From: Bdellovibrio sp.
GTDB lineage: Bacteria; Bdellovibrionota; Bdellovibrionia; Bdellovibrionales; Bdellovibrionaceae
NCBI GenBank assembly: GCA_036676395.1
Contig: JAKFCY010000002.1
Coordinates: forward strand, 2,016,001 to 2,080,000
DNA: 64,000 nt
Direction of reading: 5' to 3'
Both the position numbers and the translations under genes were made by a program. Under the pieces are notes generated by a model, which was not told the origin of the DNA, made no database searches, and saw only the letters and a list, made by a program, of their open reading frames with translations. Of the stretch, positions 1-64,000 are shown piece after piece (the first letter of the stretch is position 1; each line of letters opens with the position of its first letter).

Positions 1-215
1 CTCACTTACCAAAATTTTATTACCCGATAAATTAGAAAGGGCCTACAATGCAGACCCTGTGAGTGGACGGTTGTTTCTTCAATTAACTGGCTTATGGATG
101 CAAAGGTAAGATTTCGCGCGCCGACCACAATGCCAGATTCATTTTGCCCACCTAAAGCATAAACACGGCTGATTCAACTCCCTTTTAACGTGTCAAAAAT
201 AGACTTTAGTTGCAA

Positions 216-241
216 AACATTCTAAAATTCATTAGAATGTT
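216..241. promoter_or_regulatory. Palindromic operator (probable ArsR-rhodanese site) overlapping a sigma70-type promoter
   Basis: AACATTCTAA-N6-TTAGAATGTT inverted repeat. TTGCAA (210-215), 17 nt, then TAGAAT (233-238); ATG follows 6 nt later. Confidence 0.75.
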
Positions 242-244
242 AGT

Positions 245-937
245 ATGAAACGTAAAATAAAAGATTCGGTCTATGGTCATATGGCGACAGTTACTAAAGC
301 TTTGGGCAATCCTAAGCGCTTAGAAATTATTGACCTTTTAAGTCAGGGCGAGAAGTCTGTCGAACTGCTCGCTGAACAAGCTGAGTTAGGAATCAAAAAT
401 GCCAGCGCTCAATTAAAAGAGTTAAAAGCTGCCCGGCTGGTGGAATCGCGTAAAGACGGTAAATATGTTTATTACAAATTGAGTGATCCACAGGTTGCCC
501 GCTTCTGGGTAGAACTTAGCAAGTTTTCTCGAAATCGCATCGCTGAAATTGAACAACTTTTATCGCTAGCAATCGGTCAGGCAGACGTCTTAGAAAAAAT
601 CGACCGCGAAACACTACTTAAGCGCGCCAAATCTGGAGATGTCATTTTACTTGATGTCAGACCGGAAGATGAATTTTCAACAGCACACTTACCCTTTGCG
701 CGCTCTATTCCTATCACCGCACTAAAAGCCCGCTTAAAGGATTTGCCTAAATCAAAAATGATTGTTGCCTACTGCCGCGGCCCTTATTGCTTCTATGCAA
801 AAGATGCCGTGGATTTTCTTCGAAAAAATGGGTTCAAAGCAGAGCAATTAAAAGACAGCGTTCACGATTGGGCCTCTGAAGGTTTACCTGTTGAAACTTT
901 CTGTACTCCAACTTACCCAATGAAAGGAAAAATATGA
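245..937 (+). CDS. ArsR/SmtB-family regulator fused to a rhodanese domain
   Basis: N-terminal KALGNPKRLEIIDLL...ASAQLKELK...RKDGKYVYY HTH; C-terminal DVRP...YCRGPYC rhodanese motif. Confidence 0.92.
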   Translation: MKRKIKDSVYGHMATVTKALGNPKRLEIIDLLSQGEKSVELLAEQAELGIKNASAQLKELKAARLVESRKDGKYVYYKLSDPQVARFWVELSKFSRNRIAEIEQLLSLAIGQADVLEKIDRETLLKRAKSGDVILLDVRPEDEFSTAHLPFARSIPITALKARLKDLPKSKMIVAYCRGPYCFYAKDAVDFLRKNGFKAEQLKDSVHDWASEGLPVETFCTPTYPMKGKI

Positions 938-1665
938 TTCTGCGACAATTTCTTCATAAAGATCCAATTGGAATCTCTTATTTATTCGGCTGCGTGGGCC
1001 AAGCCTCTGCAGCCGTTGTCGACCCTGCAAATGATGTCGATTTTTACATTAAGGCAGCAACAGAAACTGGTGTTCGCATTTGCTATGTCATCGACACACA
1101 CATTCACGCCGATCACGTGTCGGCAGGCAAAAGATTAGCAGAGGCGACCGGAGCTGAGTATATTTTATCTTCAAAGGCAGAGGTTTCATTTTCATTTAAA
1201 GCTGTTAACGATAAAGACATTCTACAACTCGGCAATGTATCAATCGAGATTTGGCATACACCAGGACACACTCCAGAGCATTTAAGTTTGATCGTTAGAG
1301 ACCACACCCGATCAGAAGACCCATGGTTTGTTGCCACTGGACACACACTGATGGTGGGAGATTTAGGCCGAACCGAACTTGCTACTTCAGCAGAGGCCGG
1401 CGCAAAAGATCTTTACAAAAGTATCAACAGACTTAAAACTCTTCCGGACTATATTGAAATTATGCCCGGAGCTTACGCCGGCTCGGTTTGCGGACGACGA
1501 CTGAGCGGAAAACCCTTCTCTACGATTGGTTTTGAAAAACGTAACAATCAAGCCTTTAAGATTAATGATGAAGCTGAATTTATTCAATTCATGATCAATG
1601 AAACTCCCCCTGAACCAGACGGCGCTGCGAAACTTCGCGCCATAAATTCAGGTTTAACAAAATGA
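934..1665 (+). CDS. MBL-fold metallohydrolase (persulfide dioxygenase-like)
   Basis: THIHADH, HTPGHTPEH and STIGFEK motifs; ATGA overlap with the ArsR-rhodanese gene. Confidence 0.88.
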   Translation: MILRQFLHKDPIGISYLFGCVGQASAAVVDPANDVDFYIKAATETGVRICYVIDTHIHADHVSAGKRLAEATGAEYILSSKAEVSFSFKAVNDKDILQLGNVSIEIWHTPGHTPEHLSLIVRDHTRSEDPWFVATGHTLMVGDLGRTELATSAEAGAKDLYKSINRLKTLPDYIEIMPGAYAGSVCGRRLSGKPFSTIGFEKRNNQAFKINDEAEFIQFMINETPPEPDGAAKLRAINSGLTK

Positions 1666-2936
1666 CATTGAAAAATTCAGAAGCTTCAGGCGTTAAACTG
1701 GGATTAAGCGAGAACTGGATTCAGTTTTCACTTTTAGTGTTAGTAAATATTTTTGTCGGCGGCATGATTGGTCTTGAACGAACAGTCGTTCCACTTATCG
1801 GCTCTGAAGAATTCAAAATATCATCTACAACATTAATTGCTTCTTTCATTGCAAGTTTCGGCATAGCAAAAGCGTTTACTAATCTGGTGTCAGGCGAGAT
1901 GGCCGATCGCTTTGGCAGAAAAAAAACCTTAGTGCTGGGATGGCTGTTGGGAATTCCTGTGCCGTTTTTAATTATCTGGGCACCGAGCTGGAACTGGATA
2001 ATTGCCGCTAATATTCTTTTAGGTGTCAGCCAAGGTTTTGCGTGGTCCATGTGTGTGATTATGAAAATCGATCTCGTTGGGCCAAAATCCCGTGGCCTTG
2101 CCGTTGGCTTAAATGAATTCGCCGGATATTTTATGGTCGGCCTTACTGCATATTTAACCGGGCTAATTGCTTCTACGACAGGTCACCTCAGGCCAGAGCC
2201 ATTTTATTTAGGAATCGGCTATGCGTTTTCTGGCCTTCTTATCTCTATATTTTTTGTGCGCGATACGATTCATCACGTTAATCTTGAAGCCGCAAATCAT
2301 TCTTTAGAAAAAGTGATTTCTTTTAAAGATGTTTTTCTAAAGACGTCTTTTAAAGACCGAAACCTTTTAGCGGCGTCTCAGGCTGGTTTAGTTAATAATC
2401 TGAATGACGGAATGAGCTGGGCTATTTTTCCACTTTTTTTTGTGGCTCGCGGATTGGGCGTTGAGCCCATTGGTATTTTGAAAGCGATTTACCCGGGCGT
2501 TTGGGGCGTCATGCAAACTATTACCGGCCCAATCAGTGACCGTATTGGCCGTAAAGGATTGATTGTCTTCGGCATGTGGACTCAGGCAGCCGCACTTTTT
2601 ATGGTGCCGATTCTTACTGGTTTTTATTGGTGGCTCGTGGCAAGCGTACTCTTAGGCATTGGAACTGCGATGGTTTATCCAACATTAATCGCGTCGGTTT
2701 CAGATTATTCGCATCCCTTGTGGCGAGCTCGATCATTAAGTATCTATAGATTTTGGCGCGATATCGGGTATGCCGTTGGCGCATTGCTAGCAGGACTGGT
2801 TGGCGATGCCTATGGACTGAGTTGGTCGATCGCAGCGGTAGGATTACTGACGTTTATATCCGGCGCGATTGTCGCAGCCCTTATGACCGACGACAAACCA
2901 AGAATAATGCCTTACGCCCAAGGAAAGTCTCTCTGA
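1662..2936 (+). CDS. MFS transporter
   Basis: About 12 hydrophobic segments; MFS motif A (ADRFGRK, SDRIGRK); coupled to the upstream gene. Confidence 0.9.
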   Translation: MTLKNSEASGVKLGLSENWIQFSLLVLVNIFVGGMIGLERTVVPLIGSEEFKISSTTLIASFIASFGIAKAFTNLVSGEMADRFGRKKTLVLGWLLGIPVPFLIIWAPSWNWIIAANILLGVSQGFAWSMCVIMKIDLVGPKSRGLAVGLNEFAGYFMVGLTAYLTGLIASTTGHLRPEPFYLGIGYAFSGLLISIFFVRDTIHHVNLEAANHSLEKVISFKDVFLKTSFKDRNLLAASQAGLVNNLNDGMSWAIFPLFFVARGLGVEPIGILKAIYPGVWGVMQTITGPISDRIGRKGLIVFGMWTQAAALFMVPILTGFYWWLVASVLLGIGTAMVYPTLIASVSDYSHPLWRARSLSIYRFWRDIGYAVGALLAGLVGDAYGLSWSIAAVGLLTFISGAIVAALMTDDKPRIMPYAQGKSL

Positions 2937-2982
2937 AAATAAACTTTTAAGAGAGATATTAACCTGCAAAAAAATGTGGGTT

Positions 2983-3711
2983 TTACTTTTGCAACAGCCC
3001 AACCTTGCTGGCTAAAATACACAGCCCATACCCGAAGTCGATTTCACCTTTTATTTTTGCGAAGTTCGCACTTTTTGGAAAAGCGTGATGATTATTTTGC
3101 AATCCTTCACCAAAAACAAAAAGACTTACAAAAGTATTGTTCGTTGAATGATCGTTGGTTTCAAAATTTCTATAACCATATTTATGCGCTAATGAATTTA
3201 CCATCCAGCCGTGAACAGGATGGCTCATAATCCCAACGTAATAAGCAGCTCCGATTATCCAAGCTCCGGCGAAATACCCGAAAGCTACTGAAATCGCTAA
3301 ATGCAGAAAATAAGGAATTAACCACATTTTTTTTCTATTCAGTCGACTGACTTCAAAATTTATATCAGTCACTAACTGGATATATTTTTTATTCTTTTTA
3401 ATCAGGCCGATTAATGCGCGTTCATAAGAACGAAGCTGACCTAAAGCCACACCAAATACCCCGAAGCGAACAGGGCTATGCGGATCATTTTCAGTGTCTG
3501 AATACATATGATGGGCCCGGTGCATACACACCCATGCTTTGGGATCAATTCCTGTTACCCATATCCCCGTTTTTGAGATCAGCCACACGGATGCTCGGTT
3601 TAATTTCACCGAACCGTGCGCAAGACCGCGGTGGTATAAAACTGTGATATAAAAAATATTTAGCAAGCTGGCCAATGAAAATACGATGAAGGCGATTAAA
3701 AAAGTATTCAC
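2983..3711 (-). CDS. Membrane fatty-acid (acyl-CoA delta-9-type) desaturase
   Basis: His boxes HRGLAH, HRAHH and QNNHHAFP; GTG start. Confidence 0.9.
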   Translation of the reverse strand: MNTFLIAFIVFSLASLLNIFYITVLYHRGLAHGSVKLNRASVWLISKTGIWVTGIDPKAWVCMHRAHHMYSDTENDPHSPVRFGVFGVALGQLRSYERALIGLIKKNKKYIQLVTDINFEVSRLNRKKMWLIPYFLHLAISVAFGYFAGAWIIGAAYYVGIMSHPVHGWMVNSLAHKYGYRNFETNDHSTNNTFVSLFVFGEGLQNNHHAFPKSANFAKIKGEIDFGYGLCILASKVGLLQK

Positions 3712-3860
3712 TCTAAATCCTCGCCTTTAAAGTCGAACTCAAAATCAAATGGGTCAGCTAAAAAATAGACTGAAACTATCTTCTTTAGTTTTCGCTTAAG
3801 TTTGTTCTTTTTACGACGCAAGATGCGCTGAGCAAGGGCTTTATTTACGACTATAGTCAT
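3708..3860 (-). CDS. Small 50-aa protein not in the ORF track (MTIVVNKALAQRILRRKKNKLKRKLKKIVSVYFLADPFDFEFDFKGEDLE)
   Basis: AGGAG Shine-Dalgarno before the ATG at 3860; its TGA overlaps the desaturase GTG start (GTGA). Confidence 0.65.
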   Translation of the reverse strand: MTIVVNKALAQRILRRKKNKLKRKLKKIVSVYFLADPFDFEFDFKGEDLE

Positions 3861-3948
3861 ATATTCTCCTAGTTAACGTTTGTGTCTTTATTATGAGTTT
3901 ATTTTATAAATCAAGAGGTAAAATTACGATTCAAACGTTTATAATCAC

Positions 3949-3966
3949 AGTATACATACGTTTACT
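3949..3966. promoter_or_regulatory. DesT/FabR-like operator
   Basis: AGTATAC-N4-GTTTACT, an 18-bp imperfect palindrome between the divergent desaturase operon and the TetR gene. Confidence 0.65.
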
Positions 3967-4028
3967 GAGTTTAGCAAGGGGCCATTTTTACGTTGACTAA
4001 GCTATTGTAATCACGACACAATATCGGC

Positions 4029-4688
4029 ATGAGCCAACGATCAGAACAAAAGTCCAAAACAAGAGATCAATTAATAGCCTCTGGCTTAAAACTTAGCGGC
4101 AAAAAAGGCTTTTCAGCTTTGAGCTTACGCGAGGTCGCCACCGACGCCGGCATCACCCCTGCGGGCTTTTATAAACATTTTCATGACATGGAAGAATTAG
4201 GCTTAGCCATGCTAGACGAAGTTGGCTTAAGCCTTCGCAGACTTTTACGCGAAGCTCGCAAGAAAGTTGCGCCGGGCCCTGATGCCGTTCGATTATCAGT
4301 AGAAGCTTTTTTAAAATTTATTACTGAAAATGGAAACCTATTTCGCCTGCTGCTGGGCGAACGCCAAGGCGCAAGCCCAACGTTTAGAAAAGCCATTCAT
4401 ACAGAATTCGACCGGTTCGTTAGCGAAATGAGTGTCGATTTACAAAGAATCCATGAAGGTTTGAAATTACCCCTGCGCGACCCTGCTATGACGGCAGAGG
4501 CTATTGTAGCCATTGTATTTACATTGGGTGCTGAAGCGCTGGATTTGCCAAAGCATAAGCAAGTTGGGCTTGTAGAACGATTAACGGCGCATGTTCAAAC
4601 GATACTTCGTGGCTCTATTGATCTAGAGCGAAAAGTAAGCAAACCGAAAAAATCTAATCCGCGACGTGCTCGCTCGCTGGCGGAGTAA
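4029..4688 (+). CDS. fabR: TetR-family regulator, FabR/DesT-like
   Basis: LSLREVATDAGITPAGFYKHFHDMEELGL and FRLLLGERQGAS resemble FabR/DesT; divergent from a desaturase. Confidence 0.8.
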   Translation: MSQRSEQKSKTRDQLIASGLKLSGKKGFSALSLREVATDAGITPAGFYKHFHDMEELGLAMLDEVGLSLRRLLREARKKVAPGPDAVRLSVEAFLKFITENGNLFRLLLGERQGASPTFRKAIHTEFDRFVSEMSVDLQRIHEGLKLPLRDPAMTAEAIVAIVFTLGAEALDLPKHKQVGLVERLTAHVQTILRGSIDLERKVSKPKKSNPRRARSLAE

Positions 4689-7059
4689 AACTCGTATTCC
4701 AACGAACAACCTGACTCACGCGAACTTCATCAACGACACCATTTAAAGACGTTGTGCCATTGTAGCCGACGCGAAGGGCTGCCGTCGAAGCCGCTAACCG
4801 ACTTGAACCTACAGTGCCAATACTTGATGTACCTTTAGCAACGCCGTTAAAATAATATTTGATCGAGCCTAAATTCCACGTCATTGCCACATGGTTAAAA
4901 CCTGCGGTCAAAGCTGTTTCTTCTGCGGCTGTAAAACTTGTCGATTTAACTTCGGAATATGTTGTACCGTTTAAACTACCGCGAAAATAAATAAAATATT
5001 TTGAGCCCTGTTTTCTGATGCCGTATTCAAAACTGGCCAAAGAAGATCCAGAATTAATTTTTGACACCACCGGAGCATAACTTCCAGGAAGAGAATTTAA
5101 TTGTACAAACGATTCTAGTGTTAAATAACTGGCGATCGCAGCTTGCGACGGCGTATTAGCTACTGTCACATAGTTTGAAGTCGTATTCATACTTCGGCCT
5201 TCAGAAAATTTACCGGCGACATTACCCGAAGAATTATCGCTTAAATCATTTTTAGCCCCGCCGCTATATAGGCCTGCATCAGCTAATGGTGAAGCGCTAT
5301 TCAGATGGTAAAGAGCAATACTTTTATAAGATTCTTGCGTCCATGTATAAGTGGCCGGCGTGCTATCGCTGTTGCCGGCTTGGTCAAGCGCGCGAATGTC
5401 TAATGTATGTGAACCATTTGATAGCGAAGAATAATTCAGTGGCGACACACAAGTGCTATAGGCGGCCCCGTCTAAACTGCATTGAAATGTGACTGGCGAT
5501 TCATCGGATGAAAACGTAAAAGTTGAAACCATCGAGTAATTCGTACTGCTTGGTTGCGAAGCCAGTGTTGTCATGGGCTCAACTGTGTCTTTTGTCCACG
5601 TCTTAGCTGTCTGAGCCGAATTACTAACTCCATTTGTTTGATAAACACTTAAATTATAAGTGCCATCCGGTTTGCTAATCGTGTAGCCAAAGGCTGAATC
5701 AACACAAGATACAGATAAGCTGTTGCTGGGAGTAATAACATCTGTTGCGCTTACGCCTTGCAAAACGACTGTCAGACCTGTTTCGCAAGTTCCGCTAAGA
5801 TTTAACTCGACAACATTACTGATAAAAGGTTGCGCAGAAGGAGACGTGATCGTGACCATCGGCAATGAAAAAGAATCGCGGATCCAATCCTGGTTTGCCG
5901 CGCCCGATGTGTTCTGCGCTAAATCAGTTTGATCAATAGCATAAGAATAGGCGCCATCCACAGCCTGAGAAACAGAAAATGTAAAACCTTGTGAAACACA
6001 AACCACCGACTGGTTGTCGTCTCCGGTTAAATTTACCGTAGCATTGTTTTCACAACTCCCTGTGATAACTAACATTGAACTGGTCGTAGCCGGTGAAAGT
6101 GTTGGCGATGTGATAATTGGTGCAACAGGAATTTGCGTATCGTACACCCACTGAAAATCATAAGTCGCCGATTCGATTAAGGTAACGGCATCTATTTGAT
6201 AAACCGAAAGCGTGTAAGCTCCATCAACTCCTTTCGCAATATTGATCGTGTAAGTACCACTTGCACTACAGGTCGTATTTGCCAGACTGGCACCCGCTTC
6301 GGCAATATGAACTATGTTATCGGCGATGCAAGAACCTGAAACCACCAGCGGAGAAAAATTTGTGTAATGCGGATTATCGGTAAAATTAGTAATCGCTGGC
6401 GTCGAAGGAATTGTCGTGTCGCGAACCCACGTAAAAGTGACTGCCGTCGATGAATTTGCGGCCGAGTCAATTTGGCTTAAATAATAATTATAAGCCCCAT
6501 CACTAGCTTGATTAATATTGTTAATTGAAAAAGTTCCGCCTGTGCATGATGTTGTTGCTGTATGACTTCCGGTCATAACCACAGAGGCACCGGTTTCGCA
6601 CTGACCAGCTAGGCTCAGACTAGAATCGCCCGAAGTAAAGGGACTGGTTAACGGACTAGTAATAATAATTTCGGCAGGCACATTATTATCTAAGATCCAT
6701 GACACCCTGACATTTCCTGAAGTACCGGCGGCATTGGCTTGGCTGACATCAAGAAAATAATTACCGCTTAAAGTTTTTGAAACAGTAAAACTATATGAAC
6801 TAGAAACACAAGCAGCACTTTGTGTATCATCACCACTCAACGTAACAGTTGCCTCGGATTCGCAGGCTCCGGTAATAGTTAAGGCTTGGTTCGTAAGGGC
6901 GTTCAGTGAAACTGGATTGGCCACCGTTGGTTTAGCTGGAACACTCACCGCGGGAGTTACTGAAGGGGCGAGGCCATCTTCTTCGATTTTTTTACTGCAA
7001 CTACTAAAAGTCAGCACAGTAAGCGCTATAAATAGTAAGTAAACGTACAACAAACGCAT
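4654..7059 (-). CDS. Large surface lipoprotein with Ig-like repeats and a C-terminal LamG/ConA-like domain
   Basis: Lipobox FSSC; five LxxxGxC repeats; C-terminal HVAMTW...YFNGV...LNGVVDEVRVS LamG motif. Confidence 0.8.
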   Translation of the reverse strand: MRLLYVYLLFIALTVLTFSSCSKKIEEDGLAPSVTPAVSVPAKPTVANPVSLNALTNQALTITGACESEATVTLSGDDTQSAACVSSSYSFTVSKTLSGNYFLDVSQANAAGTSGNVRVSWILDNNVPAEIIITSPLTSPFTSGDSSLSLAGQCETGASVVMTGSHTATTSCTGGTFSINNINQASDGAYNYYLSQIDSAANSSTAVTFTWVRDTTIPSTPAITNFTDNPHYTNFSPLVVSGSCIADNIVHIAEAGASLANTTCSASGTYTINIAKGVDGAYTLSVYQIDAVTLIESATYDFQWVYDTQIPVAPIITSPTLSPATTSSMLVITGSCENNATVNLTGDDNQSVVCVSQGFTFSVSQAVDGAYSYAIDQTDLAQNTSGAANQDWIRDSFSLPMVTITSPSAQPFISNVVELNLSGTCETGLTVVLQGVSATDVITPSNSLSVSCVDSAFGYTISKPDGTYNLSVYQTNGVSNSAQTAKTWTKDTVEPMTTLASQPSSTNYSMVSTFTFSSDESPVTFQCSLDGAAYSTCVSPLNYSSLSNGSHTLDIRALDQAGNSDSTPATYTWTQESYKSIALYHLNSASPLADAGLYSGGAKNDLSDNSSGNVAGKFSEGRSMNTTSNYVTVANTPSQAAIASYLTLESFVQLNSLPGSYAPVVSKINSGSSLASFEYGIRKQGSKYFIYFRGSLNGTTYSEVKSTSFTAAEETALTAGFNHVAMTWNLGSIKYYFNGVAKGTSSIGTVGSSRLAASTAALRVGYNGTTSLNGVVDEVRVSQVVRWNTSFTPPASEHVAD

Positions 7060-7148
7060 AACTTAATTATACCGACTTCTTTTAGCTTTTTAAATGAAGT
7101 TATCTAGGCGTATTAAATTGAGACATTTACGAACAATTCTTTATTTAT

Positions 7149-7544
7149 TTATTGCGTAACATCATTGAGAGTCTTTTGAGCCAGCGAGTTAAGAAAGGCC
7201 TGCAAAGCATCAGACAGGCTTTTTTTAAGCGTACAACGGTTTTGAAATACACAGTCGCACTTCCTGTCAGAAAAACATTCAGCTATATAAAATGAAGGCT
7301 CTGTCTTCAGGATTATTTCTTTAAGGCTTCTGCGCCCGGTTTGCTCGGTGATCAGAAGACCGCCGGCCCGGCCGCGGCTGGTTTCAATAAAATTTAGTTT
7401 CGCAAGCTGATTTGAAACTTTAATCAGATTATTTTTCGAGATGCCGACTTTCTCTGTGAGCTCATTTAAAGTAACAAGTCTTTTTTTCTCGTTTAGGTAC
7501 ATAAGCACTCTTAATGAATAATCAGTATGATCCGTTAAACGCAT
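7149..7544 (-). CDS. nsrR: Rrf2-family NO-sensing repressor, NsrR-like
   Basis: MRLTDHTDYSLRVLMYL, RGRAGG and Cys cluster ECF...CDC...C; start taken at ATG 7544 with a GGGGAG RBS; next to nnrS and a globin. Confidence 0.85.
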   Translation of the reverse strand: MRLTDHTDYSLRVLMYLNEKKRLVTLNELTEKVGISKNNLIKVSNQLAKLNFIETSRGRAGGLLITEQTGRRSLKEIILKTEPSFYIAECFSDRKCDCVFQNRCTLKKSLSDALQAFLNSLAQKTLNDVTQ

Positions 7545-7557
7545 TAGCTTTACTCCC

Positions 7558-8679
7558 CTAGCATGAAGGCTTCGCCTGCGGTCCAGGCTTGAAGATTTTG
7601 GGTAAAAATGTGAAACACCAGCTAACAACTGCAAGTATCCAGAATGTTGCAGCCATGTGAAGATAACTTATCTTCCATAACCCGCCCGAAAACCCATATA
7701 AAATTCTTGAAATAATAGCCAAGAGCAAAAACACGACAAGACACCAAAGAGCTGGTGATTTCATCTCAAGATCGGTAGAGTATGCCCCATGAGCCAATGT
7801 CACGCGTGTAGCAACAGCAAACGTGATCAAACCAAAACAGCCGATAAAAAGAAAATGAAACCACGTCAGATACATCGAAGGTTGAAGCCAAATAAGAAAA
7901 AAACTTAAGGGAATCATAGCCGCAACAATACGAACACCATGTTTTAAGGCTGATGGGCGTTCGGATGGCCGCTGAATTTGCCAGATTTTAAAAAGATACA
8001 CTAACGACAATAATGTTAAACCAAGATAGGCTATTGTGACTCCCAGCCCAGCTAAATAAAGAAGCCCTGCCATCAAAGCTCCTGCACTATGAAATAAAAG
8101 ACGAAGCCATAATGAGGTTATATTTTCGAACACAGATGGAAGCCCCGAAAGAAACGAAAAAAAACGAGTTCCAATACCTAACACTAACAGCAAAGTTGTT
8201 CCGACATGATAAAGATGAATTCCCATAAAGGAATTTCCGCTAAAATGAAAGTATGAGCCCAGTAGGGCCAGCATCATAGCCATGCCTACGTGAGAGAAAA
8301 AAACTGGAACCGGCTTGGTCAATTTAAGAATTCTTCGTCCACCAAAGACAATCATAAATAAAATCAGCAGGGCTTGATTGGTGTAAAAAAACTTCGCGTC
8401 TACTTTCCAGGAAAAAACCGTCTGACCGATCAACAAAACCGAAGCAAAAAGGTATTCGATTTTATTCGCGCCAGCAGTTCCCGACATTCGCGGCATTGCT
8501 GTCATTAAAAAACCAACGATAAAACACCACAAAAATCCACCGGCGATAAGTTTCGAATGAATCAGCAAAGAGGGGCTTTCAAACCAACCCAGGTTTTGCA
8601 CGAACCAAACACCGACAGCCAGTAAGGCATTTAAAATGCCTAACGGAAAAAATAACTGATACGGTGAAATATTTTTCAT
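7558..8679 (-). CDS. nnrS: NnrS-family membrane protein
   Basis: PYQLFFPLG, GFLMTAMPRMSG and RVTLAHG motifs; polytopic membrane protein. Confidence 0.82.
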   Translation of the reverse strand: MKNISPYQLFFPLGILNALLAVGVWFVQNLGWFESPSLLIHSKLIAGGFLWCFIVGFLMTAMPRMSGTAGANKIEYLFASVLLIGQTVFSWKVDAKFFYTNQALLILFMIVFGGRRILKLTKPVPVFFSHVGMAMMLALLGSYFHFSGNSFMGIHLYHVGTTLLLVLGIGTRFFSFLSGLPSVFENITSLWLRLLFHSAGALMAGLLYLAGLGVTIAYLGLTLLSLVYLFKIWQIQRPSERPSALKHGVRIVAAMIPLSFFLIWLQPSMYLTWFHFLFIGCFGLITFAVATRVTLAHGAYSTDLEMKSPALWCLVVFLLLAIISRILYGFSGGLWKISYLHMAATFWILAVVSWCFTFLPKIFKPGPQAKPSC

Positions 8680-8721
8680 TTTTTATACCTACTAAAATCC
8701 TTCAAGCCGATTGACAACTCA

Positions 8722-8752
8722 TGTAATGTTGCATATCAAATACAACATTACA
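8722..8752. promoter_or_regulatory. NsrR-type operator
   Basis: TGTAATGTTG-CATATCAAATA-CAACATTACA palindrome with core GTTGCAT-N5-ATACAAC; TTGACA at 8711-8716. Confidence 0.8.
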
Positions 8753-8791
8753 ACGAAATTTGCTAAAGTAGACCGCCAAAGCGAGGTTTAA

Positions 8792-9226
8792 ATGAAACAA
8801 AATGAATCACCAAAAACTGGCAAATCTGTGAAACTTAATGGAATTGAATTCACTCATGATGATATTTTTCGCGTTGTCGATAATTTTTATGACCGCATTC
8901 AACAAGACCCTATGCTTCAGGTTCCGTTTAAGTCTGTCGAAGACTGGCCAGAACACATTCGTAATCTTACCCATTTTTGGTGGGCACGCTTTGGTGGTCA
9001 GCCCTACCTTTTCAATTTTTACAATCCAGTTGAGAAGCATTTTTTCGCAGGGTTCAACCAAGAACTTTTGGCCAGATGGCTTTTTCTTTTTTCTGAAACG
9101 CTTCAGACCCAACTAAAACCCGAGCAAGCGGCTCTCTGGACGTTAATTTCAGAACGCATGGGCGAAGGTTTATCGATTAAAAATGAACTCTATAAAAAAG
9201 AGTATGAAGCGCGAGAACGAAAATAA
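8792..9226 (+). CDS. Group III truncated haemoglobin
   Basis: VVDNFYDRIQQDPML, DWPEHIRNLTHFW, PVEKH and RWLFLF motifs. Confidence 0.88.
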   Translation: MKQNESPKTGKSVKLNGIEFTHDDIFRVVDNFYDRIQQDPMLQVPFKSVEDWPEHIRNLTHFWWARFGGQPYLFNFYNPVEKHFFAGFNQELLARWLFLFSETLQTQLKPEQAALWTLISERMGEGLSIKNELYKKEYEARERK

Positions 9227-9235
9227 TTCGCACTT

Positions 9236-10051
9236 TTACGGACAAATGAGGATGGGTTTATTAACAGAGCGAACGATTTTGGTCGCAACTTTACCCAGCA
9301 ATGGGTTTCTTCTGTTTTTATCCCGAGGCGATAACGCAACAATATCAAACTCTTTAGATTTTTTTTCGACTCTATCTAAAATATTTCCATTGCTGCGCAC
9401 CATTTTAAGATCTGGGTGTGTTTTTGAAAACTTGGCAAAAATTTTATTATCTTCATCATGTATCTGTTTAACCATTTCTTTGTGAACCGGAAAGTTCAGT
9501 ATAGGAATGGGCTTAGGAATCACATGATAAAGCTCTAACTTAGGATGAACACTAGATTCGAAAGATCTAACTTGCATAAGTGTTCGATCAGTTTGTTCAC
9601 TAAAATCAGAAGGAATCAGAATGCGCTTTGGCAACAGTGCGCGTTGGCCCCGATGCACCCACACCGGAAACGGCGAAAGAGTGGCGACCTTTTCTGCAGT
9701 GCTGCCTAAAAAAAAGCGAGCCAATTTACTATACCCTTTATGACCCACGATAATTAACGGCACTTGCTCTACTTTTTTGCCGATATCAATTAACTGTTCA
9801 GCGGGGTCGCCCATTTTAACAAAGATATTTGGATTTTCAGGCAGCTTATAAGTTTTTCGAATCAGAAACTTCATTCTTAAAACAAATTCATCGACGGTAT
9901 CACCCAAAGTTTGAAAATAATCATACGCATACAAATAAGTTAACGGCACCTTCATCGTTTCAGATAGTTTTTGCGCTTCTTTCACTACGATTTTTGAATA
10001 CTTTGAAAGATCTACTCCAACTATAATGTGCTTGATTTCTTGATGCTGCAT
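9236..10051 (-). CDS. Universal stress protein (tandem USP domains), paralog 1
   Basis: IIVGVDLS, GDPAEQL and VGHKG...FFLGSTAEKV motifs, then a second USP domain. Confidence 0.9.
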   Translation of the reverse strand: MQHQEIKHIIVGVDLSKYSKIVVKEAQKLSETMKVPLTYLYAYDYFQTLGDTVDEFVLRMKFLIRKTYKLPENPNIFVKMGDPAEQLIDIGKKVEQVPLIIVGHKGYSKLARFFLGSTAEKVATLSPFPVWVHRGQRALLPKRILIPSDFSEQTDRTLMQVRSFESSVHPKLELYHVIPKPIPILNFPVHKEMVKQIHDEDNKIFAKFSKTHPDLKMVRSNGNILDRVEKKSKEFDIVALSPRDKNRRNPLLGKVATKIVRSVNKPILICP

Positions 10052-10094
10052 TTAAATACCTTTTTGCCTCTTGAGAACTTTATTTCTAATAAGT

Positions 10095-10109
10095 GCGAAT
10101 ACCATGCCA
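10095..10109 (-). promoter_or_regulatory. sigma54-type -24/-12 promoter for USP1
   Basis: Minus strand TGGCATGGTATTCGC (GG-N10-GC) upstream of the start at 10051. Confidence 0.5.
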
Positions 10110-10121
10110 TCGATTAACTTA

Positions 10122-10904
10122 TCATTTAGCCGAGAGCTGGCGATCGATAATATCTTTAAACGCAGCCAACGGATAAGCCCCTTTTAAAGATATGCCATTA
10201 ACTAAATATCCAGGTGTTCCTGAAATATTAAATTTTTGCGCTTCTGCCGTATCGGCGTTAATACGCTGAGCAATTTTTTCGCTTTTCAACGCAGCTTCTA
10301 CTTTTTTCAGATCTGCACCAACTTTTTTAGCTAACTCTTTAAAAAGAGCTTCGCCTTTATCTTTCATTTCACCCTGTTTTTCAAAAACTAAGTCATGAAA
10401 CTTTTCAGCTTTTGCATGGTCTTGCATCGCGATCGCTTCAAAATAACGAGCCGCTGGCATTGCTAATGGATGAAAATCTAAAGGTAAATGTTTATAGACG
10501 ATTCGCACCTTATCGCCATATTCTTTTTTAAGCTGCTTCATTGTTTGATAGCCACGCGAGCAATATGGACATTCAAAATCAGAATATTCAACTATTGTAA
10601 TCGGTGCAGATTTATGACCAAAGATGACGCGGCCTTCTTCAATTTCAGGTTTTAAAGGGTTTTTAAATTCTTCTTCGCGCTGTTTTTGTTCATCCTGCTG
10701 GGCTCGTTCGCCGGCGACTTTCTGCGCGCTTTGTTGGGCTTTCATGACCACTTCGATAAATTGATCCGGAGCTTTTTCAATGGCGGTGAAAACAATTGAG
10801 GGATCTTTTTCGACGGCCTCTTTAATTTGTTTTGCACTCGGCGCACAAGATGCAAGTAAAAGCCCGATAATTGATATTTTTAATAGTCCACTAAGTTGAT
10901 TCAT
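10122..10904 (-). CDS. DsbA-family thioredoxin-fold lipoprotein
   Basis: Lipobox LASC; EYSDFECPYC and GTP motifs; ATG 10904 preceded by GGAGGA. Confidence 0.9.
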   Translation of the reverse strand: MNQLSGLLKISIIGLLLASCAPSAKQIKEAVEKDPSIVFTAIEKAPDQFIEVVMKAQQSAQKVAGERAQQDEQKQREEEFKNPLKPEIEEGRVIFGHKSAPITIVEYSDFECPYCSRGYQTMKQLKKEYGDKVRIVYKHLPLDFHPLAMPAARYFEAIAMQDHAKAEKFHDLVFEKQGEMKDKGEALFKELAKKVGADLKKVEAALKSEKIAQRINADTAEAQKFNISGTPGYLVNGISLKGAYPLAAFKDIIDRQLSAK

Positions 10905-10957
10905 TGAATCCTCCAATAAGATGTTGGATTTCAGAATAACAGCAGGCTTTTTTGTCT

Positions 10958-10984
10958 TGTCACAGCTGTGTGAATAGTTTGTAA
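10958..10984 (-). promoter_or_regulatory. Triple 11-bp-spaced direct repeat (OmpR/PhoB-type site) upstream of the dsbA-like gene
   Basis: Minus strand TTACA, TCACA and TGACA with an exact 11-nt period, followed by TGnTATTCT. Confidence 0.55.
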
Positions 10985-10992
10985 ATTAAACT

Positions 10993-11652
10993 TTACAAAA
11001 CTTTTAATCGATATCCCACCGAACGTACCGTTTCGATAAGCTGGTCATCAGTTTTCTGCCTTAAAAGCATAATATGCGTATCTACGGTACGAGTTGTCGG
11101 ATAAACCTCGTAGCCCCAGACTTTATTTAAAATCTCATCCCGAGAAAAAACTTTTTCCGGACTTTCGGCAAGTAAGACCAAAAGTTCAAATTCTTTTTTA
11201 ACCAGTTGAACATCCACGTTTTTAAAACTGACTTTATGACGAATGCGATCGATAACTAATGAACCCACAGTTAAAATTCCTGAAGCTTCTGGCAGTTTGG
11301 TTCTTAGCTGCACACGCAGTCTTGCGATCAGTTCGCGAGGTTCAAAGGGCTTAGTTAAATAATCATTAGCCCCCACTTCTAAGCCAAGAACTTTATCCAT
11401 AATATCTGCCCGTGCCGTCAAAAAAATTACCGGAGTTTGAATATCTTGCTTGCGAATTTCGATGAGAAAATCTAACCCCTGGCCATCAGGTAACATCCAA
11501 TCCAGAATAATAAGATCTGATTTTACTTTTAACCGCTCGCGAGCCTGAGCCAAGTTTTCGCAAATAGTTACTTGATGACCTTCTTTAAGAATAAGATCTT
11601 TCAAAGGTAAACTGATGTTCTGATGGTCTTCAATAATCATTACATGCGGCAT
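10993..11652 (-). CDS. OmpR-family response regulator
   Basis: REC domain (ILDWMLPD, KPF) plus winged HTH (TRTVDTHI, ETVRSVGY). Confidence 0.93.
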   Translation of the reverse strand: MPHVMIIEDHQNISLPLKDLILKEGHQVTICENLAQARERLKVKSDLIILDWMLPDGQGLDFLIEIRKQDIQTPVIFLTARADIMDKVLGLEVGANDYLTKPFEPRELIARLRVQLRTKLPEASGILTVGSLVIDRIRHKVSFKNVDVQLVKKEFELLVLLAESPEKVFSRDEILNKVWGYEVYPTTRTVDTHIMLLRQKTDDQLIETVRSVGYRLKVL

Positions 11653-13232
11653 TAGTTATGACCTCTTAAAGTGAGTGTTAAGGTAAATAAGGTTGGATTT
11701 TTAGAAAACTGCAAGCGAGCGCCCCATTGATTAACAATAAATAAAATCATATTCAGACCTAAACCCATGCCTTGGCTCCGCGGACTTTTTACAAAAGCTT
11801 CGGTCATTTGATCGATCGATTCAAAATCGTTTTTTCCGGCATCTTGAATTAAAATTTTCAAATGAGTTTTGTTTTTTTGAAGCTTAATAACGACCGGCGG
11901 GTCTCCATGCAGAAAAGCATTCTGCACTAGGTTAGATAAAATAAATTTTAGCCAAAACGCATCTAATCTTAAGTTATGGTCTTCTGATAATAACTCGCAA
12001 GAAATTTCTCTGCCCGAGTCGGCTATAAAATCAGAGATCCAATTATTTATTGAAGGAATATCCGCATTATTAAATTGAATGCGATGACTTTCGGTTTGCA
12101 AATAAGTTTTACTGACTTCGATAATTCTTTGCATCCGGTAAATTTCAGTCGACATACGAACTAAAATATCCTGACTTTCAATATCCAGTTTTTTTTGCTT
12201 ATCTGCTATCTGCTCAATCAATAAAAGCATCGCGCTGACCGGGGTTCTGAATTCATGACTTAAAACCTGCAAAGACAACCGATGTTTAATTTGAGCTTTA
12301 TTTTTTTCGTAAAGGCTTTTGATGTAAAAACCAAAAAAGCTAAATAAAATAAGCCCAATCAAAATCAAAATTGCAAAAGAGTAACGGTAAAAATAAGCCT
12401 GAGTCTGTTGCGAATTGTAAGTCCAGCAGCTATTTCCAATTTTTAAAATACATACCGAATTTTCAGCTCCTGAAGTGACGTCAAATTTTCCGGCTTTAAC
12501 AACCTGATTAAATTCAGAAGCAGAGTAAATCAAATAACTCAGTGGAGAAAAGCCCAAGCGGTCTTGATCTTTAAATAAAACATATTCTGAAGTAATAATT
12601 AATTCTTCACCGCGAATAACAGACTCAACTTCGTCTTCGTTAAAACGGGATAAAATTAAGAATTTTAAGTCATTGATTTTATATTTCTGCAGAACTTCGG
12701 CAAGTTCAGAAATTTTAAAATAAGAAAGATGTTGCTCAACCCATTTTTTCTCATCATCAAAGGGTGCCGTGTACATCGAAATCAAATAGGCATAACTAGA
12801 GCCTTTTTGATCTGCGAAGGGCGGTTTCAAAAAAAAATCATTCGGAAGCGGAGCCGCGCCAGACAAAAAGAATTCGAGCTGACGTCTTTTTTCTGTTTCT
12901 AAATTAATGCTTTCTTTATTTTCTTCGGCTTGGGCTTGTTTTTCGCTGCAGTTTATACAAGTTGGAAAATGCAGTTTTTTAATACTTAAAAGAGGATGTA
13001 GAATTTGAAACTGGCCGCTGTTTCCGTAAATTTCTGAAAAATTAATCTCGGCCACAGGTTTTGTACTCAAGCGAAACTGGGTAATCGTTTCGCGTATTTC
13101 AGAGCCCGCACGATCTGTCGAAATAAACAAACCCTTTTGACTTGCTATTTGCGCCCAATAAATAAAAATCAACATTAAGACTGCAAAAAGACTTAATAAC
13201 CCAAAATGATTTTTAATAAATGACGTATTCAA
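11652..13232 (-). CDS. Sensor histidine kinase, probably VxrA/DUF3404-like
   Basis: Two TM segments around a periplasmic domain ending CILKIGNSCW; LSHEFRTP H-box, NLVQNA and GMGLGL. Confidence 0.8.
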   Translation of the reverse strand: MNTSFIKNHFGLLSLFAVLMLIFIYWAQIASQKGLFISTDRAGSEIRETITQFRLSTKPVAEINFSEIYGNSGQFQILHPLLSIKKLHFPTCINCSEKQAQAEENKESINLETEKRRQLEFFLSGAAPLPNDFFLKPPFADQKGSSYAYLISMYTAPFDDEKKWVEQHLSYFKISELAEVLQKYKINDLKFLILSRFNEDEVESVIRGEELIITSEYVLFKDQDRLGFSPLSYLIYSASEFNQVVKAGKFDVTSGAENSVCILKIGNSCWTYNSQQTQAYFYRYSFAILILIGLILFSFFGFYIKSLYEKNKAQIKHRLSLQVLSHEFRTPVSAMLLLIEQIADKQKKLDIESQDILVRMSTEIYRMQRIIEVSKTYLQTESHRIQFNNADIPSINNWISDFIADSGREISCELLSEDHNLRLDAFWLKFILSNLVQNAFLHGDPPVVIKLQKNKTHLKILIQDAGKNDFESIDQMTEAFVKSPRSQGMGLGLNMILFIVNQWGARLQFSKNPTLFTLTLTLRGHN

Positions 13233-14479
13233 GGCTTTTTCACCATCACAGCCGGATCATGACGAATATATTTGTCATTAATAAATTTCATCATAAACAC
13301 CGTAATCGTTACCGTACCCACCAATACATAACCAAGAACATCGAAATGCTCTAAAACCCCGTCAGGTCTTTTCACAACGATATACCCGGCAATCACCGCA
13401 GCCACACCGCCTGCGATTTGCTGCATTGACGCATTAATAGCCATGAATGATCCGCGGTGTGCGGGGTCGGGCAATGCCGACATCAAAGCTTGTGAAGGAA
13501 TCATGCGCGAAAAAATACCGATGAACATGACCGTATTAACGATGACTACGGCGATTAACGAACTTGGCCCCATGTTTGTGTAGTAGACAACCATGACCGC
13601 AGATAGAATCCCACCAAAAACAAAAGTTCGAAGTTTACCAAAAGAATCACTCAGTTTACCGACAAGTGGCCCGATAAAAAGAGTAGCGATGCCGGTAATT
13701 AAATAAATGATCGGTAAATCCTGCATGGTTAGCTTTAGATTATTCACTGTAAAATCTGTTCCAAACGGCATCAGCATAAATCCGCCAATTGACATCAACG
13801 CTGTGGCCGCAAACCCATAAAGGTATTTTTCATTGGTAACAGTAGTTTTCATGTGATTAAAAGCATTGTGATCAACACGTGCAATTTTTAAATGTTCATT
13901 AATTGGTTTCAGATAAATAAGAATCACAACACCTGCGATAATGCTTACACCCACAATCATGAAAAATGGCGCATGCCATCCCCAAATGTTTGAAATATAA
14001 AGCCCTACGGGAATACCCAGAACTTGGCTTGCGGCAAAAGCGGTTTGAATGAACCCCATCACGCGGCCACGCTGCGACAGTGCAAACACATCAGCTGTGA
14101 TAGCCAAAACCACAGAGCCGATGACTCCACCAAAAAGGCCAGTTACGATTCTTGCGGCCAGCATAAAGTGATAACTTGGGGCTATCGCGCAGAATAATGT
14201 TCCGATGACAAATCCAACATAGAAAAAAAGTAGTATTTTCTTTCGATCATAACGATCAGCAAAGCCCGAAGCTAAAAGCCCGGCGATGCCTGCACTGAAC
14301 GCGTAAGCCGAATGGACGATACCGAATTGCGACGGGCCCATTTTAAGGGCCGGCATCATAATAACCCCCAAAGGCGCCATGATCATAAAATCAAGAATTA
14401 TAGTAAATTGAAGAAAAGCCAAAAGCCCTACGACGAACTTTTGGTAGCCAGTAAATGCAGTCTCATTTTTGGAAGTCAT
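13229..14479 (-). CDS. MFS transporter
   Basis: ADRYDRKK and SDSFGK motifs; about 12 TM segments. Confidence 0.9.
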   Translation of the reverse strand: MTSKNETAFTGYQKFVVGLLAFLQFTIILDFMIMAPLGVIMMPALKMGPSQFGIVHSAYAFSAGIAGLLASGFADRYDRKKILLFFYVGFVIGTLFCAIAPSYHFMLAARIVTGLFGGVIGSVVLAITADVFALSQRGRVMGFIQTAFAASQVLGIPVGLYISNIWGWHAPFFMIVGVSIIAGVVILIYLKPINEHLKIARVDHNAFNHMKTTVTNEKYLYGFAATALMSIGGFMLMPFGTDFTVNNLKLTMQDLPIIYLITGIATLFIGPLVGKLSDSFGKLRTFVFGGILSAVMVVYYTNMGPSSLIAVVIVNTVMFIGIFSRMIPSQALMSALPDPAHRGSFMAINASMQQIAGGVAAVIAGYIVVKRPDGVLEHFDVLGYVLVGTVTITVFMMKFINDKYIRHDPAVMVKKP

Positions 14480-14551
14480 TTAATGATACTAGCCCTTCAC
14501 GGCCGATAGTCACTAAATGTTATTTTGTTGATTGGTACATCCTTTAAGGAT

Positions 14552-15364
14552 CTATAGTTTTTTAATCTGATCAAATAAAATAAAAGCTCCCATAATCAGA
14601 ACAAAATAACCGAATCCTTTTTTAAGACCTTTTTCTGAAACTTTTTTAGTTAAAAACATTCCTACAAATAAACCGACAACGGCTATACCAGTTATCGCCG
14701 CCAATAGCGACCATTGAATTTCACTGGGCATATTACTGTGGTGTTGCAAATCACCCAGAAAACCAATTAAAGATTTGGCCGCAATAATAAATAATGAGGT
14801 GCCCACCGCGATTTTCATCGGCATCCCGACTAAAACAACCAGCGCTGGAATAATTAAAAAACCGCCGCCAGCACCGACAAATCCGGTCACTCCCCCGACC
14901 ACCAAACCTTCAAGTGAAATCAATGAAAATTTAGCTAAGAGTGATAATTCTGCTTTTTTAGTTTCTGCTTTTTTAGTTTTGATCATTGAAATAGAAGCCG
15001 CCAGCATCAAAACAGCAAAGACTAACATAATCAGTAACGGCTTAGAAAAAGCTACAGATCCCGCCGTAAACACCGGATCTGGAAGGCTTGGCACCACATA
15101 GGCTCGGGTTAAATAAACACCGATAAAACTTGGAACCGCAAAAATTAATCCTGTTTTAAGATCAACTTCGCCTTTTTTAAAATACGATACACCGCCGACA
15201 AGAGCGGTCGATCCCACGATAAATAGTGAATACGCCGTGGCTGTGATAGGATTAATTGCAAACAAGTACACCAGGATTGGAACAGTTAAAATTGATCCGC
15301 CGCCACCGATCATCCCTAAAGATAATCCCATAAATATTGAGGCTATATATCCTGCAATTTCCAC
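14552..15364 (-). CDS. TauE/SafE-family sulfite exporter
   Basis: LGMIGGGGSILTVP and GFVGAGGGFLIIPAL...AVGTSL motifs. Confidence 0.9.
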   Translation of the reverse strand: MEIAGYIASIFMGLSLGMIGGGGSILTVPILVYLFAINPITATAYSLFIVGSTALVGGVSYFKKGEVDLKTGLIFAVPSFIGVYLTRAYVVPSLPDPVFTAGSVAFSKPLLIMLVFAVLMLAASISMIKTKKAETKKAELSLLAKFSLISLEGLVVGGVTGFVGAGGGFLIIPALVVLVGMPMKIAVGTSLFIIAAKSLIGFLGDLQHHSNMPSEIQWSLLAAITGIAVVGLFVGMFLTKKVSEKGLKKGFGYFVLIMGAFILFDQIKKL

Positions 15365-15370
15365 AATGAC

Positions 15371-15799
15371 CTACTTTTGTAGTTTTAATTTTTTATCGAC
15401 CTGTTTAAACAAAAACATTCCGGCAAGCATACTGATCACAAAGATGAAAGATGTTTTATCAAAACTTGCAAGTGAGGTGATTGCCGGCCCGGGGCAAAAA
15501 CCACCTAACGCCCAACCAACCCCGAAAATAAAAGCACCAATAATTAATGCTGGGGTAATTTCTTTTTTTGTGGGCACATGCCAGTGCGTACTTAATAAAG
15601 GTGATTTTCTTTTTCTAATCAGTTTGTACAGCACAAAGTGAACTAAAATTGCACCGACCATCACAAAAATTAATGAGGGATCCCAGTGGCCAAATAAATC
15701 TAAAAAGCCAATGACTTTTTGCGGCTGGGTCATGCCTGATAAACCCAGGCCAAGGGCAAAAATAAACCCAACAGCTAATGCCGATAAAGCATTTTTCAT
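15371..15799 (-). CDS. YeeE/YedE-type sulfur transporter subunit
   Basis: SGMTQPQKVIGFLD, WDPSL and GFCPGP motifs. Confidence 0.9.
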   Translation of the reverse strand: MKNALSALAVGFIFALGLGLSGMTQPQKVIGFLDLFGHWDPSLIFVMVGAILVHFVLYKLIRKRKSPLLSTHWHVPTKKEITPALIIGAFIFGVGWALGGFCPGPAITSLASFDKTSFIFVISMLAGMFLFKQVDKKLKLQK

Positions 15800-16221
15800 A
15801 AATAGACTCCTAATTTTCTAAACACATAAACAGCCGCAATACCTGCCGCCATAAAAACAATCGTGGCCGCGATTGATCTTGCTGACATACGACTGATACC
15901 ACAGACACCGTGGCCGCTGGTACAGCCGCTTCCCAAGATGGTGCCAAAACCTACAAGCAAACCTGCAACGACTGTTGTCCATGTTTCTGAGTTAATCGTG
16001 TTAGCAAAGACCGTAGGTTTTAACTGACCCATAACCAATCCACCTAAAAAAAGTCCGCCCATAAAAAGTACTCGCCACAAGGTGTCGCCTTTAACTGGCG
16101 AGAGCGCGCCATTAATAATACCGCTTATACCGGTGACACGACCGCTCCACAAAAGCATTAATGAAACAGATGTTCCGATTAAAACTCCTCCGAATAAAGC
16201 ATTGATCCAGTCTTGTTGCAT
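15796..16221 (-). CDS. YeeE/YedE-type sulfur transporter subunit
   Basis: GRVTGISGI and [15 protein letters not shown] motifs. Confidence 0.9.
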
Positions 16222-16232
16222 ACGTTAACTCC

Positions 16233-16574
16233 TTAACTTTTGACCACGGGTAATTTTTTTTCATTCCAATCAATCATTCCACCGATCAGATTCATCGTAA
16301 ACCTGAAACCTAACTTAATACTTTCTTGTGTGGCCGCTTCAGAGCGTACGCCGCTCCGGCAGACAAACACAATAGCTTGTGAACGATCAGCCTGTTCTAG
16401 AAAAGTTGTGAGTTCTGGGCCTAAGGTTATCAGTTCAGCACCTTTGATGTGACCCAATTCATTGTTATATTCGTCAGCTCGGCGCACATCGACGATGCGT
16501 AAGTTTTTTTGACTTTCACCTGATTCTGCCAGATGCGCGAAAAGCTGTTCGGTTGTAATTTCAATAGTGTTCAT
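16233..16574 (-). CDS. Single-domain rhodanese (sulfurtransferase)
   Basis: DVRRADEY, GHIKGA, CRSGVRS and GGMIDW motifs; start taken at ATG 16574. Confidence 0.88.
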   Translation of the reverse strand: MNTIEITTEQLFAHLAESGESQKNLRIVDVRRADEYNNELGHIKGAELITLGPELTTFLEQADRSQAIVFVCRSGVRSEAATQESIKLGFRFTMNLIGGMIDWNEKKLPVVKS

Positions 16575-16609
16575 GTAGACAGTTTGCCGAATACACAAAA
16601 TAAGTATGA

Positions 16610-16621
16610 TGTGCCAGCACA
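16610..16621. promoter_or_regulatory. Crp-family-like box, copy 1
   Basis: TGTGCCAGCACA, identical to 17360-17371. Confidence 0.65.
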
Positions 16622-16639
16622 CAATTCAGAAGAATTATT

Positions 16640-17284
16640 TTAGCCCAGGTCTTGTAGGGCCACGAGGTGGTCGCGCTTTAGAATTAAAATCGAACGTCCA
16701 TCTTGCAAAATTAATCCGTCGGCTTCAAGTTCAGCTAACGCTTTAATAACTGTTGAAACGGTGCTCGCACAAAAGTTGGCTATTTCTTGGCGCGTCCAAT
16801 TATGCTCGGGATGAAGATCTTTTAAATAAACAACTGATTGCGCTACGCGAACCTTAATTTCATTTTCTAAAATCATAACACGTTGTGTTTCGCAATGTCG
16901 CAATTCTGTGGCCAGCACTTGCACCACATCTTCAAGCAGCGACTTATCTTGGTCAATGCCCGCAAGCACTACAGCTTTAGGTACAAATTTAATGGTGGTC
17001 GGTTCTAGGGCCACAGTCGTTCCGTGATAACCCTCATTCGAAAACAACGCCCGGTGACCGAAAAATTGACTCTGTCTAAAAAATCTTAACAGGTGTTCTT
17101 TACCAGAGTGCGAACTTAAAATCGTAAGACCCACCAGCCCCGCTTTTACAAAATAAAGACCCTTGGGCATATCACCTTGAGAATAAATAGGATCACCACG
17201 CTTAAAATGCAAGGTTTGCGACTGCGCCTCAAAGTATTGGCGTATGTCAGGGTTAATGTCTGACCATAATTCTTTGCTTTTCAT
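16640..17284 (-). CDS. Crp/Fnr-family transcriptional regulator
   Basis: cNMP-binding-like domain (GLYFVKAGLV, FFGHRALF) and HTH TRQEIANFCASTVSTVIKAL. Confidence 0.9.
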   Translation of the reverse strand: MKSKELWSDINPDIRQYFEAQSQTLHFKRGDPIYSQGDMPKGLYFVKAGLVGLTILSSHSGKEHLLRFFRQSQFFGHRALFSNEGYHGTTVALEPTTIKFVPKAVVLAGIDQDKSLLEDVVQVLATELRHCETQRVMILENEIKVRVAQSVVYLKDLHPEHNWTRQEIANFCASTVSTVIKALAELEADGLILQDGRSILILKRDHLVALQDLG

Positions 17285-17359
17285 AGCGAAAGCTTAGCAA
17301 GCAACAACTGTAAAATACAGTGTGCGGCGCGGCCTAGACCTATTTTGTTTCATAAATGC

Positions 17360-17371
17360 TGTGCCAGCACA
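17360..17371. promoter_or_regulatory. Crp-family-like box, copy 2
   Basis: TGTGCCAGCACA, 23 nt upstream of TATATT (17395-17400). Confidence 0.65.
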
Positions 17372-17424
17372 TAACTTGCCTACTTGAACAGTGATATATT
17401 GAAATAGAAACAACGGAGCTTCTT

Positions 17425-18288
17425 ATGAAACCAACAGTAAAAGAATTTTTTGATCAAGCCACTTGGACCATGACTTACGTGGTTTACGATGCCGCGACAA
17501 AAGATGCCGTTATTCTTGATCCTGTCTGGGATTACGACCCGGCGGCCTCTAAAATGTCATCACAATCAGCCGAACAGGTTTTAACCTTTGTTAAAGAAAA
17601 TAAGCTTAAAGTGCATTACATTCTTGAAACCCATGCCCATGCAGACCATGTCAGCGGTTCACAAATTCTAAAAGAAAAACTTCCGGGAACAAAAGTAGGC
17701 ATTGGCGCAAAAATCACTGAAGTGCAAAAAGTTTTTAAAGATGTTTTTAATCTTGACCCGAATTTTAAAACCGACGGCAGTCAATTCGATTTACTTTTAA
17801 ACGAAGAGCAAGTGCTTGAAGCCGGAACATTAAAAATAAAAACAATCTACACCCCGGGCCACACCCCAGCCTGTTCAAGTTATGTGATTGGCGATGCAGT
17901 GTTTACCGGAGACGCCTTATTTATGCCCGACTACGGCACTGGCCGCTGTGATTTTCCGGCAGGCAGCGCAGATGATCTGTACACCTCAGTGCACGACAAA
18001 CTTTACCAACTACCAGACGATTACAGAGTGTTTGTTGGCCATGACTATTTACCCGATGGCCGGGCTTTGGCTTTTGAAACAACCATCGCCGAAGAAAAAG
18101 CTAAGAATGTGCAACTCAAACACGACACCAGTCGCCATCAATTTGTCGAATTTAGAAATACCAGAGATAAGACCTTAGCGGCACCAAGATTAATTTTACC
18201 CAGTGTACAAGTAAACATTGATGCCGGAAAACTTCCGGCACCAGAAAAAAATGGCACAAGTTATCTGAAAATTCCGATAAGGTCTTAA
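17425..18288 (+). CDS. Persulfide dioxygenase (ETHE1/Blh-type MBL)
   Basis: [34 protein letters not shown] and [11 protein letters not shown] motifs. Confidence 0.92.
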
Positions 18289-18482
18289 AACTTCTTATTA
18301 ATTTTGCACGTGTTAATTCCAAAGATTGCATAAGGTGGGCACCAGCCCATCAAACCAGTCAGTAAAGGAATTAACCCAAGCAAAAACCAATAATTTACAG
18401 GCCCCCAGAATGCCATTGATGTTAAAAAAATGCCGACGGCAATTCGCACGATTCTTTCAGTAGGATGGATATTTTTTTTCAT
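18285..18482 (-). CDS. DUF2892 (YgaP-like) small membrane protein
   Basis: MKKNI...ERIVRI...[14 protein letters not shown] signature. Confidence 0.88.
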
Positions 18483-19288
18483 ATTTTTCTCTCAGTGCTT
18501 TCAAAAATTTTATTTGCAGAATCGGCAACAAATCCCTGAAAGATTTCTCCACTTTTTGTGGGATATCGTTTAGCAAATTCATAATAACAAGCCGGAATAT
18601 CAAATTCACCCTCTGCAAACGAGACGGGAACCCTATTTGCCATGGTTGAACTTTGTTCAAGATAAACAGCAGGGCTTCCTTTAATGGCGCCACCAGCCGT
18701 GTTTAAAATAAAGCCATTTTCTAGCAAAAATGAATTTAACTCTTCCATGCAGTTTAATTTTTTAAGGTGATTCACATCAACAGTAAAATGATTGGGTCTA
18801 AAACCATGCGCATAAACCCAAGCCACATATTCACTTTCAAGAAGTAATTTTTTATAAACTTCATAACTAGCGGGCCAAGGGCGCCCCAAGTACATAAAGG
18901 CAAGACTATCCATTTTTGTTTTATCCATCTGAGCCACTACATTATTGACGACGTCTTGTAAAAAAGATGACCCTTGGGTTAAATCAAATTCAGAAATAAA
19001 TACTTTAGGCATGCATATATCAATATGTTCAAAATGTTTGGCTTTTAATTTTTTCGCCGCAAAATCATAGACCCCGACTTGCTTGTAGCCATAATTTAAA
19101 AAATGCTGGCTTAAAATGTCGGTCGTTATAACTGGATGTGAAAAAGTTCGAAAAGCGATGTGATCATTGACCACTTCTTCGCCAGCCGTTGTCAGGGCCT
19201 GATAAACGGCTTTGGCCTGTGGGTTAAGACTACAATAATCGATCCACATTTTTTTTAAATGAACGGAAAGTTCTTGTTTTTTTGTCAT
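18479..19288 (-). CDS. DUF1338 protein (2-oxoadipate dioxygenase/decarboxylase-related)
   Basis: NDHIAFRTF, PKVFISE, ESEYVAW, NHFT, LEQSST and YYEFAKR motifs. Confidence 0.88.
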   Translation of the reverse strand: MTKKQELSVHLKKMWIDYCSLNPQAKAVYQALTTAGEEVVNDHIAFRTFSHPVITTDILSQHFLNYGYKQVGVYDFAAKKLKAKHFEHIDICMPKVFISEFDLTQGSSFLQDVVNNVVAQMDKTKMDSLAFMYLGRPWPASYEVYKKLLLESEYVAWVYAHGFRPNHFTVDVNHLKKLNCMEELNSFLLENGFILNTAGGAIKGSPAVYLEQSSTMANRVPVSFAEGEFDIPACYYEFAKRYPTKSGEIFQGFVADSANKIFESTERKI

Positions 19289-19572
19289 GGGTTCTCCTTA
19301 TTTTGACTTGGATAAGTTTTGCTTAATTCAATGAGTGATTGCACAAAATTTTTTATGCGATCGGATGTTGTATTTTTGTCTAAAGATTGAATAAACCTAA
19401 AATAAACTTCTCGCTCCTGAGCTTCATCAATAATTGGACAGTCCGTAATTTGTTTGAGTTTAAAAATATCTTCCGCCAGTGTTATGCGTTGTTGGCAAAG
19501 TAAAACAATTTGCTGATCAAGTTCACCGATTTGTTGACGTTTTTTTTCAATCGCCTCATTAATCATTGTCAC
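19285..19572 (-). CDS. AroQ-type chorismate mutase (stand-alone)
   Basis: IEKKRQQIGELDQQIVLL...R...KLK...PIIDEAQE pattern of CM type II. Confidence 0.75.
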   Translation of the reverse strand: MTMINEAIEKKRQQIGELDQQIVLLCQQRITLAEDIFKLKQITDCPIIDEAQEREVYFRFIQSLDKNTTSDRIKNFVQSLIELSKTYPSQNKENP

Positions 19573-20812
19573 CTACCAAAAGCGATCCTTCTTGTGCTCC
19601 GGAAAAACCATCGGCGTAGACATGAAATTCACCGCTACCGGAATGCACTTCATTTCTCTCTTCACCCTTGCTGTCAGTCACTTTTAAAATCTGAATGCGC
19701 TGCGAAGATCCATCTGGACAAATCAGACCCATCGATTGTCCTGGGTAGACCTTATTTTTTATTTCAACAAGGGCTTGCTGAGAATTAATAATTTTTTTTA
19801 CCAGTCCGACGAATTTGTAGTCTGGATTATAAGTGGTACTAGATTGATAATTCTGGCCTTGATGGTTTGGATTTTCAAACATAAAGCCTGTATGATAACC
19901 CCGGTTGGTTAACTTATTCAGTTCATTCTGCCAATAAGGATTAAAAGGTTTATTCGCCGTCAAATCATCTAAAGCCCCGCGGTAAGCTCTTGCCACCATA
20001 GCAGCATAAAATTCAGATTTGGTGCGCCCTTCGACTTTAAAAGAAATGACACCGGCCTCTGCCAATTGCTGCAAATGAGCTATCATACATAGATCTTTTG
20101 CATTTAAAATGTAAGTGCCTTCCGCGTCTTCTTCGATTTGAAATTGCGAAGCGGAATTATCATCGGTGCGTTCGATAAAATGCTGCTTTTCTGTGAGCTT
20201 ATATTTTTCACGGCAAGAGTTATCGCACACGCCTTGATTGGCATCTCGGCGCCCCATATACGAAGAAAGTAAACACCGGCCAGAATAGGCAATGCAAATT
20301 GAACCATGCACAAATGCCTCAAGCTCAACGTCCGGAACTCTTTGTTTGATTTCAGAAATTTCTGCGATCGACAATTCGCGACTTAGAATAACACGCTCAA
20401 CGTTTAATGTTTCTCTCCAGAACTTAACAGCTTGCCAGTTCATGCAATTTGCTTGAACCGAAAGATGAATAGGAATTTCAGGAGCTAACTCACGTGTTAT
20501 TGCAATTAAACCGGGGTCACTCATAATAAAAGCGTCAGGCTTAAGATTGGCGTATTTTGAAATTTCATTTCTAAATGGGCTTAATTTTCGGTTACGTGCA
20601 AAAATATTTAAGGCCATGTAAACTTTTTTTTGCTTTTGCTGAGTATAACGAATGGTCTCGGCCATTGTTTCAAGATCAAACTCATTTTCACGCGCACGCA
20701 AACTAAACAAAGGTGGCCCTAGGTAAACCGCATCGGCACCGTAGGCCAAAGCCAATTTCATTTTTACAGGCGATCCGGCTGGCATAAGTAATTCAAGTTT
20801 GTTAAAGCTCAT
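19559..20812 (-). CDS. trhP: Peptidase U32 family, TrhP/YegQ-like tRNA hydroxylase
   Basis: ELLMPAG, YGADAVY, HLSVQAN, LSRELS, EAFVHGSICIAYSGRCLLS, DANQGVCDNSCR and KVEGRTKS motifs. Confidence 0.85.
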   Translation of the reverse strand: MSFNKLELLMPAGSPVKMKLALAYGADAVYLGPPLFSLRARENEFDLETMAETIRYTQQKQKKVYMALNIFARNRKLSPFRNEISKYANLKPDAFIMSDPGLIAITRELAPEIPIHLSVQANCMNWQAVKFWRETLNVERVILSRELSIAEISEIKQRVPDVELEAFVHGSICIAYSGRCLLSSYMGRRDANQGVCDNSCREKYKLTEKQHFIERTDDNSASQFQIEEDAEGTYILNAKDLCMIAHLQQLAEAGVISFKVEGRTKSEFYAAMVARAYRGALDDLTANKPFNPYWQNELNKLTNRGYHTGFMFENPNHQGQNYQSSTTYNPDYKFVGLVKKIINSQQALVEIKNKVYPGQSMGLICPDGSSQRIQILKVTDSKGEERNEVHSGSGEFHVYADGFSGAQEGSLLVGDND

Positions 20813-20829
20813 ATTCCACGACCATCCAA

Positions 20830-21450
20830 TTACCAAGCAGTTCGCGGCTCTATGCGGGGATTCATAATTTGAAATCTATCATTAAGCTGCAAACCAAGGT
20901 CTGCGTGACTAAAACTTAAAAGTTTTCCGTATTTAAGGAATGTTTCACAAAAATCAGGTTCAATCCTATAGAGATAAATTTGCTGAACACCTTGGTTGTT
21001 CTGTTTGCGCATAGCAAATGAACTTTTAGAGGTGCAACCGCCACTTCGAACTTGTATGAAAACACCATGATTATTGTTATAATGGCCATACACTGCTTCT
21101 AAAGGAACCTCAGCTTTTGCTCTGGGTGCGACATAAGGATTCATAATTTTGAAGCGATCACGATATTGTAATCCTAAGTCTTCATAAGTAAAATTGAGTA
21201 TCATTCCATATCTAAAAAACGCTTTACATAAATCTGGTTTAATTCTGTAAAAATAGATAAGCGCCACGCCTCTGGAATTCTGTTTTTGTACTGCGAAAGA
21301 ATCTTTACTTGTACACCCGCCACTGAAAACTTGAATACTGACACCTGACTGATTATAAAAATCCCCATAGAGAGACTCTAAAGTAGGTGTAGTGTGGCCA
21401 CTAATTGAGAATAATAACGCTACCGTCATCAAAATAACTTTGTTTTTCAT
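20830..21450 (-). CDS. Secreted protein with two tandem ~87-aa domains
   Basis: Signal peptide; repeated IQVxSGGCTSKxSF...YRIxPDxC...DLGLQ...RFxIMNP unit. Confidence 0.8.
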   Translation of the reverse strand: MKNKVILMTVALLFSISGHTTPTLESLYGDFYNQSGVSIQVFSGGCTSKDSFAVQKQNSRGVALIYFYRIKPDLCKAFFRYGMILNFTYEDLGLQYRDRFKIMNPYVAPRAKAEVPLEAVYGHYNNNHGVFIQVRSGGCTSKSSFAMRKQNNQGVQQIYLYRIEPDFCETFLKYGKLLSFSHADLGLQLNDRFQIMNPRIEPRTAW

Positions 21451-21872
21451 TGATTGCCTTTAACTTTCTTTAATATATAAATAATTTCTTCATCTCCCAA
21501 TTGAACATGAAGATGTAATTCTGAATCTGAAACATCTAGCTGTGACTGGGTTTGTCGCCCGAGCTGCATATCTGGATCTTTTTGACAATCGAAGGCATTG
21601 TCTGGATTGAGTGCAAAAACTTTTTCGCTGAGGATTCCCAAACTATATTGAAAGCTTGCGAACCGCTCGCAAAAAGCCATCTCGCTTCTATCCCAATAAA
21701 GTCTTTCTGTGCCATTCGAATAGAAGGTCCAAGTTAAATTTAAGTTGGGATCAGGTCTTGGAATACGCTGGCCCCGATAAATGAGTTCTTCGTACTTCCA
21801 CTCTCCGAATAGGATTTCTGCGCGCAGCGATTGACAAGCCAGCAATAAAAATAGGGTAATTAGAAGTTTCAT
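21447..21872 (-). CDS. Lipocalin-like exported protein
   Basis: Signal/lipoprotein-like N-terminus and LFGEWKY motif; ATGA overlap with the upstream gene. Confidence 0.65.
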   Translation of the reverse strand: MKLLITLFLLLACQSLRAEILFGEWKYEELIYRGQRIPRPDPNLNLTWTFYSNGTERLYWDRSEMAFCERFASFQYSLGILSEKVFALNPDNAFDCQKDPDMQLGRQTQSQLDVSDSELHLHVQLGDEEIIYILKKVKGNQ

Positions 21873-23230
21873 TCTTGCCATCCCCTGCTCTCTAAAATCG
21901 CCAGCACTTTCAAGCGGACACTCGCCTCTTCATTTTTCAAAACATCAACCAGCTCTTCTTCGAACGAATCAAAATTTGAAGCCGGTGTTAATCTGAGCAA
22001 TGTATTCCAAGCTAGCCTTTGAGAAGCCACTGGCCCAATAGTTTGCCTAAATTGCCATAGCAATCCTGCAACAATTCCCGAATCATGATAAAGACCGTCA
22101 TTAATATCGGTGCGCTTTAAATTGTTATCAATCGTTCGCTTGTAGCCAGCTTTTTTGTATGAGGCCTCGCCAAGTTTTGGATTATCTAAAATACTTGCGG
22201 TGAAAAAATCGGCGAAAGCCTCATTCAGTGAACCGCCTTGACCATCGTAAGGAAGGGACGCTGTTGCTTGAATTACAGCATGGATAGATTCATGGATGAC
22301 GATGGATGGATCAAGGGCCATTCCTAAAAAGACGATTCCATCACCTTCACCAAGACGAATTTTATAATTATAATAAAACGCGGTATTTGTTTTTTCAGGA
22401 AAGCCTACCGAAGTTTCAACCTCTAATAAAAATGGCAGCTGAAATTTGAAATTTTCTAAAAACCAATCTGCCGTCTGATTTAAATAAAAGTAAACCTGAA
22501 CCTGCTCAAACCGCCCGTCAGATTGGGGATATAAAAACTGATTTTTTTCTGCTCGAGCTAAGATTCCTGATTTAGGGGTGATTTTGAACCACTTAGAATT
22601 AAGCATTCCTTCATCAGAAACCCTTTTTAAAATGACCTGAGCGACTTTGCTTTGTAATGGACCCATGGGATAAAGCAATGCTGTTGCATCAACAAATTCT
22701 GAGCCCAGTTTTTTTACCGTCACGACATTTAAGAATTTATCTAAATACACTGCCGTCAGGTGACCATCTTTTTCTTCAAGAATCACTTTCCAGTTTAATT
22801 GTAAATCATCAGCACGAATAATTAATTTTGGGGTTTCAATTAACTTTTTTGCAGAAAATTCTGAGTGCGATTTAATAAATCCAGCGACAAAATACCTTTC
22901 GTTTTTCATCAATGAAATCTCGGTTTGAAGACTTAGCGGAATACGTTCAAGCCAACGCTGTGTAATAAATTTACTTTCGTTAACATCGAAGATTCGCTTA
23001 TAGAAACTTCCTTCAATCTCAACGCCGCTGATTTTTTGAGTTTGAAACTCAAGTTGTAAATCACCGACATTCAACGATTTACTTTCTGCTTTTAAATTTG
23101 GTGGAATTAGAACAGAATCAGTGCCACTGCTTTTACTCCAACGTAATGGAGTTAGCTTGTACGGCGCGCAGGACTGTACCGTCATTGCGAAAAAACAAAC
23201 TAGTAAAAGTATCGTTTGAATTCTATTCAT
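21869..23230 (-). CDS. Lipoprotein zinc metallopeptidase (M4/M36 gluzincin-like)
   Basis: VQSC lipobox; NTAFY, HESIH, LNEAFADFF and YHDSG motifs. Confidence 0.82.
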   Translation of the reverse strand: MNRIQTILLLVCFFAMTVQSCAPYKLTPLRWSKSSGTDSVLIPPNLKAESKSLNVGDLQLEFQTQKISGVEIEGSFYKRIFDVNESKFITQRWLERIPLSLQTEISLMKNERYFVAGFIKSHSEFSAKKLIETPKLIIRADDLQLNWKVILEEKDGHLTAVYLDKFLNVVTVKKLGSEFVDATALLYPMGPLQSKVAQVILKRVSDEGMLNSKWFKITPKSGILARAEKNQFLYPQSDGRFEQVQVYFYLNQTADWFLENFKFQLPFLLEVETSVGFPEKTNTAFYYNYKIRLGEGDGIVFLGMALDPSIVIHESIHAVIQATASLPYDGQGGSLNEAFADFFTASILDNPKLGEASYKKAGYKRTIDNNLKRTDINDGLYHDSGIVAGLLWQFRQTIGPVASQRLAWNTLLRLTPASNFDSFEEELVDVLKNEEASVRLKVLAILESRGWQE

Positions 23231-23250
23231 AACACCACCGGTTTATTTTT

Positions 23251-23667
23251 TTATTCGATTTTTAAAGTTTTTTGTAAGTAAGTTCCATCGCCATTTAAAA
23301 ACTTAAGAGTATGTTGGCCTGATGCGAGTTTTCCCAAACGAACATCATGGTTAAATGGCACTAAAACCATAATGCATAAGCCCTGGCTTACAGCTGCAAC
23401 GGCTTTAATTTCATGTTCATAAGTACTTGTCTCGGCAACTTCTGCGCGTAACCAGCGATAACATCCGTTGGGATATACACCATTCACGACAACGTAAGCA
23501 TCTGCTTCAGAGTCAAAGCCACCCGGAATAAAAGCATCGCTGATCGAAATATCAACTTCTTTTGTTTCTACAGCGTTGGTTTTTGCATTGGCAATATTAG
23601 CAGCAGCTAAGGCTAAAGCGGTAATTGTAAGTGCTTTTAAAAAAGATTTCATTTTTTGTGTTTTCAT
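23251..23667 (-). CDS. Secreted hypothetical protein (beta-rich, one Cys pair)
   Basis: Signal peptide; NGVYPNGC...LCIMVLVPF; first gene of the operon. Confidence 0.75.
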   Translation of the reverse strand: MKTQKMKSFLKALTITALALAAANIANAKTNAVETKEVDISISDAFIPGGFDSEADAYVVVNGVYPNGCYRWLRAEVAETSTYEHEIKAVAAVSQGLCIMVLVPFNHDVRLGKLASGQHTLKFLNGDGTYLQKTLKIE

Positions 23668-23718
23668 AACTTCCTTTGTTTTTTTGTTATCAGCAAATCG
23701 CTGTTGATCTAGACCTTA

Positions 23719-23817
23719 GCAAGTGCTGCTCCAAGGCCAGACCATGATAAATTTGTTTAGAAGTTATTTTTTTGACAACGTGGCTTAACTTAGAAGTTTT
23801 TAATGACAAGATGGCGT
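23719..23817 (-). promoter_or_regulatory. sigma54 promoter plus paired upstream activator boxes
   Basis: Minus strand TGGAGCAGCACTTGC (GG at 23732-31); boxes TTGACAACGTGGCTT (23772-86) and ATGACAAGATGGCGT (23803-17). Confidence 0.7.
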
Positions 23818-23828
23818 GATTAATTTTT

Positions 23829-24650
23829 TTAAGGACAAACTAAAACAGGCACATTCGCTGAACGGATGACTTTACTTGCAACACTTCCAAGCGTTGGAAA
23901 TCTACTGCTCTTGTCGCGCGGTGCAACAGCAACTAAATCGAAATTTTTAGCTCGGTTAACGACTTTATCAACCACATCACCTTTTTCTCTGACTGCTTTA
24001 AGGTGGGGATGGCTTTTTTGAAACTGCTTAAAATTAAACTCGTCGCCTGACATGATTTCACCATAAACATTAGTCCATTCAGGATAATCAAACATATACA
24101 CGGGCACGTGCGCCACATGATAAATCTCTAATTCTGATTTGAAGATATGACTAAATTTATCGACCTGATTCAAAATATGATCGGTTTGAGTTCCAAGATC
24201 AGACGGAACCAGAACTTTTTTCGGCAATATAACTTTGGCGCCACGATGAATCCAAACCGGAAATGGAGATTTTGTTGCCAGCCACTCAGCTGTGCTACCC
24301 AGAAAAAAATTTAGAATTGGGCTGAATCCCTTATGGCCGACCATAATCATTGGGTCTGCAAATTTCTTAGCTGCAGCAATCACTTGTTTAGCCGGATAAC
24401 CGTAGCGAATAATAATGTTGTCAGTGTCACCAAGATCATAGGTGGCTTTGATTTGATCGACTAAAGTTTTTCGTAAATCTTTTTTAGCCCCATGAATGGC
24501 ATAATCAAATTCAAAGGCATGAACATAAGTCACTGGCACTTTCATTTCATGGCCAAGTTTTTGGGCTTCTTTAACAACAAGTCTTGAGTAGTCAGACAAA
24601 TCCAGGGCGACGATAAGATTTTTAATACTTTTTAGCGGGCTTTTTTTCAT
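23829..24650 (-). CDS. Universal stress protein, paralog 2
   Basis: LIVALDLSDYS, VGHKG...FFLGSTAE and LGSVASKVIRSA motifs. Confidence 0.9.
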   Translation of the reverse strand: MKKSPLKSIKNLIVALDLSDYSRLVVKEAQKLGHEMKVPVTYVHAFEFDYAIHGAKKDLRKTLVDQIKATYDLGDTDNIIIRYGYPAKQVIAAAKKFADPMIMVGHKGFSPILNFFLGSTAEWLATKSPFPVWIHRGAKVILPKKVLVPSDLGTQTDHILNQVDKFSHIFKSELEIYHVAHVPVYMFDYPEWTNVYGEIMSGDEFNFKQFQKSHPHLKAVREKGDVVDKVVNRAKNFDLVAVAPRDKSSRFPTLGSVASKVIRSANVPVLVCP

Positions 24651-24660
24651 GACGTTTCTC

Positions 24661-25665
24661 CTAAATTGATGAAACTGTTTTAGATTGCGATACAGAACCT
24701 TCGAGTTGAAATTCTTTAATACTTTCTAGAGTTGTTTGCGCGATATGCGCTAGAGCTTCCTGAGTCAGGAAAGCCTGATGCGAAGTGACCAACACATTGG
24801 GAAAAGTCAGAAATCTTGCCAAAGTATCATCTTGCAAAACTTTATTAGAAAGATCATGAAAGAAAACACCTTCTTCTTCTTCGTAAACGTCTAAGCCAGC
24901 TGCGCCAATTTTACCGCTTTTTAAACCGAACAGGAGCGCTTTGCTATCAAGTAGCGCGCCCCGTCCCGTATTTATAATGAAAACACCATCTTTCATTTGT
25001 TCAATTCGGGCGCGATCCAATAGATGATGAGTGCTGGGTGTCAGGGGCACATGAAGTGAAATAATATCTGATTCTTTAACCAAGGTCTCTAAATCGGTGT
25101 ACGTGACGACCCCATCTTTTTCAAGATCAGTATCAACTTTGATATCATAAGCTAATACTCGGCACCCAAAACCTTTCATTATATGACACATAACTTGACC
25201 GATGCGTCCCGTACCGACAATACCAATTGTTTTACCAAAAAGATCAAAGCCAACTAGCCCATCAAGTGAAAAATTTAATTCTCTGACTCTTGAGTGCGAC
25301 CTGTGAATTTTTCGGTTAAGTGTTAGTAATAGTCCTACTGCAAATTCAGCGACTGCATGTGGAGAATAGGCTGGTACACGCGCAACAACTATTTTGTTTT
25401 GCGCGGCCGTGCTGATATCGACATGATTATAACCCGCTGACCTTAAAGCAATGAGCTTAACTCCCAGCCTGCTTAAAATTTCAATGCACTCGCTATCAAT
25501 TTTATCATTAACAAATGAACATATGACATCGGCATTCTTAGCTAAGAATGCCGTCTTGGCTGTCAGACGTATTTCTAAAAAGTCGATATCGAAATCGAAC
25601 TTTTCATTTATTTTACAAAAAACTTCTTTTTCAAAGCCATGAGTATCAAAAAAAGCAATTTTCAT
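24661..25665 (-). CDS. ldhA: D-lactate dehydrogenase (D-2-hydroxyacid dehydrogenase)
   Basis: RVPAYSPHAVAE, GTGRIG, INTGRG, LDVYEEE and FPNVLVTSHQAFLT motifs. Confidence 0.9.
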   Translation of the reverse strand: MKIAFFDTHGFEKEVFCKINEKFDFDIDFLEIRLTAKTAFLAKNADVICSFVNDKIDSECIEILSRLGVKLIALRSAGYNHVDISTAAQNKIVVARVPAYSPHAVAEFAVGLLLTLNRKIHRSHSRVRELNFSLDGLVGFDLFGKTIGIVGTGRIGQVMCHIMKGFGCRVLAYDIKVDTDLEKDGVVTYTDLETLVKESDIISLHVPLTPSTHHLLDRARIEQMKDGVFIINTGRGALLDSKALLFGLKSGKIGAAGLDVYEEEEGVFFHDLSNKVLQDDTLARFLTFPNVLVTSHQAFLTQEALAHIAQTTLESIKEFQLEGSVSQSKTVSSI

Positions 25666-26306
25666 TTAGCGACCTCTTTAGTTTTACTGCAAGCTGGTAA
25701 AAATGGACTGACCGTTTTTACGGCCCTGTAGATTTTTTCTGAAAAAAAATCTTCGCTCGAAATTTGGTGATATTTAGGATGGTTTTTCCAAACCTCATGA
25801 ATTTTATGATCAATAAGAATGGCTGCCTCTGCTGTTTCAATTCTTTGGGGATTATGATGATTATAGTCTTTCACTGCCGGCGCCCGCAGGTGAATCACGG
25901 CTTCATACTTGGCGTATTCTTTTTCTTTAGTTGTATTTAAACTTTTAAAAAAGTCATCTTCTGATCCTGGCCAGTACGCCAGGCCATCAAGGCTTCCGCG
26001 GTCGCACAATCCTAATGACCAACGTTTTTCTTCTTTAAACATAGTCTCTAATTCTTTTTGTACTTCAAAAATAGCACGTTGTGCCGATCGTTCACCGGTG
26101 ACGCCAGAAATTCTCCAAAATCCACCGCTAAATAAAATGCTGGCAGCCTCTGGAAGTATTGCCACATGCTCACAAAAAATTTTTCTAAAAAATTCTAAAA
26201 CGGCAGTTTTTCCGGCGCCTGGTCCGCCGGTCAAAACGATAAGACGCGGAGGCTGTTCAACAGCACCGGAACAAGGTCGGTCACAATTGTAAACTTGTTG
26301 GTTCAT
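25662..26306 (-). CDS. AAA_28/NadR-like P-loop NTPase
   Basis: VLTGGPGAGKT, PEAA and CDRGSLDG motifs. Confidence 0.85.
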   Translation of the reverse strand: MNQQVYNCDRPCSGAVEQPPRLIVLTGGPGAGKTAVLEFFRKIFCEHVAILPEAASILFSGGFWRISGVTGERSAQRAIFEVQKELETMFKEEKRWSLGLCDRGSLDGLAYWPGSEDDFFKSLNTTKEKEYAKYEAVIHLRAPAVKDYNHHNPQRIETAEAAILIDHKIHEVWKNHPKYHQISSEDFFSEKIYRAVKTVSPFLPACSKTKEVAK

Positions 26307-26309
26307 AAA

Positions 26310-27674
26310 CTACTCCAAATGAAATTTTTCACCGTGTTCAGGAACATGACAATTCCAACCAAAGGTTTCTGTAATTCGTCGACGCAAATCATCCGCCGCC
26401 GAAGCTTCGCCATGAGTAATAAATACTTTTTTGGGGTTAATATTCGACTTCTGAAGCCAGCCAAGAATTTCAGAATAATCTGCGTGTGCAGAAACATTAT
26501 CTAACATTTTAATTTGAGCATTAACCTGAATATATTCACCATGAACTTTAACTTCTTTAGCCCCGTGCTCTAAAGCTTCACCACGGGTACCGGCAGCTTG
26601 GTATCCAGTCAGTAAAATCGTATTATTAGGATCAGAAGCAAATGCTTTTAAGTGATGTAATACTCTGCCGCCGCCTAACATTCCGCTGGCAGAAATAATT
26701 AACATTGGCCCAGACCTTTCGTTGATCTTAATTGATTCTTCAGCCGAACGTACATATTTAACGAGGTTACAGACATCATAACATTCTTCGAGCGATAATT
26801 TGTGCAAGCCTTTATACTTACGTAAAAGTTCATTCACGTTGGTCGCCATAGGACTATTTAAATACATCGGCATATTTGGAATTCGGTTTTTTAGCCGTAA
26901 CTGCCAAATACAGTACATCAATGATTGCGAACGCCCGACCGCAAATGCCGGAATTAGAATAACGCCTTTTTTATTATACGTTTCATTAATGACCTCGGCT
27001 AATTCGTCAAGAACGTCAGTCTTATTATGTAAACGATTTCCGTAAGTTGATTCTGTAACCAGATAGTCAACACTTTCCATTTTTTCTGGCGGATATAATA
27101 AATGGTCTTGCGAGCGGCCTAAATCACCAGAAAAACCAATCGATCTGCCCGAGACATTTACGATGACCGAAGCAGCCCCTAAAATGTGCCCGGCATACTT
27201 AAACTTGAAACTTAAGGTATCATCAATTTTATAGGAATCATTAAAATCAACGCCGACAAAGTACTCCAGCGAGTGAGTCGCATCCTCGCTTGTAAACAAC
27301 GGCAATGCAGGGCTGTGTTTTGATTTTTTATATCTATTTAAATACTCGGCCTCTTCTTCCATCAGAAACCCAGCATCCGGTAAAAGAATTTTACAAAGAT
27401 CTTTGGTTGCATGAGTACAAAATATTTTTCCGCGAAATCCCATTTTTATCAGCCGCGGAATATAACCTGAATGATCAATATGGGCATGGGTCAAAATCAC
27501 CGCATCGATTTCTGATGCCTTGATTGGCAGTTCATTCCAGTTTTTTAAGCGCAGCGATTTTAAACCCTGAAAAAGGCCGCAGTCGATAAGAATTTTTTTA
27601 TGTTTAAAGCTGAGCAAATACTTTGAACCTGTTACGGTTCCGGCACCACCCAGAAAGTGTAGATCAAATGCCAT
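26310..27674 (-). CDS. MBL-fold beta-CASP ribonuclease-family protein
   Basis: GTVTGS, DCGLFQG, THAHIDH, AGHILG, SGDLG, ESTYG, PAFAVGR and SAHAD motifs. Confidence 0.92.
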   Translation of the reverse strand: MAFDLHFLGGAGTVTGSKYLLSFKHKKILIDCGLFQGLKSLRLKNWNELPIKASEIDAVILTHAHIDHSGYIPRLIKMGFRGKIFCTHATKDLCKILLPDAGFLMEEEAEYLNRYKKSKHSPALPLFTSEDATHSLEYFVGVDFNDSYKIDDTLSFKFKYAGHILGAASVIVNVSGRSIGFSGDLGRSQDHLLYPPEKMESVDYLVTESTYGNRLHNKTDVLDELAEVINETYNKKGVILIPAFAVGRSQSLMYCIWQLRLKNRIPNMPMYLNSPMATNVNELLRKYKGLHKLSLEECYDVCNLVKYVRSAEESIKINERSGPMLIISASGMLGGGRVLHHLKAFASDPNNTILLTGYQAAGTRGEALEHGAKEVKVHGEYIQVNAQIKMLDNVSAHADYSEILGWLQKSNINPKKVFITHGEASAADDLRRRITETFGWNCHVPEHGEKFHLE

Positions 27675-28404
27675 TAAGACCTCCTGTAATTAAAGACGAT
27701 ATACCCATTGCTAGTACAAAATATAAAACAGCCCTGCGAAAATGCTGTGTAGAAATTTTTTTTAAAACTTTTTTACCTAACCAATTTGCTATGACAACCA
27801 CGACCATAAAAATTGGAATGTAAAAATAATGATCTGCCGTCAAATAACCTTTTTTTAAATAAATGAAAAGTCTGACGATATCACCGCCGAAGTCGATTAA
27901 ACTTGAAGTTGCGACGAAAGCCACAGGGCTAAGATTAAAAGCAGTCATTGCCAGTGTTCGCACCGCTCCGCCCGACCCAAGTAATCCAGTTAGTAGGCCT
28001 GAAATCGCACCGCCGATGTAGGGAATCCAGCGGCCAGAAAAAACCTCATCTTTGTTAATGAATAAAAAATAGATAGATAACAAGGTCAAGAATAGACCTA
28101 ATATTATAGAGTGAATACTTTTGGGTAAAAAATCTGAATATTCGGCACCTAACCCAGAAAATAAAATCGCTGGCAGTCCAAACTTAAACGTCAGACTCCA
28201 ATTAATCTCTTTTCTATAAGAAATAGTACGAACTGAATTACCTAAAACATGTAGGACTGCAGTCAGCGCTAAAGTGATCTTTAGCGGCTCGACAAGCAAA
28301 GCCAACGGCACAAATAATGCCGAAGTACTTACGCCGCTGACCGAACCGACCAGTTCTGAAATAAAGGCAATAACAATAAAATAAAACTCATTCAAATGAC
28401 TCAT
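27664..28404 (-). CDS. TauE/SafE-family membrane transporter
   Basis: About 8 TM segments; GLLGSGGAVR motif. Confidence 0.75.
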   Translation of the reverse strand: MSHLNEFYFIVIAFISELVGSVSGVSTSALFVPLALLVEPLKITLALTAVLHVLGNSVRTISYRKEINWSLTFKFGLPAILFSGLGAEYSDFLPKSIHSIILGLFLTLLSIYFLFINKDEVFSGRWIPYIGGAISGLLTGLLGSGGAVRTLAMTAFNLSPVAFVATSSLIDFGGDIVRLFIYLKKGYLTADHYFYIPIFMVVVVIANWLGKKVLKKISTQHFRRAVLYFVLAMGISSLITGGLNGI

Positions 28405-28430
28405 CGAAATAGCCGCCGTGGGTTAATCCT

Positions 28431-29615
28431 CTATTTTTTATCTAACTTAATAACGCCTTTAGTGTTGATAAGTTTTTGCAAAGACTCTAATTCATCTTTC
28501 ACATCGCCAGGCAAATTCGTGCCAGCAGAACCAGAATAACTGAAGATCATTTCTTTTTCATATTCGCTATAACATTTTTTAGCTATAGGTAAATCCGGAT
28601 ACTCAGTGACACATTCTTTAAGATAAAGATCGGCTAAAGAATAAAAAAAGTTATGATTAATCATGCGATCACTCACTGCAAGCCAGTAAAGGATTTCAGG
28701 TGTCGCTTTCAATTTTGGATGTGTGAAAAGATATTCATACAATATACCTGACGTGTATAAATGTGTTACCAAGTCTGGCCCGTAAGATTGATTATTTGCC
28801 TTTGCAGCTTTGGGATCAAGACGTGTGCGGGCAAATTTTAGAATTTCTTTTTCGCTTGCAGTTCTTGGGTCGATAGTATGATCTAATTGCCAGTTTTTAA
28901 ACTGTAAAATCCAATTATCGATATCTCGTAAAGTGGTTTCAGTTAAGTTTTGGACTTTTTTATATTTTTCAAATTTTTTAATGGCCTCTTTGGGATTACG
29001 CTTAATACGGCTGTAGTAAGCAACTTGACGTTCAAGGGCTTTTTCAACTTCAAATTTATCATCAAATTTTAGATTTCTATTGATGATTTTATCATAAAGA
29101 GCCGAAGCCTTGTCAAAATCATGGGTGGCAAACAAGAATTCAGCCTGTTCAAATTCAGAAAAATAACTTTCTTGTTTAGTGAATTCAAAAAATGTTCTGT
29201 TTCCTGATGGCATTTGTGAATGACAACTCATGCACACTGATAAAGTTGAATTCAGCATCCAGCGTGAAAAGTTTTTATTTCCTTTATCAAAAACTCTGGC
29301 TGTTTCCTGAATGTGATTTTCTAAAACTCGCTGCGAGAACTTAAAATTATCATGCTTAAGAATTGGATCATGACCGGCCGCTTTTGCCGCCTTAGCAAAA
29401 CTATTCAAATGCTGAGAAATCTCGACAGAGTTTTTTGGATCACTAAACTTTTTATCCGAAACTGAATATTTTTTCAGATATTTAAGCTCTTCAAAAAACT
29501 GACGCATTATAACTGGAGTAGAAGTTTCTGCTTCAGAACTCCAAGAAAAACAACCAATTGACACAAAAACTAATGTGTTTATTAAAATATGTAACATGCT
29601 CCCCCTCTTTGACAT
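28431..29615 (-). CDS. Exported mono-haem c-type cytochrome with a TPR-like helical region
   Basis: Signal peptide and a single CMSCH motif; real start may be ATG 29597 (GAGGGGG RBS). Confidence 0.7.
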   Translation of the reverse strand: MSKRGSMLHILINTLVFVSIGCFSWSSEAETSTPVIMRQFFEELKYLKKYSVSDKKFSDPKNSVEISQHLNSFAKAAKAAGHDPILKHDNFKFSQRVLENHIQETARVFDKGNKNFSRWMLNSTLSVCMSCHSQMPSGNRTFFEFTKQESYFSEFEQAEFLFATHDFDKASALYDKIINRNLKFDDKFEVEKALERQVAYYSRIKRNPKEAIKKFEKYKKVQNLTETTLRDIDNWILQFKNWQLDHTIDPRTASEKEILKFARTRLDPKAAKANNQSYGPDLVTHLYTSGILYEYLFTHPKLKATPEILYWLAVSDRMINHNFFYSLADLYLKECVTEYPDLPIAKKCYSEYEKEMIFSYSGSAGTNLPGDVKDELESLQKLINTKGVIKLDKK

Positions 29616-30437
29616 TTATGGATAAATTAAAACCGGCTTTTCGCTCGAGCGCACTAACTTGGCATTTACACTACCAAAAATAGGAAAACGCTTTTTAGAA
29701 TTTTTTGGTGTGATTGCGATCAGATCAAACTTTTTTGAATATTGTAGGATATGACTGGCTACGTCTCCGGGATTCTTACTTGTTTTAAGATTCGGATACT
29801 TCGTCTTCATTAATTTTATTTTTTTATCTTCTTCTTTTTTTAAAAAGGTATAAACAGGAACCCAAGCCGAATAATCTAATAAAGGCGTTGGCTCTTCTAA
29901 CACATAATACAATTCAAACTTTCCATTTACTGGTTTACTGAGGAGTTTTACCCCTTCGACCGTGTGATCTGAACTGTGGCTCAGATCAGAGGGCACAAGA
30001 ATATTTTTTGGCACAATAATTTTATGACCACGCTGAATCCAGACAGGAAAAGGAGATTTCTGTGCGATCTTTTCTGCCGTACTGCCAAGAAGCATATTTA
30101 AAAGGCGGCTGTGCCCCTTGTTGCCGACAATGATCATTGGATTAGCGAATTTTTTTGCAAATCCAATGACTTCAGCATCGGCTTTTCCAAACTTTATGCT
30201 GACCTTTGTTTTTTTATCAAGCTTGTAGATTTTATTAATTCTTTCAGTGGTACGCTGAATAATTTCTGTTTTATACGTCGGCGCATACCAATCAACAGGG
30301 CAAACAAATACCAAATTCATCGGTATAGCCATATTCTCGGCCAGCATTTTAGCTTCGCGAACAACTATTTTTGAATAGTCTGAAAGATCAACACCTACAA
30401 TGAGGTTTTTAATTTTTTTGTTTTTCATCGTGCCCAC
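29616..30437 (-). CDS. Universal stress protein, paralog 3
   Basis: LIVGVDLSDYS and GNKGHS...LLGSTAEKI motifs. Confidence 0.9.
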   Translation of the reverse strand: MGTMKNKKIKNLIVGVDLSDYSKIVVREAKMLAENMAIPMNLVFVCPVDWYAPTYKTEIIQRTTERINKIYKLDKKTKVSIKFGKADAEVIGFAKKFANPMIIVGNKGHSRLLNMLLGSTAEKIAQKSPFPVWIQRGHKIIVPKNILVPSDLSHSSDHTVEGVKLLSKPVNGKFELYYVLEEPTPLLDYSAWVPVYTFLKKEEDKKIKLMKTKYPNLKTSKNPGDVASHILQYSKKFDLIAITPKNSKKRFPIFGSVNAKLVRSSEKPVLIYP

Positions 30438-30449
30438 CGTTTGGCTTTT

Positions 30450-30857
30450 TTAAGTGTGAGATCTGGTGACTAAAACCTCTGAAAAAGCTTTAAAGGCATC
30501 AACCTCAGTGAAAATTCCCACAAGCTTTGCGTTATCCATGACAAGCGCACAGCCATATTTTTTTTCAGCCATTTCAGCCAAGACTTCATTTAGCGGTGCA
30601 TCGGGTGTTGTACAATAAGGATCTAAAGTACAGGCGTCTTCAACCATAACTTTTGTAGGATCAACGTCTTTAAAACCAAGAACAAATTTGATGTCGCGAT
30701 CAGATAAGATTCCAACAATTTTACCGTCCTTTAGAACTGGTAAATGTCGGATGTGTAATTTTCTTAAGATCTCAGATGCACTAGCTATAGTTTGATCATA
30801 GCCAATCGATTTTGGAACAAAGGTCATGTATTTCTGTACTTTGGGAATTGCTTTCAT
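30450..30857 (-). CDS. CBS-pair protein
   Basis: IRHLPVL...VGILSDRD and LVGIFTEVD motifs. Confidence 0.9.
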   Translation of the reverse strand: MKAIPKVQKYMTFVPKSIGYDQTIASASEILRKLHIRHLPVLKDGKIVGILSDRDIKFVLGFKDVDPTKVMVEDACTLDPYCTTPDAPLNEVLAEMAEKKYGCALVMDNAKLVGIFTEVDAFKAFSEVLVTRSHT

Positions 30858-30898
30858 GGGTTAGCCTTTCAAGGTTATTGTTGCTGTTAACCAATACA

Positions 30899-31050
30899 AC
30901 AAGAAGTGAGCCACACTCTAATGCAATACAATTGACAACAAAGTTAATTTAATGACAAATTGTCATAGTAGCCCGTGGCGATTAGCCAAGTTGTCATACG
31001 TACCAAAGCCATAAATAGCCTGTTGAATTTGAGATTGGCACTGACTTTGA
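30899..31050. promoter_or_regulatory. Divergent sigma54 promoters sharing two activator boxes
   Basis: Boxes ATGACAAATTGTCAT (30952-66) and TAGCCAAGTTGTCAT (30983-97). Minus promoter TGGCTCACTTCTTGT (GG 30912-11); plus promoter TGGCACTGACTTTGA (GG 31037-38). Confidence 0.72.
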
Positions 31051-31089
31051 AATTACTAATTTGATGTTCATAAAAAAGAGAAATGCCTA

Positions 31090-32487
31090 ATGAAATATAA
31101 AATAGCCGTTGTAGATGATGATGTTGAAATGGGTCGCGTCGTGCACGATCTGCTAGTCGATGCTGGATATATTGTTAATCAATATTCTTCAGCTTCTGAG
31201 GCCCTGGCAAAATTTAAAACTGATTTGCCACAAGTTTTAATCACTGATCATAAAATGAAAGATATTGATGGCTTGATGTTTTTACGTAAAGTCCAGGCTG
31301 ATTATCCCGAAATCGTTTCTATTATGATGACGGCCTTTGGTTCGATCGAAACCGCAATTGAAGCCATGAAGGCCGGCGCTTATCATTATATTGTTAAGCC
31401 TTTTAAAAATGAAGAACTTTTATTGTTAGTACAAAGAGCTACCGAAAGATCAGGACTAAAAAAAGAAAATAAAATTCTTCGCACTGAACTGAATAAAAGT
31501 TTTAAACTTGAATCGGTTGTCGGCAAAAGCCCGGCGATGAATTCTATTTTTGAAATGATAAAATTAGTCAGCAGCGCCACCGCAAATGTTCTTATTTCTG
31601 GCGAAAGCGGTTCAGGAAAAGAAATCGTCGCCAGAGCTATTCATAACTCTGGCGCAAGAAAAAACAAATCTTTTATCCCTCTTAACTGCTCTGCGATTCC
31701 AGAAAACCTTTTAGAAAGCGAACTGTTTGGCCATGTGAAAGGATCTTTCACAGGGGCCCTGACCGACAAAAAAGGATTATTTGAAGAAGCCAATGGAGGC
31801 ACACTTTTTCTTGATGAGATTGGTGATTTAGGCCTACCTCTACAAGCAAAACTATTGCGCGTTCTGCAAGATCAGCAAATTAGACCGGTCGGCAGCAATC
31901 AGTTAAAACAAGTCGACGTTCGTATTATAGCGGCGACGCATCGCGATTTAAAGATCCTCGTTAAAGATGAAAAATTCAGAGAAGATTTATTTTATCGTTT
32001 AAATGTATTACAAATCCGGGTTCCAGCGCTTCGCGAACGTAAAGAAGATATTCCGTTGCTAGTTGAAAGTTTCATTCAAAAGTTTAGCGCCAGAAATAAT
32101 TCTAAAGTAACCGGCATTTCTCCTGAAGCCATGGCCATTCTAATGGCACACCCTTGGCCTGGAAATGTACGAGAACTTGAGAATGTCATAGAGCGTGCGA
32201 TGGTGTTAAGCCGTGGCGAACAAATCGAAAAAAATGTTGTTCTGGATAGCGCTTTAAGCGAAGCCAAAGATACAATAGATCAATTACAGACCGACCGCCC
32301 TACTCTGGAAAAACTAGAAGAACGCTATATAAAATTAGTATTAAGTGAAACCGATTACAAAAAAGATGAAGCCGCCAAAGTTTTAGGACTCAGCCGTCGC
32401 ACACTTTACCGCAAAGAAAGACTTTACGGGATGGTTTCAGAAGATTTGTCTGAAGAAATGGATGAAAATGATCACTCTAACAAATGA
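31090..32487 (+). CDS. NtrC/AtoC-family sigma54 enhancer-binding response regulator
   Basis: REC domain, [42 protein letters not shown] and a Fis-type HTH. Confidence 0.95.
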
Positions 32488-33619
32488 AGGTTTATCCTCG
32501 AAGACTTTCGCACATCTTAAATCAGCTATCGACGAAGCGGCGATTGTGGCTATTACCGACAAACAGGGGCTTATTACCTACGTTAATAAAAAGTTCTGTG
32601 ATATTTCTCAGTATTCAAGAGAAGAACTGATTGGCAAAACTCATCAGATTATTAATTCTCATTACCATCCCAAAGAATTTTTTTTAGAAATGTGGAAAAC
32701 AATTTCTCAAGGTACCGTATGGGAAGGCGAAGTACGTAACCGCGCTAAAGACGGTAGCGTTTATTGGGTTAATACAACCATTGTTCCTTTTCTAGACGCT
32801 GATGGAAAACCAGAACAATACGTCGCGGTTCGATATGAAATTACCAAAAGCAAACAATTTGAAGAACAATTAAAAATTTATGCGAAAAAACTTGAGGTCA
32901 GCAACAAAGAACTTCAAGATTTTGCCTCGGTGGCTGCACATGATTTACAAGAACCACTCAGAAAAATTCAGTCTTTCTCAGATCGACTTGTAACTAAAGC
33001 CAAAGAACAACTGACTAAAGAAACCTTTGACTATGTTGATAGAATCCAGAATTCGGCCCACCGAATGCAAGTCTTGATTGATGATCTACTTACCTATTCA
33101 CGCGTGACCACAAAAAACGCACCCTTCTCTGTGATTAATTTAAATGACATCATCGCCCAAGTTGTTTCAGATCTTGAAGTTCGAATTGAACAAAGCCACG
33201 GCAAAGTTGTTTGGCAAAATCTTCCTTCACTAGAAGCTGACCCAACTCAAATGCGTCAGTTATTTCAAAACTTAATCAGCAATGCACTAAAGTTTAAAAA
33301 ATCTGACTTAAACCCATTAGTCACAGTATCTGCTAAGATCTTTGATAACTCACCCCTAGGACGCCCTGGCCCGGCCTGCCAAATCACTATTCAAGACAAT
33401 GGGATCGGTTTCGATGAAAAATACTTAGACCGTATCTTCACTATTTTTCAAAGGTTACATGGTCGCCATGAATACGAAGGCACAGGTATCGGCTTAGCGG
33501 TTTGTCGAAAAATCGTGGACCGCCATGGTGGATTCATTACTGCTGCATCGCTGCCTGATCAGGGTGCTACTTTTATTGTAACATTGCCGTTAAAACAAAA
33601 TTCTGGAGACTCAATATGA
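32462..33619 (+). CDS. Cytoplasmic PAS histidine kinase
   Basis: PAS domain (YVNKKFC...MWKTI...WEGEVRNRAKDG); AHDLQEPLRKI H-box; FQNLISNA and GTGIGL. Confidence 0.92.
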   Translation: MKMITLTNEGLSSKTFAHLKSAIDEAAIVAITDKQGLITYVNKKFCDISQYSREELIGKTHQIINSHYHPKEFFLEMWKTISQGTVWEGEVRNRAKDGSVYWVNTTIVPFLDADGKPEQYVAVRYEITKSKQFEEQLKIYAKKLEVSNKELQDFASVAAHDLQEPLRKIQSFSDRLVTKAKEQLTKETFDYVDRIQNSAHRMQVLIDDLLTYSRVTTKNAPFSVINLNDIIAQVVSDLEVRIEQSHGKVVWQNLPSLEADPTQMRQLFQNLISNALKFKKSDLNPLVTVSAKIFDNSPLGRPGPACQITIQDNGIGFDEKYLDRIFTIFQRLHGRHEYEGTGIGLAVCRKIVDRHGGFITAASLPDQGATFIVTLPLKQNSGDSI

Positions 33620-34083
33620 AAATAAAACCTAAAAGCAAAGTTCCTATTTTGGTCGCCGACGATGATTTAGACGATTGCCAAATGATTAAAGAAGCCCTTC
33701 AAGAAAGTCGTTTACTGAACGAAATACACTTCGTTCACGATGGCGAAGAACTGATGAATTACTTAAATCATCAGGGAAAATACACAGACCAGATAAAATA
33801 CCCACAACCCGGCTTAATTCTTTTAGATTTAAATATGCCAAAAAAAGATGGCCGAGAAGCTTTAAAAGAAATTAAGACAAACCCAGCCCTGCGACAGATT
33901 CCCGTTGTCGTATTGACTACGTCAAAAGCTGAAGAAGATATCTATCGCACTTATAATTTAGGAGTTAATTCTTTTATTACCAAGCCTATAGCTTTTAATT
34001 CTTTGGTTACGATTATGACCGAACTAGGTCGCTACTGGTTTGAAATTGTAGAGTTGCCTGAAGCACCACGTAAGGAATTCTAA
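33616..34083 (+). CDS. Single-domain response regulator (Rcp1-like)
   Basis: ADDDLDD, LLDLNMPKKDG, LTTS and KP motifs. Confidence 0.92.
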   Translation: MKIKPKSKVPILVADDDLDDCQMIKEALQESRLLNEIHFVHDGEELMNYLNHQGKYTDQIKYPQPGLILLDLNMPKKDGREALKEIKTNPALRQIPVVVLTTSKAEEDIYRTYNLGVNSFITKPIAFNSLVTIMTELGRYWFEIVELPEAPRKEF

Positions 34084-35534
34084 TGGCGCACTTCAGAGTC
34101 TTGTTAATTGATGATGATGAAGATGAATTCATCAACATGCGTGATCTATTTCAGGAAATTACGACAAGTAAATACGAATTAACTTGGAAATCAAATTACA
34201 AAGACGGCCTGGCCTCGCTGCAAACGGGCAATTTTGATATATGCCTGCTGGATTATCGCCTTGGCGAACGCACAGGGCTAGAATTACTCAAAGAAGCCCA
34301 AGAAACGTCTCTTAACTGCCCTGTAATTTTATTAACTGGACATGGCGACAGAGACCTTGATCTTCAGGCCATGCAAATCGGTGCAGCTGAATATTTAATT
34401 AAAAAACAGTTAACAGCCCCTCTTCTTGAAAGAACACTTCGATACTCAATGAAGCATGCTATGGACATGGATGAACTTCATGACCAAAAAGAAAATTTTA
34501 AGACATTATTAAACTCTACTTTCGAAGCCATATTTGTTCTGAAAAATGAGATCGTTCAAGAGGTTAATTCAAGCGCTGGTGAAATCTTTGGCTATGAAAC
34601 TGGTGAAATGTTACACCAGTCTTTTTTTAAACTTATACGCCAAAGTGATATTGCTATGGCAAAATCAAAACTGAGCTTAGCCGAAAGAGTCCGCTTTGAA
34701 TGTGTCGGCATTCGAAAAGATAATTCAGAAATCTACATTGAAGTATCACATCGGTTAGTCACTTTGAAAAATTCTTCGTATACGCTAGTGGCCATTAAAG
34801 ATTTAACAGAAACTAAAATGATGGAAAGTCAGATTTTGCAGCAAGACAGGATGGCCTCATTGGGTTTACTGGCTTCAAGCTTAGCCCATGAAATTGGAAC
34901 CCCACTGGGAATCATTCGCAGTCGTGCAGAGCTGGCTGCCAAAAAATCTTCTGACAATACTTCTCTTAAGCAGGATATGGACAGTGTTGTCACCCAGATT
35001 GATCGAATTACTAAGCTAGTGAATTCACTTTTACATATTGCCCGCACCAACAACTCTGACCACGCAGCAACCGTTTCTCTGGCAAAAGTCAAAGATGACA
35101 TTATTAATCTAATTAAACACGAATTGGATCTTAAAAATATTAATCTTAAAATTTCGATTGCTGAAGATCTTCAGGTGAAAGCAGAAGCCGGGCCGCTTGG
35201 ACAAGTGCTTTTAAACTTACTCATTAATTCTGTGCATGCTATTGAAGAATCTAAAAAAAGTGCTCCAGAAAAACAGCACGAAATTTCGCTGGCAGCAATC
35301 TCTGATAACAAACATGTCTACATTTCAATTCGCGATACAGGCTGTGGCATCCCTGAAAAAAACATGTCTCAACTTTTTAAACCTTTCTTTACAACAAAGG
35401 ATATCGGGCAAGGCACAGGCTTAGGCTTGGCAACCTCGTACAAGCTGATTCACTCTTGGGGTGGAAAAATTTCGGCAAAAAGCAAAGTGTCAGAAGGTAC
35501 AACTTTTGAAATTGTGCTTTCTAAGATACGTTAA
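34083..35534 (+). CDS. Hybrid REC-PAS-histidine kinase (NtrB-type kinase core)
   Basis: N-terminal REC, PAS, AHEIGTPL H-box and FFTTKDIGQGTGLGL. Confidence 0.9.
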   Translation: MAHFRVLLIDDDEDEFINMRDLFQEITTSKYELTWKSNYKDGLASLQTGNFDICLLDYRLGERTGLELLKEAQETSLNCPVILLTGHGDRDLDLQAMQIGAAEYLIKKQLTAPLLERTLRYSMKHAMDMDELHDQKENFKTLLNSTFEAIFVLKNEIVQEVNSSAGEIFGYETGEMLHQSFFKLIRQSDIAMAKSKLSLAERVRFECVGIRKDNSEIYIEVSHRLVTLKNSSYTLVAIKDLTETKMMESQILQQDRMASLGLLASSLAHEIGTPLGIIRSRAELAAKKSSDNTSLKQDMDSVVTQIDRITKLVNSLLHIARTNNSDHAATVSLAKVKDDIINLIKHELDLKNINLKISIAEDLQVKAEAGPLGQVLLNLLINSVHAIEESKKSAPEKQHEISLAAISDNKHVYISIRDTGCGIPEKNMSQLFKPFFTTKDIGQGTGLGLATSYKLIHSWGGKISAKSKVSEGTTFEIVLSKIR

Positions 35535-35602
35535 GAAAAACCGTTTTTATTCATGACAAACTGGGCTTTGACGCCATCGCATAATTTCGACATTATGGAT
35601 TT

Positions 35603-36682
35603 ATGAGCTTACCAACTCTTAAAAAGATCATCCATGTCGACATGGATGCATTTTATGCTTCTGTTGAACAGCGTGATCACCCAGAATACAAGGGTAAACC
35701 CGTAGCTGTCGGTTACGCCGGTGCACGCGGCGTTGTGGCTGCGGCCAGTTATGAAGCCCGAAAATTTGGTGTGCGATCAGCTATGGCTTCGGCGACAGCA
35801 CTTCGCAAATGCCCGTCTTTGGTTTTTCTTCCTACACGCTTTGATGTTTACAAATCTATTTCAAAACAAATTCACGAAATTTTTTCTGAATACACTTCAT
35901 TAATTGAGCCTCTTTCGCTTGATGAGGCCTATCTTGATGTTACAGAAAATATTAAAGGCTTAAAATCAGCCACTGTCACGGCTGAAGAAATTCGCCGGCG
36001 TATTTTTGATGCCACCAAACTTACCGCTTCAGCTGGCATTTCATACAATAAATTTTTAGCTAAGATTGCCTCTGATATTAAGAAACCTAATGGTCAGTTT
36101 ACAATTCTGCCTTCGCAAGGCGAAGAATTTATTGAAAAACTAAAGATCGAAAAATTTTATGGTATTGGCCCTGTAACTGCAAAAAAAATGAAAGGCTTAG
36201 GTATTCATAACGGGGCTGATCTTAAAAAACAGTCGCTGCTATTTTTAAAAACTCATTTTGGAAAAACCGGTGAATGGTATTATGCCATCGCCCGCGGTGA
36301 AGATGATCGCCGCGTTGAGCCAGACCGCCCGCGCAAATCATACAGTTCTGAAAATACTTTTGCCGCTGATTTATTTGAACAGGCTGAGGTTACTAAAGAA
36401 GCTTTAAAGTTGATGGATGAAGCCTGGCTCTGGAGTGAAAAAAATAAAATCTTTGGCCGAACCGTGACGATTAAAATTAAATTCAGCGATTTTAAACAGA
36501 TTACACGTTCTCGCAGCCTTACTGTTCAAATTGACTCCAGAGACGTCATTGAAAAATTAATTATAGAATTAATTCAAGGAATATTTCCGCTGGAGTTAGG
36601 CATTCGTTTAATCGGTGTAGGTCTTTCAAACTTTGATCATATTGAAGAAGAAATTACAAGTCAGTTAAGTCTTCTTACTTAA
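35603..36682 (+). CDS. dinB: DNA polymerase IV
   Basis: HVDMDAFYASVEQ, SYEARKFG, SLDEAYLD and KFLAKIASD motifs. Confidence 0.95.
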   Translation: MSLPTLKKIIHVDMDAFYASVEQRDHPEYKGKPVAVGYAGARGVVAAASYEARKFGVRSAMASATALRKCPSLVFLPTRFDVYKSISKQIHEIFSEYTSLIEPLSLDEAYLDVTENIKGLKSATVTAEEIRRRIFDATKLTASAGISYNKFLAKIASDIKKPNGQFTILPSQGEEFIEKLKIEKFYGIGPVTAKKMKGLGIHNGADLKKQSLLFLKTHFGKTGEWYYAIARGEDDRRVEPDRPRKSYSSENTFAADLFEQAEVTKEALKLMDEAWLWSEKNKIFGRTVTIKIKFSDFKQITRSRSLTVQIDSRDVIEKLIIELIQGIFPLELGIRLIGVGLSNFDHIEEEITSQLSLLT

Positions 36683-39600
36683 CTTTGACACAAACTTTCG
36701 ATTTTGGATGCAGTTCGCAAAGTGCTGATTTTAGTTCGGCAGCTTGCGATTCGGCTTTAATCGCTCGCGAAGAAGCGTCTTCAGCAATATTTCTAAGTTG
36801 AGCATTTTCAGCCTTTATCTTAGCAATCTCTGAGTGAATCTCATGCGAATCGTGAAACCAGACACTGTAGAACTCTTTCAATGCATTGATCAGAAGGGGA
36901 ATAATTTCAACGTACTTAACACCTAACATGCCGTTGGATTTTCGCTCAATCGCTTCAGGTAAAACTTTTTCAACGTCTTGGGCAATCACACCCACGCGAC
37001 GAGGAGCAGACTCAGAATCAGTGTTGTAAAGATAAGTCATCCCATTTAGCTGCAGAGCTTTTTCAAGAGCTGATTCAATCGGGCGAATATGTTTTTTAAG
37101 ACGGCGATCAGAGTTAGCAGCCCAACTTGTACCACCGTTACTCATCCACTGCCCCGTGCCTGAGCCATTGTAAATAATAAAGCTTCCAGTTCCACCTTCA
37201 GGCCCGACTGACCACGAAGCCGTTGGATTCGATAACTTAAGTGGCGTACCGCTCGAATGAGCATGTAAAATTGCTCCCGGATTAGTAAGGCCAATACCAA
37301 CCTCACCAGTTGAGTGCTCGACATAAACCTTACCGTCAGCAAGATAAACATCACCACTGGCATTGTTTACACTCATTGGTCTTAAAGTATTCCACGTGCC
37401 ATACTGATTTCCTGAAGCTGTTAACAGTGGCATATAGGTATTAACGCCATCATTTCTGATCATGGCTGCGTAATTGCCGCCAATAGCCCGAAAATTCGCA
37501 TAGGTGCCTAGTGCCGCAACGACTTCGCCATTTACATCCAACTTTTGTTGCGGTGATGTTTTACCTATACCGACATTACCACCAGCGTCTTGTAAAACTA
37601 AGGCCTGACTCACGTTCGAACCAATTGACATAAAAGCATTTGCTGGGGTGGCGTTATAAGTCCATTTAATACGTCCACGATTGGTCGCATCTTGTCCTAA
37701 TGTAAATAGAGTATTTGCGTTTGCACTTCCAAGAGTTATTGAACTAAGAGGATTTGCCATTGCACCTAAATCTGCACCAACAGAAAGAATATTTGCAGGC
37801 GATGATGTACTCACACCGACATAACCGGCCGGAGTAATAACCATCGAAGGGTTAACATGACCGGAGTTTACACCATTTTGATCTGCATTTAAGTATAAAT
37901 AACTTAACGTACTGCTTGTAGCCAGAGCACCAAAGCTACCAAGTTTTGAACCACCATAACCTAAAGAAAACTCTCTGGCCCAGCTTCCAGAGTATGTATT
38001 TGAAGTATCAATATACGCGCCATATGTTGGACCACTGTACCCTAACCGAACTGCACCACCTGAAGTTCCCGCACTAATATCTAGCTGTGCAGCAGGTGCC
38101 GTCGTACCTATTCCGATGTTACCTGAACTTCCGGCAATAAATAATCTTGTCGTGTCGTTCGCAAACAAATGAAAATTATTTAAATTTTTTGTTCCTAAGA
38201 ATAAATCAGCTTCGGCGGCAATGGTATTTCCATCGAAGTTAAGTGAAGTTCCTGAGGCTTCTTGCACACGCATGACAGCGTTGTTTAAATTCAGCGAGCC
38301 CACTGAGCCCATCGTTGTGGATTCTAAAACATGAAGTCTTGTGGCTGGCGCGGACGTACCAATACCGACATTACCCGGAGATCGAATGACCATCCATTCT
38401 TTATCCAGAGAATCAGTTGTGGTGTGCCCACGAAAAACAAAGCCCCCATCAGTAGCTCCACTAGTTGAATTGCCATCCTGCATTTCTAAAACTATTGCAT
38501 CCAGGTTTGAACCGAAATAATTCGAATCACCCAACAGCCTAAACCCCTCGCCCATATTTGCAAAAATATTACCTGCAACATGTAGTTTTTCAGATGGCGC
38601 TGCTGTACCAACACCGACATCACCGGTTATGTAATTTATGCTAGTTCCAGAAGTATTCCATTGCGAAGATGTAAATGATCCACTCGCAGCTGGTGTATAA
38701 CCAAGTGCTGTAGTCACATCACCTGCGGCTAATGCTGCTGATGAAGTTACGCGCCCTTTAGCATTAACTGTTACTTTTGTGTATGTACCGGCCGTGACGC
38801 CACTGTTAGACAATACCAGTGTATTACTTGCCGCAGCTTTTGTTACATCACCTATGTAGGCCGGAGTTCTTGCAATAGCCAATGTTCCTGTTGCAGAAGC
38901 TGAACCTAAATCTATTGTTGAAGCCGTAGCAAATGTTCCTAATCCTAAATTTGTTCGTGCGGCCACGCTTGAAGCCAGATCACTTAAGTTATTGGCCTTG
39001 ACTAAATAATTTCCAAGAGCAGTTGCGCTTGCTGGCACATAACCTAGCACCTGCGCAACTGAGGCTGCGCTAGAAGTGATTTTATTACTAAACGTTGTAT
39101 AATCTGTATTTGATAAAAGACCCGCAGTTACAGAACCTGCCGAAGCTAATGGAATATTTAATCTATGGATTCCATTAGTTGTTACAAATGCCGGGGCAGT
39201 GCCCGTAGTTCCGTTTGCAAAACTTTGTGTTGCACTTGCTGAACCATTTAATGATTGCAGACCTTCACCCGATACGCCAAAGGCTGCCCAGGTTGTGCCA
39301 TCACAAAATTCTACATTGCCTGCGTTATAACGTAAGGTACCTGCGTAACTGACAGCACATATTGCTGATTCCATACTGATCTTTACACCACCACTGACAA
39401 CTAACTTTGTCACCGGAGCTGTAGTGCCAATGCCCACATTGCCTGTTGAAGTAATGCGAATTTTTTCTGTTCCCGAAGTTGAAAAACCTAATTCATTACT
39501 GCCACCAGAAGAATTTGGATTAAACATTCCCGTATCAGAATCCACATTAAACGCATACGAAGGCTGAGCTGCATTACCACCGGTAAAATAAATTTGCGGA

Positions 39601-42600
39601 CCCGCGCCCCCGGCATTAAAACTTAAACTGGAGCCAGACCAAGTTCCTTTAAGCGCACCTGCTACAGAAAAACCTAAATATCCGCCGGCATTGTACAGAC
39701 CTGTATTTGGATCACTTGCAAAAGTGATTGATGGCGAATTAAATGCGCCGTTACCTGCATATAGTTTATTTACTTTGACTGTACCGCTAACGTCTAAAGT
39801 TTGTGATGGATTAACTACACCAAGACCAACATTGCCTGTGTTATAAAATATAGACGTTGCACTTGTTGTCCATTGCGAAATTGTGAATGATCCACTTGCA
39901 GCTGGTGTATATCCAAGTGCCGTGGTTACATCACTTGATGCTAATGCCGCTGATGATGTTACACGGCCTTTTACATCGACTGTTACTTTTGTATATGTTC
40001 CGGCCGTAACACCGCTGTTAGATAACACCAGAGTATTACTGGCTGCTGCTTTTGTTACATCACCTGTATAACCTGGAGTTCTTGCAATTGCCAAAGTTCC
40101 TGTTGCACTTGCTGAACCTAAATCTATTGTTGAAGCCGTAGCAAATGTACCTAACCCTAAATTAGTTCGCGCTGCCGCATTTGAAGTAAGATCACTTAAG
40201 TTATTTGCTTTTACTAAATAACTTCCAAGTGCTGTTGCACTTGCTGGCACATAACCTAGCACCTGCGCAATAGATGCAGCTGATGAAGTAATTTTTCCTG
40301 CGAAATTTGCATAATCTGCATTTGAAATTAAGCCAGCCGTTGTTGTTCCCACCGATGCGAAAGGAATATTTAATGTATGAATTCCATTCAGCGTAGCAAA
40401 CCCAGGGGCAGTGCCCGTAGTTCCGTTTGCAAAACTTTGTGTTCCACTTGCTGAACCATTTAACGATTGAAGACCTGCACCTGATACCCCAAAGGCTACC
40501 CACGTTGTGCCATCACAAAATTCTACATTGCCAGCGTTATAACGTAATGTACCTGCGTAACTGACAGCACATGTTGCTGACTCCATACCAATGCGTAACC
40601 CACCATTCACATCTAATTTTGTAACTGGTGAACTCCAGCCAATACCGACATGACCTGTGTCAGCTAACTTCAAATAACCCGCGATATTTTGTAATTGCAC
40701 AGCGCCCGAAGTATGTTGCGAGTATATAGTAAAAGCTTTACTGCCTGCCGTTGGATACCCTACATAACCAGTGCGCATCGTAGAGCTTGCAGCGTGGGTA
40801 TAGAATTCTAAATAACCATGATCTGCCGGTGCGGTATTAAAAGCTGCAATGGCAGGAGCATTACTTTGCACATCTAATCTTCGCGTTGGATTGCTCGTTC
40901 CAACACCCATGTTGCCTGACAGGTTTATAGTAACCAGAGGCGTTGCTAAACCACGAGTTGTGCCGCTGGCATAAAATCTAAAACCGCCACTCGCGTCACC
41001 ATTAGAATCTGCGATAAATTCAACATAACCAGTATCGCGTATTAAAGTACCTGAGCCATCCCAAATAATATCGCGCGGAATGGTTGTAGAGTTGGGTATC
41101 AAACCTATACCTTTACCGCTTGTTGCAATTCTAATATCTCCATTCGCAACTTCAAGCCGCGATTCTGGTGATGCTGTTCCAATGCCGACATTGCCAGCTA
41201 TGTAATTTATTGTAGTTCCCGAAGTATTCCATTGCGACGAGGTAAACGATCCACTCGCTGCTGGTGTATAACCAAGAGTCGTAATAATCGCCGCACTTGT
41301 AGCCGCTTGTTTATTATTAAAAATATTCCAGTCACTTGCTGATAAATATCCGTTATCAGTTGAATTAGCTTGCGCGATGGACAATGTCGGATTTGAACCA
41401 CCGGTGCTGCTGATCGGACCAGTTACTGTAATTGAAGCCACTGTGCCGCTGGCTCCAGCATCAAAAACACAAGCAAAGCCTGAACCATTAAAAGTTATGT
41501 AATGATTGCCCGCACAAGTTGGAATACTGCGGTTCACATATTTTGAACCATCATATTGAAGAATGTCATTCGCTGTTAAGCTGCTCACCGTGACCGATAC
41601 CCCTTGGATACGATTCACAGTGATGTTTGAAATAATTCCTGAAATATCTCCGGCAAAAGCTGAAGTTGTGCTTAAAACTGTATTTGGTAAGTCAGACAAC
41701 AATAATGTAGTGGCTCCGCTGGTTACGCGGCCCTTGTTGTCTGTGATAACTTTGAAATAAGTTCCGGCAGTTCCGATGTTAGCTAATCCCAGCGCTGGCG
41801 TAGATCCACCCGTTGAAGTGATTTCATTCAAAGTGCCTGACACACTGGTCACCGCACCAGTTGCTGAATCTATCCAAGATAAATTTCCAGTTCCATCAGT
41901 CGATAAGACTTGCCCTGTGGTACCACTGGTTGCTGGTAAAATTAAAGTGTAATTTGCACTCAGGCTTGTTGGCGCCTGCAGTCTGATGTTAAAACTTGTA
42001 CTTGGTTTGTAAATATCAACGTAATTGGTTTTTGTGCTATTTGCAAAAATATCATTTGCGGTGAAGTTTCCTGAACTATCACGTCTTACTAATGTGTTAA
42101 CAGAATTTGCCGCAGAAGCTACGGCATCAATTTGCGCCGTCACTGCCGCACCGCTGACTGGAGCATAACCTAATGTAGTTATAATTTCTGTACTGCTTGC
42201 ACCAAGCTTTGTTTTAAATTCGGCATAATCCAGAGATGTTAAATATCCATCATTTGACATTGATGCGGCCATGATACTGATCACCGGCGCTGATGCTGTT
42301 CCACCTGTAGTCAAAACCGTTCCGCTTGTGGTTACACTTGAAATTCCGCTGCTGCTTACACCAACTGGAATACAACTAAAACTAACACCGTTAAATTTAA
42401 TGGCTTCATTACTTTGGCAGCTGAGCGAAGCTAATGATGAATATTCAACAAACTCTGAATCAGATTTTCCGTTAAGTAGAGTTGTGTTTCCAGCCTTAGC
42501 GGCATACATCGCATAAGGTACCGCATTGATGGCCATTGCCGGCAATGTTTGCCAGCCGCTACTGTCTTGAAATTGCATCACAATTTTTCTAGCATCAGTC

Positions 42601-42959
42601 GCCGTCGGATTATAAATTCCTGGCGATTGACACGGAAATGAAACTGTCGAGTTATCAAACACTGATGCAAATGTTGTTGCACTGACTGGATACGATCTGG
42701 TTCCTGCGCCGAGGGTAAATGAAATAAGGCCGCCAGTACCAGTCATGTTTACTGCTGCATAATTTTCAACGTATAAAACACAAGAGGCCGCAGGGTCTAA
42801 AATTGTAAATCGAAAATTAACATTAGCCGCTTCAAGAGGATAGCCATCTGGCTTAACAATTTTGGCCTGGTATGTTGTACGTAATGGAGTGGCAAGCACC
42901 AGCGTTGCTGACAATAAAATAGCCGTAGATAGAATGATTTTTACGAGCTGACGAACCAC
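36675..42959 (-). CDS. Large trimeric fibre adhesin with a C-terminal S74 chaperone (Bdellovibrio MAT-like)
   Basis: Signal peptide, TYQAKI...VPYA N-domain, many GNVGIGTxxP repeats, C-terminal SDRRLK...GVIAQDVE...Y..IIPLLINALKE and a coiled coil. Confidence 0.88.
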   Translation of the reverse strand: MVRQLVKIILSTAILLSATLVLATPLRTTYQAKIVKPDGYPLEAANVNFRFTILDPAASCVLYVENYAAVNMTGTGGLISFTLGAGTRSYPVSATTFASVFDNSTVSFPCQSPGIYNPTATDARKIVMQFQDSSGWQTLPAMAINAVPYAMYAAKAGNTTLLNGKSDSEFVEYSSLASLSCQSNEAIKFNGVSFSCIPVGVSSSGISSVTTSGTVLTTGGTASAPVISIMAASMSNDGYLTSLDYAEFKTKLGASSTEIITTLGYAPVSGAAVTAQIDAVASAANSVNTLVRRDSSGNFTANDIFANSTKTNYVDIYKPSTSFNIRLQAPTSLSANYTLILPATSGTTGQVLSTDGTGNLSWIDSATGAVTSVSGTLNEITSTGGSTPALGLANIGTAGTYFKVITDNKGRVTSGATTLLLSDLPNTVLSTTSAFAGDISGIISNITVNRIQGVSVTVSSLTANDILQYDGSKYVNRSIPTCAGNHYITFNGSGFACVFDAGASGTVASITVTGPISSTGGSNPTLSIAQANSTDNGYLSASDWNIFNNKQAATSAAIITTLGYTPAASGSFTSSQWNTSGTTINYIAGNVGIGTASPESRLEVANGDIRIATSGKGIGLIPNSTTIPRDIIWDGSGTLIRDTGYVEFIADSNGDASGGFRFYASGTTRGLATPLVTINLSGNMGVGTSNPTRRLDVQSNAPAIAAFNTAPADHGYLEFYTHAASSTMRTGYVGYPTAGSKAFTIYSQHTSGAVQLQNIAGYLKLADTGHVGIGWSSPVTKLDVNGGLRIGMESATCAVSYAGTLRYNAGNVEFCDGTTWVAFGVSGAGLQSLNGSASGTQSFANGTTGTAPGFATLNGIHTLNIPFASVGTTTAGLISNADYANFAGKITSSAASIAQVLGYVPASATALGSYLVKANNLSDLTSNAAARTNLGLGTFATASTIDLGSASATGTLAIARTPGYTGDVTKAAASNTLVLSNSGVTAGTYTKVTVDVKGRVTSSAALASSDVTTALGYTPAASGSFTISQWTTSATSIFYNTGNVGLGVVNPSQTLDVSGTVKVNKLYAGNGAFNSPSITFASDPNTGLYNAGGYLGFSVAGALKGTWSGSSLSFNAGGAGPQIYFTGGNAAQPSYAFNVDSDTGMFNPNSSGGSNELGFSTSGTEKIRITSTGNVGIGTTAPVTKLVVSGGVKISMESAICAVSYAGTLRYNAGNVEFCDGTTWAAFGVSGEGLQSLNGSASATQSFANGTTGTAPAFVTTNGIHRLNIPLASAGSVTAGLLSNTDYTTFSNKITSSAASVAQVLGYVPASATALGNYLVKANNLSDLASSVAARTNLGLGTFATASTIDLGSASATGTLAIARTPAYIGDVTKAAASNTLVLSNSGVTAGTYTKVTVNAKGRVTSSAALAAGDVTTALGYTPAASGSFTSSQWNTSGTSINYITGDVGVGTAAPSEKLHVAGNIFANMGEGFRLLGDSNYFGSNLDAIVLEMQDGNSTSGATDGGFVFRGHTTTDSLDKEWMVIRSPGNVGIGTSAPATRLHVLESTTMGSVGSLNLNNAVMRVQEASGTSLNFDGNTIAAEADLFLGTKNLNNFHLFANDTTRLFIAGSSGNIGIGTTAPAAQLDISAGTSGGAVRLGYSGPTYGAYIDTSNTYSGSWAREFSLGYGGSKLGSFGALATSSTLSYLYLNADQNGVNSGHVNPSMVITPAGYVGVSTSSPANILSVGADLGAMANPLSSITLGSANANTLFTLGQDATNRGRIKWTYNATPANAFMSIGSNVSQALVLQDAGGNVGIGKTSPQQKLDVNGEVVAALGTYANFRAIGGNYAAMIRNDGVNTYMPLLTASGNQYGTWNTLRPMSVNNASGDVYLADGKVYVEHSTGEVGIGLTNPGAILHAHSSGTPLKLSNPTASWSVGPEGGTGSFIIYNGSGTGQWMSNGGTSWAANSDRRLKKHIRPIESALEKALQLNGMTYLYNTDSESAPRRVGVIAQDVEKVLPEAIERKSNGMLGVKYVEIIPLLINALKEFYSVWFHDSHEIHSEIAKIKAENAQLRNIAEDASSRAIKAESQAAELKSALCELHPKSKVCVKVK
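38610..40655 (-). repeat. Internal ~0.83-kb direct repeat (copies ~38610-39445 and ~39820-40655, period 1212 bp)
   Basis: TCACAAAATTCTACATTGCC at 39301 and 40513; near-identical peptide CAVSYAGTLRY...GYTPAASGSFT. Ends approximate. Confidence 0.9.
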
Positions 42960-43180
42960 ATATACATATCGGTATAGAATGAAAATTCCATAATGACCTC
43001 TGTCGATTTTCTGAGCGAAAAAAGCATATTTTTTTAAATTATTTCTTATTTAAATGTTTCAACTTGATACAACTGGGCTAGCTACCCACCGACGCCATTT
43101 AAAAACTTAGGAAGAGCAACAGAAATGCCATGGCTGTAATCCAATTTATCTGATTCTCAGGTGCTCAAAATTTGAAAGTC

Positions 43181-43270
43181 GTGACAACCTGTCATTTGCT
43201 CATGACAAAGTGGCTGACTTTTCTAACGAGAATCATTTTATTCAACTTTTAACATGGCGGTAGTTTTGAA
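43181..43270 (+). promoter_or_regulatory. Paired activator boxes and sigma54-like promoter for the cbb3 operon
   Basis: GTGACAACCTGTCAT (43181-95), ATGACAAAGTGGCTG (43202-16) and TGGCGGTAGTTTTGA (GG 43256-57). Confidence 0.68.
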
Positions 43271-45539
43271 TTGTACTTCATTAATGGCAAACACTGCATC
43301 CATCACATTTTGTTTACACTGTGGAATTCCCACTCAGGGAAAAGCTTTCTGCTGTGCTGGATGTGAATCCTTAGCCAATGATTTTTCTACGGTTGATACT
43401 TCAACTGAAAAATTCGATTACCTGGACCAGCCTAATTTTAAAGAAATGTACAGACATCTAGAAAAAGACTTCGATTACTATCTGTATGTTGAAGGAATCC
43501 ATTGCTCGTCTTGTGTTCATTTAATCGAAAAATTAAATGATTATGATCCAAATATATTAGAAGCTCGCGTAAATTATCCGCTTTCGCAATTGGCGATTAA
43601 AACAAATATTGATTTTTCTTTAGCCCGGTTAGCTGCACTACTTTCTTCATGGGGATACACCCCACACTATATCTGCACCTCTTCTAATAAAGAGGATTTC
43701 TTTAAAAAAGAAAATAAAAAGTCGTTAATACGTTTGGGTGTAGCTGGCGCCTGTGCTGGCAATATCATGCTATTTGTAATTCCAGTTTATTCAGGTTTGC
43801 AAAGCCCTTTAAAAGAAATATTTAATTGGCTTAGTTTTATTTTATTTCTTCCGGTTCTTTTTTATGCAGCCACTCCTTTTTATCAAGGCGCACTAAATAG
43901 TCTAAGATACCGAGTCATTAATGTCGATTTACCAATTACTATAGCTTTTCTAAGTAGTTTTATTTTCTCGCTGGTGAATTTAGTGCGTGGAAATTCAATG
44001 ATCTATTTTGATTCGACCGCTAGCTTTGTGTTCTTAATTTTATGCGCACGGCATCTGTTGAAAAACATTCAATATAGGTTCGATAATTCTATTCAGATTC
44101 ACGATATCTTGCAGTCTGATCTGGTGACTAAAGTTGTTGGCGGCACAGAAACTAAAATATCATTAAGTGAAATAAAACTTGGTGATATTTTGAAGTTTGA
44201 AAGAAATGCCATTATTCCAGTTGATGGAAAGCTATTAAGCGAAAAAGCTTCACTTGATGTGGCTGTTCTTAACGGAGAACCGCTTCCTCAGTTTTTTGAA
44301 AAGGGTTTACTGGTTATCGCTGGATCTAAAATTCTATCTTCACAAATTGAAATTGAAGTGACCCAGACACCGAACTCTACCTACCTGGCAAAAATGATGC
44401 AACAATTGCAGGATGGCACATGGGTAAAAACAAAATGGGCTAATCTTTCAGACAAGGCTTCGCAGTATTTGATAGTCATCGTCTTTACTGCCGCGATTAT
44501 ATATTTTGTTTTAAATTATGAACAAAATTTTAATGAAGCCTTTAACAGATCTTTGGCTTTGATCGTTCTAGCCTGCCCTTGTGCTTTAGCTTTTGGAACT
44601 CCTTTAACTTTGGCTTTAACATTAAGAAAAGCTAAGCAGCTAGGCATATTAATTAAAGATGCTAATGTTTTAGAAAAAGTTTTAAACCTTAAAAATATCT
44701 TTTTTGATAAAACGGGAACTTTAACAGAGCTAAATATTCATCTTGCTAAAACTTCACCCGAAAATTTAAATGTTGAGATTAAAGAGATCATCTTAGGTTT
44801 AGAAAGCAACTCGTATCATCCACTGGCCTTTGCTTTAAGAAATGCCTGGCAGGATATCAAGCCGCAGGCTTTTACATCCACGACTGAAAAAGCTGGCGTA
44901 GGTGTAACCGGAATTCTGGCAAACCAAAGTTACACTTTAGAAAAAAGTAAAGAATCCAATGATAGCCTTTGCGTAGAGCTCTATAAAAATCATGAATTCA
45001 TTTGTGCATTGCACTTCGAAGAGGTTCTTCGAATAGATGTCGGCACTTGCCTGTCACATTTAAACGCCCAGGGTTATGCTACCTATTTACTGACTGGTGA
45101 TCACCATAACCGGGCCCTTAAAATCGCTGACCGATGTCAAATTCAGGCTTCTTCTGTTTTTAGCTCTCTGACACCTGAAAACAAAAAAAATATTGTAAGC
45201 CAGCATCAGAATAGCTGCATGATTGGCGATGGCGTAAATGATGCCCTGGCCATGCAGCAGGCCGATGTAGGCATTGCTGTGCAAGGCAGTACTTTCGTAA
45301 GCCTTAAAGCTGCAGATATTTTCTTTACCCGCGGCGGCTTAAAGCCACTCATTGATTTAGTCAATCTGGCTCGACAAAGCCGAAAAGTGCTTCTGCGCAA
45401 TCTTACATTTGCTTTTATTTATAATGCTACCGGAGGAGTTTTAGCCCTGATGGGCTTCATTGACCCAAGATGGGCTGCGATTTTAATGCCGATAAGTTCG
45501 GTTTTAATAATTTTATCTACGCTGGTGGGATTTAGATGA
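43254..45539 (+). CDS. ccoI: Copper-translocating P1B ATPase for cbb3 assembly
   Basis: CLHCG...FCCAGC, HCSSC, CPCAL, DKTGTLT and GDGVND motifs; real start may be ATG 43284. Confidence 0.9.
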   Translation: MAVVLNCTSLMANTASITFCLHCGIPTQGKAFCCAGCESLANDFSTVDTSTEKFDYLDQPNFKEMYRHLEKDFDYYLYVEGIHCSSCVHLIEKLNDYDPNILEARVNYPLSQLAIKTNIDFSLARLAALLSSWGYTPHYICTSSNKEDFFKKENKKSLIRLGVAGACAGNIMLFVIPVYSGLQSPLKEIFNWLSFILFLPVLFYAATPFYQGALNSLRYRVINVDLPITIAFLSSFIFSLVNLVRGNSMIYFDSTASFVFLILCARHLLKNIQYRFDNSIQIHDILQSDLVTKVVGGTETKISLSEIKLGDILKFERNAIIPVDGKLLSEKASLDVAVLNGEPLPQFFEKGLLVIAGSKILSSQIEIEVTQTPNSTYLAKMMQQLQDGTWVKTKWANLSDKASQYLIVIVFTAAIIYFVLNYEQNFNEAFNRSLALIVLACPCALAFGTPLTLALTLRKAKQLGILIKDANVLEKVLNLKNIFFDKTGTLTELNIHLAKTSPENLNVEIKEIILGLESNSYHPLAFALRNAWQDIKPQAFTSTTEKAGVGVTGILANQSYTLEKSKESNDSLCVELYKNHEFICALHFEEVLRIDVGTCLSHLNAQGYATYLLTGDHHNRALKIADRCQIQASSVFSSLTPENKKNIVSQHQNSCMIGDGVNDALAMQQADVGIAVQGSTFVSLKAADIFFTRGGLKPLIDLVNLARQSRKVLLRNLTFAFIYNATGGVLALMGFIDPRWAAILMPISSVLIILSTLVGFR

Positions 45540-45682
45540 ACATTTTGATCATTATTATTCCTATCGCGTTAGCGCTGGGTTTTGGATTTGTATTTATTTT
45601 TGTGTGGGCAACTAAAAGTGGTCAATTTGATGATCTCGATACACCTTCACACAGAATTTTGAAAGATGATGAAAGGAAATAG
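45536..45682 (+). CDS. ccoS: cbb3 oxidase maturation protein CcoS (48 aa, not in ORF track)
   Basis: MNILIIIIPIALALG...WATKSGQFDDLDTPSHRIL; ATGA overlap with ccoI. Confidence 0.9.
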   Translation: MNILIIIIPIALALGFGFVFIFVWATKSGQFDDLDTPSHRILKDDERK

Positions 45683-45683
45683 A

Positions 45684-47786
45684 GTGAAAGAGTTCATTAA
45701 ATATGATGACGAGATTGTCAAAAAATTTGTTTTGGCGACTTTAATTTGGGGAGGCTGTGCATTTATCTTCGGTTTGCTGGCCGCACTGCAATTAGCTTAC
45801 TGGCCGCTAAATATGAATTTAGAATGGGTTACTTTTGGCCGGCTTCGCCCGCTGCATACCAATGCTGCTATTTTTGCATTCGCAGGAAACGCGATTTTTG
45901 CAGGAATATATTATTCAACGCAAAGATTACTCAAAGCACGGTTGTTTTCTGATGGGCTTTCAAAAATTCACTTTTGGGGCTGGCAATTTATTATTGTTGC
46001 CGCAGCTATTTCGCTGCCTTTAGGCTACACGCAGTCTAAAGAGTACGCCGAGCTAGAATGGCCCATTGATATCGCGATCACCTTGATTTGGGTGGTTTTC
46101 GCCGTCAATTTTTTCGGAACTATCAAAAAACGCCGCGAAAAACATTTGTATGTCGCTATCTGGTTTTATATTGCGACGATAATCACTGTTGCTGTTTTAC
46201 ATGTCGTAAATTCAATCGAAATACCTGTAGCCGCTTTTAAGAGCTTGCCGATTTATGCCGGCATTCAAGATGCTCTTGTTCAATGGTGGTATGGGCATAA
46301 TGCAGTAGCTTTTTTTCTGACGACGCCATTTTTAGGGCTAATGTATTATTTTGTTCCTAAAGCAGCTGATCGTCCGGTTTATTCTTATCGACTTTCAATC
46401 ATTCACTTTTGGGCCTTGGTTTTTATCTACATCTGGGCCGGCCCACATCATTTACTTTACACTTCTCTTCCGGATTGGGCACAGAACTTAGGAATGGTAT
46501 TTTCTATTATGTTATGGGCTCCTAGCTGGGGCGGAATGATCAACGGCTTGCTCACAATTAAAGGGGCATGGCATCGGCTAAAAACTGATCCTATTATTCG
46601 ATTTTATATTGCCGCACTTACTTTTTACGGCATGGCCACATTTGAAGGCCCACTACTATCGATCAAAAGTATTAGCGCTTTAGGTCACTACACAGACTGG
46701 ATCATCGGGCATGTTCATGCTGGCGCTCTTGGCTGGAATGGCATGTTAATTTTTGCTATGTTCTATTATTTAATTCCAAGATTATGGAATACAAAAATTT
46801 ATAGTGAAAAATTAATTCATCATCACTTCTGGATAGCCTTAACCGGTGTAATTCTTTATTACACATCAATGGTCGTAGCTGGTATTACGCAAGGTCTGAT
46901 GTGGCTATCGATCACACCAGAAGGACAACTGACTTATCCCGATTTTATTGAAACCGTTACAAAAATTATTCCTCTCTACTGGGCACGCGCTCTGGGTGGA
47001 GCATTCTTTATCGTTGGTTTTGCAATAATGATTTACAACATTTACAAAACTATTAAAAATGCCCCGCAAGCCGCTGAAGAAAAATCTGTAGAAGTCTCAA
47101 GAACAGGCTTTGAAGAACAAGCAGAAGGCCACCGAAAAATCGAAGGCCTTGGATTAACTTTTTCAATTCTAACTTTTTTAGCTATTGCTGCCGGTTCGAT
47201 TATTGAAATTTATCCAACGCTTTCTCTGCATCGCTATATCAATCCGAACGACACAACAAAGCCATTTTCTGCTTTAGAAATTGCAGGGCGTGGAATTTAT
47301 GTGCGCGAAGGATGTTATAACTGCCACTCACAGCAAATTCGTCAGATACCGGCAGACGTTTTACGTTATGGCCCGGCATCGACAATCGAAGAATCCCAAT
47401 ATGATCGTCCGTTTCAGTGGGGATCTAAACGCACCGGCCCAGATCTGGCGCGTATAGGTAAAAAATATCCGCATATGTGGCACTTAAATCATATGTTGAA
47501 TCCAAGAACTATCGCCGCAAAAAGTATAATGCCGAATTACCCTTGGCTATTTGAGAAAAACACAGATTTTTTAGCGCTACGCAGAGAGTTTTCTGTCATG
47601 AAAAAATTAGGTGTGCCTTACGACGAAAATACCGTAGCCAATGCAGACATTCTTGCGCAAAAAGAAGCCAAGTTGATTGCTGATGATATTTCTGCAAATG
47701 GAGGTCCTGCCGGCTTAGAGAAAAAAGAAATCGTCGCCTTGATCGCTTATTTACAATCATTAGGGCAAAAAGGAGCAAATCCATGA
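45684..47786 (+). CDS. ccoN: cbb3-type cytochrome c oxidase, fused subunits I and II
   Basis: RLRPLHTN, QWWYGHNAV, WAGPHHL and IGHVH, then CcoO motifs EGCYNCHSQ and WGSKRTGPDL; GTG start with AAGGA RBS. Confidence 0.95.
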   Translation: MKEFIKYDDEIVKKFVLATLIWGGCAFIFGLLAALQLAYWPLNMNLEWVTFGRLRPLHTNAAIFAFAGNAIFAGIYYSTQRLLKARLFSDGLSKIHFWGWQFIIVAAAISLPLGYTQSKEYAELEWPIDIAITLIWVVFAVNFFGTIKKRREKHLYVAIWFYIATIITVAVLHVVNSIEIPVAAFKSLPIYAGIQDALVQWWYGHNAVAFFLTTPFLGLMYYFVPKAADRPVYSYRLSIIHFWALVFIYIWAGPHHLLYTSLPDWAQNLGMVFSIMLWAPSWGGMINGLLTIKGAWHRLKTDPIIRFYIAALTFYGMATFEGPLLSIKSISALGHYTDWIIGHVHAGALGWNGMLIFAMFYYLIPRLWNTKIYSEKLIHHHFWIALTGVILYYTSMVVAGITQGLMWLSITPEGQLTYPDFIETVTKIIPLYWARALGGAFFIVGFAIMIYNIYKTIKNAPQAAEEKSVEVSRTGFEEQAEGHRKIEGLGLTFSILTFLAIAAGSIIEIYPTLSLHRYINPNDTTKPFSALEIAGRGIYVREGCYNCHSQQIRQIPADVLRYGPASTIEESQYDRPFQWGSKRTGPDLARIGKKYPHMWHLNHMLNPRTIAAKSIMPNYPWLFEKNTDFLALRREFSVMKKLGVPYDENTVANADILAQKEAKLIADDISANGGPAGLEKKEIVALIAYLQSLGQKGANP

Positions 47787-47947
47787 AACAGGGCTTACTG
47801 CACTTTACTGATATCTATTTAACTTCATTTGGCTTGATTATATTTTTCTGCTTTTTTATGAGTGTGATTTTTATCACTTCGAAAGCAAAAAACAAACAGC
47901 TTTATAAAAGATTAGAACACCTACCATTTGGGGAACACCATGAGTGA
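47783..47947 (+). CDS. ccoQ: cbb3 oxidase small subunit CcoQ (54 aa, not in ORF track)
   Basis: AGGAG RBS, one TM helix, ends ...LEHLPF; lies between ccoNO and ccoP. Confidence 0.75.
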   Translation: MKQGLLHFTDIYLTSFGLIIFFCFFMSVIFITSKAKNKQLYKRLEHLPFGEHHE

Positions 47948-48509
47948 AGAAAAAAATGAAACCGAAGTATCTAAACATCATTACGACGGCATCTATGAGT
48001 CTGATAATCCTATGCCTTATTGGTGGATCTGGAGTTTTATTCTGACGGTCATCTTTGGATCAATTTATTATCTTCATTATGAAGTTTCAAATGGGCCAAG
48101 TTTAAAACAAGAACTGGCCGAGGCCATGAAAGAAATTGAAAGCCGAAAAGGTCACGTCGCCCTTGTGGTAGAAACAGAAGAATCACTTATTGCGCAAATG
48201 AAAAGTCCAAATGATTTAGCATTGGGTGTTGCTGTTTATAACGCAAAATGTGCGATGTGCCATGGCCAAGACCTACAAGGCCAGATCGGACCAAATTTAA
48301 CTGATCGCTATTGGATTCATGGCAAAGGCCTTAGAACAGATCTAGTTAAAATTATTCACGAGGGCATTCCCGAAAAAGGAATGCCACCATGGCGCGATCA
48401 GATCAGCAAAAAAGAATTGTATGGCGTTATAGCTTATATTATTTCGAAAATTGATTCTAACCCAAAAAATGCGAAAGCACCTCAAGGCGATTTGGCGAGT
48501 GAAAACTAA
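47940..48509 (+). CDS. ccoP: cbb3 oxidase subunit III (mono-haem)
   Basis: HHYDGIYESDNPMPYWW, CAMCH, GPNLTD and GMPPW motifs. Confidence 0.9.
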   Translation: MSEEKNETEVSKHHYDGIYESDNPMPYWWIWSFILTVIFGSIYYLHYEVSNGPSLKQELAEAMKEIESRKGHVALVVETEESLIAQMKSPNDLALGVAVYNAKCAMCHGQDLQGQIGPNLTDRYWIHGKGLRTDLVKIIHEGIPEKGMPPWRDQISKKELYGVIAYIISKIDSNPKNAKAPQGDLASEN

Positions 48510-49791
48510 AAAAGAAATTGGCAAATTAACCAGTATTGATGACGAAGGTCATCACATTCAGCTAATTCCCGGCGAGGTCAAAGGTACGTATAAAAATTTA
48601 CGTACTGTTGTTCAATTTTTTTTAGTTTTGCTATTTCTAATAGCCCCATGGATAAAAATAGATAGTCACCCGTTGATCTTATTCAATATCGCATCACGCG
48701 AGTTTTATTTATGGGGAGTTCTTTTTAAATCGCACGATGCTCCCCTGATATTTCTTCTGCTGATAACCGCAGTTCTTGGAATATCATTTGTAACAAGCCT
48801 TTGGGGGCGCATCTGGTGCGGCTGGGCTTGTCCGCAAACAGTATTTATCGATGGTGTATTTCGACGAATAGAGCTTTTAACTGAAGGAAACTACCTTGAA
48901 CGGCGAAAAATTCAAAACAGCCCGTTAACTGTAAAAATATTTTTTAAAAAATCTGTTAAATGGGCATTGTTTTTTTTAATAAGTTTTTTGATCGCCAAAA
49001 GTTTTTTAAATCTTTTTGCCGGAGTTCCCGATTGGATGCTCTGGGGGCTGACTTGGATTTTACTTTTTAATTTTTCTTGGTTTCGCGAACAATTTTGCGT
49101 AGTGGTCTGCCCGTATGGACGAATTCAAAGTGTTTTGCTTGAGCCTTCTTCGATGGCCGTTGTTTATGATGAAAAACGAACAGATTGCATCAATTGCAAC
49201 CGCTGCGTAGAAGTTTGCCCGACTGGAATTGACATTCGAAATGGCTTACAAATGGATTGCATTGGCTGCACAGCCTGCATTGATGCCTGCAACACCATTA
49301 TGAAAAAAGTTGATAAACCGAAGAACCTTATTTCATACCGCACAATTGATGGAACTCGCTTTAGCTTTTTCAAACTAAAAACATGTATTCATGCTCTTCT
49401 AATTTTAATCGCGATCACAATATTAGTTTACAACCTCAACACCAGAAAACACGAAAACATCGCTATTGTAAGAGCTACAGAACAACCTTTCTCTATTGTG
49501 TTAGATGAAAATGGAAACAAACAAATTCTAAATCATTTTAAAATTCATATAACAAATCAAACATATGAAAATCGCACCTATACAATTTCACTTTTAAATA
49601 ATAGTGCTAAATTAATCACTTCAGTAAACCCCAAAGTACTTACTGCTAAATCAACTATGACCTTACATGTATTTATAAGCACCGCGCTCGTAACACTTAG
49701 TTCTGATCAAGCGACCTCCGCGACTTTAATTATAGAAAATGACAAAAAAGAAAAGCACAGTGAAGTCGTTACCTTAATAGGACCAACATGA
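48499..49791 (+). CDS. ccoG: cbb3 accessory 4Fe-4S membrane protein
   Basis: GRIWCGWACPQT, REQFC...CPYGRIQ, CINCNRCVEVCPTGIDIR and CIGCTACIDAC; GTG start inferred. Confidence 0.9.
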   Translation: MKTKKEIGKLTSIDDEGHHIQLIPGEVKGTYKNLRTVVQFFLVLLFLIAPWIKIDSHPLILFNIASREFYLWGVLFKSHDAPLIFLLLITAVLGISFVTSLWGRIWCGWACPQTVFIDGVFRRIELLTEGNYLERRKIQNSPLTVKIFFKKSVKWALFFLISFLIAKSFLNLFAGVPDWMLWGLTWILLFNFSWFREQFCVVVCPYGRIQSVLLEPSSMAVVYDEKRTDCINCNRCVEVCPTGIDIRNGLQMDCIGCTACIDACNTIMKKVDKPKNLISYRTIDGTRFSFFKLKTCIHALLILIAITILVYNLNTRKHENIAIVRATEQPFSIVLDENGNKQILNHFKIHITNQTYENRTYTISLLNNSAKLITSVNPKVLTAKSTMTLHVFISTALVTLSSDQATSATLIIENDKKEKHSEVVTLIGPT

Positions 49792-50393
49792 AAACAGATT
49801 CATTAGCCTTAGCTTTAGCTATCCTATCAACAAGTTTTTATGGAAGTTTACATTGCGCAGCTATGTGCTCTCCAGTCGCCAGCTACATGGCTAAAAAAAA
49901 TTTGGCTTTAAGTTATCATTTGGGTCGTGGGGTTAGTTATACCGCCATAGGAGCACTTGGCGGCTATCTTGGATCATTGTTTTTAGAAAGCCAATTTCAA
50001 TCTCTACGAATTATAGCAGCTATACTTTTTGCAGCTGTCTTGATCTTTTTTGGTCTAAACTTATTCCAACAGAAAACTAACTCTGGATGGAATTTTATGC
50101 ATCGATTCTACTCTAATAAATTACCAGGATTTATATTAGGTTTGCTTACAGTCTTTCTTCCATGCGGTTGGCTATACAGTTATGTACTTGCAGCCATCGC
50201 CACAAAATCACCCGTAGCTGGCGCGTTGGTTACTTTTCTTTTTTGGATCGGCGGCCTGCCGATACTATCTGGCATTGGTTTATATATGAAAAAAGCAATT
50301 ATTACCTCTTCACCCCAGCGCCAAAAGATAGCTGGGGTTGTATTAATAATTGCTGGCTTATACTCTGTAATAAGTTTTTTTTATTTTAATTAA
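49788..50393 (+). CDS. DsbD_2/TauE-like membrane protein of cco clusters
   Basis: GSLHCAAMC, YHLGR and LPCGWLY motifs. Confidence 0.85.
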   Translation: MKTDSLALALAILSTSFYGSLHCAAMCSPVASYMAKKNLALSYHLGRGVSYTAIGALGGYLGSLFLESQFQSLRIIAAILFAAVLIFFGLNLFQQKTNSGWNFMHRFYSNKLPGFILGLLTVFLPCGWLYSYVLAAIATKSPVAGALVTFLFWIGGLPILSGIGLYMKKAIITSSPQRQKIAGVVLIIAGLYSVISFFYFN

Positions 50394-51160
50394 ATACTTA
50401 AATTTTTTATATGCTTAAGAAATTTTTCGTGAACAGCATTTTCCATTTTATATACGCCAGATTCTTTACCCATCAGCCATTTCGCGGCAAAAATGGCTCC
50501 GGTGCCGAAGGCCGAACGACTGACACTTTCGTGGGTTAATCTGAGCGTTTGATACGGAAGCCCGAAGATCACTTCGTGTTTTCCGACGATGCCACCCACG
50601 CGAATTGAGTTAATATGATTATTTTCGTCTAAATTTAGATGTTGGGCAATTTTCAGTGCGGTACCAGAAATGTCTTTTTTGTTTCTAAAATGCTCTTCAA
50701 CAATTTCGATATCTGCATTCGGAATAATTTGTTTAAGTAACTTCGAAGCAATTAATAGCCAGTTAATTCCCAGTGTAATATTCGGCGAAGCTAATACCGC
50801 AGTTTTTTTGCCTGCCGATTTAATCAATGCTAATTCATCAGTTGTATAATTTGAAATGGCCGAAACTACTTTGACCCCTTGCGAGGCTAAAATGTCGTAG
50901 AGTTTTGTAGATTCACCGATAGAAAAATCAATAACCACATCTACAGGATTAGCTTTCAAAAATTTTTCACAAAACATTTCAACAGATACAAACGGGGCAA
51001 ACTTTTCTTCGTAACCTAATGAATGACTTGCATAGAACGAATTTGGGTTGACCGTTTTTTTCATGACCCACTTTAAAGTGAAATCTGTATCTTTAACCAG
51101 TTCTTGCGCGACCAGAGAGCCTGTTCTACCAAATCCGAATAAACCTACATTTAAATGCAT
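50390..51160 (-). CDS. dapB: 4-hydroxy-tetrahydrodipicolinate reductase-like protein
   Basis: GLFGFGRTG, VVIDFS, SPNITLG, EEHFRNKKDISGTA, SIRVGGIVGKHEV and SRSAFGTGA motifs. Confidence 0.8.
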   Translation of the reverse strand: MHLNVGLFGFGRTGSLVAQELVKDTDFTLKWVMKKTVNPNSFYASHSLGYEEKFAPFVSVEMFCEKFLKANPVDVVIDFSIGESTKLYDILASQGVKVVSAISNYTTDELALIKSAGKKTAVLASPNITLGINWLLIASKLLKQIIPNADIEIVEEHFRNKKDISGTALKIAQHLNLDENNHINSIRVGGIVGKHEVIFGLPYQTLRLTHESVSRSAFGTGAIFAAKWLMGKESGVYKMENAVHEKFLKHIKNLSI

Positions 51161-51467
51161 AGGGCACCTTTCAGCGAAAAGCGACCCTACTTTTCAGTAA
51201 CTGCAATAAAGCATTGCACCCTTAGTATTTAAATTTATATCTCTATATCATTAGGGCGATAGGGCTCTGTGGTAAAGTAAAAAAGGCCTGTTTAGCGTGA
51301 AAATCAGTATATTAGCCTAGAGCTAAAATTATACGCGTGAGTCAATTGTTTAGAATTAAGATAATTATCAGACATCACCGAATAATGCGGATCTTCAAAA
51401 ATATTTACCTCGATGTAAAAAAGATAATTAACAACATAGAGTTGGTTTAGCAAGTCCTGTTAGTCGA

Positions 51468-52007
51468 GTGGAAATTGACGACCAGACCAAAGAAAAAAAT
51501 GCCAATCATTATTTAACTTATCATGTAACTGGTTTTCGCGACGGCGCGAATGTTTTGATTCGTAAAGATATTCCTGATCGCCGCTGGTTTGGCGCCGATG
51601 TCACGTTAGTGCAAGAACTTAAAGGTGACAAAGCACAAGTTGCAATTGCAAAGATTGCCCAAGCCGCAAAATCTTACCCCTATCAACAAAATTATCGTTT
51701 ATGGCCTGGGCCCAACAGCAACACATTTATTTCTTATATTATTCGCAACACCGATGAACTTGGAGTTGAACTTCCAGTAAATGCGATCGGTAAAGATTGG
51801 ATTGGAAAAGCTGATTTTTTCGGCCCCAGCGAAAGTGGAACTGGTTACCAGTTATCTATTTACGGTGCCTTGGGTTTAACCGTAGGTTTAGCTGAAGGTT
51901 TTGAAATGAATTTGCTCGGTCTGACATTCGGTATTGATGTCTGGCGACCAGCTTTGAAATTGCCATTCGTGGGCCGCGTCGGCTTTGCACATGCCCCCAT
52001 ATTTTAA
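51468..52007 (+). pseudogene. DUF3750-family gene, apparently 5'-truncated
   Basis: PDRRWFG, YRLWPGPNSNTF, LPVNAIGKD and PALKLPFVGR motifs present; expected N-terminal part absent; weak GTG start. Confidence 0.6.
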
Positions 52008-52105
52008 TTTTCTTGAATAAATAACTATTAATTTGATTATAGAACTGTTTTGACTCAATCCTAACAAATAATTTCAATGCTCTTCAAAATAGATTAAAAT
52101 GAAGT

Positions 52106-52432
52106 ATGTTGGATGAAGCCACGAGGCACATAATCATTGCCAAGATTAATGTAATTACTGAAGCTCAGAAGCATACAGTTTTGTCAGAAACTTTTTCTCA
52201 TTCTGAGATGAAGCTAAAATACCCTTTGCCGGTGCAATTTTTAAATCAAAAATCTCCGATAATATTTCAGATCGTTTACACCAATGAAATTAGAACATAT
52301 ATTTTTAATGTCTATGGCAATGCGAGCGCTGACTCGCCGATGACAGTTGTGTTTGTTCCCCAATCGCTTAACGTCATTCAACAATTTCTAAATGATGTCG
52401 TTTTGAAAAAAAAATCGACTGTCATTGAATAA
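52106..52432 (+). CDS. Hypothetical protein
   Basis: 108-aa ORF filling the gap; TAAAAT just upstream of the ATG. Confidence 0.5.
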   Translation: MLDEATRHIIIAKINVITEAQKHTVLSETFSHSEMKLKYPLPVQFLNQKSPIIFQIVYTNEIRTYIFNVYGNASADSPMTVVFVPQSLNVIQQFLNDVVLKKKSTVIE

Positions 52433-52446
52433 CTACCCGAGCCTAG

Positions 52447-53367
52447 TTACAGAATCATTTTGCCGAAATAAAGCGAGGCATAAATCGTTGGACTATCGGC
52501 ATCGGTTACAACATAAAAGCAAAGTCTTTGGCTTTCGGCTTCAACCCAAAGGCCTTCTGGTTTTAGCGCACAATCTATTTGATAGCGGCCGATTTCTTTA
52601 CCCGCTGCATTTAAACAACCAATAATAGCGCCATAGTATCTACCATCTTCATAAGTTGACTGGCTGTCTTCGGCTACAGCTAAGTACCAAATGGTATCAT
52701 CCAGTGTGCAGGCATCGGTAAAATCCAGTTTATATCCCGCAAGCTCACCAAGTTGGTAAGTGTTAACAGCTAGAACGTGCTTTGGGTTTAGAGAGCTTTG
52801 GTTTTTAAGGTCGTTACAAAATCCTTCGAGGTCTATATCAATGATCGCATTTACACCACTTGCACCATTGCCGCGCTGAAAAAGTTTAAGTTGGTTATTA
52901 AAAACACAAGCACCTTCGATATTAAGATCCGGAAGCTTTTCTTTTAACTGCAAATAAATATTAGAAAAATCGACCGTAACGGGATCCTGAGTTGGGTCAA
53001 TGGCGCCTTTAGCATTCAATTTAACAAAAGCCCCGGCCATTCTGTTTTCAGTCGATCCTGATGGTACCGCCAAAAGAATATCTTGGTGATTTTTAATATC
53101 AATTTTAACTAAAGCTTCCCAGTCAGGTTTTTGAGCTTTTCGTTCTTTTGCATCTAGTGAAAGAAGGCCACTCTTAAGTTGCACAGAATTAATTTTAGTC
53201 TGACCTTCAAAACTAAATTGAAATAACGAAAGCTCATCATCCGCTATAACAAAAAAATCGTTACCCGATTTAACCAAACCGCTGGCCGCTTTCACACCAA
53301 CTGTTATTTGCTCTTCCAATTTAAGCTCTCGCATCCAGCGCAGAGGTATCTTTTTTGTATCCAGCAT
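52447..53367 (-). CDS. Conserved hypothetical protein (DUF6929-like, probable beta-propeller)
   Basis: AASGLV...IADDE, KPDWEAL, PSGSTENR, LNIEGA, FTDA, AEDS..TYEDG and KPEG motifs. Confidence 0.75.
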   Translation of the reverse strand: MLDTKKIPLRWMRELKLEEQITVGVKAASGLVKSGNDFFVIADDELSLFQFSFEGQTKINSVQLKSGLLSLDAKERKAQKPDWEALVKIDIKNHQDILLAVPSGSTENRMAGAFVKLNAKGAIDPTQDPVTVDFSNIYLQLKEKLPDLNIEGACVFNNQLKLFQRGNGASGVNAIIDIDLEGFCNDLKNQSSLNPKHVLAVNTYQLGELAGYKLDFTDACTLDDTIWYLAVAEDSQSTYEDGRYYGAIIGCLNAAGKEIGRYQIDCALKPEGLWVEAESQRLCFYVVTDADSPTIYASLYFGKMIL

Positions 53368-53402
53368 TTAATATTTCTAGCAGCTTTTATACCTTAACAC
53401 CA

Positions 53403-53417
53403 CGGCATAGTTTCTGC
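53403..53417 (+). promoter_or_regulatory. sigma54-type promoter
   Basis: CGGCATAGTTTCTGC (GG-N10-GC) upstream of the GGAGG RBS of the gene at 53453. Confidence 0.45.
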
Positions 53418-53452
53418 TTTAGCATTACGAATTATTAACCGGAGGTCCTTAA

Positions 53453-54721
53453 ATGCCATTAAAACCTGTTTTCATTATACCCTTTGTCTTACTTTTGTCC
53501 TTAACCGCTCTGGGAGAAGAAACTTCGCCCCGTTGTTATCAATTCACGTCTGGTAACGTTGAGGCCGTCGAGCACGATCATGACTCAAATATTCATGTGT
53601 CAGACTCAGAGATTTGGTGCTACCAGCGTGTGACGACACCGCAACCAGGTATGCTGATCTATAATATCGATAATGGCCGCGCAAAACCTGAGTTAACAAT
53701 ATTGAAAGGTGATGATGGCTACATTGTGCATGCATCTCTGTTAGCTGGTCGAATTACAACTCACAGAGTTAAAGCCACAGACTTTAACCCGTTTTCAATC
53801 CCGCTGACAGAACCTGGCATTGCTCAACGCCTGTCACTGAAACCATCTGCAGCAATTATTGAATCTGCAAAAACAGCCTTTAAATTTCTTTTAAGTGCTC
53901 CGTTAAATTCATCGCCAGCAGAAGACACACCGATGACCATCGAGGCTGGCACTTTCAAAGCGCAAGCAACGCATTTACCTTGGCGCGGTTATTGGTTTCC
54001 ACAACGCGGCCAAACCATCGCGGGCCCCCTTAAACGCTACGATCTATTTATCAAAGCAAAAACTGGTAAAAGCCCAGACTCAGCTCGCTATGAACGCAAT
54101 CATCACGGTTGGACCGGAGAAGTTTGGGAAGGCCATTGCAACGGCTGGGCAGCGGCGGCAATTTTAAATCAAGAACCTGTAATTCCCAGAACAGATAAAA
54201 TTTCTGGTGTCACTTTTTCTGTACTTGATCAAAAAGCATTACTTTCTGAAAGAGACTTCTGCGTTACCCATACTTTTTTCGGTTCGCGGTATAGAGATGC
54301 CGGAGACAACGCCAGCGATATTCGCCCTGCGCTTTTTCACAAAATTTTAGTTTATTACATCGGTAAATTAGGCAAACCCGTAGCCACTGATTATGACCGA
54401 AGTGCTACCGTTAACAATGCTGTTATCTCTAGCTATGATATGACAATTACAAAAACCGGAACTAGAACATTTAAAGTAAACATGGTGATTGATCTTCACC
54501 ATTACGATAAGACAAAAAGTGAAAACACTGGCGTCGCCCGCATAGAAAGAAAAAAATATAGATATACGATTAAAGTGAACGAACTCGGTGAAATTATTGG
54601 CGGCAACTGGCTTTCTGGCAACCCTGACTTTTTGTGGGTGCCGCTGAGCACGTCGCTTTGCCCTAAGAACAATCAAAAATTAGACGCAAAGTATATCGAA
54701 GAAATTCTTAATCTACAGTAA
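53453..54721 (+). CDS. Secreted transglutaminase-elicitor-like Cys protein
   Basis: Signal peptide; PWRGYWFP, WEGHCNGWAAAAI and GGNW...PDFLW motifs. Confidence 0.72.
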   Translation: MPLKPVFIIPFVLLLSLTALGEETSPRCYQFTSGNVEAVEHDHDSNIHVSDSEIWCYQRVTTPQPGMLIYNIDNGRAKPELTILKGDDGYIVHASLLAGRITTHRVKATDFNPFSIPLTEPGIAQRLSLKPSAAIIESAKTAFKFLLSAPLNSSPAEDTPMTIEAGTFKAQATHLPWRGYWFPQRGQTIAGPLKRYDLFIKAKTGKSPDSARYERNHHGWTGEVWEGHCNGWAAAAILNQEPVIPRTDKISGVTFSVLDQKALLSERDFCVTHTFFGSRYRDAGDNASDIRPALFHKILVYYIGKLGKPVATDYDRSATVNNAVISSYDMTITKTGTRTFKVNMVIDLHHYDKTKSENTGVARIERKKYRYTIKVNELGEIIGGNWLSGNPDFLWVPLSTSLCPKNNQKLDAKYIEEILNLQ

Positions 54722-54752
54722 AAATTAAAGAAGCGCTGATTCCCCATCTTTT

Positions 54753-55498
54753 CTATGACCCACATCTTTTAAGCGAGATGTGGGTTTTGTTTTTTAAGCC
54801 CACAACACTTCCCACTCGGATGAGGAAAGCCCTGTTAAACGCTGCGGTTTATATTTTATGGAACCAGAAGCTTCTTTTATATTAAGCTGAATATAGTTTC
54901 TAACAATCAGATAGGGCTTCCACCCCTGAATCACACGAGTAAAAGGCCTGTACTTCCATAGCTTTGCGGGTTTCATGGAACTTGCTGGGGTATCGGTCAC
55001 ATTTCTTACAACAAGAAAGCCATTTTTCTTAAACTCCTGTGCAATTTGCCCTGCCATGACACGCAAAAAATGTTGGCCGTAAGATCTTTTTGAAAACCGA
55101 ACTAACAAATGTAAATGATCGTGGTTAATTGAAACCTGTTCAACTTTAACAAAGAACCTGCGCGCATATTTTTTAATAATAGCGTTGATCAGATAAAACC
55201 CTAAAGGTGATCGAAGCCCCCGGCGCAGGGATTTAAAATCTGTTTTTAACACTAAATGAATCGGCGCTTTTGTGGATAACGGGCGAGCTTTGCGACCGCG
55301 GCGTTTGTTGCGTAAAATACCACCATGGTTATAGCGAAATTGCCAGTGTGTTTTTGTAAAATGTAATTGTGTGTGACCCATACCCAAGCCTTTCGATGAG
55401 CTGACGAAAAGCAAGAACCTGGCGCAGGTTAGAGGGCTGTTATCTGTAGCTGGCAAAGATATATCCGATAGACGGATTAAAAAAGATGTGGGTCATAG
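54753..55498. mobile_element. RAYT/IS200-like Y1 transposase element bounded by 18-bp inverted repeats
   Basis: CTATGACCCACATCTTTT (54753-70) and AAAAGATGTGGGTCATAG (55481-98); extra hairpin at 54758-54785. Confidence 0.7.
54794..55381 (-). CDS. Y1 (HUH) transposase, REP-associated (RAYT-like)
   Basis: IHLVLK, DHLHLLV (HUH), LWKYRPFTR and VRNYIQLN (catalytic Tyr); start taken at ATG 55381. Confidence 0.8.
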   Translation of the reverse strand: MGHTQLHFTKTHWQFRYNHGGILRNKRRGRKARPLSTKAPIHLVLKTDFKSLRRGLRSPLGFYLINAIIKKYARRFFVKVEQVSINHDHLHLLVRFSKRSYGQHFLRVMAGQIAQEFKKNGFLVVRNVTDTPASSMKPAKLWKYRPFTRVIQGWKPYLIVRNYIQLNIKEASGSIKYKPQRLTGLSSSEWEVLWA

Positions 55499-55529
55499 TA
55501 AGGGCTCAATACCTGCCTTTTTTTTATTT

Positions 55530-55868
55530 CTAAAAATGTTCTCCGTTTTCAAAATAATCAGTTTTCGGCAGATCAAAAAATACAACCACGATAAATTCAG
55601 ATTTTGAAAAGCCACGCACAAGTTCTGTGACTTTCTTTGCAGCTACAGCTTTCATCTCGGCCCCGCGATCAAACCAGTGAATTTCAATCATTGGATCACC
55701 CAACCCGTCAGGCACGATGACGCCGTCGCGGTAAAAAACTGAGTGAATTTTTTCGACGGTGAAATTTTCTTCTGGCGTGTTCATAATTAGCGAAAGTTCT
55801 TTTGGTAAAACTTGGCTTAAGTTTTTAACATCTGAATCAGTCATGGCGCGAATACGAATATGTGGCAT
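55530..55868 (-). CDS. DUF1904 (tautomerase-fold) protein
   Basis: MPHIRIR, EIHWFDRG and YFENGEHF motifs. Confidence 0.85.
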   Translation of the reverse strand: MPHIRIRAMTDSDVKNLSQVLPKELSLIMNTPEENFTVEKIHSVFYRDGVIVPDGLGDPMIEIHWFDRGAEMKAVAAKKVTELVRGFSKSEFIVVVFFDLPKTDYFENGEHF

Positions 55869-55911
55869 AATTACCTTCCATTTTAGCTAGATTTCTTTCT
55901 ATACTTCAAGG

Positions 55912-57681
55912 ATGGATTTAATTACCCCTGCTTTAATTTATCTTTCGTTATCAGCTTTACTTGTTCCCCTATTTCATAAACTGGGGTTGGGATCTGTTCT
56001 AGGCTACTTAACAGCAGGCTTTATTATCGGGCCACATGCGCTGGGTGTGATCAAAGACGTAAATAGCGTTTCAGGTTTTGCTGAATTTGGTGTGGTGTTT
56101 TTATTATTTATTATTGGCTTAGAATTGCAGCCAAAAAAATTATGGAGCATGCGTAAAGATCTGATCGGCTTTGGCGGTTTACAAATTCTAGCTTGTACTT
56201 TGGGGTTAGGCTTAATCGTTAAATTTTTTGGTTTTTCATGGACTCAATCCATGGTGATTGGTTTTGCGCTATCGTTATCTTCAACTGCATTTGCGATGCA
56301 GACATTGATTGAACGTAAACAATTACAAACTGTACCTGGAAAAACAGCGTTTGCGATTTTACTGATGCAAGATATTATCGCGATCCCCGCTTTGGCTTTA
56401 ATTCCCTTATTAGGCGGAGAAGTTGGCGGTTCTAATCTTACCCGCTGGACGGCTTTATGGTTTATCGGCACCGTGATCGTGCTGGTTTTAATCAGTCGTT
56501 ATTTAATGCGTCCGCTACTTCGAATGGTGGCCTCTATTCGCAATCGCGAAATTTTCACAGCGATTACTTTAGCTATCGTGCTTGGGGTATCAATGTGGAT
56601 GCATCACTTGGGTTTATCAATGGGCCTTGGCGCGTTCTTGGCCGGAGTACTTTTAGCCGATTCTGAATACCGTCACGAGTTAGAAGTAGATCTTGAACCG
56701 TTTAAAGGTTTATTGATGGGTTTATTTTTTATCTCGGTTGGAATGTCTGTGAATATTTCATTACTGGTGGCTTCGCCGTTATTAATTTTGGCGTTGACGG
56801 GATTATATCAAGTCGTTAAAGGATTTTTGATTGTAGCTGCAGCACGTGTGTTAGGTCTTGAAGCAGACAGTTCAAAATGTATGGGTTTAACCATCGCCCA
56901 AGGTGGAGAGTTTGCCTTTGTTATTTTTGCTTCAACTTTGAAGATTAATTTTTTACCGGCAGAAACTGTCGAGATGTTAGTTTTAATTGTAACATTATCA
57001 ATGGTATTAAGCCCGATTGCGCTGGCGTTTAACGAAAAAATCTTAGCTAGTCTGAACAATCGAAAAAAGAAAGATCCTCAGTATGATGAAATCGAAGCAA
57101 AAAATAATCATGTGATCATCGCTGGTTATGGCCGCTTCGGACAAATCTGTGGCCGTATTTTACGTTCTTTAGGAATTCCATTTACGGCGTTAGAGTTAGA
57201 TCCTGCTCAGATTGAATTATTGCGAAAATTCGGCACCAAAGTTTATTACGGCGATGCTTCGCGCGCAGAACTTTTAGAAAAAGCCGGCGCTGCAGATGCG
57301 ACACTTTTAATTTTAGCCATTGATGATGTTGATTCAAGCATTGAAGCAGCAAAAGTTATCACTGAGCAATTTCCGAAATTAAAAATTTTAGCGCGGGCTC
57401 GTAATCGTGATCACGCTTTTCAATTGCGTGATTTAGGAATCAGTTTTATCAAGCGTGAAACTTTTGATGCCGCTGTTGAGCTTTCAAAAGAAATGTTAGT
57501 TGAACTTGGCTACAAACGCGATCACGCCGATCGTTTAACGGATAAATTTAAACTGCATGATGAGAGTATGCTTATCGAACAACATCTGATCAGACATGAC
57601 GAAAAGCAGATGATCAGTGTTTCGCGCCAAGGCGCCGAGCAGCTGACGCAGGTTCTGAATGACGATATCGTGCTAAAATAA
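55912..57681 (+). CDS. kefC: CPA2 potassium/proton antiporter, KefB/KefC-like
   Basis: GLGSVLGYL, SEYRHELEVDLEPFKGLL and QGGEFAFV; KTN domain IIAGYGRFGQ...YYGDA. Confidence 0.88.
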   Translation: MDLITPALIYLSLSALLVPLFHKLGLGSVLGYLTAGFIIGPHALGVIKDVNSVSGFAEFGVVFLLFIIGLELQPKKLWSMRKDLIGFGGLQILACTLGLGLIVKFFGFSWTQSMVIGFALSLSSTAFAMQTLIERKQLQTVPGKTAFAILLMQDIIAIPALALIPLLGGEVGGSNLTRWTALWFIGTVIVLVLISRYLMRPLLRMVASIRNREIFTAITLAIVLGVSMWMHHLGLSMGLGAFLAGVLLADSEYRHELEVDLEPFKGLLMGLFFISVGMSVNISLLVASPLLILALTGLYQVVKGFLIVAAARVLGLEADSSKCMGLTIAQGGEFAFVIFASTLKINFLPAETVEMLVLIVTLSMVLSPIALAFNEKILASLNNRKKKDPQYDEIEAKNNHVIIAGYGRFGQICGRILRSLGIPFTALELDPAQIELLRKFGTKVYYGDASRAELLEKAGAADATLLILAIDDVDSSIEAAKVITEQFPKLKILARARNRDHAFQLRDLGISFIKRETFDAAVELSKEMLVELGYKRDHADRLTDKFKLHDESMLIEQHLIRHDEKQMISVSRQGAEQLTQVLNDDIVLK

Positions 57682-57802
57682 TAAGCGCTTTTGCTATGCA
57701 TTCACTTGGGTAACCATTAATACCCTTGTGTGCAGCGTATTCTGATTGAATTACCGACTTTGCTTTCGTAAAAATAACTATACAAACGAAGGTAGGTTTT
57801 CA

Positions 57803-58987
57803 ATGAGAAATTCAGTTTCTATGTGCGGTTATTTATTAGCGGTTCTGATTATTCCTCTGCATGGCTTTTCTCAAAGCACGCCTGATACAAAAAACCTATC
57901 TACCTTAATGGGAGCAATTGATAAAATCGTTGCAGAAAAAACTCAAATCTCGGGCTTTAACGAAGAGCCGGCTAAGCTTACGCCGTCGGCTGAACAAGCT
58001 GCTGATGATATCGCGAATGAGCTTGAAGACTGCCAAACAACAAAAACCGAAGAGCCGCAATTAGTTGTGGTTGAAAAAGACGGTGTGACAACTGAGCTTA
58101 AAACTTTTGATCTAAAAATTTCTGGCGAACGTTGTCCGCTAGAAATGTCGGTTTCAGTGATCACTGACGAACAAACACCTGAAAAATTTGTTGGCGGCTT
58201 TACAATGTCGATCATTTTTAAAACTGAAGGTTTTATTGAAAAATACCGCATGCGCCACATCAAAGCCACGGGCGTTATTAAAGCCCACGCCGAAAAAAAG
58301 GGAACAACAGTCACGTTACCGGTAAGTGTTGAGATCGCAAGCTCTGGCGATAGCTTAGATATGGGTTTGTTTTCACAAAATATGTCGATCAAAGTTTCAA
58401 CGAGCGTAAATTTAGCTAACTTTAGTTTTTCTGCACTGACTGAACAAAATGTTTCTTTAAAGTACGGCCAAATTGACCAAAAAGGCACTGCCCGCTTAAA
58501 AGTAAGTGGCTTTTCTGCCCCTGAGCAGTCATTCATGATTAACGATAAAAAAGTTTCTGAAACAGAATTTCAAACTTTTTTACAAAGCTTTATCGTTGCA
58601 GGCTTAGTGTCTGAAGACGACCCGCAAACTCCGGATGGCCGCAGACCAACACGCTGTAAAGTTGCAGCTTACGATAAACAAGCGATCACTGAAGCTGATT
58701 TGAAAGTCGCTTTATCAAAGCCGGCTGCCCTTCCTGCAAAAGGCCAATTAGTTAAAGCTGAATCATGCCTTAGTAATAAAGCTGTTCCCTTTAAAAATGG
58801 CGCTGATAATTTAAATGGCTTATTAGATTTTCAAACTGAATGGATTTCATTCAACGTGCAAAACACGGCAACTCAAAAATCTACTGGTGATGTGTTTGTA
58901 CTTTATGGTGATAATGCTCCACAAACTTCACAGACTGAGACTATGATTTTAGGTCTTATGTGTGAGACTGTGCCATCTTGCAAATAA
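57803..58987 (+). CDS. Secreted hypothetical protein
   Basis: Signal peptide after ATG 57803; long ORF at the head of an overlapping three-gene run. Confidence 0.75.
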   Translation: MRNSVSMCGYLLAVLIIPLHGFSQSTPDTKNLSTLMGAIDKIVAEKTQISGFNEEPAKLTPSAEQAADDIANELEDCQTTKTEEPQLVVVEKDGVTTELKTFDLKISGERCPLEMSVSVITDEQTPEKFVGGFTMSIIFKTEGFIEKYRMRHIKATGVIKAHAEKKGTTVTLPVSVEIASSGDSLDMGLFSQNMSIKVSTSVNLANFSFSALTEQNVSLKYGQIDQKGTARLKVSGFSAPEQSFMINDKKVSETEFQTFLQSFIVAGLVSEDDPQTPDGRRPTRCKVAAYDKQAITEADLKVALSKPAALPAKGQLVKAESCLSNKAVPFKNGADNLNGLLDFQTEWISFNVQNTATQKSTGDVFVLYGDNAPQTSQTETMILGLMCETVPSCK

Positions 58988-59640
58988 TTCGCTTTGTTTT
59001 ATTTTTATTTCTTTCGGTAACTGCAGTTGCGCAAGACGCGGTAGAAATCACTGATCCGCGTGATCAGCTGAAATGGATTCGCGGCGCGTCTGCGCGCCCT
59101 GCGTTCAGCACCGCATTTCGCTGTGGCGAAGCACTCCCGTTTTTTGTGCGCACTGGGCAATGCGCGATTCACTGCCAGTTCGCGCTTTGTGAACAAATGT
59201 GCGACTGGCCAGAAATTGCAAATGCTGATTTTCAGGTTGAAGAATGCACCAGCGAATCCGCTTCTCTTTATTCAACAAAAGGTCATTCAATTCAACTTAC
59301 GGCTACTGATTATAAAGCTTCAGGTAATACAATCGCGCTTTCATTAATTAAAGCGATACCGGTTTTTTATCAGCCCGTACAAAAAATCGAAATCGATCGC
59401 ATCGGTATGCCGATCGCAAAAAAGTTTATTGAAAACGGCAAAATGAAGACAGTCTATATAACACCGATCAGTGTACTGGTTTTTCCGAATCGCACTAAAC
59501 CAGATTTTATGATGTTGGAATTAGATTTAGATTTATCACGTTCAGGTTTAGATCAATTGATGTGCTTTAGTGAAATTGAATTTTGCTTAGGTACAGACGA
59601 ATATTTTATAAAAAGAAAAGGACTCGTAAATGGCAAATAA
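58978..59640 (+). CDS. Secreted Cys-rich hypothetical protein
   Basis: Signal peptide; CAIHCQFALCEQMC; overlaps both neighbours. Confidence 0.7.
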   Translation: MQIIRFVLFLFLSVTAVAQDAVEITDPRDQLKWIRGASARPAFSTAFRCGEALPFFVRTGQCAIHCQFALCEQMCDWPEIANADFQVEECTSESASLYSTKGHSIQLTATDYKASGNTIALSLIKAIPVFYQPVQKIEIDRIGMPIAKKFIENGKMKTVYITPISVLVFPNRTKPDFMMLELDLDLSRSGLDQLMCFSEIEFCLGTDEYFIKRKGLVNGK

Positions 59641-60850
59641 TCTTAAAAGTTTTTGCAGCGTTTTTTTAGGTTTTTTATTTATCGCGGGTTTTGCTTCAGC
59701 TAATGGTGGCTGGGTTAGCTCTGGTGGCGAAGTTTTTAAAAATGGCAAGAACCCGTGGTTTGTGAATAACACGAAAGTGATTAATTACTGCGTGCGCTTT
59801 AGCCCAAGCGAATTTTCAGTCGATGAATCAACGGCTTTACGCCTAGTGCGTGAAAGTTTAGCTTACTGGAAAGATCAACTTGATGGTCTGGCTTCGATTA
59901 ACTTAGATGCTCCCATTCTTAGCCCCAACCAAAATCAAATTATCATCGCCCAGCAGGAATTTAAATTTAGCGCGATCTGCAACGGCACCGAAGATCTAAC
60001 GATCAAATTCGGTTACGATATGCTTGATGCCGCTGAAAAAACTTACATGATTACGCCTGAAAAATACTTAGGCTTAACGATTCGTAAAAATTACGACGAT
60101 GTGCAATTACGCGGTAACGGCGTCATTTATATCACTGGTGATCTTGGTGCACACTCTTACAAGAAGACTTCACCTGATGTGATTGATGCGGCTTGGAAGT
60201 ACACAAAACTTTTAAATTATGTTTTGATTCATGAATTAGGTCATGTGTTTGGTTTATCGCATTCAGGTTCTGGTTTAATGTCAGAAGTTTTCTTAGATCA
60301 GATGCTGATTCGTAAGTTTGCGGCGTTATACGCGCGTGAACCGATTTCACCGTTTATTAAACCTCCGGTTGTAGCCGAAGTGTGTGATAACAGTAACAGT
60401 GTTTTTCCTAAAGGCAGCCAAAGCTTTTTAGCGCCATATTTTTCTTTAACTTATAAAGAAGACTGTTTAAAGCTTGAAATGAGTGCGAATAAAAAACAAT
60501 TTGCCATTCTGACTAAGAAAATGAATGGCACTGAGTGGAAACAAATCGGTATCCTATTTATCGATCGCAACGAAATTATTGATTACTCATTACGCCCGGC
60601 CCTGACATTACAAGTCACTGAAGAGCAAAAAATCTTCAAATTAAACGGAGCCTCTTTTATTTTAGGGCCCATTTACCAGAACTATAAAGTCGATGGGCAT
60701 ATTAATTTCGGGACTTCGTTAAAACCTTTTCCGGTACAGATTGATTTAAGCCCGGATAACATCGTGGTTTATGGCCTGCATGAAAATCGTCTGCGCCAGG
60801 TATTTAGCTTCGGCAATCCACTGCTTTACTCTTTAAGTAAACCCTTCTAA
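59630..60850 (+). CDS. Secreted metzincin (matrixin-like) metallopeptidase
   Basis: Signal peptide; HELGHVFGLSH followed by a Met-turn (GLM). Confidence 0.78.
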   Translation: MANNLKSFCSVFLGFLFIAGFASANGGWVSSGGEVFKNGKNPWFVNNTKVINYCVRFSPSEFSVDESTALRLVRESLAYWKDQLDGLASINLDAPILSPNQNQIIIAQQEFKFSAICNGTEDLTIKFGYDMLDAAEKTYMITPEKYLGLTIRKNYDDVQLRGNGVIYITGDLGAHSYKKTSPDVIDAAWKYTKLLNYVLIHELGHVFGLSHSGSGLMSEVFLDQMLIRKFAALYAREPISPFIKPPVVAEVCDNSNSVFPKGSQSFLAPYFSLTYKEDCLKLEMSANKKQFAILTKKMNGTEWKQIGILFIDRNEIIDYSLRPALTLQVTEEQKIFKLNGASFILGPIYQNYKVDGHINFGTSLKPFPVQIDLSPDNIVVYGLHENRLRQVFSFGNPLLYSLSKPF

Positions 60851-60852
60851 AT

Positions 60853-60885
60853 AAAAAAAGGGAGAAAACTTTCGTTTCCTCCCTT
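60853..60885 (-). terminator. Intrinsic terminator between convergent genes
   Basis: AAGGGAG...CTCCCTT stem; the A-run at 60853-59 gives a U-tract on the minus strand. Confidence 0.7.
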
Positions 60886-60907
60886 AAGCGACCATCAGTA
60901 AAGAGGT

Positions 60908-61345
60908 TTACTTCACCGTTGATTTCTTTGTTAAACATTCATAACTAATCTGCCATTCTTTAACTTCTGTCGTAGACACTTTTGCCGACGTGTTTTCTGA
61001 AGGGTCACGACCACCTGACAATAGCGGCATTCCTAAAAAGCTGCCAACATGTGTTGATTGAGTTCCTGCATTTTTAGAGGTGTTTGAATTTGTCGTTGAT
61101 TCCTGACCGATGACCACTTCACCCTCTTCGATCACTTTCGCTTGTGTCGGGGCGCAGTTAGAAGCCATCATGTGTGTCGCTTTTTGACGGTCTTCATCGC
61201 GGTAACCAACTTTTAAAGCGATGATTCCATTTTGACTTGGTTTTTTTTTCACATCACGAGCGTAAGGTTGGTACGGCACACTTTGGCATGATGTTAAAAA
61301 TCCAGCGATCATTGATACAGTCATTAATAATTTTAAATATTTCAT
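60908..61345 (-). CDS. Hypothetical lipoprotein
   Basis: Lipobox LTSC; GGAG RBS before ATG 61345. Confidence 0.8.
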   Translation of the reverse strand: MKYLKLLMTVSMIAGFLTSCQSVPYQPYARDVKKKPSQNGIIALKVGYRDEDRQKATHMMASNCAPTQAKVIEEGEVVIGQESTTNSNTSKNAGTQSTHVGSFLGMPLLSGGRDPSENTSAKVSTTEVKEWQISYECLTKKSTVK

Positions 61346-61372
61346 AGTATTATTCTCCAAGATCTTTTCAGA

Positions 61373-62047
61373 TTAGAACGGGATTGCGTAACCAGCTTGA
61401 ACTTCAAGACCTGCTAATTTACCGCCGCCAGTTTTAAATACTTTAGTTAAACCATAGTTATAAGTTACATCCACATTTAAACGCGATTCAGAAGCGATTT
61501 CCCAATTAGCACCTAAGCCAGCTTGTGCAAAAGCGCCGAAAGAATTTAGTTCACTTTTGATATCTTGAGATTCACCTAAAACGTTGGCTTCAGCACCGAC
61601 AACATAAGTTGCAGCTACACCTGCTTTACCATAATAACGAGCTCCAGTTGAAGTCGGATTAAAAAGGTATTGCGCACGCACTGGAATCGTAATCATTTTA
61701 ATATCTACAACCACTGTATCTAAGCTAAAAAATCCGAAATCTAAACTTTGCTTAGCTCCCGCTTCTAGATATTGCAGACCGCTCTCTACTGACAAAGTTG
61801 GGCTAAATGCTTTTTGCACTAATAGACCAGCAGAACTTCCGCCTTTAGAGCTGTAATCAACATCAGAACCAGTAATGTTAAAATATGAATATCCTAATGT
61901 TGGGATAAATTTTACGTTTTCGCTGTGTGAAACAACTTCGCGGCTTTCAGCATCTGCAGCTTGTGCAAAGTTCTGAGCTGCACATAGGCATGTCACTAAA
62001 AGTACTTTTGCTGGTACGGTTTTCATTGTTCTTAATAATGCTTTCAT
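61373..62047 (-). CDS. Outer-membrane beta-barrel protein (OmpA/porin-like)
   Basis: Signal peptide, amphipathic beta strands and C-terminal AGYAIPF. Confidence 0.8.
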   Translation of the reverse strand: MKALLRTMKTVPAKVLLVTCLCAAQNFAQAADAESREVVSHSENVKFIPTLGYSYFNITGSDVDYSSKGGSSAGLLVQKAFSPTLSVESGLQYLEAGAKQSLDFGFFSLDTVVVDIKMITIPVRAQYLFNPTSTGARYYGKAGVAATYVVGAEANVLGESQDIKSELNSFGAFAQAGLGANWEIASESRLNVDVTYNYGLTKVFKTGGGKLAGLEVQAGYAIPF

Positions 62048-62163
62048 TGGGGTCTCCTTTTGTTTGCGTGATCGCTTTTTGTTGGCTCACTATTGAACCG
62101 TTAAAGTAATGGTGCTTGAGGCGTTCTGACTTGGTTATTATTTTTAATTGAAATTTAGCGAAT

Positions 62164-62188
62164 AAAGTTATACTTTTAGTATAACTTT
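62164..62188. promoter_or_regulatory. Perfect 11-3-11 palindrome (candidate operator)
   Basis: AAAGTTATACT-TTT-AGTATAACTTT just upstream of the TIGR02147 gene. Confidence 0.55.
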
Positions 62189-62203
62189 TAAAACGGGGTA
62201 TTT

Positions 62204-63043
62204 ATGGCGTTTTTGATCTTTGAGCATAACAATTATAAAAAGATCATTCGTGAACGCCTTAAAGAACTTAAAAAATCTAAACCTAAATTCACTCTGCAAT
62301 ACTTGGCTGAAGTTTTACAAATTCAGTACACGTTCTTATCTAAGGTCTTAAATTCAGATTCACATCACTTAAACGAAGATCAAATTTTTTCTGTAGGCTA
62401 CGCCCTTGAATTTTTAGATGACGAAGTTGAATATCTGTTATTACTGCGGGCGCACGCGGCTACCGCGAACAAGGCGCGTAAAGACTTTTTATTTCAGAAG
62501 ATCTCGACATTGCAAAAAAAACGTAATTTAAGTCTTAACACCGTTGAAAAACCATCTTCGCAATTTGCCGATGATATTAGTTATCTTATGAATTACCAAG
62601 CCGTGCTGGTGCATGTTTCTCTGTGGATTAAAAGCTTACAGAAAAATCCTAACCAGCTGGCATCGCTCTTAGGTTTAGATGTTATCCGGGTTAAAGAAAT
62701 TTTAATCTTGCTTGATCGTTTAAATCGTATCGAATATGACCCAAAAGAAAACCAAGTTAAAAAAGTCACAAGTTCGCGCATTCACTTTGGCAGTGATCAC
62801 CCGTTAATGCGCACTCATCAATTAGTGATGAAGACAGCTATGAATCAAATGAGCTTTGCTAAAGGCGAAGAAAAAAAAGATAATATTTTTGTGTCATTTA
62901 CGACGGATGCCGAAGGTTTTGACAAGATTAAAGGGCTGATTAAAAACTTTATGACTGAAGTGCAAAAAGTAGCCGTCGATGGCAAGCACACTGGGCTTTA
63001 TCAGCTCAATGTGGACTTGCTTGAGATTTTTAATTTAAAGTAA
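62204..63043 (+). CDS. TIGR02147/DUF4423-family HTH protein
   Basis: IFEHNNYK, HTH LAEVLQIQYTFLSKVLN and C-terminal LYQLNVDL. Confidence 0.8.
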   Translation: MAFLIFEHNNYKKIIRERLKELKKSKPKFTLQYLAEVLQIQYTFLSKVLNSDSHHLNEDQIFSVGYALEFLDDEVEYLLLLRAHAATANKARKDFLFQKISTLQKKRNLSLNTVEKPSSQFADDISYLMNYQAVLVHVSLWIKSLQKNPNQLASLLGLDVIRVKEILILLDRLNRIEYDPKENQVKKVTSSRIHFGSDHPLMRTHQLVMKTAMNQMSFAKGEEKKDNIFVSFTTDAEGFDKIKGLIKNFMTEVQKVAVDGKHTGLYQLNVDLLEIFNLK

Positions 63044-63044
63044 T

Positions 63045-63428
63045 TTATTTTAGTTCGACTAAAATTTCTTCGGTAGCACCTTTGTATTTATACTTTGCTA
63101 AAACACCTACAACAGGGTGTTTTGCAGCCGTGGCAGCTTTTGCATCCCAGTGGTGACCGTCTGGGCGAATTGTCCATGTTGTTGGAATCAACTCTTCTTG
63201 TTTTGCACTTTTTGTAACAACACTAATCACAACATCAGATACATCTTTTGCTTTTACTTTGTTAATAATATCAAAAGTAAATACGAAAGGCTTTTTTAAA
63301 TCAGGTTTTTCATCGTGGCCAATGTGGGCACACATGTCTTTTGTTGTTGTGCTGCAAAAATCTTTCGTTTTAAATTCATGAGCCATTGCCGGTGCAGATA
63401 TTAATAAGATTGTTAATAGTAATTTCAT
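63045..63428 (-). CDS. Secreted hypothetical protein
   Basis: Signal peptide (AMA-H); AGGAG RBS. Confidence 0.75.
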   Translation of the reverse strand: MKLLLTILLISAPAMAHEFKTKDFCSTTTKDMCAHIGHDEKPDLKKPFVFTFDIINKVKAKDVSDVVISVVTKSAKQEELIPTTWTIRPDGHHWDAKAATAAKHPVVGVLAKYKYKGATEEILVELK

Positions 63429-63474
63429 TTTATACTCCTTGGATTTATCCTACAGAAGCACTTATAAAAAACAA

Positions 63475-64000
63475 CTATTTAAGACCCGGATAAGCAGCTT
63501 TAAGAGCTTTCATTTTCTCTTCAGCTGCTTTTTTGATGATCGAATTTTTACTGGCGGCCTGCTCAACAAGATTACTGTATTCGTTGTGAATCTGATTGCT
63601 CAACGCATCTTGATAACCTGGTTTACCCGAATAACTTTTTTTGATATCGCGCTCAATCTGTACCCATTTTGCTTTGGTGATTTCGTTAAGCTGCTGAACT
63701 TGACCTGATTTAGCGGCAGCTTCTTCAAGTTGCATCAGTTCACGCTCTGACTTTGTGGCTAGAGTTCTTTTGGCCGAACTTGCATCTTTTAGATCAACAC
63801 CGCTTTTCTTAACGTAAGCTTTGTAAGCTCTGTTGTAGGCATCAGCAGCTTCAGCATGCAAACGGTGATACCATTGCGAAGCCCGATCTTTGTTTCATCA
63901 GTAGAAAAATACGGTTTACCGATATTAACAAAATAATCGCCCACACCGATCATACAGCCCGTGGCCCAGTCGGCAGAAGACGATAACCAACTTTGATTTT
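63475..64000 (-). pseudogene. 3' part of a gene entering from the window edge, apparently frameshifted near 63890-63920
   Basis: Frame ...DRASQWYHRLHAEAADAY... is blocked upstream by TGA TGA; another frame is open to the window end (NQSWLSSSADWATGCMIGVGDYFVNIGK). Confidence 0.4.

Follow-up and report, generated by a model that had tools for sequence, protein, structure and literature searches.

Gene organization at the trhP locus

A gene for a stand-alone chorismate mutase (CM) that overlaps those for a U32-family hydroxylase and a DUF1338 protein raises the question of what prephenate is made for at this locus, and of which neighbours share in its use. The locus lies in a 64,000-nucleotide stretch of Bdellovibrio sp. 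DNA (the window; G000:C2:2016001-2080000) from a genome, G000, of 3.4 Mb that is 99.3% complete. The three genes (trhP-like, CM-like and DUF1338) overlap and span 18479..20812 as the original prediction had claimed, and all lie on the minus strand. The trhP-type U32 Fe-S hydroxylase gene (19559..20812, minus strand; 417 amino acids; PF01136, E 4e-86, and PF16325) is followed by that for an AroQ-fold CM (19285..19566, minus strand), for which an ATG start gives 93 amino acids and a GTG at 19572 gives 95; the U32 stop and CM start overlap by 8 nt with the ATG and by 14 nt with the GTG. An ATGA is common to the CM stop and the start of the DUF1338/HglS-family Fe(II) dioxygenase-decarboxylase gene (18479..19288, minus strand; 269 amino acids; PF07063, E 1e-25). 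A further ATGA overlap joins the DUF1338 stop to the start of a gene for a YgaP-like small membrane protein (18285..18482, minus strand; 65 amino acids; PF11127, E 2e-20), which was absent from the earlier description and is probably the last of the gene run. A promoter and terminator scan gave matches at chance level.

In G018, the closest relative (92% nucleotide identity), trhP is immediately preceded by an additional 2.86 kb that contains hmgA-hppD-phhA, giving the order hmgA-hppD-phhA-trhP-CM-hglS, with the extra three genes assigned by Pfam. By blastn, two collinear segments were obtained, one ending at 20823 and the other restarting at 20849, which places the break point relative to G018 at 20823..20849 (no strand). 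G000 is without hmgA-hppD-phhA at the trhP locus, and trhP-CM is still there. The hmgA, hppD, phhA and hglS products are all O2-dependent iron oxygenases.

Identity of the U32 protein

The single U32 gene found in G000 encodes Peptidase_U32 and Peptidase_U32_C domains without DUF3656, and its product shares 43.6% identity with E. coli TrhP and 32% with RlhA. Against the TrhP equivalog profile NF011996 it scored 455 bits (cut-off 534), the next-best profile being UbiU at 202 bits; the U32 proteins of two relatives, at 473 and 500 bits, likewise fell under the cut-off. The window protein is therefore described as TrhP-like rather than as a curated member. The six mutated TrhP residues given in the primer list of Sakai 2019 (PMC6599085), E162, H166, C170, C177, C193 and C197, are all matched (window E165, H169, C173, C180, C196 and C200). 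In a quick tree of 20 rows with long outgroup branches, the protein fell in a clade with E. coli TrhP (SH-aLRT 98), and RlhA and UbiU/V lay outside it. Domains, identity, essential residues and tree grouping agree on the TrhP-like identity originally put forward, and assignment as RlhA or UbiU was ruled out by profile scores, identities and the tree.

The likeness to E. coli TrhP (YegQ), as presented in the accessible parts of PMC6599085, extends to the U32 and U32_C domains, the six essential residues and the presence of TrhO alongside. By analogy, the window protein would form ho5U34 in tRNA in a prephenate-dependent and O2-independent manner. E. coli RlhA (PMC5727448) and UbiU/UbiV (PMC10990095) are similarly described in excerpts of those papers as U32 Fe-S enzymes needing prephenate, and direct hydroxylase activity of TrhP or RlhA was undemonstrated as of the available text of PMC10990095.

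Fold, residues and selection of the chorismate mutase

The CM scored 46.5 bits with PF01817 (cut-off 27) and lay under every NCBIfam CM cut-off. Its AlphaFold model (pLDDT 91) has three helices, and a fold search returned E. coli CM (1ecm) as best match with a probability of 1.00 but an E value of 0.03 (>0.001). It is the sole CM_2 match in G000, in single copy, and AroH-class CM was not found in that genome. In E. coli numbering it keeps R11, R28, K39, D48, E52 and S84, the first five of which form the AroQ core charged residue list taken from PMC5526877 (in part), and has Q51 and P88 where efficient AroQ-alpha enzymes carry R and Q. In a table of PMC12329711, Ala51, Val55 and Tyr87 of PchB replace D48, E52 and S84 of E. 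coli CM; the window protein has D, E and S at these diagnostic positions, and identification as an isochorismate pyruvate lyase (PchB) was rejected.

Among 40 U32-linked CMs, R11, R28 and K39 are present in 40/40, R51 in 38, E52 in 36, D48 in 32 and Q88 in 2, position 88 being uncertain for some rows and the C-terminal helix aligning poorly; Tyr occupies position 87 in 23/40. Residue 88 is Gln or Glu in 7/7 reference CMs. The DEAQE motif, highlighted in the original prediction as a possible sign of a weak enzyme or a ligand carrier, does occur, in register with D48-x-x-R51-E52 of 1ecm. Its Arg51Gln change is lineage-specific, occurring only in G000 and G018 (2/40 linked CMs), whereas the family-wide deviation is the loss of Gln88 (38/40).

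As with the E. coli PheA CM (1ecm), the M. tuberculosis CM (MtCM; AroQ-delta) and the regulatory domain of B. subtilis AroA(G), the window CM combines the three-helix fold with R11/R28/K39/D48/E52; it differs from these AroQ CMs in being stand-alone, without downstream prephenate dehydratase (PDT) or prephenate dehydrogenase (PDH), and in the Arg51Gln change of its lineage. Gln88 is lost in both MtCM and the U32-linked family, which has Lys39 where MtCM has Arg. According to the available portion of PMC7762937, MtCM has no equivalent of Gln88, and its turnover rises from 1.8e3 per M per s for the free enzyme to 2.4e5 when the partner is bound. As MtCM turns over nonetheless, a slow but real window CM is plausible, and fold and residues point to conversion of chorismate to prephenate.

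The CM dN/dS between G000 and G018 was 0.37, resting on 7 synonymous and 11 non-synonymous changes (18), whereas six neighbouring genes had values of 0.06-0.16 and the CMs of four further pairs 0.12-0.33. Relaxed selection on the CM in this lineage is possible. Comparison of CM and U32 substitution counts for the same genome pair gave a Fisher p of 0.006, on rounded counts.

Prephenate metabolism of the genome

A check of the genome for aroC had been proposed, and the gene was found in G000. Its cluster includes genes for DHQ synthase, EPSP synthase, a shikimate-kinase fusion and a DAHP synthase without a CM domain, as well as chorismate-binding, TPP-enzyme, hydrolase and UbiE-type genes; this aro-men cluster probably makes chorismate for menaquinone. 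PDT and PDH were searched for in the 99.3% complete genome and gave 0 matches each, with 14/14 controls recovered, and tblastn of G000 with seven PDT/PDH-bearing proteins gave no match. With a sole CM and neither PDT nor PDH, the adjoining U32 protein is the only known prephenate consumer found in G000. Of the proposal that prephenate supply is separate from aromatic amino-acid synthesis, the dedicated supply is upheld, and on stronger grounds than first given: aroC is present and PDT and PDH were not found, which leaves no known Phe/Tyr branch for the supply to be separate from. This differs from E. coli, where prephenate for TrhP comes from the PheA/TyrA amino-acid pathway (PMC6599085, in part).

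Searches of G000 for CmoA and true CmoB gave weak generic matches only. Both trhO and a PF01596 O-methyltransferase, which may be TrmR-like, are present. According to the supplements of PMC6599085, B. bacteriovorus has TrhP, RlhA, TrhO and TrmR but neither CmoA nor CmoB, a set that G000 matches except for RlhA. In the G000 assembly, U34 tRNAs are the only ones for the Ala, Pro and Ser(UCN) boxes.

Linkage of U32 and chorismate mutase genes across genomes

A first comparative set comprised 41 genomes (G000 and 40 relatives), with PDH searched in G000 alone; PDT was found in 0, aroC in 35, a strong U32 match in 14 and CM in 13, two genomes with marginal U32 matches (E 9e-4) being scored negative. 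All 13 CM genomes have U32, and in 12 the two are clearly adjacent, the CM lying downstream of trhP in five and upstream of a two-domain rlhA with DUF3656 in seven, so that the same CM family abuts both. In G026, the 13th, the CM is opposite a partial U32 gene where the contig ends. Both arrangements occur in cultured Bdellovibrio strains, with CM beside trhP in L061 and beside rlhA in the L062 and L063 genomes.

A second set was drawn evenly from the phylum (161 genomes, six besides G000 shared with the first set). Within the window's family (n = 17), CM was found in 11 genomes, U32 in the same 11, and PDT and PDH in 0; all 11 CMs adjoin U32, six being convergent to rlhA, with the arrangement read in sequence for G138 and from coordinates for the rest. 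By hand tally of all 161 genomes, 46 have both genes, seven CM only and five U32 only. PDT or PDH is present in 6/7 CM-only genomes; in the seventh the CM is part of a DAHP-CM fusion, with a CmoA-like gene nearby. Where CM occurs without PDT and PDH, 30/31 genomes have U32, although 14 of those 30 add little because they come from a family with U32 in all 32 genomes and CM mostly as a long fusion. A family-specific CM profile built from the 40 linked CMs detected CM in 0/32 U32-less genomes, and gave weak CM matches in 3/5 U32-only genomes of the phylum draw. In G030 (99% complete; its U32 is trhP), G057 and G183, U32 is present and neither CM_2-type nor AroH CM was found.

The proposed neighbourhood search bore out the U32-CM pair, with adjacency above chance: a CM lies directly downstream of U32 at 31/67 GTDB loci (63 with enough downstream DNA) and 15/35 metagenome loci (27 with enough downstream DNA), sets that overlap each other and the 40 relatives. 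For 34 GTDB genomes of a first-profile set in which the trhP-like gene has no adjacent CM, the CM was located beside another U32 match in 13 (one about 1.7 kb away and one a contig-split piece), only as a fusion of 380-440 amino acids in eight and stand-alone elsewhere in eight, with none in five. In a phage collection queried with the window U32 and a related CM, no adjacent pair occurred among the matches listed (best 30 of 44 and 6/6, respectively).

Mapped on an aroC tree (35 genomes), the presence or absence of U32 requires eight changes, at least five of them forced. In five independent pairs CM followed U32 in four to five and never the opposite, which is not significant by sign test (p 0.0625), and co-occurrence is partly built in since adjacent genes travel together. 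One CM clade (support 97/93) contains both rlhA-linked and trhP-linked members; 23/44 inner branches of the CM tree are open, so the tree does not establish that the linked CMs arose only once. As the tree test is non-significant, the strongest argument is repeated adjacency to two U32 subfamilies, in three arrangements, without a Phe/Tyr branch.

The DUF1338 neighbour

The DUF1338 protein matches PDB 3lho (E 2e-75) and hydroxyglutarate synthase 6w1k (E 7e-29). Like HglS/FLO7 hydroxyglutarate synthase, it keeps the His-His-Glu metal triad and the specificity arginine (H43, R47, H167 and E237), features that the accessible text of bioRxiv 10.1101/2020.01.30.927905 links to 2-oxoadipate activity, HglS being reported there as inactive on all other keto acids tested. 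Unlike HglS/FLO7, it is one of two copies in its genome, the second (52% identical) lying at G000:C2:1143989-1144777, and its place after CM is local. HGLS occurs in 28/41 genomes and is near-core in the genus (22/24), and the inclusion of DUF1338 in a three-gene module was refuted by its position beside U32 in only 3/41. The adjacency is not conserved more widely either (2/67 GTDB and 6/35 metagenome U32 loci), and other loci have the order hppD-phhA-trhP-hglS without CM. From its sequence, the window protein is likely an ordinary 2-oxoadipate dioxygenase, best read as belonging to an amino-acid-catabolism island in which this trhP copy sits. A link to U32 via phenylpyruvate, a by-product proposed in the portion of PMC10990095 available, is possible but unsupported.

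Discussion

We think it probable that the role of the CM is to provide the prephenate used in RNA hydroxylation. The small enzyme would turn a little chorismate into prephenate, and TrhP, co-translated with it, would hydroxylate U34 in family-box tRNAs independently of O2, by means of its Fe-S cluster and with the oxygen donated by prephenate, yielding ho5U34, CO2 and phenylpyruvate (after the accessible parts of PMC6599085 and PMC10990095). TrhP would back up the O2-dependent TrhO, and the TrmR-like O-methyltransferase would probably complete mo5U; one CM per genome could serve TrhP, RlhA or both, whichever is present. Since prephenate would be needed only in stoichiometric amounts relative to RNA, even a slow CM would suffice, which would explain the family-wide Gln88 loss. 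In E. coli, a CM-only PheA is described in PMC6599085 (in part) as restoring TrhP-dependent ho5U34. The hypoxia element of the original prediction is consistent with the E. coli TrhP/TrhO pair (PMC6599085, in part), with trhO and with the micro-oxic genes present in the window, which suggest that TrhP may be useful when TrhO is short of O2; FNR-like boxes in the window, searched for with a consensus sequence, were at chance level (5 found vs 5.07 expected). Against the supply reading stand the two active-site departures of the window CM (Q51 and P88) with its dN/dS of 0.37, the three genomes with U32 and no CM, and the U32 score under the TrhP equivalog cut-off.

The rarity of Gln88 among linked CMs, set against Gln or Glu in every reference, and the frequent Tyr87 could instead indicate a CM that is poor alone and works bound to U32, being activated by it or handing prephenate to it, or serving only as a prephenate/chorismate carrier or regulator. 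Translational coupling of the two genes fits such a partnership, as does the activation of the Gln88-less MtCM by two orders of magnitude in its complex with DAHP synthase (PMC7762937, in part). We nevertheless consider it unlikely, as one CM lineage lies beside two U32 subfamilies that are only ~32-36% identical, the pairs are sometimes convergent and so not co-transcribed, and genomes with two U32s carry one CM; a search for U32-CM fusions among 7990 scored longer candidates gave two hits, neither with U32, which is weak evidence. A similarly doubtful proposal is that the Gln88-less CMs of Bdellovibrionota form a U32 accessory subclass, weak alone, that might dock TrhP or RlhA, deliver prephenate and be the partner missing from in vitro reconstitution. 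Chorismate rearranges to prephenate uncatalysed, and the CM might be decaying in the G000/G018 lineage, kept by linkage, with TrhP using spontaneous prephenate or TrhO sufficing. The R51Q change confined to these two genomes, the raised dN/dS, the presence of trhO and the occurrence of trhP without any CM in G030 all lean that way; the intact CM frame in both genomes, a dN/dS below 1 from few counted substitutions and the retained core charged residues make decay very improbable.

Least credible to us is an O2-free bypass in which U32 acts on a small metabolite of the catabolic island (hmgA-hppD-phhA...hglS) and DUF1338 takes a 2-oxo-acid such as phenylpyruvate. It would account for hppD-phhA directly upstream in G018, at 7/67 GTDB loci and at 5/35 metagenome loci, and for phenylpyruvate as the by-product proposed in PMC10990095 (in part). 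However, the C-terminal domain of TrhP is retained in U32, which clusters with the E. coli protein; the catabolic genes are missing at most trhP-CM loci, and G000 keeps trhP-CM without hmgA-hppD-phhA there; and DUF1338 retains the arginine that fixes 2-oxoadipate specificity.

The enzyme families are known, and we could not find the U32-CM arrangement without a Phe/Tyr branch in predators described. In the searchable literature, with subscription journals outside its scope, no description of a U32-linked CM was found; peptidase U32 and chorismate mutase appear together only in Kimura 2017 and Sakai 2019, and nothing was found on Bdellovibrio with chorismate and prephenate. The RlhA and UbiU/UbiV reports, in the portions available (PMC5727448 and PMC10990095), describe no CM linkage.

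Annotators should not take a CM on its own as a sign of Phe/Tyr prototrophy. With no other known prephenate sink, such genomes would offer a clean test system, in which CM loss should touch RNA hydroxylation only and phenylpyruvate, as the proposed by-product, should depend on U32. A CM kept only with U32, in the absence of PDT and PDH, gives independent genomic support for prephenate as co-substrate, and would be a case of a shikimate-branch enzyme that is kept for RNA modification alone.

Genomic surroundings of trhP

In the closest relative (G018), an hmgA-hppD-phhA block lies upstream of trhP (L011:7508-10367); the block is missing from the locus studied here, where the corresponding point falls at window 20823-20849, and distant paralogues of all three genes are carried on contig C3 of the window's own genome (G000). 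Directly upstream of trhP, the window encodes a 206-amino acid protein with two internal repeats (20830-21450), for which a Pfam search returned no match. The whole G000 genome contains 33 tRNA genes, with the Ala, Pro, and Ser(UCN) boxes served by U34 tRNAs alone in this assembly, although assemblies can miss tRNAs.

A micro-oxic/sulfur stress neighborhood was also observed in the window (7558-30437 and 43254-50393), comprising genes for NnrS, three Usp proteins, two TauE proteins, and a rhodanese, together with a CRP/FNR-type regulator, a metallo-β-lactamase-fold protein, and cbb3-type oxidase genes. A 2094-amino acid protein (36675-42959) is predicted to be a fibre-type adhesin from its Gp34-like trimerisation and S74 chaperone domains.

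Chorismate mutase genes in other genomes

Only one of the 161 genomes sampled evenly across the phylum, G123, has a chorismate mutase (CM) yet lacks prephenate dehydratase, prephenate dehydrogenase, and U32 genes. Its CM is a DAHP-synthase-CM fusion, with a CmoA-like gene and an asparagine-synthase-like gene lying three genes downstream of it (L104:2852-7502, on G123:C8). Prephenate is also consumed by CmoA; the CmoA-like gene scored 160 bits against TIGR00740, below the cut-off. Divergent CM-like proteins of 138-145 amino acids with a C-terminal extension occur in other families of the phylum (L096:3677-4105, L105:2928-3344, and L093:4418-4855). At two loci, rlhA and CM are adjoined by an RlmI-like 23S rRNA C5-methyltransferase gene (L103:2053-6197 and L020:6102-9864), and this gene group is an rRNA-modification cluster.

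Follow-up and report, generated by a model that had tools for sequence, protein, structure and literature searches.

The question raised by this locus is whether paired palindromic boxes, lying ahead of a cbb3 oxidase operon and of other operons in a Bdellovibrio sp. genome, are the sites through which a single NtrC-family activator controls sigma-54 promoters under oxygen limitation. The stretch of DNA analysed, referred to as the window, comprises 64,000 nucleotides, and coordinates are counted from its first letter. In our reading, to which we give a probability of about 65%, the boxes are enhancer (upstream activator) sites of the regulator encoded at 31090-32487, predicted to act on five sigma-54 promoters at low oxygen or redox.

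Box pairs and the promoters they face

Six boxes arranged as three pairs were found, all at the positions at which an earlier sequence-only reading had placed them (23772/23803, 30952/30983 and 43181/43202), and the measured pair spacings equal the 31, 31 and 21 bp it had given, that is, two or three helical turns. The boxes have a core GMCA-N3-TGKC with the palindrome TGACAAnTTGTCA as its ideal form, and TGACAA-NN-TGKC is common to all six. The literal 15-bp pattern first put forward is exact in three of them (30952, 30983 on the minus strand, and 43202) but one base off in the other three.

Boxes (listed without strand)
23772..23786, box 1a, P1-proximal, TTGACAACGTGGCTT
23803..23817, box 1b, distal, 31 bp from 1a, ATGACAAGATGGCGT
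30952..30966, box 2a, P2-proximal, perfect palindrome ATGACAAATTGTCAT
30983..30997, box 2b, P3-proximal, 31 bp from 2a, TAGCCAAGTTGTCAT, reverse complement ATGACAACTTGGCTA
43181..43195, box 3a, P5-proximal, GTGACAACCTGTCAT
43202..43216, box 3b, P4-proximal, 21 bp from 3a, ATGACAAAGTGGCTG

A box no more frequent than background had been named beforehand as a finding that would speak against the proposal, and the outcome was divided: as single sites, strict-core matches number 19 in the whole genome where base composition predicts about 13, but strict-core pairs occur only three times in the 3.4-Mb genome, all within the region studied. For the looser palindrome GMCANNNTGKC we counted 127 sites over the same 3.4 Mb, with six pairs within 120 bp against about 0.6 expected by our own arithmetic, three of the six being the pairs of this region. 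One similar palindrome stands singly at C2:1622813 of the same genome, accompanied by divergent TGGCAC promoters. No Rfam family was matched.

Promoters
23719..23733, minus strand, P1, sigma-54-like promoter TGGAGCagcacTTGC, 39 nt from box 1a, facing the 138-aa gene
30899..30913, minus strand, P2, sigma-54-like promoter TGGCTCacttcTTGT, 39 nt from box 2a, facing the CBS gene
31036..31050, plus strand, P3, sigma-54-like promoter TGGCACtgactTTGA, 39 nt from box 2b, facing the activator gene
43255..43269, plus strand, P4, sigma-54-like promoter TGGCGGtagttTTGA, 39 nt from box 3b, facing ccoI
43116..43130, minus strand, P5, canonical sigma-54 promoter TGGCATttctgTTGC, 51 nt from box 3a, facing the 2094-aa gene

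The distance of 39 nt from the proximal 15-mer to the GG, claimed for four promoters, was confirmed for all four in this genome; the set of four was incomplete, the canonical P5 (43116-43130, minus strand) having been missed. With TGG-N8-TTG occurring at 3.2e-4 per position per strand, its presence at one offset in four of four cases has a chance of about 1e-14, or about 1e-12 if 100 offsets are allowed. The sigma-54 -24/-12 consensus is TGGCAC-N5-TTGCW. On inspection, the GG of the -24 element is present in all five promoters and the GC of the -12 element in two (P1 and P5), with GT in P2 and GA in P3 and P4; among the four promoters of the original set, P1 alone has the canonical GC. Absence of the C from three of the five counts against the main reading. 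The predicted start of P4 lies at about 43281, just ahead of the ATG at 43284, and ccoI probably starts at 43284 rather than at 43254.

The activator, its putative relay and the genes probably served

Genes and predicted operons
31090..32487, plus strand, NtrC-family response regulator (enhancer-binding protein), NmpR-like, with REC, AAA+ (GSFTGA) and HTH_8
32462..33619, plus strand, soluble PAS-HisKA-HATPase kinase, NmpU-like in position, its PAS like the FAD-binding PAS-A of MmoS (3EWK), Aer and NifL
33616..34083, plus strand, receiver-only protein by Pfam architecture, NmpT-like in position
34083..35534, plus strand, hybrid kinase REC-PAS-HisKA-HATPase by Pfam architecture, NmpS-like in that architecture
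18479..23667, minus strand, predicted P1 operon of seven genes, headed by a 138-aa secreted YB1M-like protein
23829..30857, minus strand, predicted P2 operon of eight genes, headed by a CBS pair
43284..50393, plus strand, cbb3 operon (P4): ccoI (P-type ATPase), fused ccoNO, ccoP, ccoG, DsbD_2
36675..42959, minus strand, 2094-aa tail-fibre-like protein with Gp34_trimer and Peptidase_S74

Pfam resolves the activator into Response_reg (residues 5-114), Sigma54_activat (residues 144-309, E 3.7e-71), AAA_lid_14 and HTH_8 (residues 405-442). Its sigma-54-contacting loop reads GSFTGA, as it does in 10 of 14 relatives examined, the remaining four having GAFTGA; in its own genome, 7 of 10 activator loops found show the GSFTGA form, and we infer that the Ser variant is functional. 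The genome contains one rpoN (PF04552, E 4.2e-64, in a 497-aa open frame) and, among 18 PF00158 matches listed, at least 12 strong activators; about 11 others of the same family could in principle use the boxes, which counts against the main reading, and the DNA specificity of the activator is beyond what its sequence can tell. No NCBIfam equivalog model reached its cut-off on the activator, AtoC coming nearest (457 vs 714). The NtrX model, NF051870, likewise stayed below its threshold, with 381 bits against a cut-off of 600.

The activator gene overlaps at its 3' end the start of the soluble kinase gene (32462 vs 32487), and the order activator, kinase, receiver, hybrid kinase is kept in eight of nine close loci. 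The kinase carries no haem protoglobin domain, Pfam giving PAS domains only, and its PAS is matched by 3EWK (E 5e-49), Aer (8DIK, 3e-20) and NifL (2GJ3, 3e-13). The His, Asn and Arg named in the flavin pocket of Aer and of MmoS (the protein of 3EWK) in the account given in PMC9668731 align with identical residues here. A low-oxygen theme agrees with the genes present and with the FAD-type PAS of the kinase. The oxygen signal rests on these two, a flavin PAS reporting redox state and not oxygen itself, and this counts against the main reading.

The content in question is as follows. Behind the 138-aa YB1M-like gene, the P1 operon encodes an M4-like peptidase, 144-aa and 206-aa proteins, TrhP (U32), chorismate mutase CM_2 and HGLS. 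TrhP is named by NCBIfam as prephenate-dependent tRNA hydroxylase, its route being the oxygen-independent one; it is also matched by UbiU/V, anaerobic-ubiquinone proteins of the same U32 family. The P2 operon runs from the CBS pair through a tandem USP, a 394-aa CxxCH protein, TauE, a beta-CASP RNase, AAA_28 and a D-2-hydroxyacid (lactate) dehydrogenase to a second tandem USP.

In the proposed mechanism, the activator would bind the boxes as dimers and switch on the five neighbouring sigma-54 promoters. By analogy with NmpRSTU, the flavin-PAS kinase (U-like) would, in an oxidising state, phosphorylate the receivers of the hybrid kinase (S-like) and of the receiver-only protein (T-like), the hybrid kinase being kept off in this way; upon a drop in oxygen or redox, the hybrid kinase would phosphorylate the activator, whose ring would form on the paired sites and then remodel the sigma-54 holoenzyme. 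The output would be ccoI-ccoNO-ccoP-ccoG from P4, CBS-USP-394aa-TauE-RNase-AAA-LdhA-USP from P2, and the YB1M-like protein, peptidase, TrhP and chorismate mutase from P1. P3 would serve the activator operon itself, predicting autoregulation, and P5 perhaps the tail-fibre-like giant gene, a possible fifth target.

Box pairs in related genomes and competing readings

Activator orthologues, defined by an identity of at least 70%, are present in 6 of 60 family genomes sampled, and in the five of these six that were compared (all but G033) the CBS and activator genes are arranged divergently. Between the two genes, the 31-bp box pair recurs in G058, G021, G044, G060 and the named MAG L077, while a single good box is left in G003 and L076; the pair accompanies the activator gene across at least five genera. 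Box pairs also precede ccoI in G021 and G044, in two genera, with the canonical promoters TGGCAT-N5-TAGC and TGGCAT-N5-TCGC. Box pairs further accompany a CBS homologue in G017 (73% identity) and a 394-aa homologue in G044; YB1M-like homologues of the 138-aa protein have them in G058 (61%) and in G017 (66%), where an M4-like homologue comes next. TGGCA(C/T) is kept at -24 in orthologous promoters. When the family was scanned with the pattern, 17 of 61 genomes yielded 30 pair sites in all; the reversed pattern, run as a control, yielded 8 sites from 7 genomes. The proposal that the activator at 31090 controls these operons and itself gains from the tie between box pair and activator gene, from the recurrence of targets with boxes and from the presence of rpoN, but its cbb3 part is weakened by an inconstant membership.

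Orthologous intergenic regions in several genomes retain the box pair at activator/CBS and, in two, at ccoI, but not the gap: the "invariant geometry" once claimed is limited to the 39 nt of the one genome, orthologous promoters having 40, 41, 49-51, 61, 82, 94, 104 and 107 nt. The 24 box-to-GG gaps collected fall at 38-41 (12 cases) and 49-51 (5 cases), with others at 53, 61, 62, 82, 94, 104 and 107, values that lie near 40 + 10.5n except for 107 and 53 nt. For the 14 distinct gaps, the Rayleigh R is maximal at a period of 10.5-11 bp (R 0.67-0.77, p ~1e-3 to 1e-5), for promoters chosen by our own pattern filter in genomes that are related and non-independent; periods of 9, 10 and 12 bp gave no significance in this test. 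The series indicates helical phasing. As the start lies a mere 70 bp or so downstream of the sites, activation would depend on the helix face, and such dependence would account for a gap quantised at about 40 + 10.5n across genomes.

The competing account that survives best, although we consider it unlikely, keeps the enhancer and sigma-54 mechanism and sees the signal in energy or redox stress at large, in stationary phase or in some stage of predatory life, the oxidase being an occasional recruit. It draws on the recurrent boxed members, which are CBS, YB1M-like secreted proteins and the activator and not cbb3, the boxes standing at ccoI in three of the six examined genomes with a close activator, this one included. 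In G058, of the same genus, and in G060, what stands before ccoI is an FNR-like gene together with the palindrome TGAT-N4-ATCA, without boxes, whereas neither boxes nor such a gene and palindrome were found at ccoI in G003; this inconstancy counts against the main reading as well. The account is also favoured by the direction of P5 towards a tail-fibre-like gene and by sensors of the flavin PAS kind (Aer and NifL among them), which, according to the account in PMC9668731, report redox state. What opposes it is the joint presence among the targets of cbb3 with a copper ATPase, a fermentative D-2-hydroxyacid dehydrogenase, TrhP with chorismate mutase, and CBS with tandem USP, together with the hypoxia induction described in PMC11841059 for an M. 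xanthus regulon of like content.

It is improbable that the boxes serve another regulator, be it a different sigma-54 activator or a repressor, with the 31090 gene merely a target. The link between boxes and 31090 protein is itself a prediction from sequence, made in a genome with the many activator genes counted above and with the lone palindrome at C2:1622813; against this, the box pair travels with the activator gene through those five or more genera, while G002 and G043, of the same genus and without a close orthologue (best activator matches 49% and 45%), have no box pair that we could find, and more distant activators (~50% identity) adjoin a related palindrome, GAGACA-N3-TGTCTC, beside their own gene and a PAS kinase. 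Finally, sigma-70-type promoters served by an ordinary activator or repressor site, with TGG-N8-TTG as some other element, are very improbable: the three -12 elements without canonical C and a box centre only about 47 nt upstream of the GG, unusually promoter-close for an enhancer, are outweighed by the kept TGGCA(C/T), the canonical GC at ccoI of G021 and G044 and at P1 and P5, the lack of any sigma-70-like -35/-10 pair in the spacers of the three box regions, and the identity of the sole DNA-binding protein encoded beside the boxes as a sigma-54 activator.

A sigma-54 relay switched on at low oxygen or redox, our preferred reading, would carry into a second phylum of predators a design whose study has so far been confined to Myxococcus, and its different sensor (flavin PAS vs globin) and operator would show which parts of the circuit are exchangeable. 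The regulon would be small and clean, its five promoters lying within 25 kb and the genome having no further box pair, and would offer a testable handle on how Bdellovibrio-like predators cope with low oxygen. Its promoter-close, helically phased sites would be a convenient natural test of short-range contact between an enhancer-binding protein and the sigma-54 holoenzyme, and the apparent use of an FNR-like regulator or of the activator at cbb3 by species of one genus would be a compact case of regulator replacement. Speculatively, and doubtful as a whole, Pseudobdellovibrio-like predators may run a flavin-sensing Nmp relay from a one-face enhancer 40 + 10.5n nt from -24, with the FNR type displaced at cbb3 in some species; here the relay may also drive a tail-fibre-like prey-contact gene, respiratory redox gating part of the predation apparatus, with a nearly leaderless ccoI transcript.

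Comparison with known systems

Among low-oxygen regulators of the NtrC family, NtrYX/PlrSR is tied to respiration including cbb3 in several proteobacteria; NtrX, however, is without the GAFTGA loop and does not work through sigma-54, and its kinase NtrY sits in the membrane, whereas here the loop is present (GSFTGA) and the kinase soluble. MmoS of Methylococcus capsulatus provides, with its FAD-binding PAS-A, the closest solved relative of the soluble kinase PAS, and the MmoS/MmoQ/MmoR pathway ends at a sigma-54 activator, MmoR; MmoS is nevertheless a much larger multi-domain kinase serving the copper switch of methane monooxygenase, with no regulon in common. FNR/FixK shares the output, a high-affinity oxidase on under oxygen limitation, but its regulators are class II activators of the sigma-70 kind whose sensor is an iron-sulphur one. 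In G058 and G060 the palindrome TGAT-N4-ATCA, with an FNR-like gene encoding N-terminal cysteines, holds the place of the boxes; the best FNR-type match of the present genome is without such cysteines and lies among sulphur genes. DosRST of Mycobacterium tuberculosis is alike in content, with a hypoxia-induced CBS-pair protein and tandem USPs, and differs in that DosR is NarL-type, acts at sigma-70 promoters and receives its signal from haem GAF kinases. The DosRST USPs are mentioned in PMC11841059.

The locus had been presented as a new counterpart of FNR, RegA and DosR control. That novelty does not stand: according to the accounts in PMC11841059 and PMC6211767, NmpRSTU of M. xanthus is already a multi-component sigma-54/NtrC hypoxia relay with an NmpR regulon of very similar genes (the gene likeness from PMC11841059). 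The design has a description in Myxococcus; none is known for Bdellovibrio-like bacteria. The differences are these. The sensor is a protoglobin in Myxococcus and a flavin-type PAS here; the operator is GCGCA-N5-TGCGC there and TGACA-N3-TGTCA here, the paired layout alone being shared; the T-like protein has two receiver domains there and one here; the S-like kinase here has an extra PAS domain; the CBS gene comes first in the Myxococcus activator operon and is divergent here; no pilR link was seen here; and the present phylum is Bdellovibrionota.

Other features are alike. NmpR is sigma-54 dependent, autoregulated and served by paired palindromes; under its control, as described in PMC11841059, are one CBS and one USP gene, cbb3 together with a P-type ATPase, and an enzyme that is independent of oxygen. 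Here, likewise, an NtrC-like sigma-54-dependent activator is predicted to regulate its own operon, and in both systems roughly two to three helical turns separate the centres of the paired palindromic sites. Each has four components, in which the activator is joined by a sensor kinase that is soluble, a protein consisting of receiver only and a hybrid kinase whose receiver is N-terminal; the gene order R plus U-T-S is shared, the match being one of architecture and position. The predicted regulon, too, has CBS beside the activator gene, USP, cbb3 genes behind that of a P-type ATPase, and an enzyme independent of oxygen, which is HemN in Myxococcus and TrhP here.

Paired boxes and sigma-54-like promoters

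The six boxes lie exactly where the sequence-only reading had placed them, in three pairs (23772/23803, 30952/30983 and 43181/43202) whose centre-to-centre spacings of 31, 31 and 21 bp were likewise borne out, and its observation of sigma-54-like promoters beside them was confirmed. The literal 15-bp pattern that it gave for the boxes fits three of the six and fails for the other three, the sequence common to all six being TGACAA-NN-TGKC. The underlying site is a 13-bp palindrome of the ideal form TGACA-N3-TGTCA, which is perfect at boxes 30952 and 43181 and has one half-site off the ideal at the other four, mostly at the T/G (K) position and the outermost base. Although the strict core matches 19 times genome-wide against about 13 expected, its only pairs in the source genome are the three of the window; the palindrome GMCANNNTGKC has 127 genomic sites forming six pairs within 120 bp, three of which are again those of the window. 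The reading as a riboswitch or other RNA element was rejected, since no Rfam family reached its gathering score within 18000-51000 and the boxes are palindromic and paired.

Promoters near the boxes and the genes predicted to follow them (P1-P4 carry TGG-N8-TTG 39 nt from the proximal box)
P1, 23719-23733, minus strand: TGGAGCagcacTTGC; operon of a 138-aa secreted protein, M4-like peptidase, two unknown proteins, TrhP, chorismate mutase and HGLS
P2, 30899-30913, minus strand: TGGCTCacttcTTGT; operon of a CBS pair, tandem USP, 394-aa CxxCH protein, TauE, beta-CASP RNase, AAA_28, D-2-hydroxyacid dehydrogenase and tandem USP
P3, 31036-31050, plus strand: TGGCACtgactTTGA; operon of the activator (REC, AAA+, HTH_8; 31090-32487), soluble PAS kinase, receiver-only protein and REC-PAS-kinase hybrid
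P4, 43255-43269, plus strand: TGGCGGtagttTTGA; operon of ccoI, fused ccoNO, ccoP, ccoG and DsbD_2
P5, 43116-43130, minus strand: TGGCATttctgTTGC, a canonical sigma-54 promoter found in the TGG-N8-TTG scan, 51 nt from box 43181; 2094-aa gene

With 3.2e-4 occurrences of TGG-N8-TTG per position and strand, the chance of finding all four promoters P1-P4 at one offset is about 1e-12, 100 offsets being allowed for. A scan for sigma-70-like promoters returned no site in the spacers of the three intergenic regions, its lone match (23652-23624, minus strand) falling within the 138-aa gene. The transcription starts predicted for P1-P5, some 12 nt past the -12 elements, are near 23707, 30887, 31062, 43281 and 43104. 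The fifth promoter, P5, faces the 2094-aa gene (36675-42959, minus strand), and its position so near a box pair is unlikely to be due to chance because only 34 copies of TGGCA-N6-TTGC exist in the genome. The product of this gene carries Gp34_trimer and Peptidase_S74 domains and is therefore classed as tail-fibre-like. A small open frame of 16 codons with a good ribosome site overlaps its GTG start.

The source genome encodes one rpoN gene and 12 strong sigma-54 activator genes. The sigma-54 contact loop of the activator reads GSFTGA. Of 10 activator loops identified in the source genome, 7 have this form, as do 10 of 14 in the relatives examined, the remaining four having GAFTGA. Comparison with the NCBIfam NtrX model led to rejection of NtrX as the identity of the activator. 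At the activator's own promoter, the -12 TTG is followed by A, T or G and never by C in all eight genomes (31036-31050; loci L003-L007, L076 and L077 of relatives), so that the deviation from the GC consensus is itself conserved. Weakened -12 elements can permit basal, activator-independent transcription.

For the P1 operon, the closest Atlas clusters of the 138-aa protein (23251-23667) are those of the YB1M beta-sandwich family, and secreted YB1M-like beta-sandwich proteins recur 3' of box pairs in four genomes (homologues at L064, L069, L054 and L067). TrhP is a prephenate-dependent tRNA hydroxylase, and the chorismate mutase gene comes next and overlaps with it (19285-20836, minus strand), so that chorismate mutase would supply the prephenate of TrhP from within one predicted operon.

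Conservation, promoter geometry and control of ccoI

Sixty other genomes of the family were sampled, and the pair scan covered 61. Activators of 70-78% identity occur in 6 of the 60, and a second tier reaches about 50-55% identity, compared with 47% for the best paralogue in the source genome. A CBS gene is divergent from the activator gene in G058, G021, G060, G003 and G044. The interval between these genes contains a box pair of 31-bp spacing in G058, G021, G044, G060 and at L077, and just one good box in G003 and at L076. Genes for the kinase, receiver and hybrid kinase follow the activator gene at eight of nine close loci. Box pairs also precede ccoI in G021 and G044, with the canonical promoters TGGCAT-N5-TAGC and TGGCAT-N5-TCGC, as well as the CBS homologue in G017, homologues of the 138-aa protein in G058 and G017 and, in G044, a homologue of the 394-aa protein.

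A strict oriented pair pattern proved too narrow, catching only the pairs at activator genes and one at ccoI, and the palindromic pattern was used instead; family-wide, this gave 30 sites in 17 of the 61 genomes versus 8 for the reversed control. The pairs in G037 (L060), G015 (L062) and G048 (L052) fall within open reading frames and seem to be chance hits, those in G050 (L056) and G014 (L070) have no promoter passing our filter, and the scan found no pair in G002 and G043, the two genomes of the same genus without a close activator. In other genera, the more distant activators, with about 50% identity (L009-L031), have a single related palindrome beside the gene, GAGACA-N3-TGTCTC or GGGACA-N3-TGTCCC, and a PAS kinase resembling that at 32462 nearby, often divergent; these loci may represent a simpler, two-protein version of the system.

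Elsewhere in the source genome, contig C3 has a further intergenic pair (585302/585335; 585302-585349) with a spacing of 33 bp and with TGGCCAcagtcTTGC at a distance of 88 nt. It points towards a 128-aa gene, after which comes a gene judged by eye from its start to be SelD-like, and is a possible, weak extra member of the regulon. On contig C2, a single palindrome at 1622813, TTGACAGCTTGTCGA, lies between two divergent TGGCAC-type promoters at gaps of 51 and 59 nt, each of which faces a gene whose product is about 490 aa long and has an N-terminus judged by eye to be signal-peptide-like. Position 2604161 of the same contig is another candidate site.

The 39-nt distance between box and GG, described as invariant by the sequence-only reading, holds at P1-P4 but is not constant across genomes; 24 gaps were counted.

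Distances from box to promoter GG (gap, count)
38-41 nt: 12
49-51 nt: 5
53 nt: 1
61 nt: 1
62 nt: 1
82 nt: 1
94 nt: 1
104 nt: 1
107 nt: 1

For promoters chosen with our own filter in related, non-independent genomes, the Rayleigh statistic on the gaps was highest at a period of 10.5-11 bp, also for the 14 distinct values, with which periods of 9, 10 and 12 bp gave nothing; the gaps of 53 and 107 nt are off the series of about 10.5 bp. This periodicity is read as a probable face-of-helix requirement, for an activator whose predicted sites are just some 70 bp upstream of the start.

In G058, of the same genus, and in G060, the stretch directly before ccoI has no boxes and holds a TGAT-N4-ATCA palindrome and the gene of a Crp/Fnr-family protein with cysteines near its N-terminus (L037, L036). 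This looks like alternative control of cbb3, by an FNR-type regulator, inside one genus. Using this FNR-like protein as query, a close match (46% identity) was found in G043, no match at E 1e-20 in G021, G044, G003 or G002, and in the source genome a best match of 33% identity, without the cysteines and amid sulphur genes. The genomes with boxes at ccoI (source genome, G021, G044) therefore have no FNR-like gene, and those carrying that gene beside ccoI (G058, G060) have no boxes, albeit in small numbers; in G003, the search at ccoI turned up no boxes, no sigma-54-like promoter and no FNR-like feature. In the window, a Crp-family regulator without FNR-type cysteines (16640-17284) is located amid sulphur-handling genes (14552-18288), its neighbours being a rhodanese, two YeeE/YedE-like membrane proteins, a TauE-like protein and a metallo-beta-lactamase-fold protein (named by eye from translations).

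In all three genomes with a sigma-54 promoter at ccoI, the likely ATG lies 13-14 nt past the -12 dinucleotide (window 43255-43290; L038 in G021; L040 in G044), and a nearly leaderless ccoI transcript is therefore expected. In G058 and G060, where its control looks FNR-type, ccoI has a normal leader. For the boxes and promoters of the window, the sigma-54/NtrC mechanism put forward earlier is the best explanation and has strong comparative support, at the level of a prediction from sequence.

The sensor kinase and the Nmp precedent

For the kinase at 32462, the PAS domain has matches in 3EWK_A (E 5e-49), the PAS domain of Aer (3e-20) and NifL (3e-13). 3EWK has been identified as the domain with which MmoS of Methylococcus binds FAD and senses redox state, and the flavin pockets of Aer and MmoS have His, Asn and Arg residues in common (PMC9668731). 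The residues aligned with these are identical in the kinase at 32462, and on that basis it is predicted to carry a flavin cofactor.

Searches of full-text literature with few subscription journals found no description of such a low-oxygen regulon, based on sigma-54, in Bdellovibrio-type bacteria. Even so, the regulon cannot count as new in kind, since the Nmp-type relay is already known from the NmpRSTU system of Myxococcus xanthus (PMC11841059, PMC6211767). NmpR is an NtrC-like, sigma-54-dependent and autoregulated activator that binds GCGCA-N5-TGCGC sites in pairs, mostly 14-15 bp apart. Besides pilR, the nmpUTS operon and the CBS gene that heads its own operon, it raises the expression of a USP gene, of hemN with a hemerythrin gene and of cbb3 genes with a P-type ATPase (PMC11841059). 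Of its partners, NmpU, a soluble kinase with a globin domain, is proposed by the authors to hold NmpS off while oxygenated; NmpS is a hybrid kinase whose receiver is N-terminal, and in the same model it phosphorylates NmpR under hypoxia. NmpT consists of receiver domains only (PMC11841059).

Component by component, the operon in the window parallels Nmp in its four predicted roles and in their order, and the regulon predicted from its sites is strikingly similar. Unlike in Nmp, the predicted sensor domain is a flavin PAS rather than a globin, the operator is TGACA-N3-TGTCA instead of GCGCA-N5-TGCGC, the receiver-only protein has one receiver domain whereas NmpT has two, and a further PAS domain is present in the hybrid kinase. 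By analogy, the system predicted in the window is a variant of the Nmp-type relay, in a phylum new for that relay.
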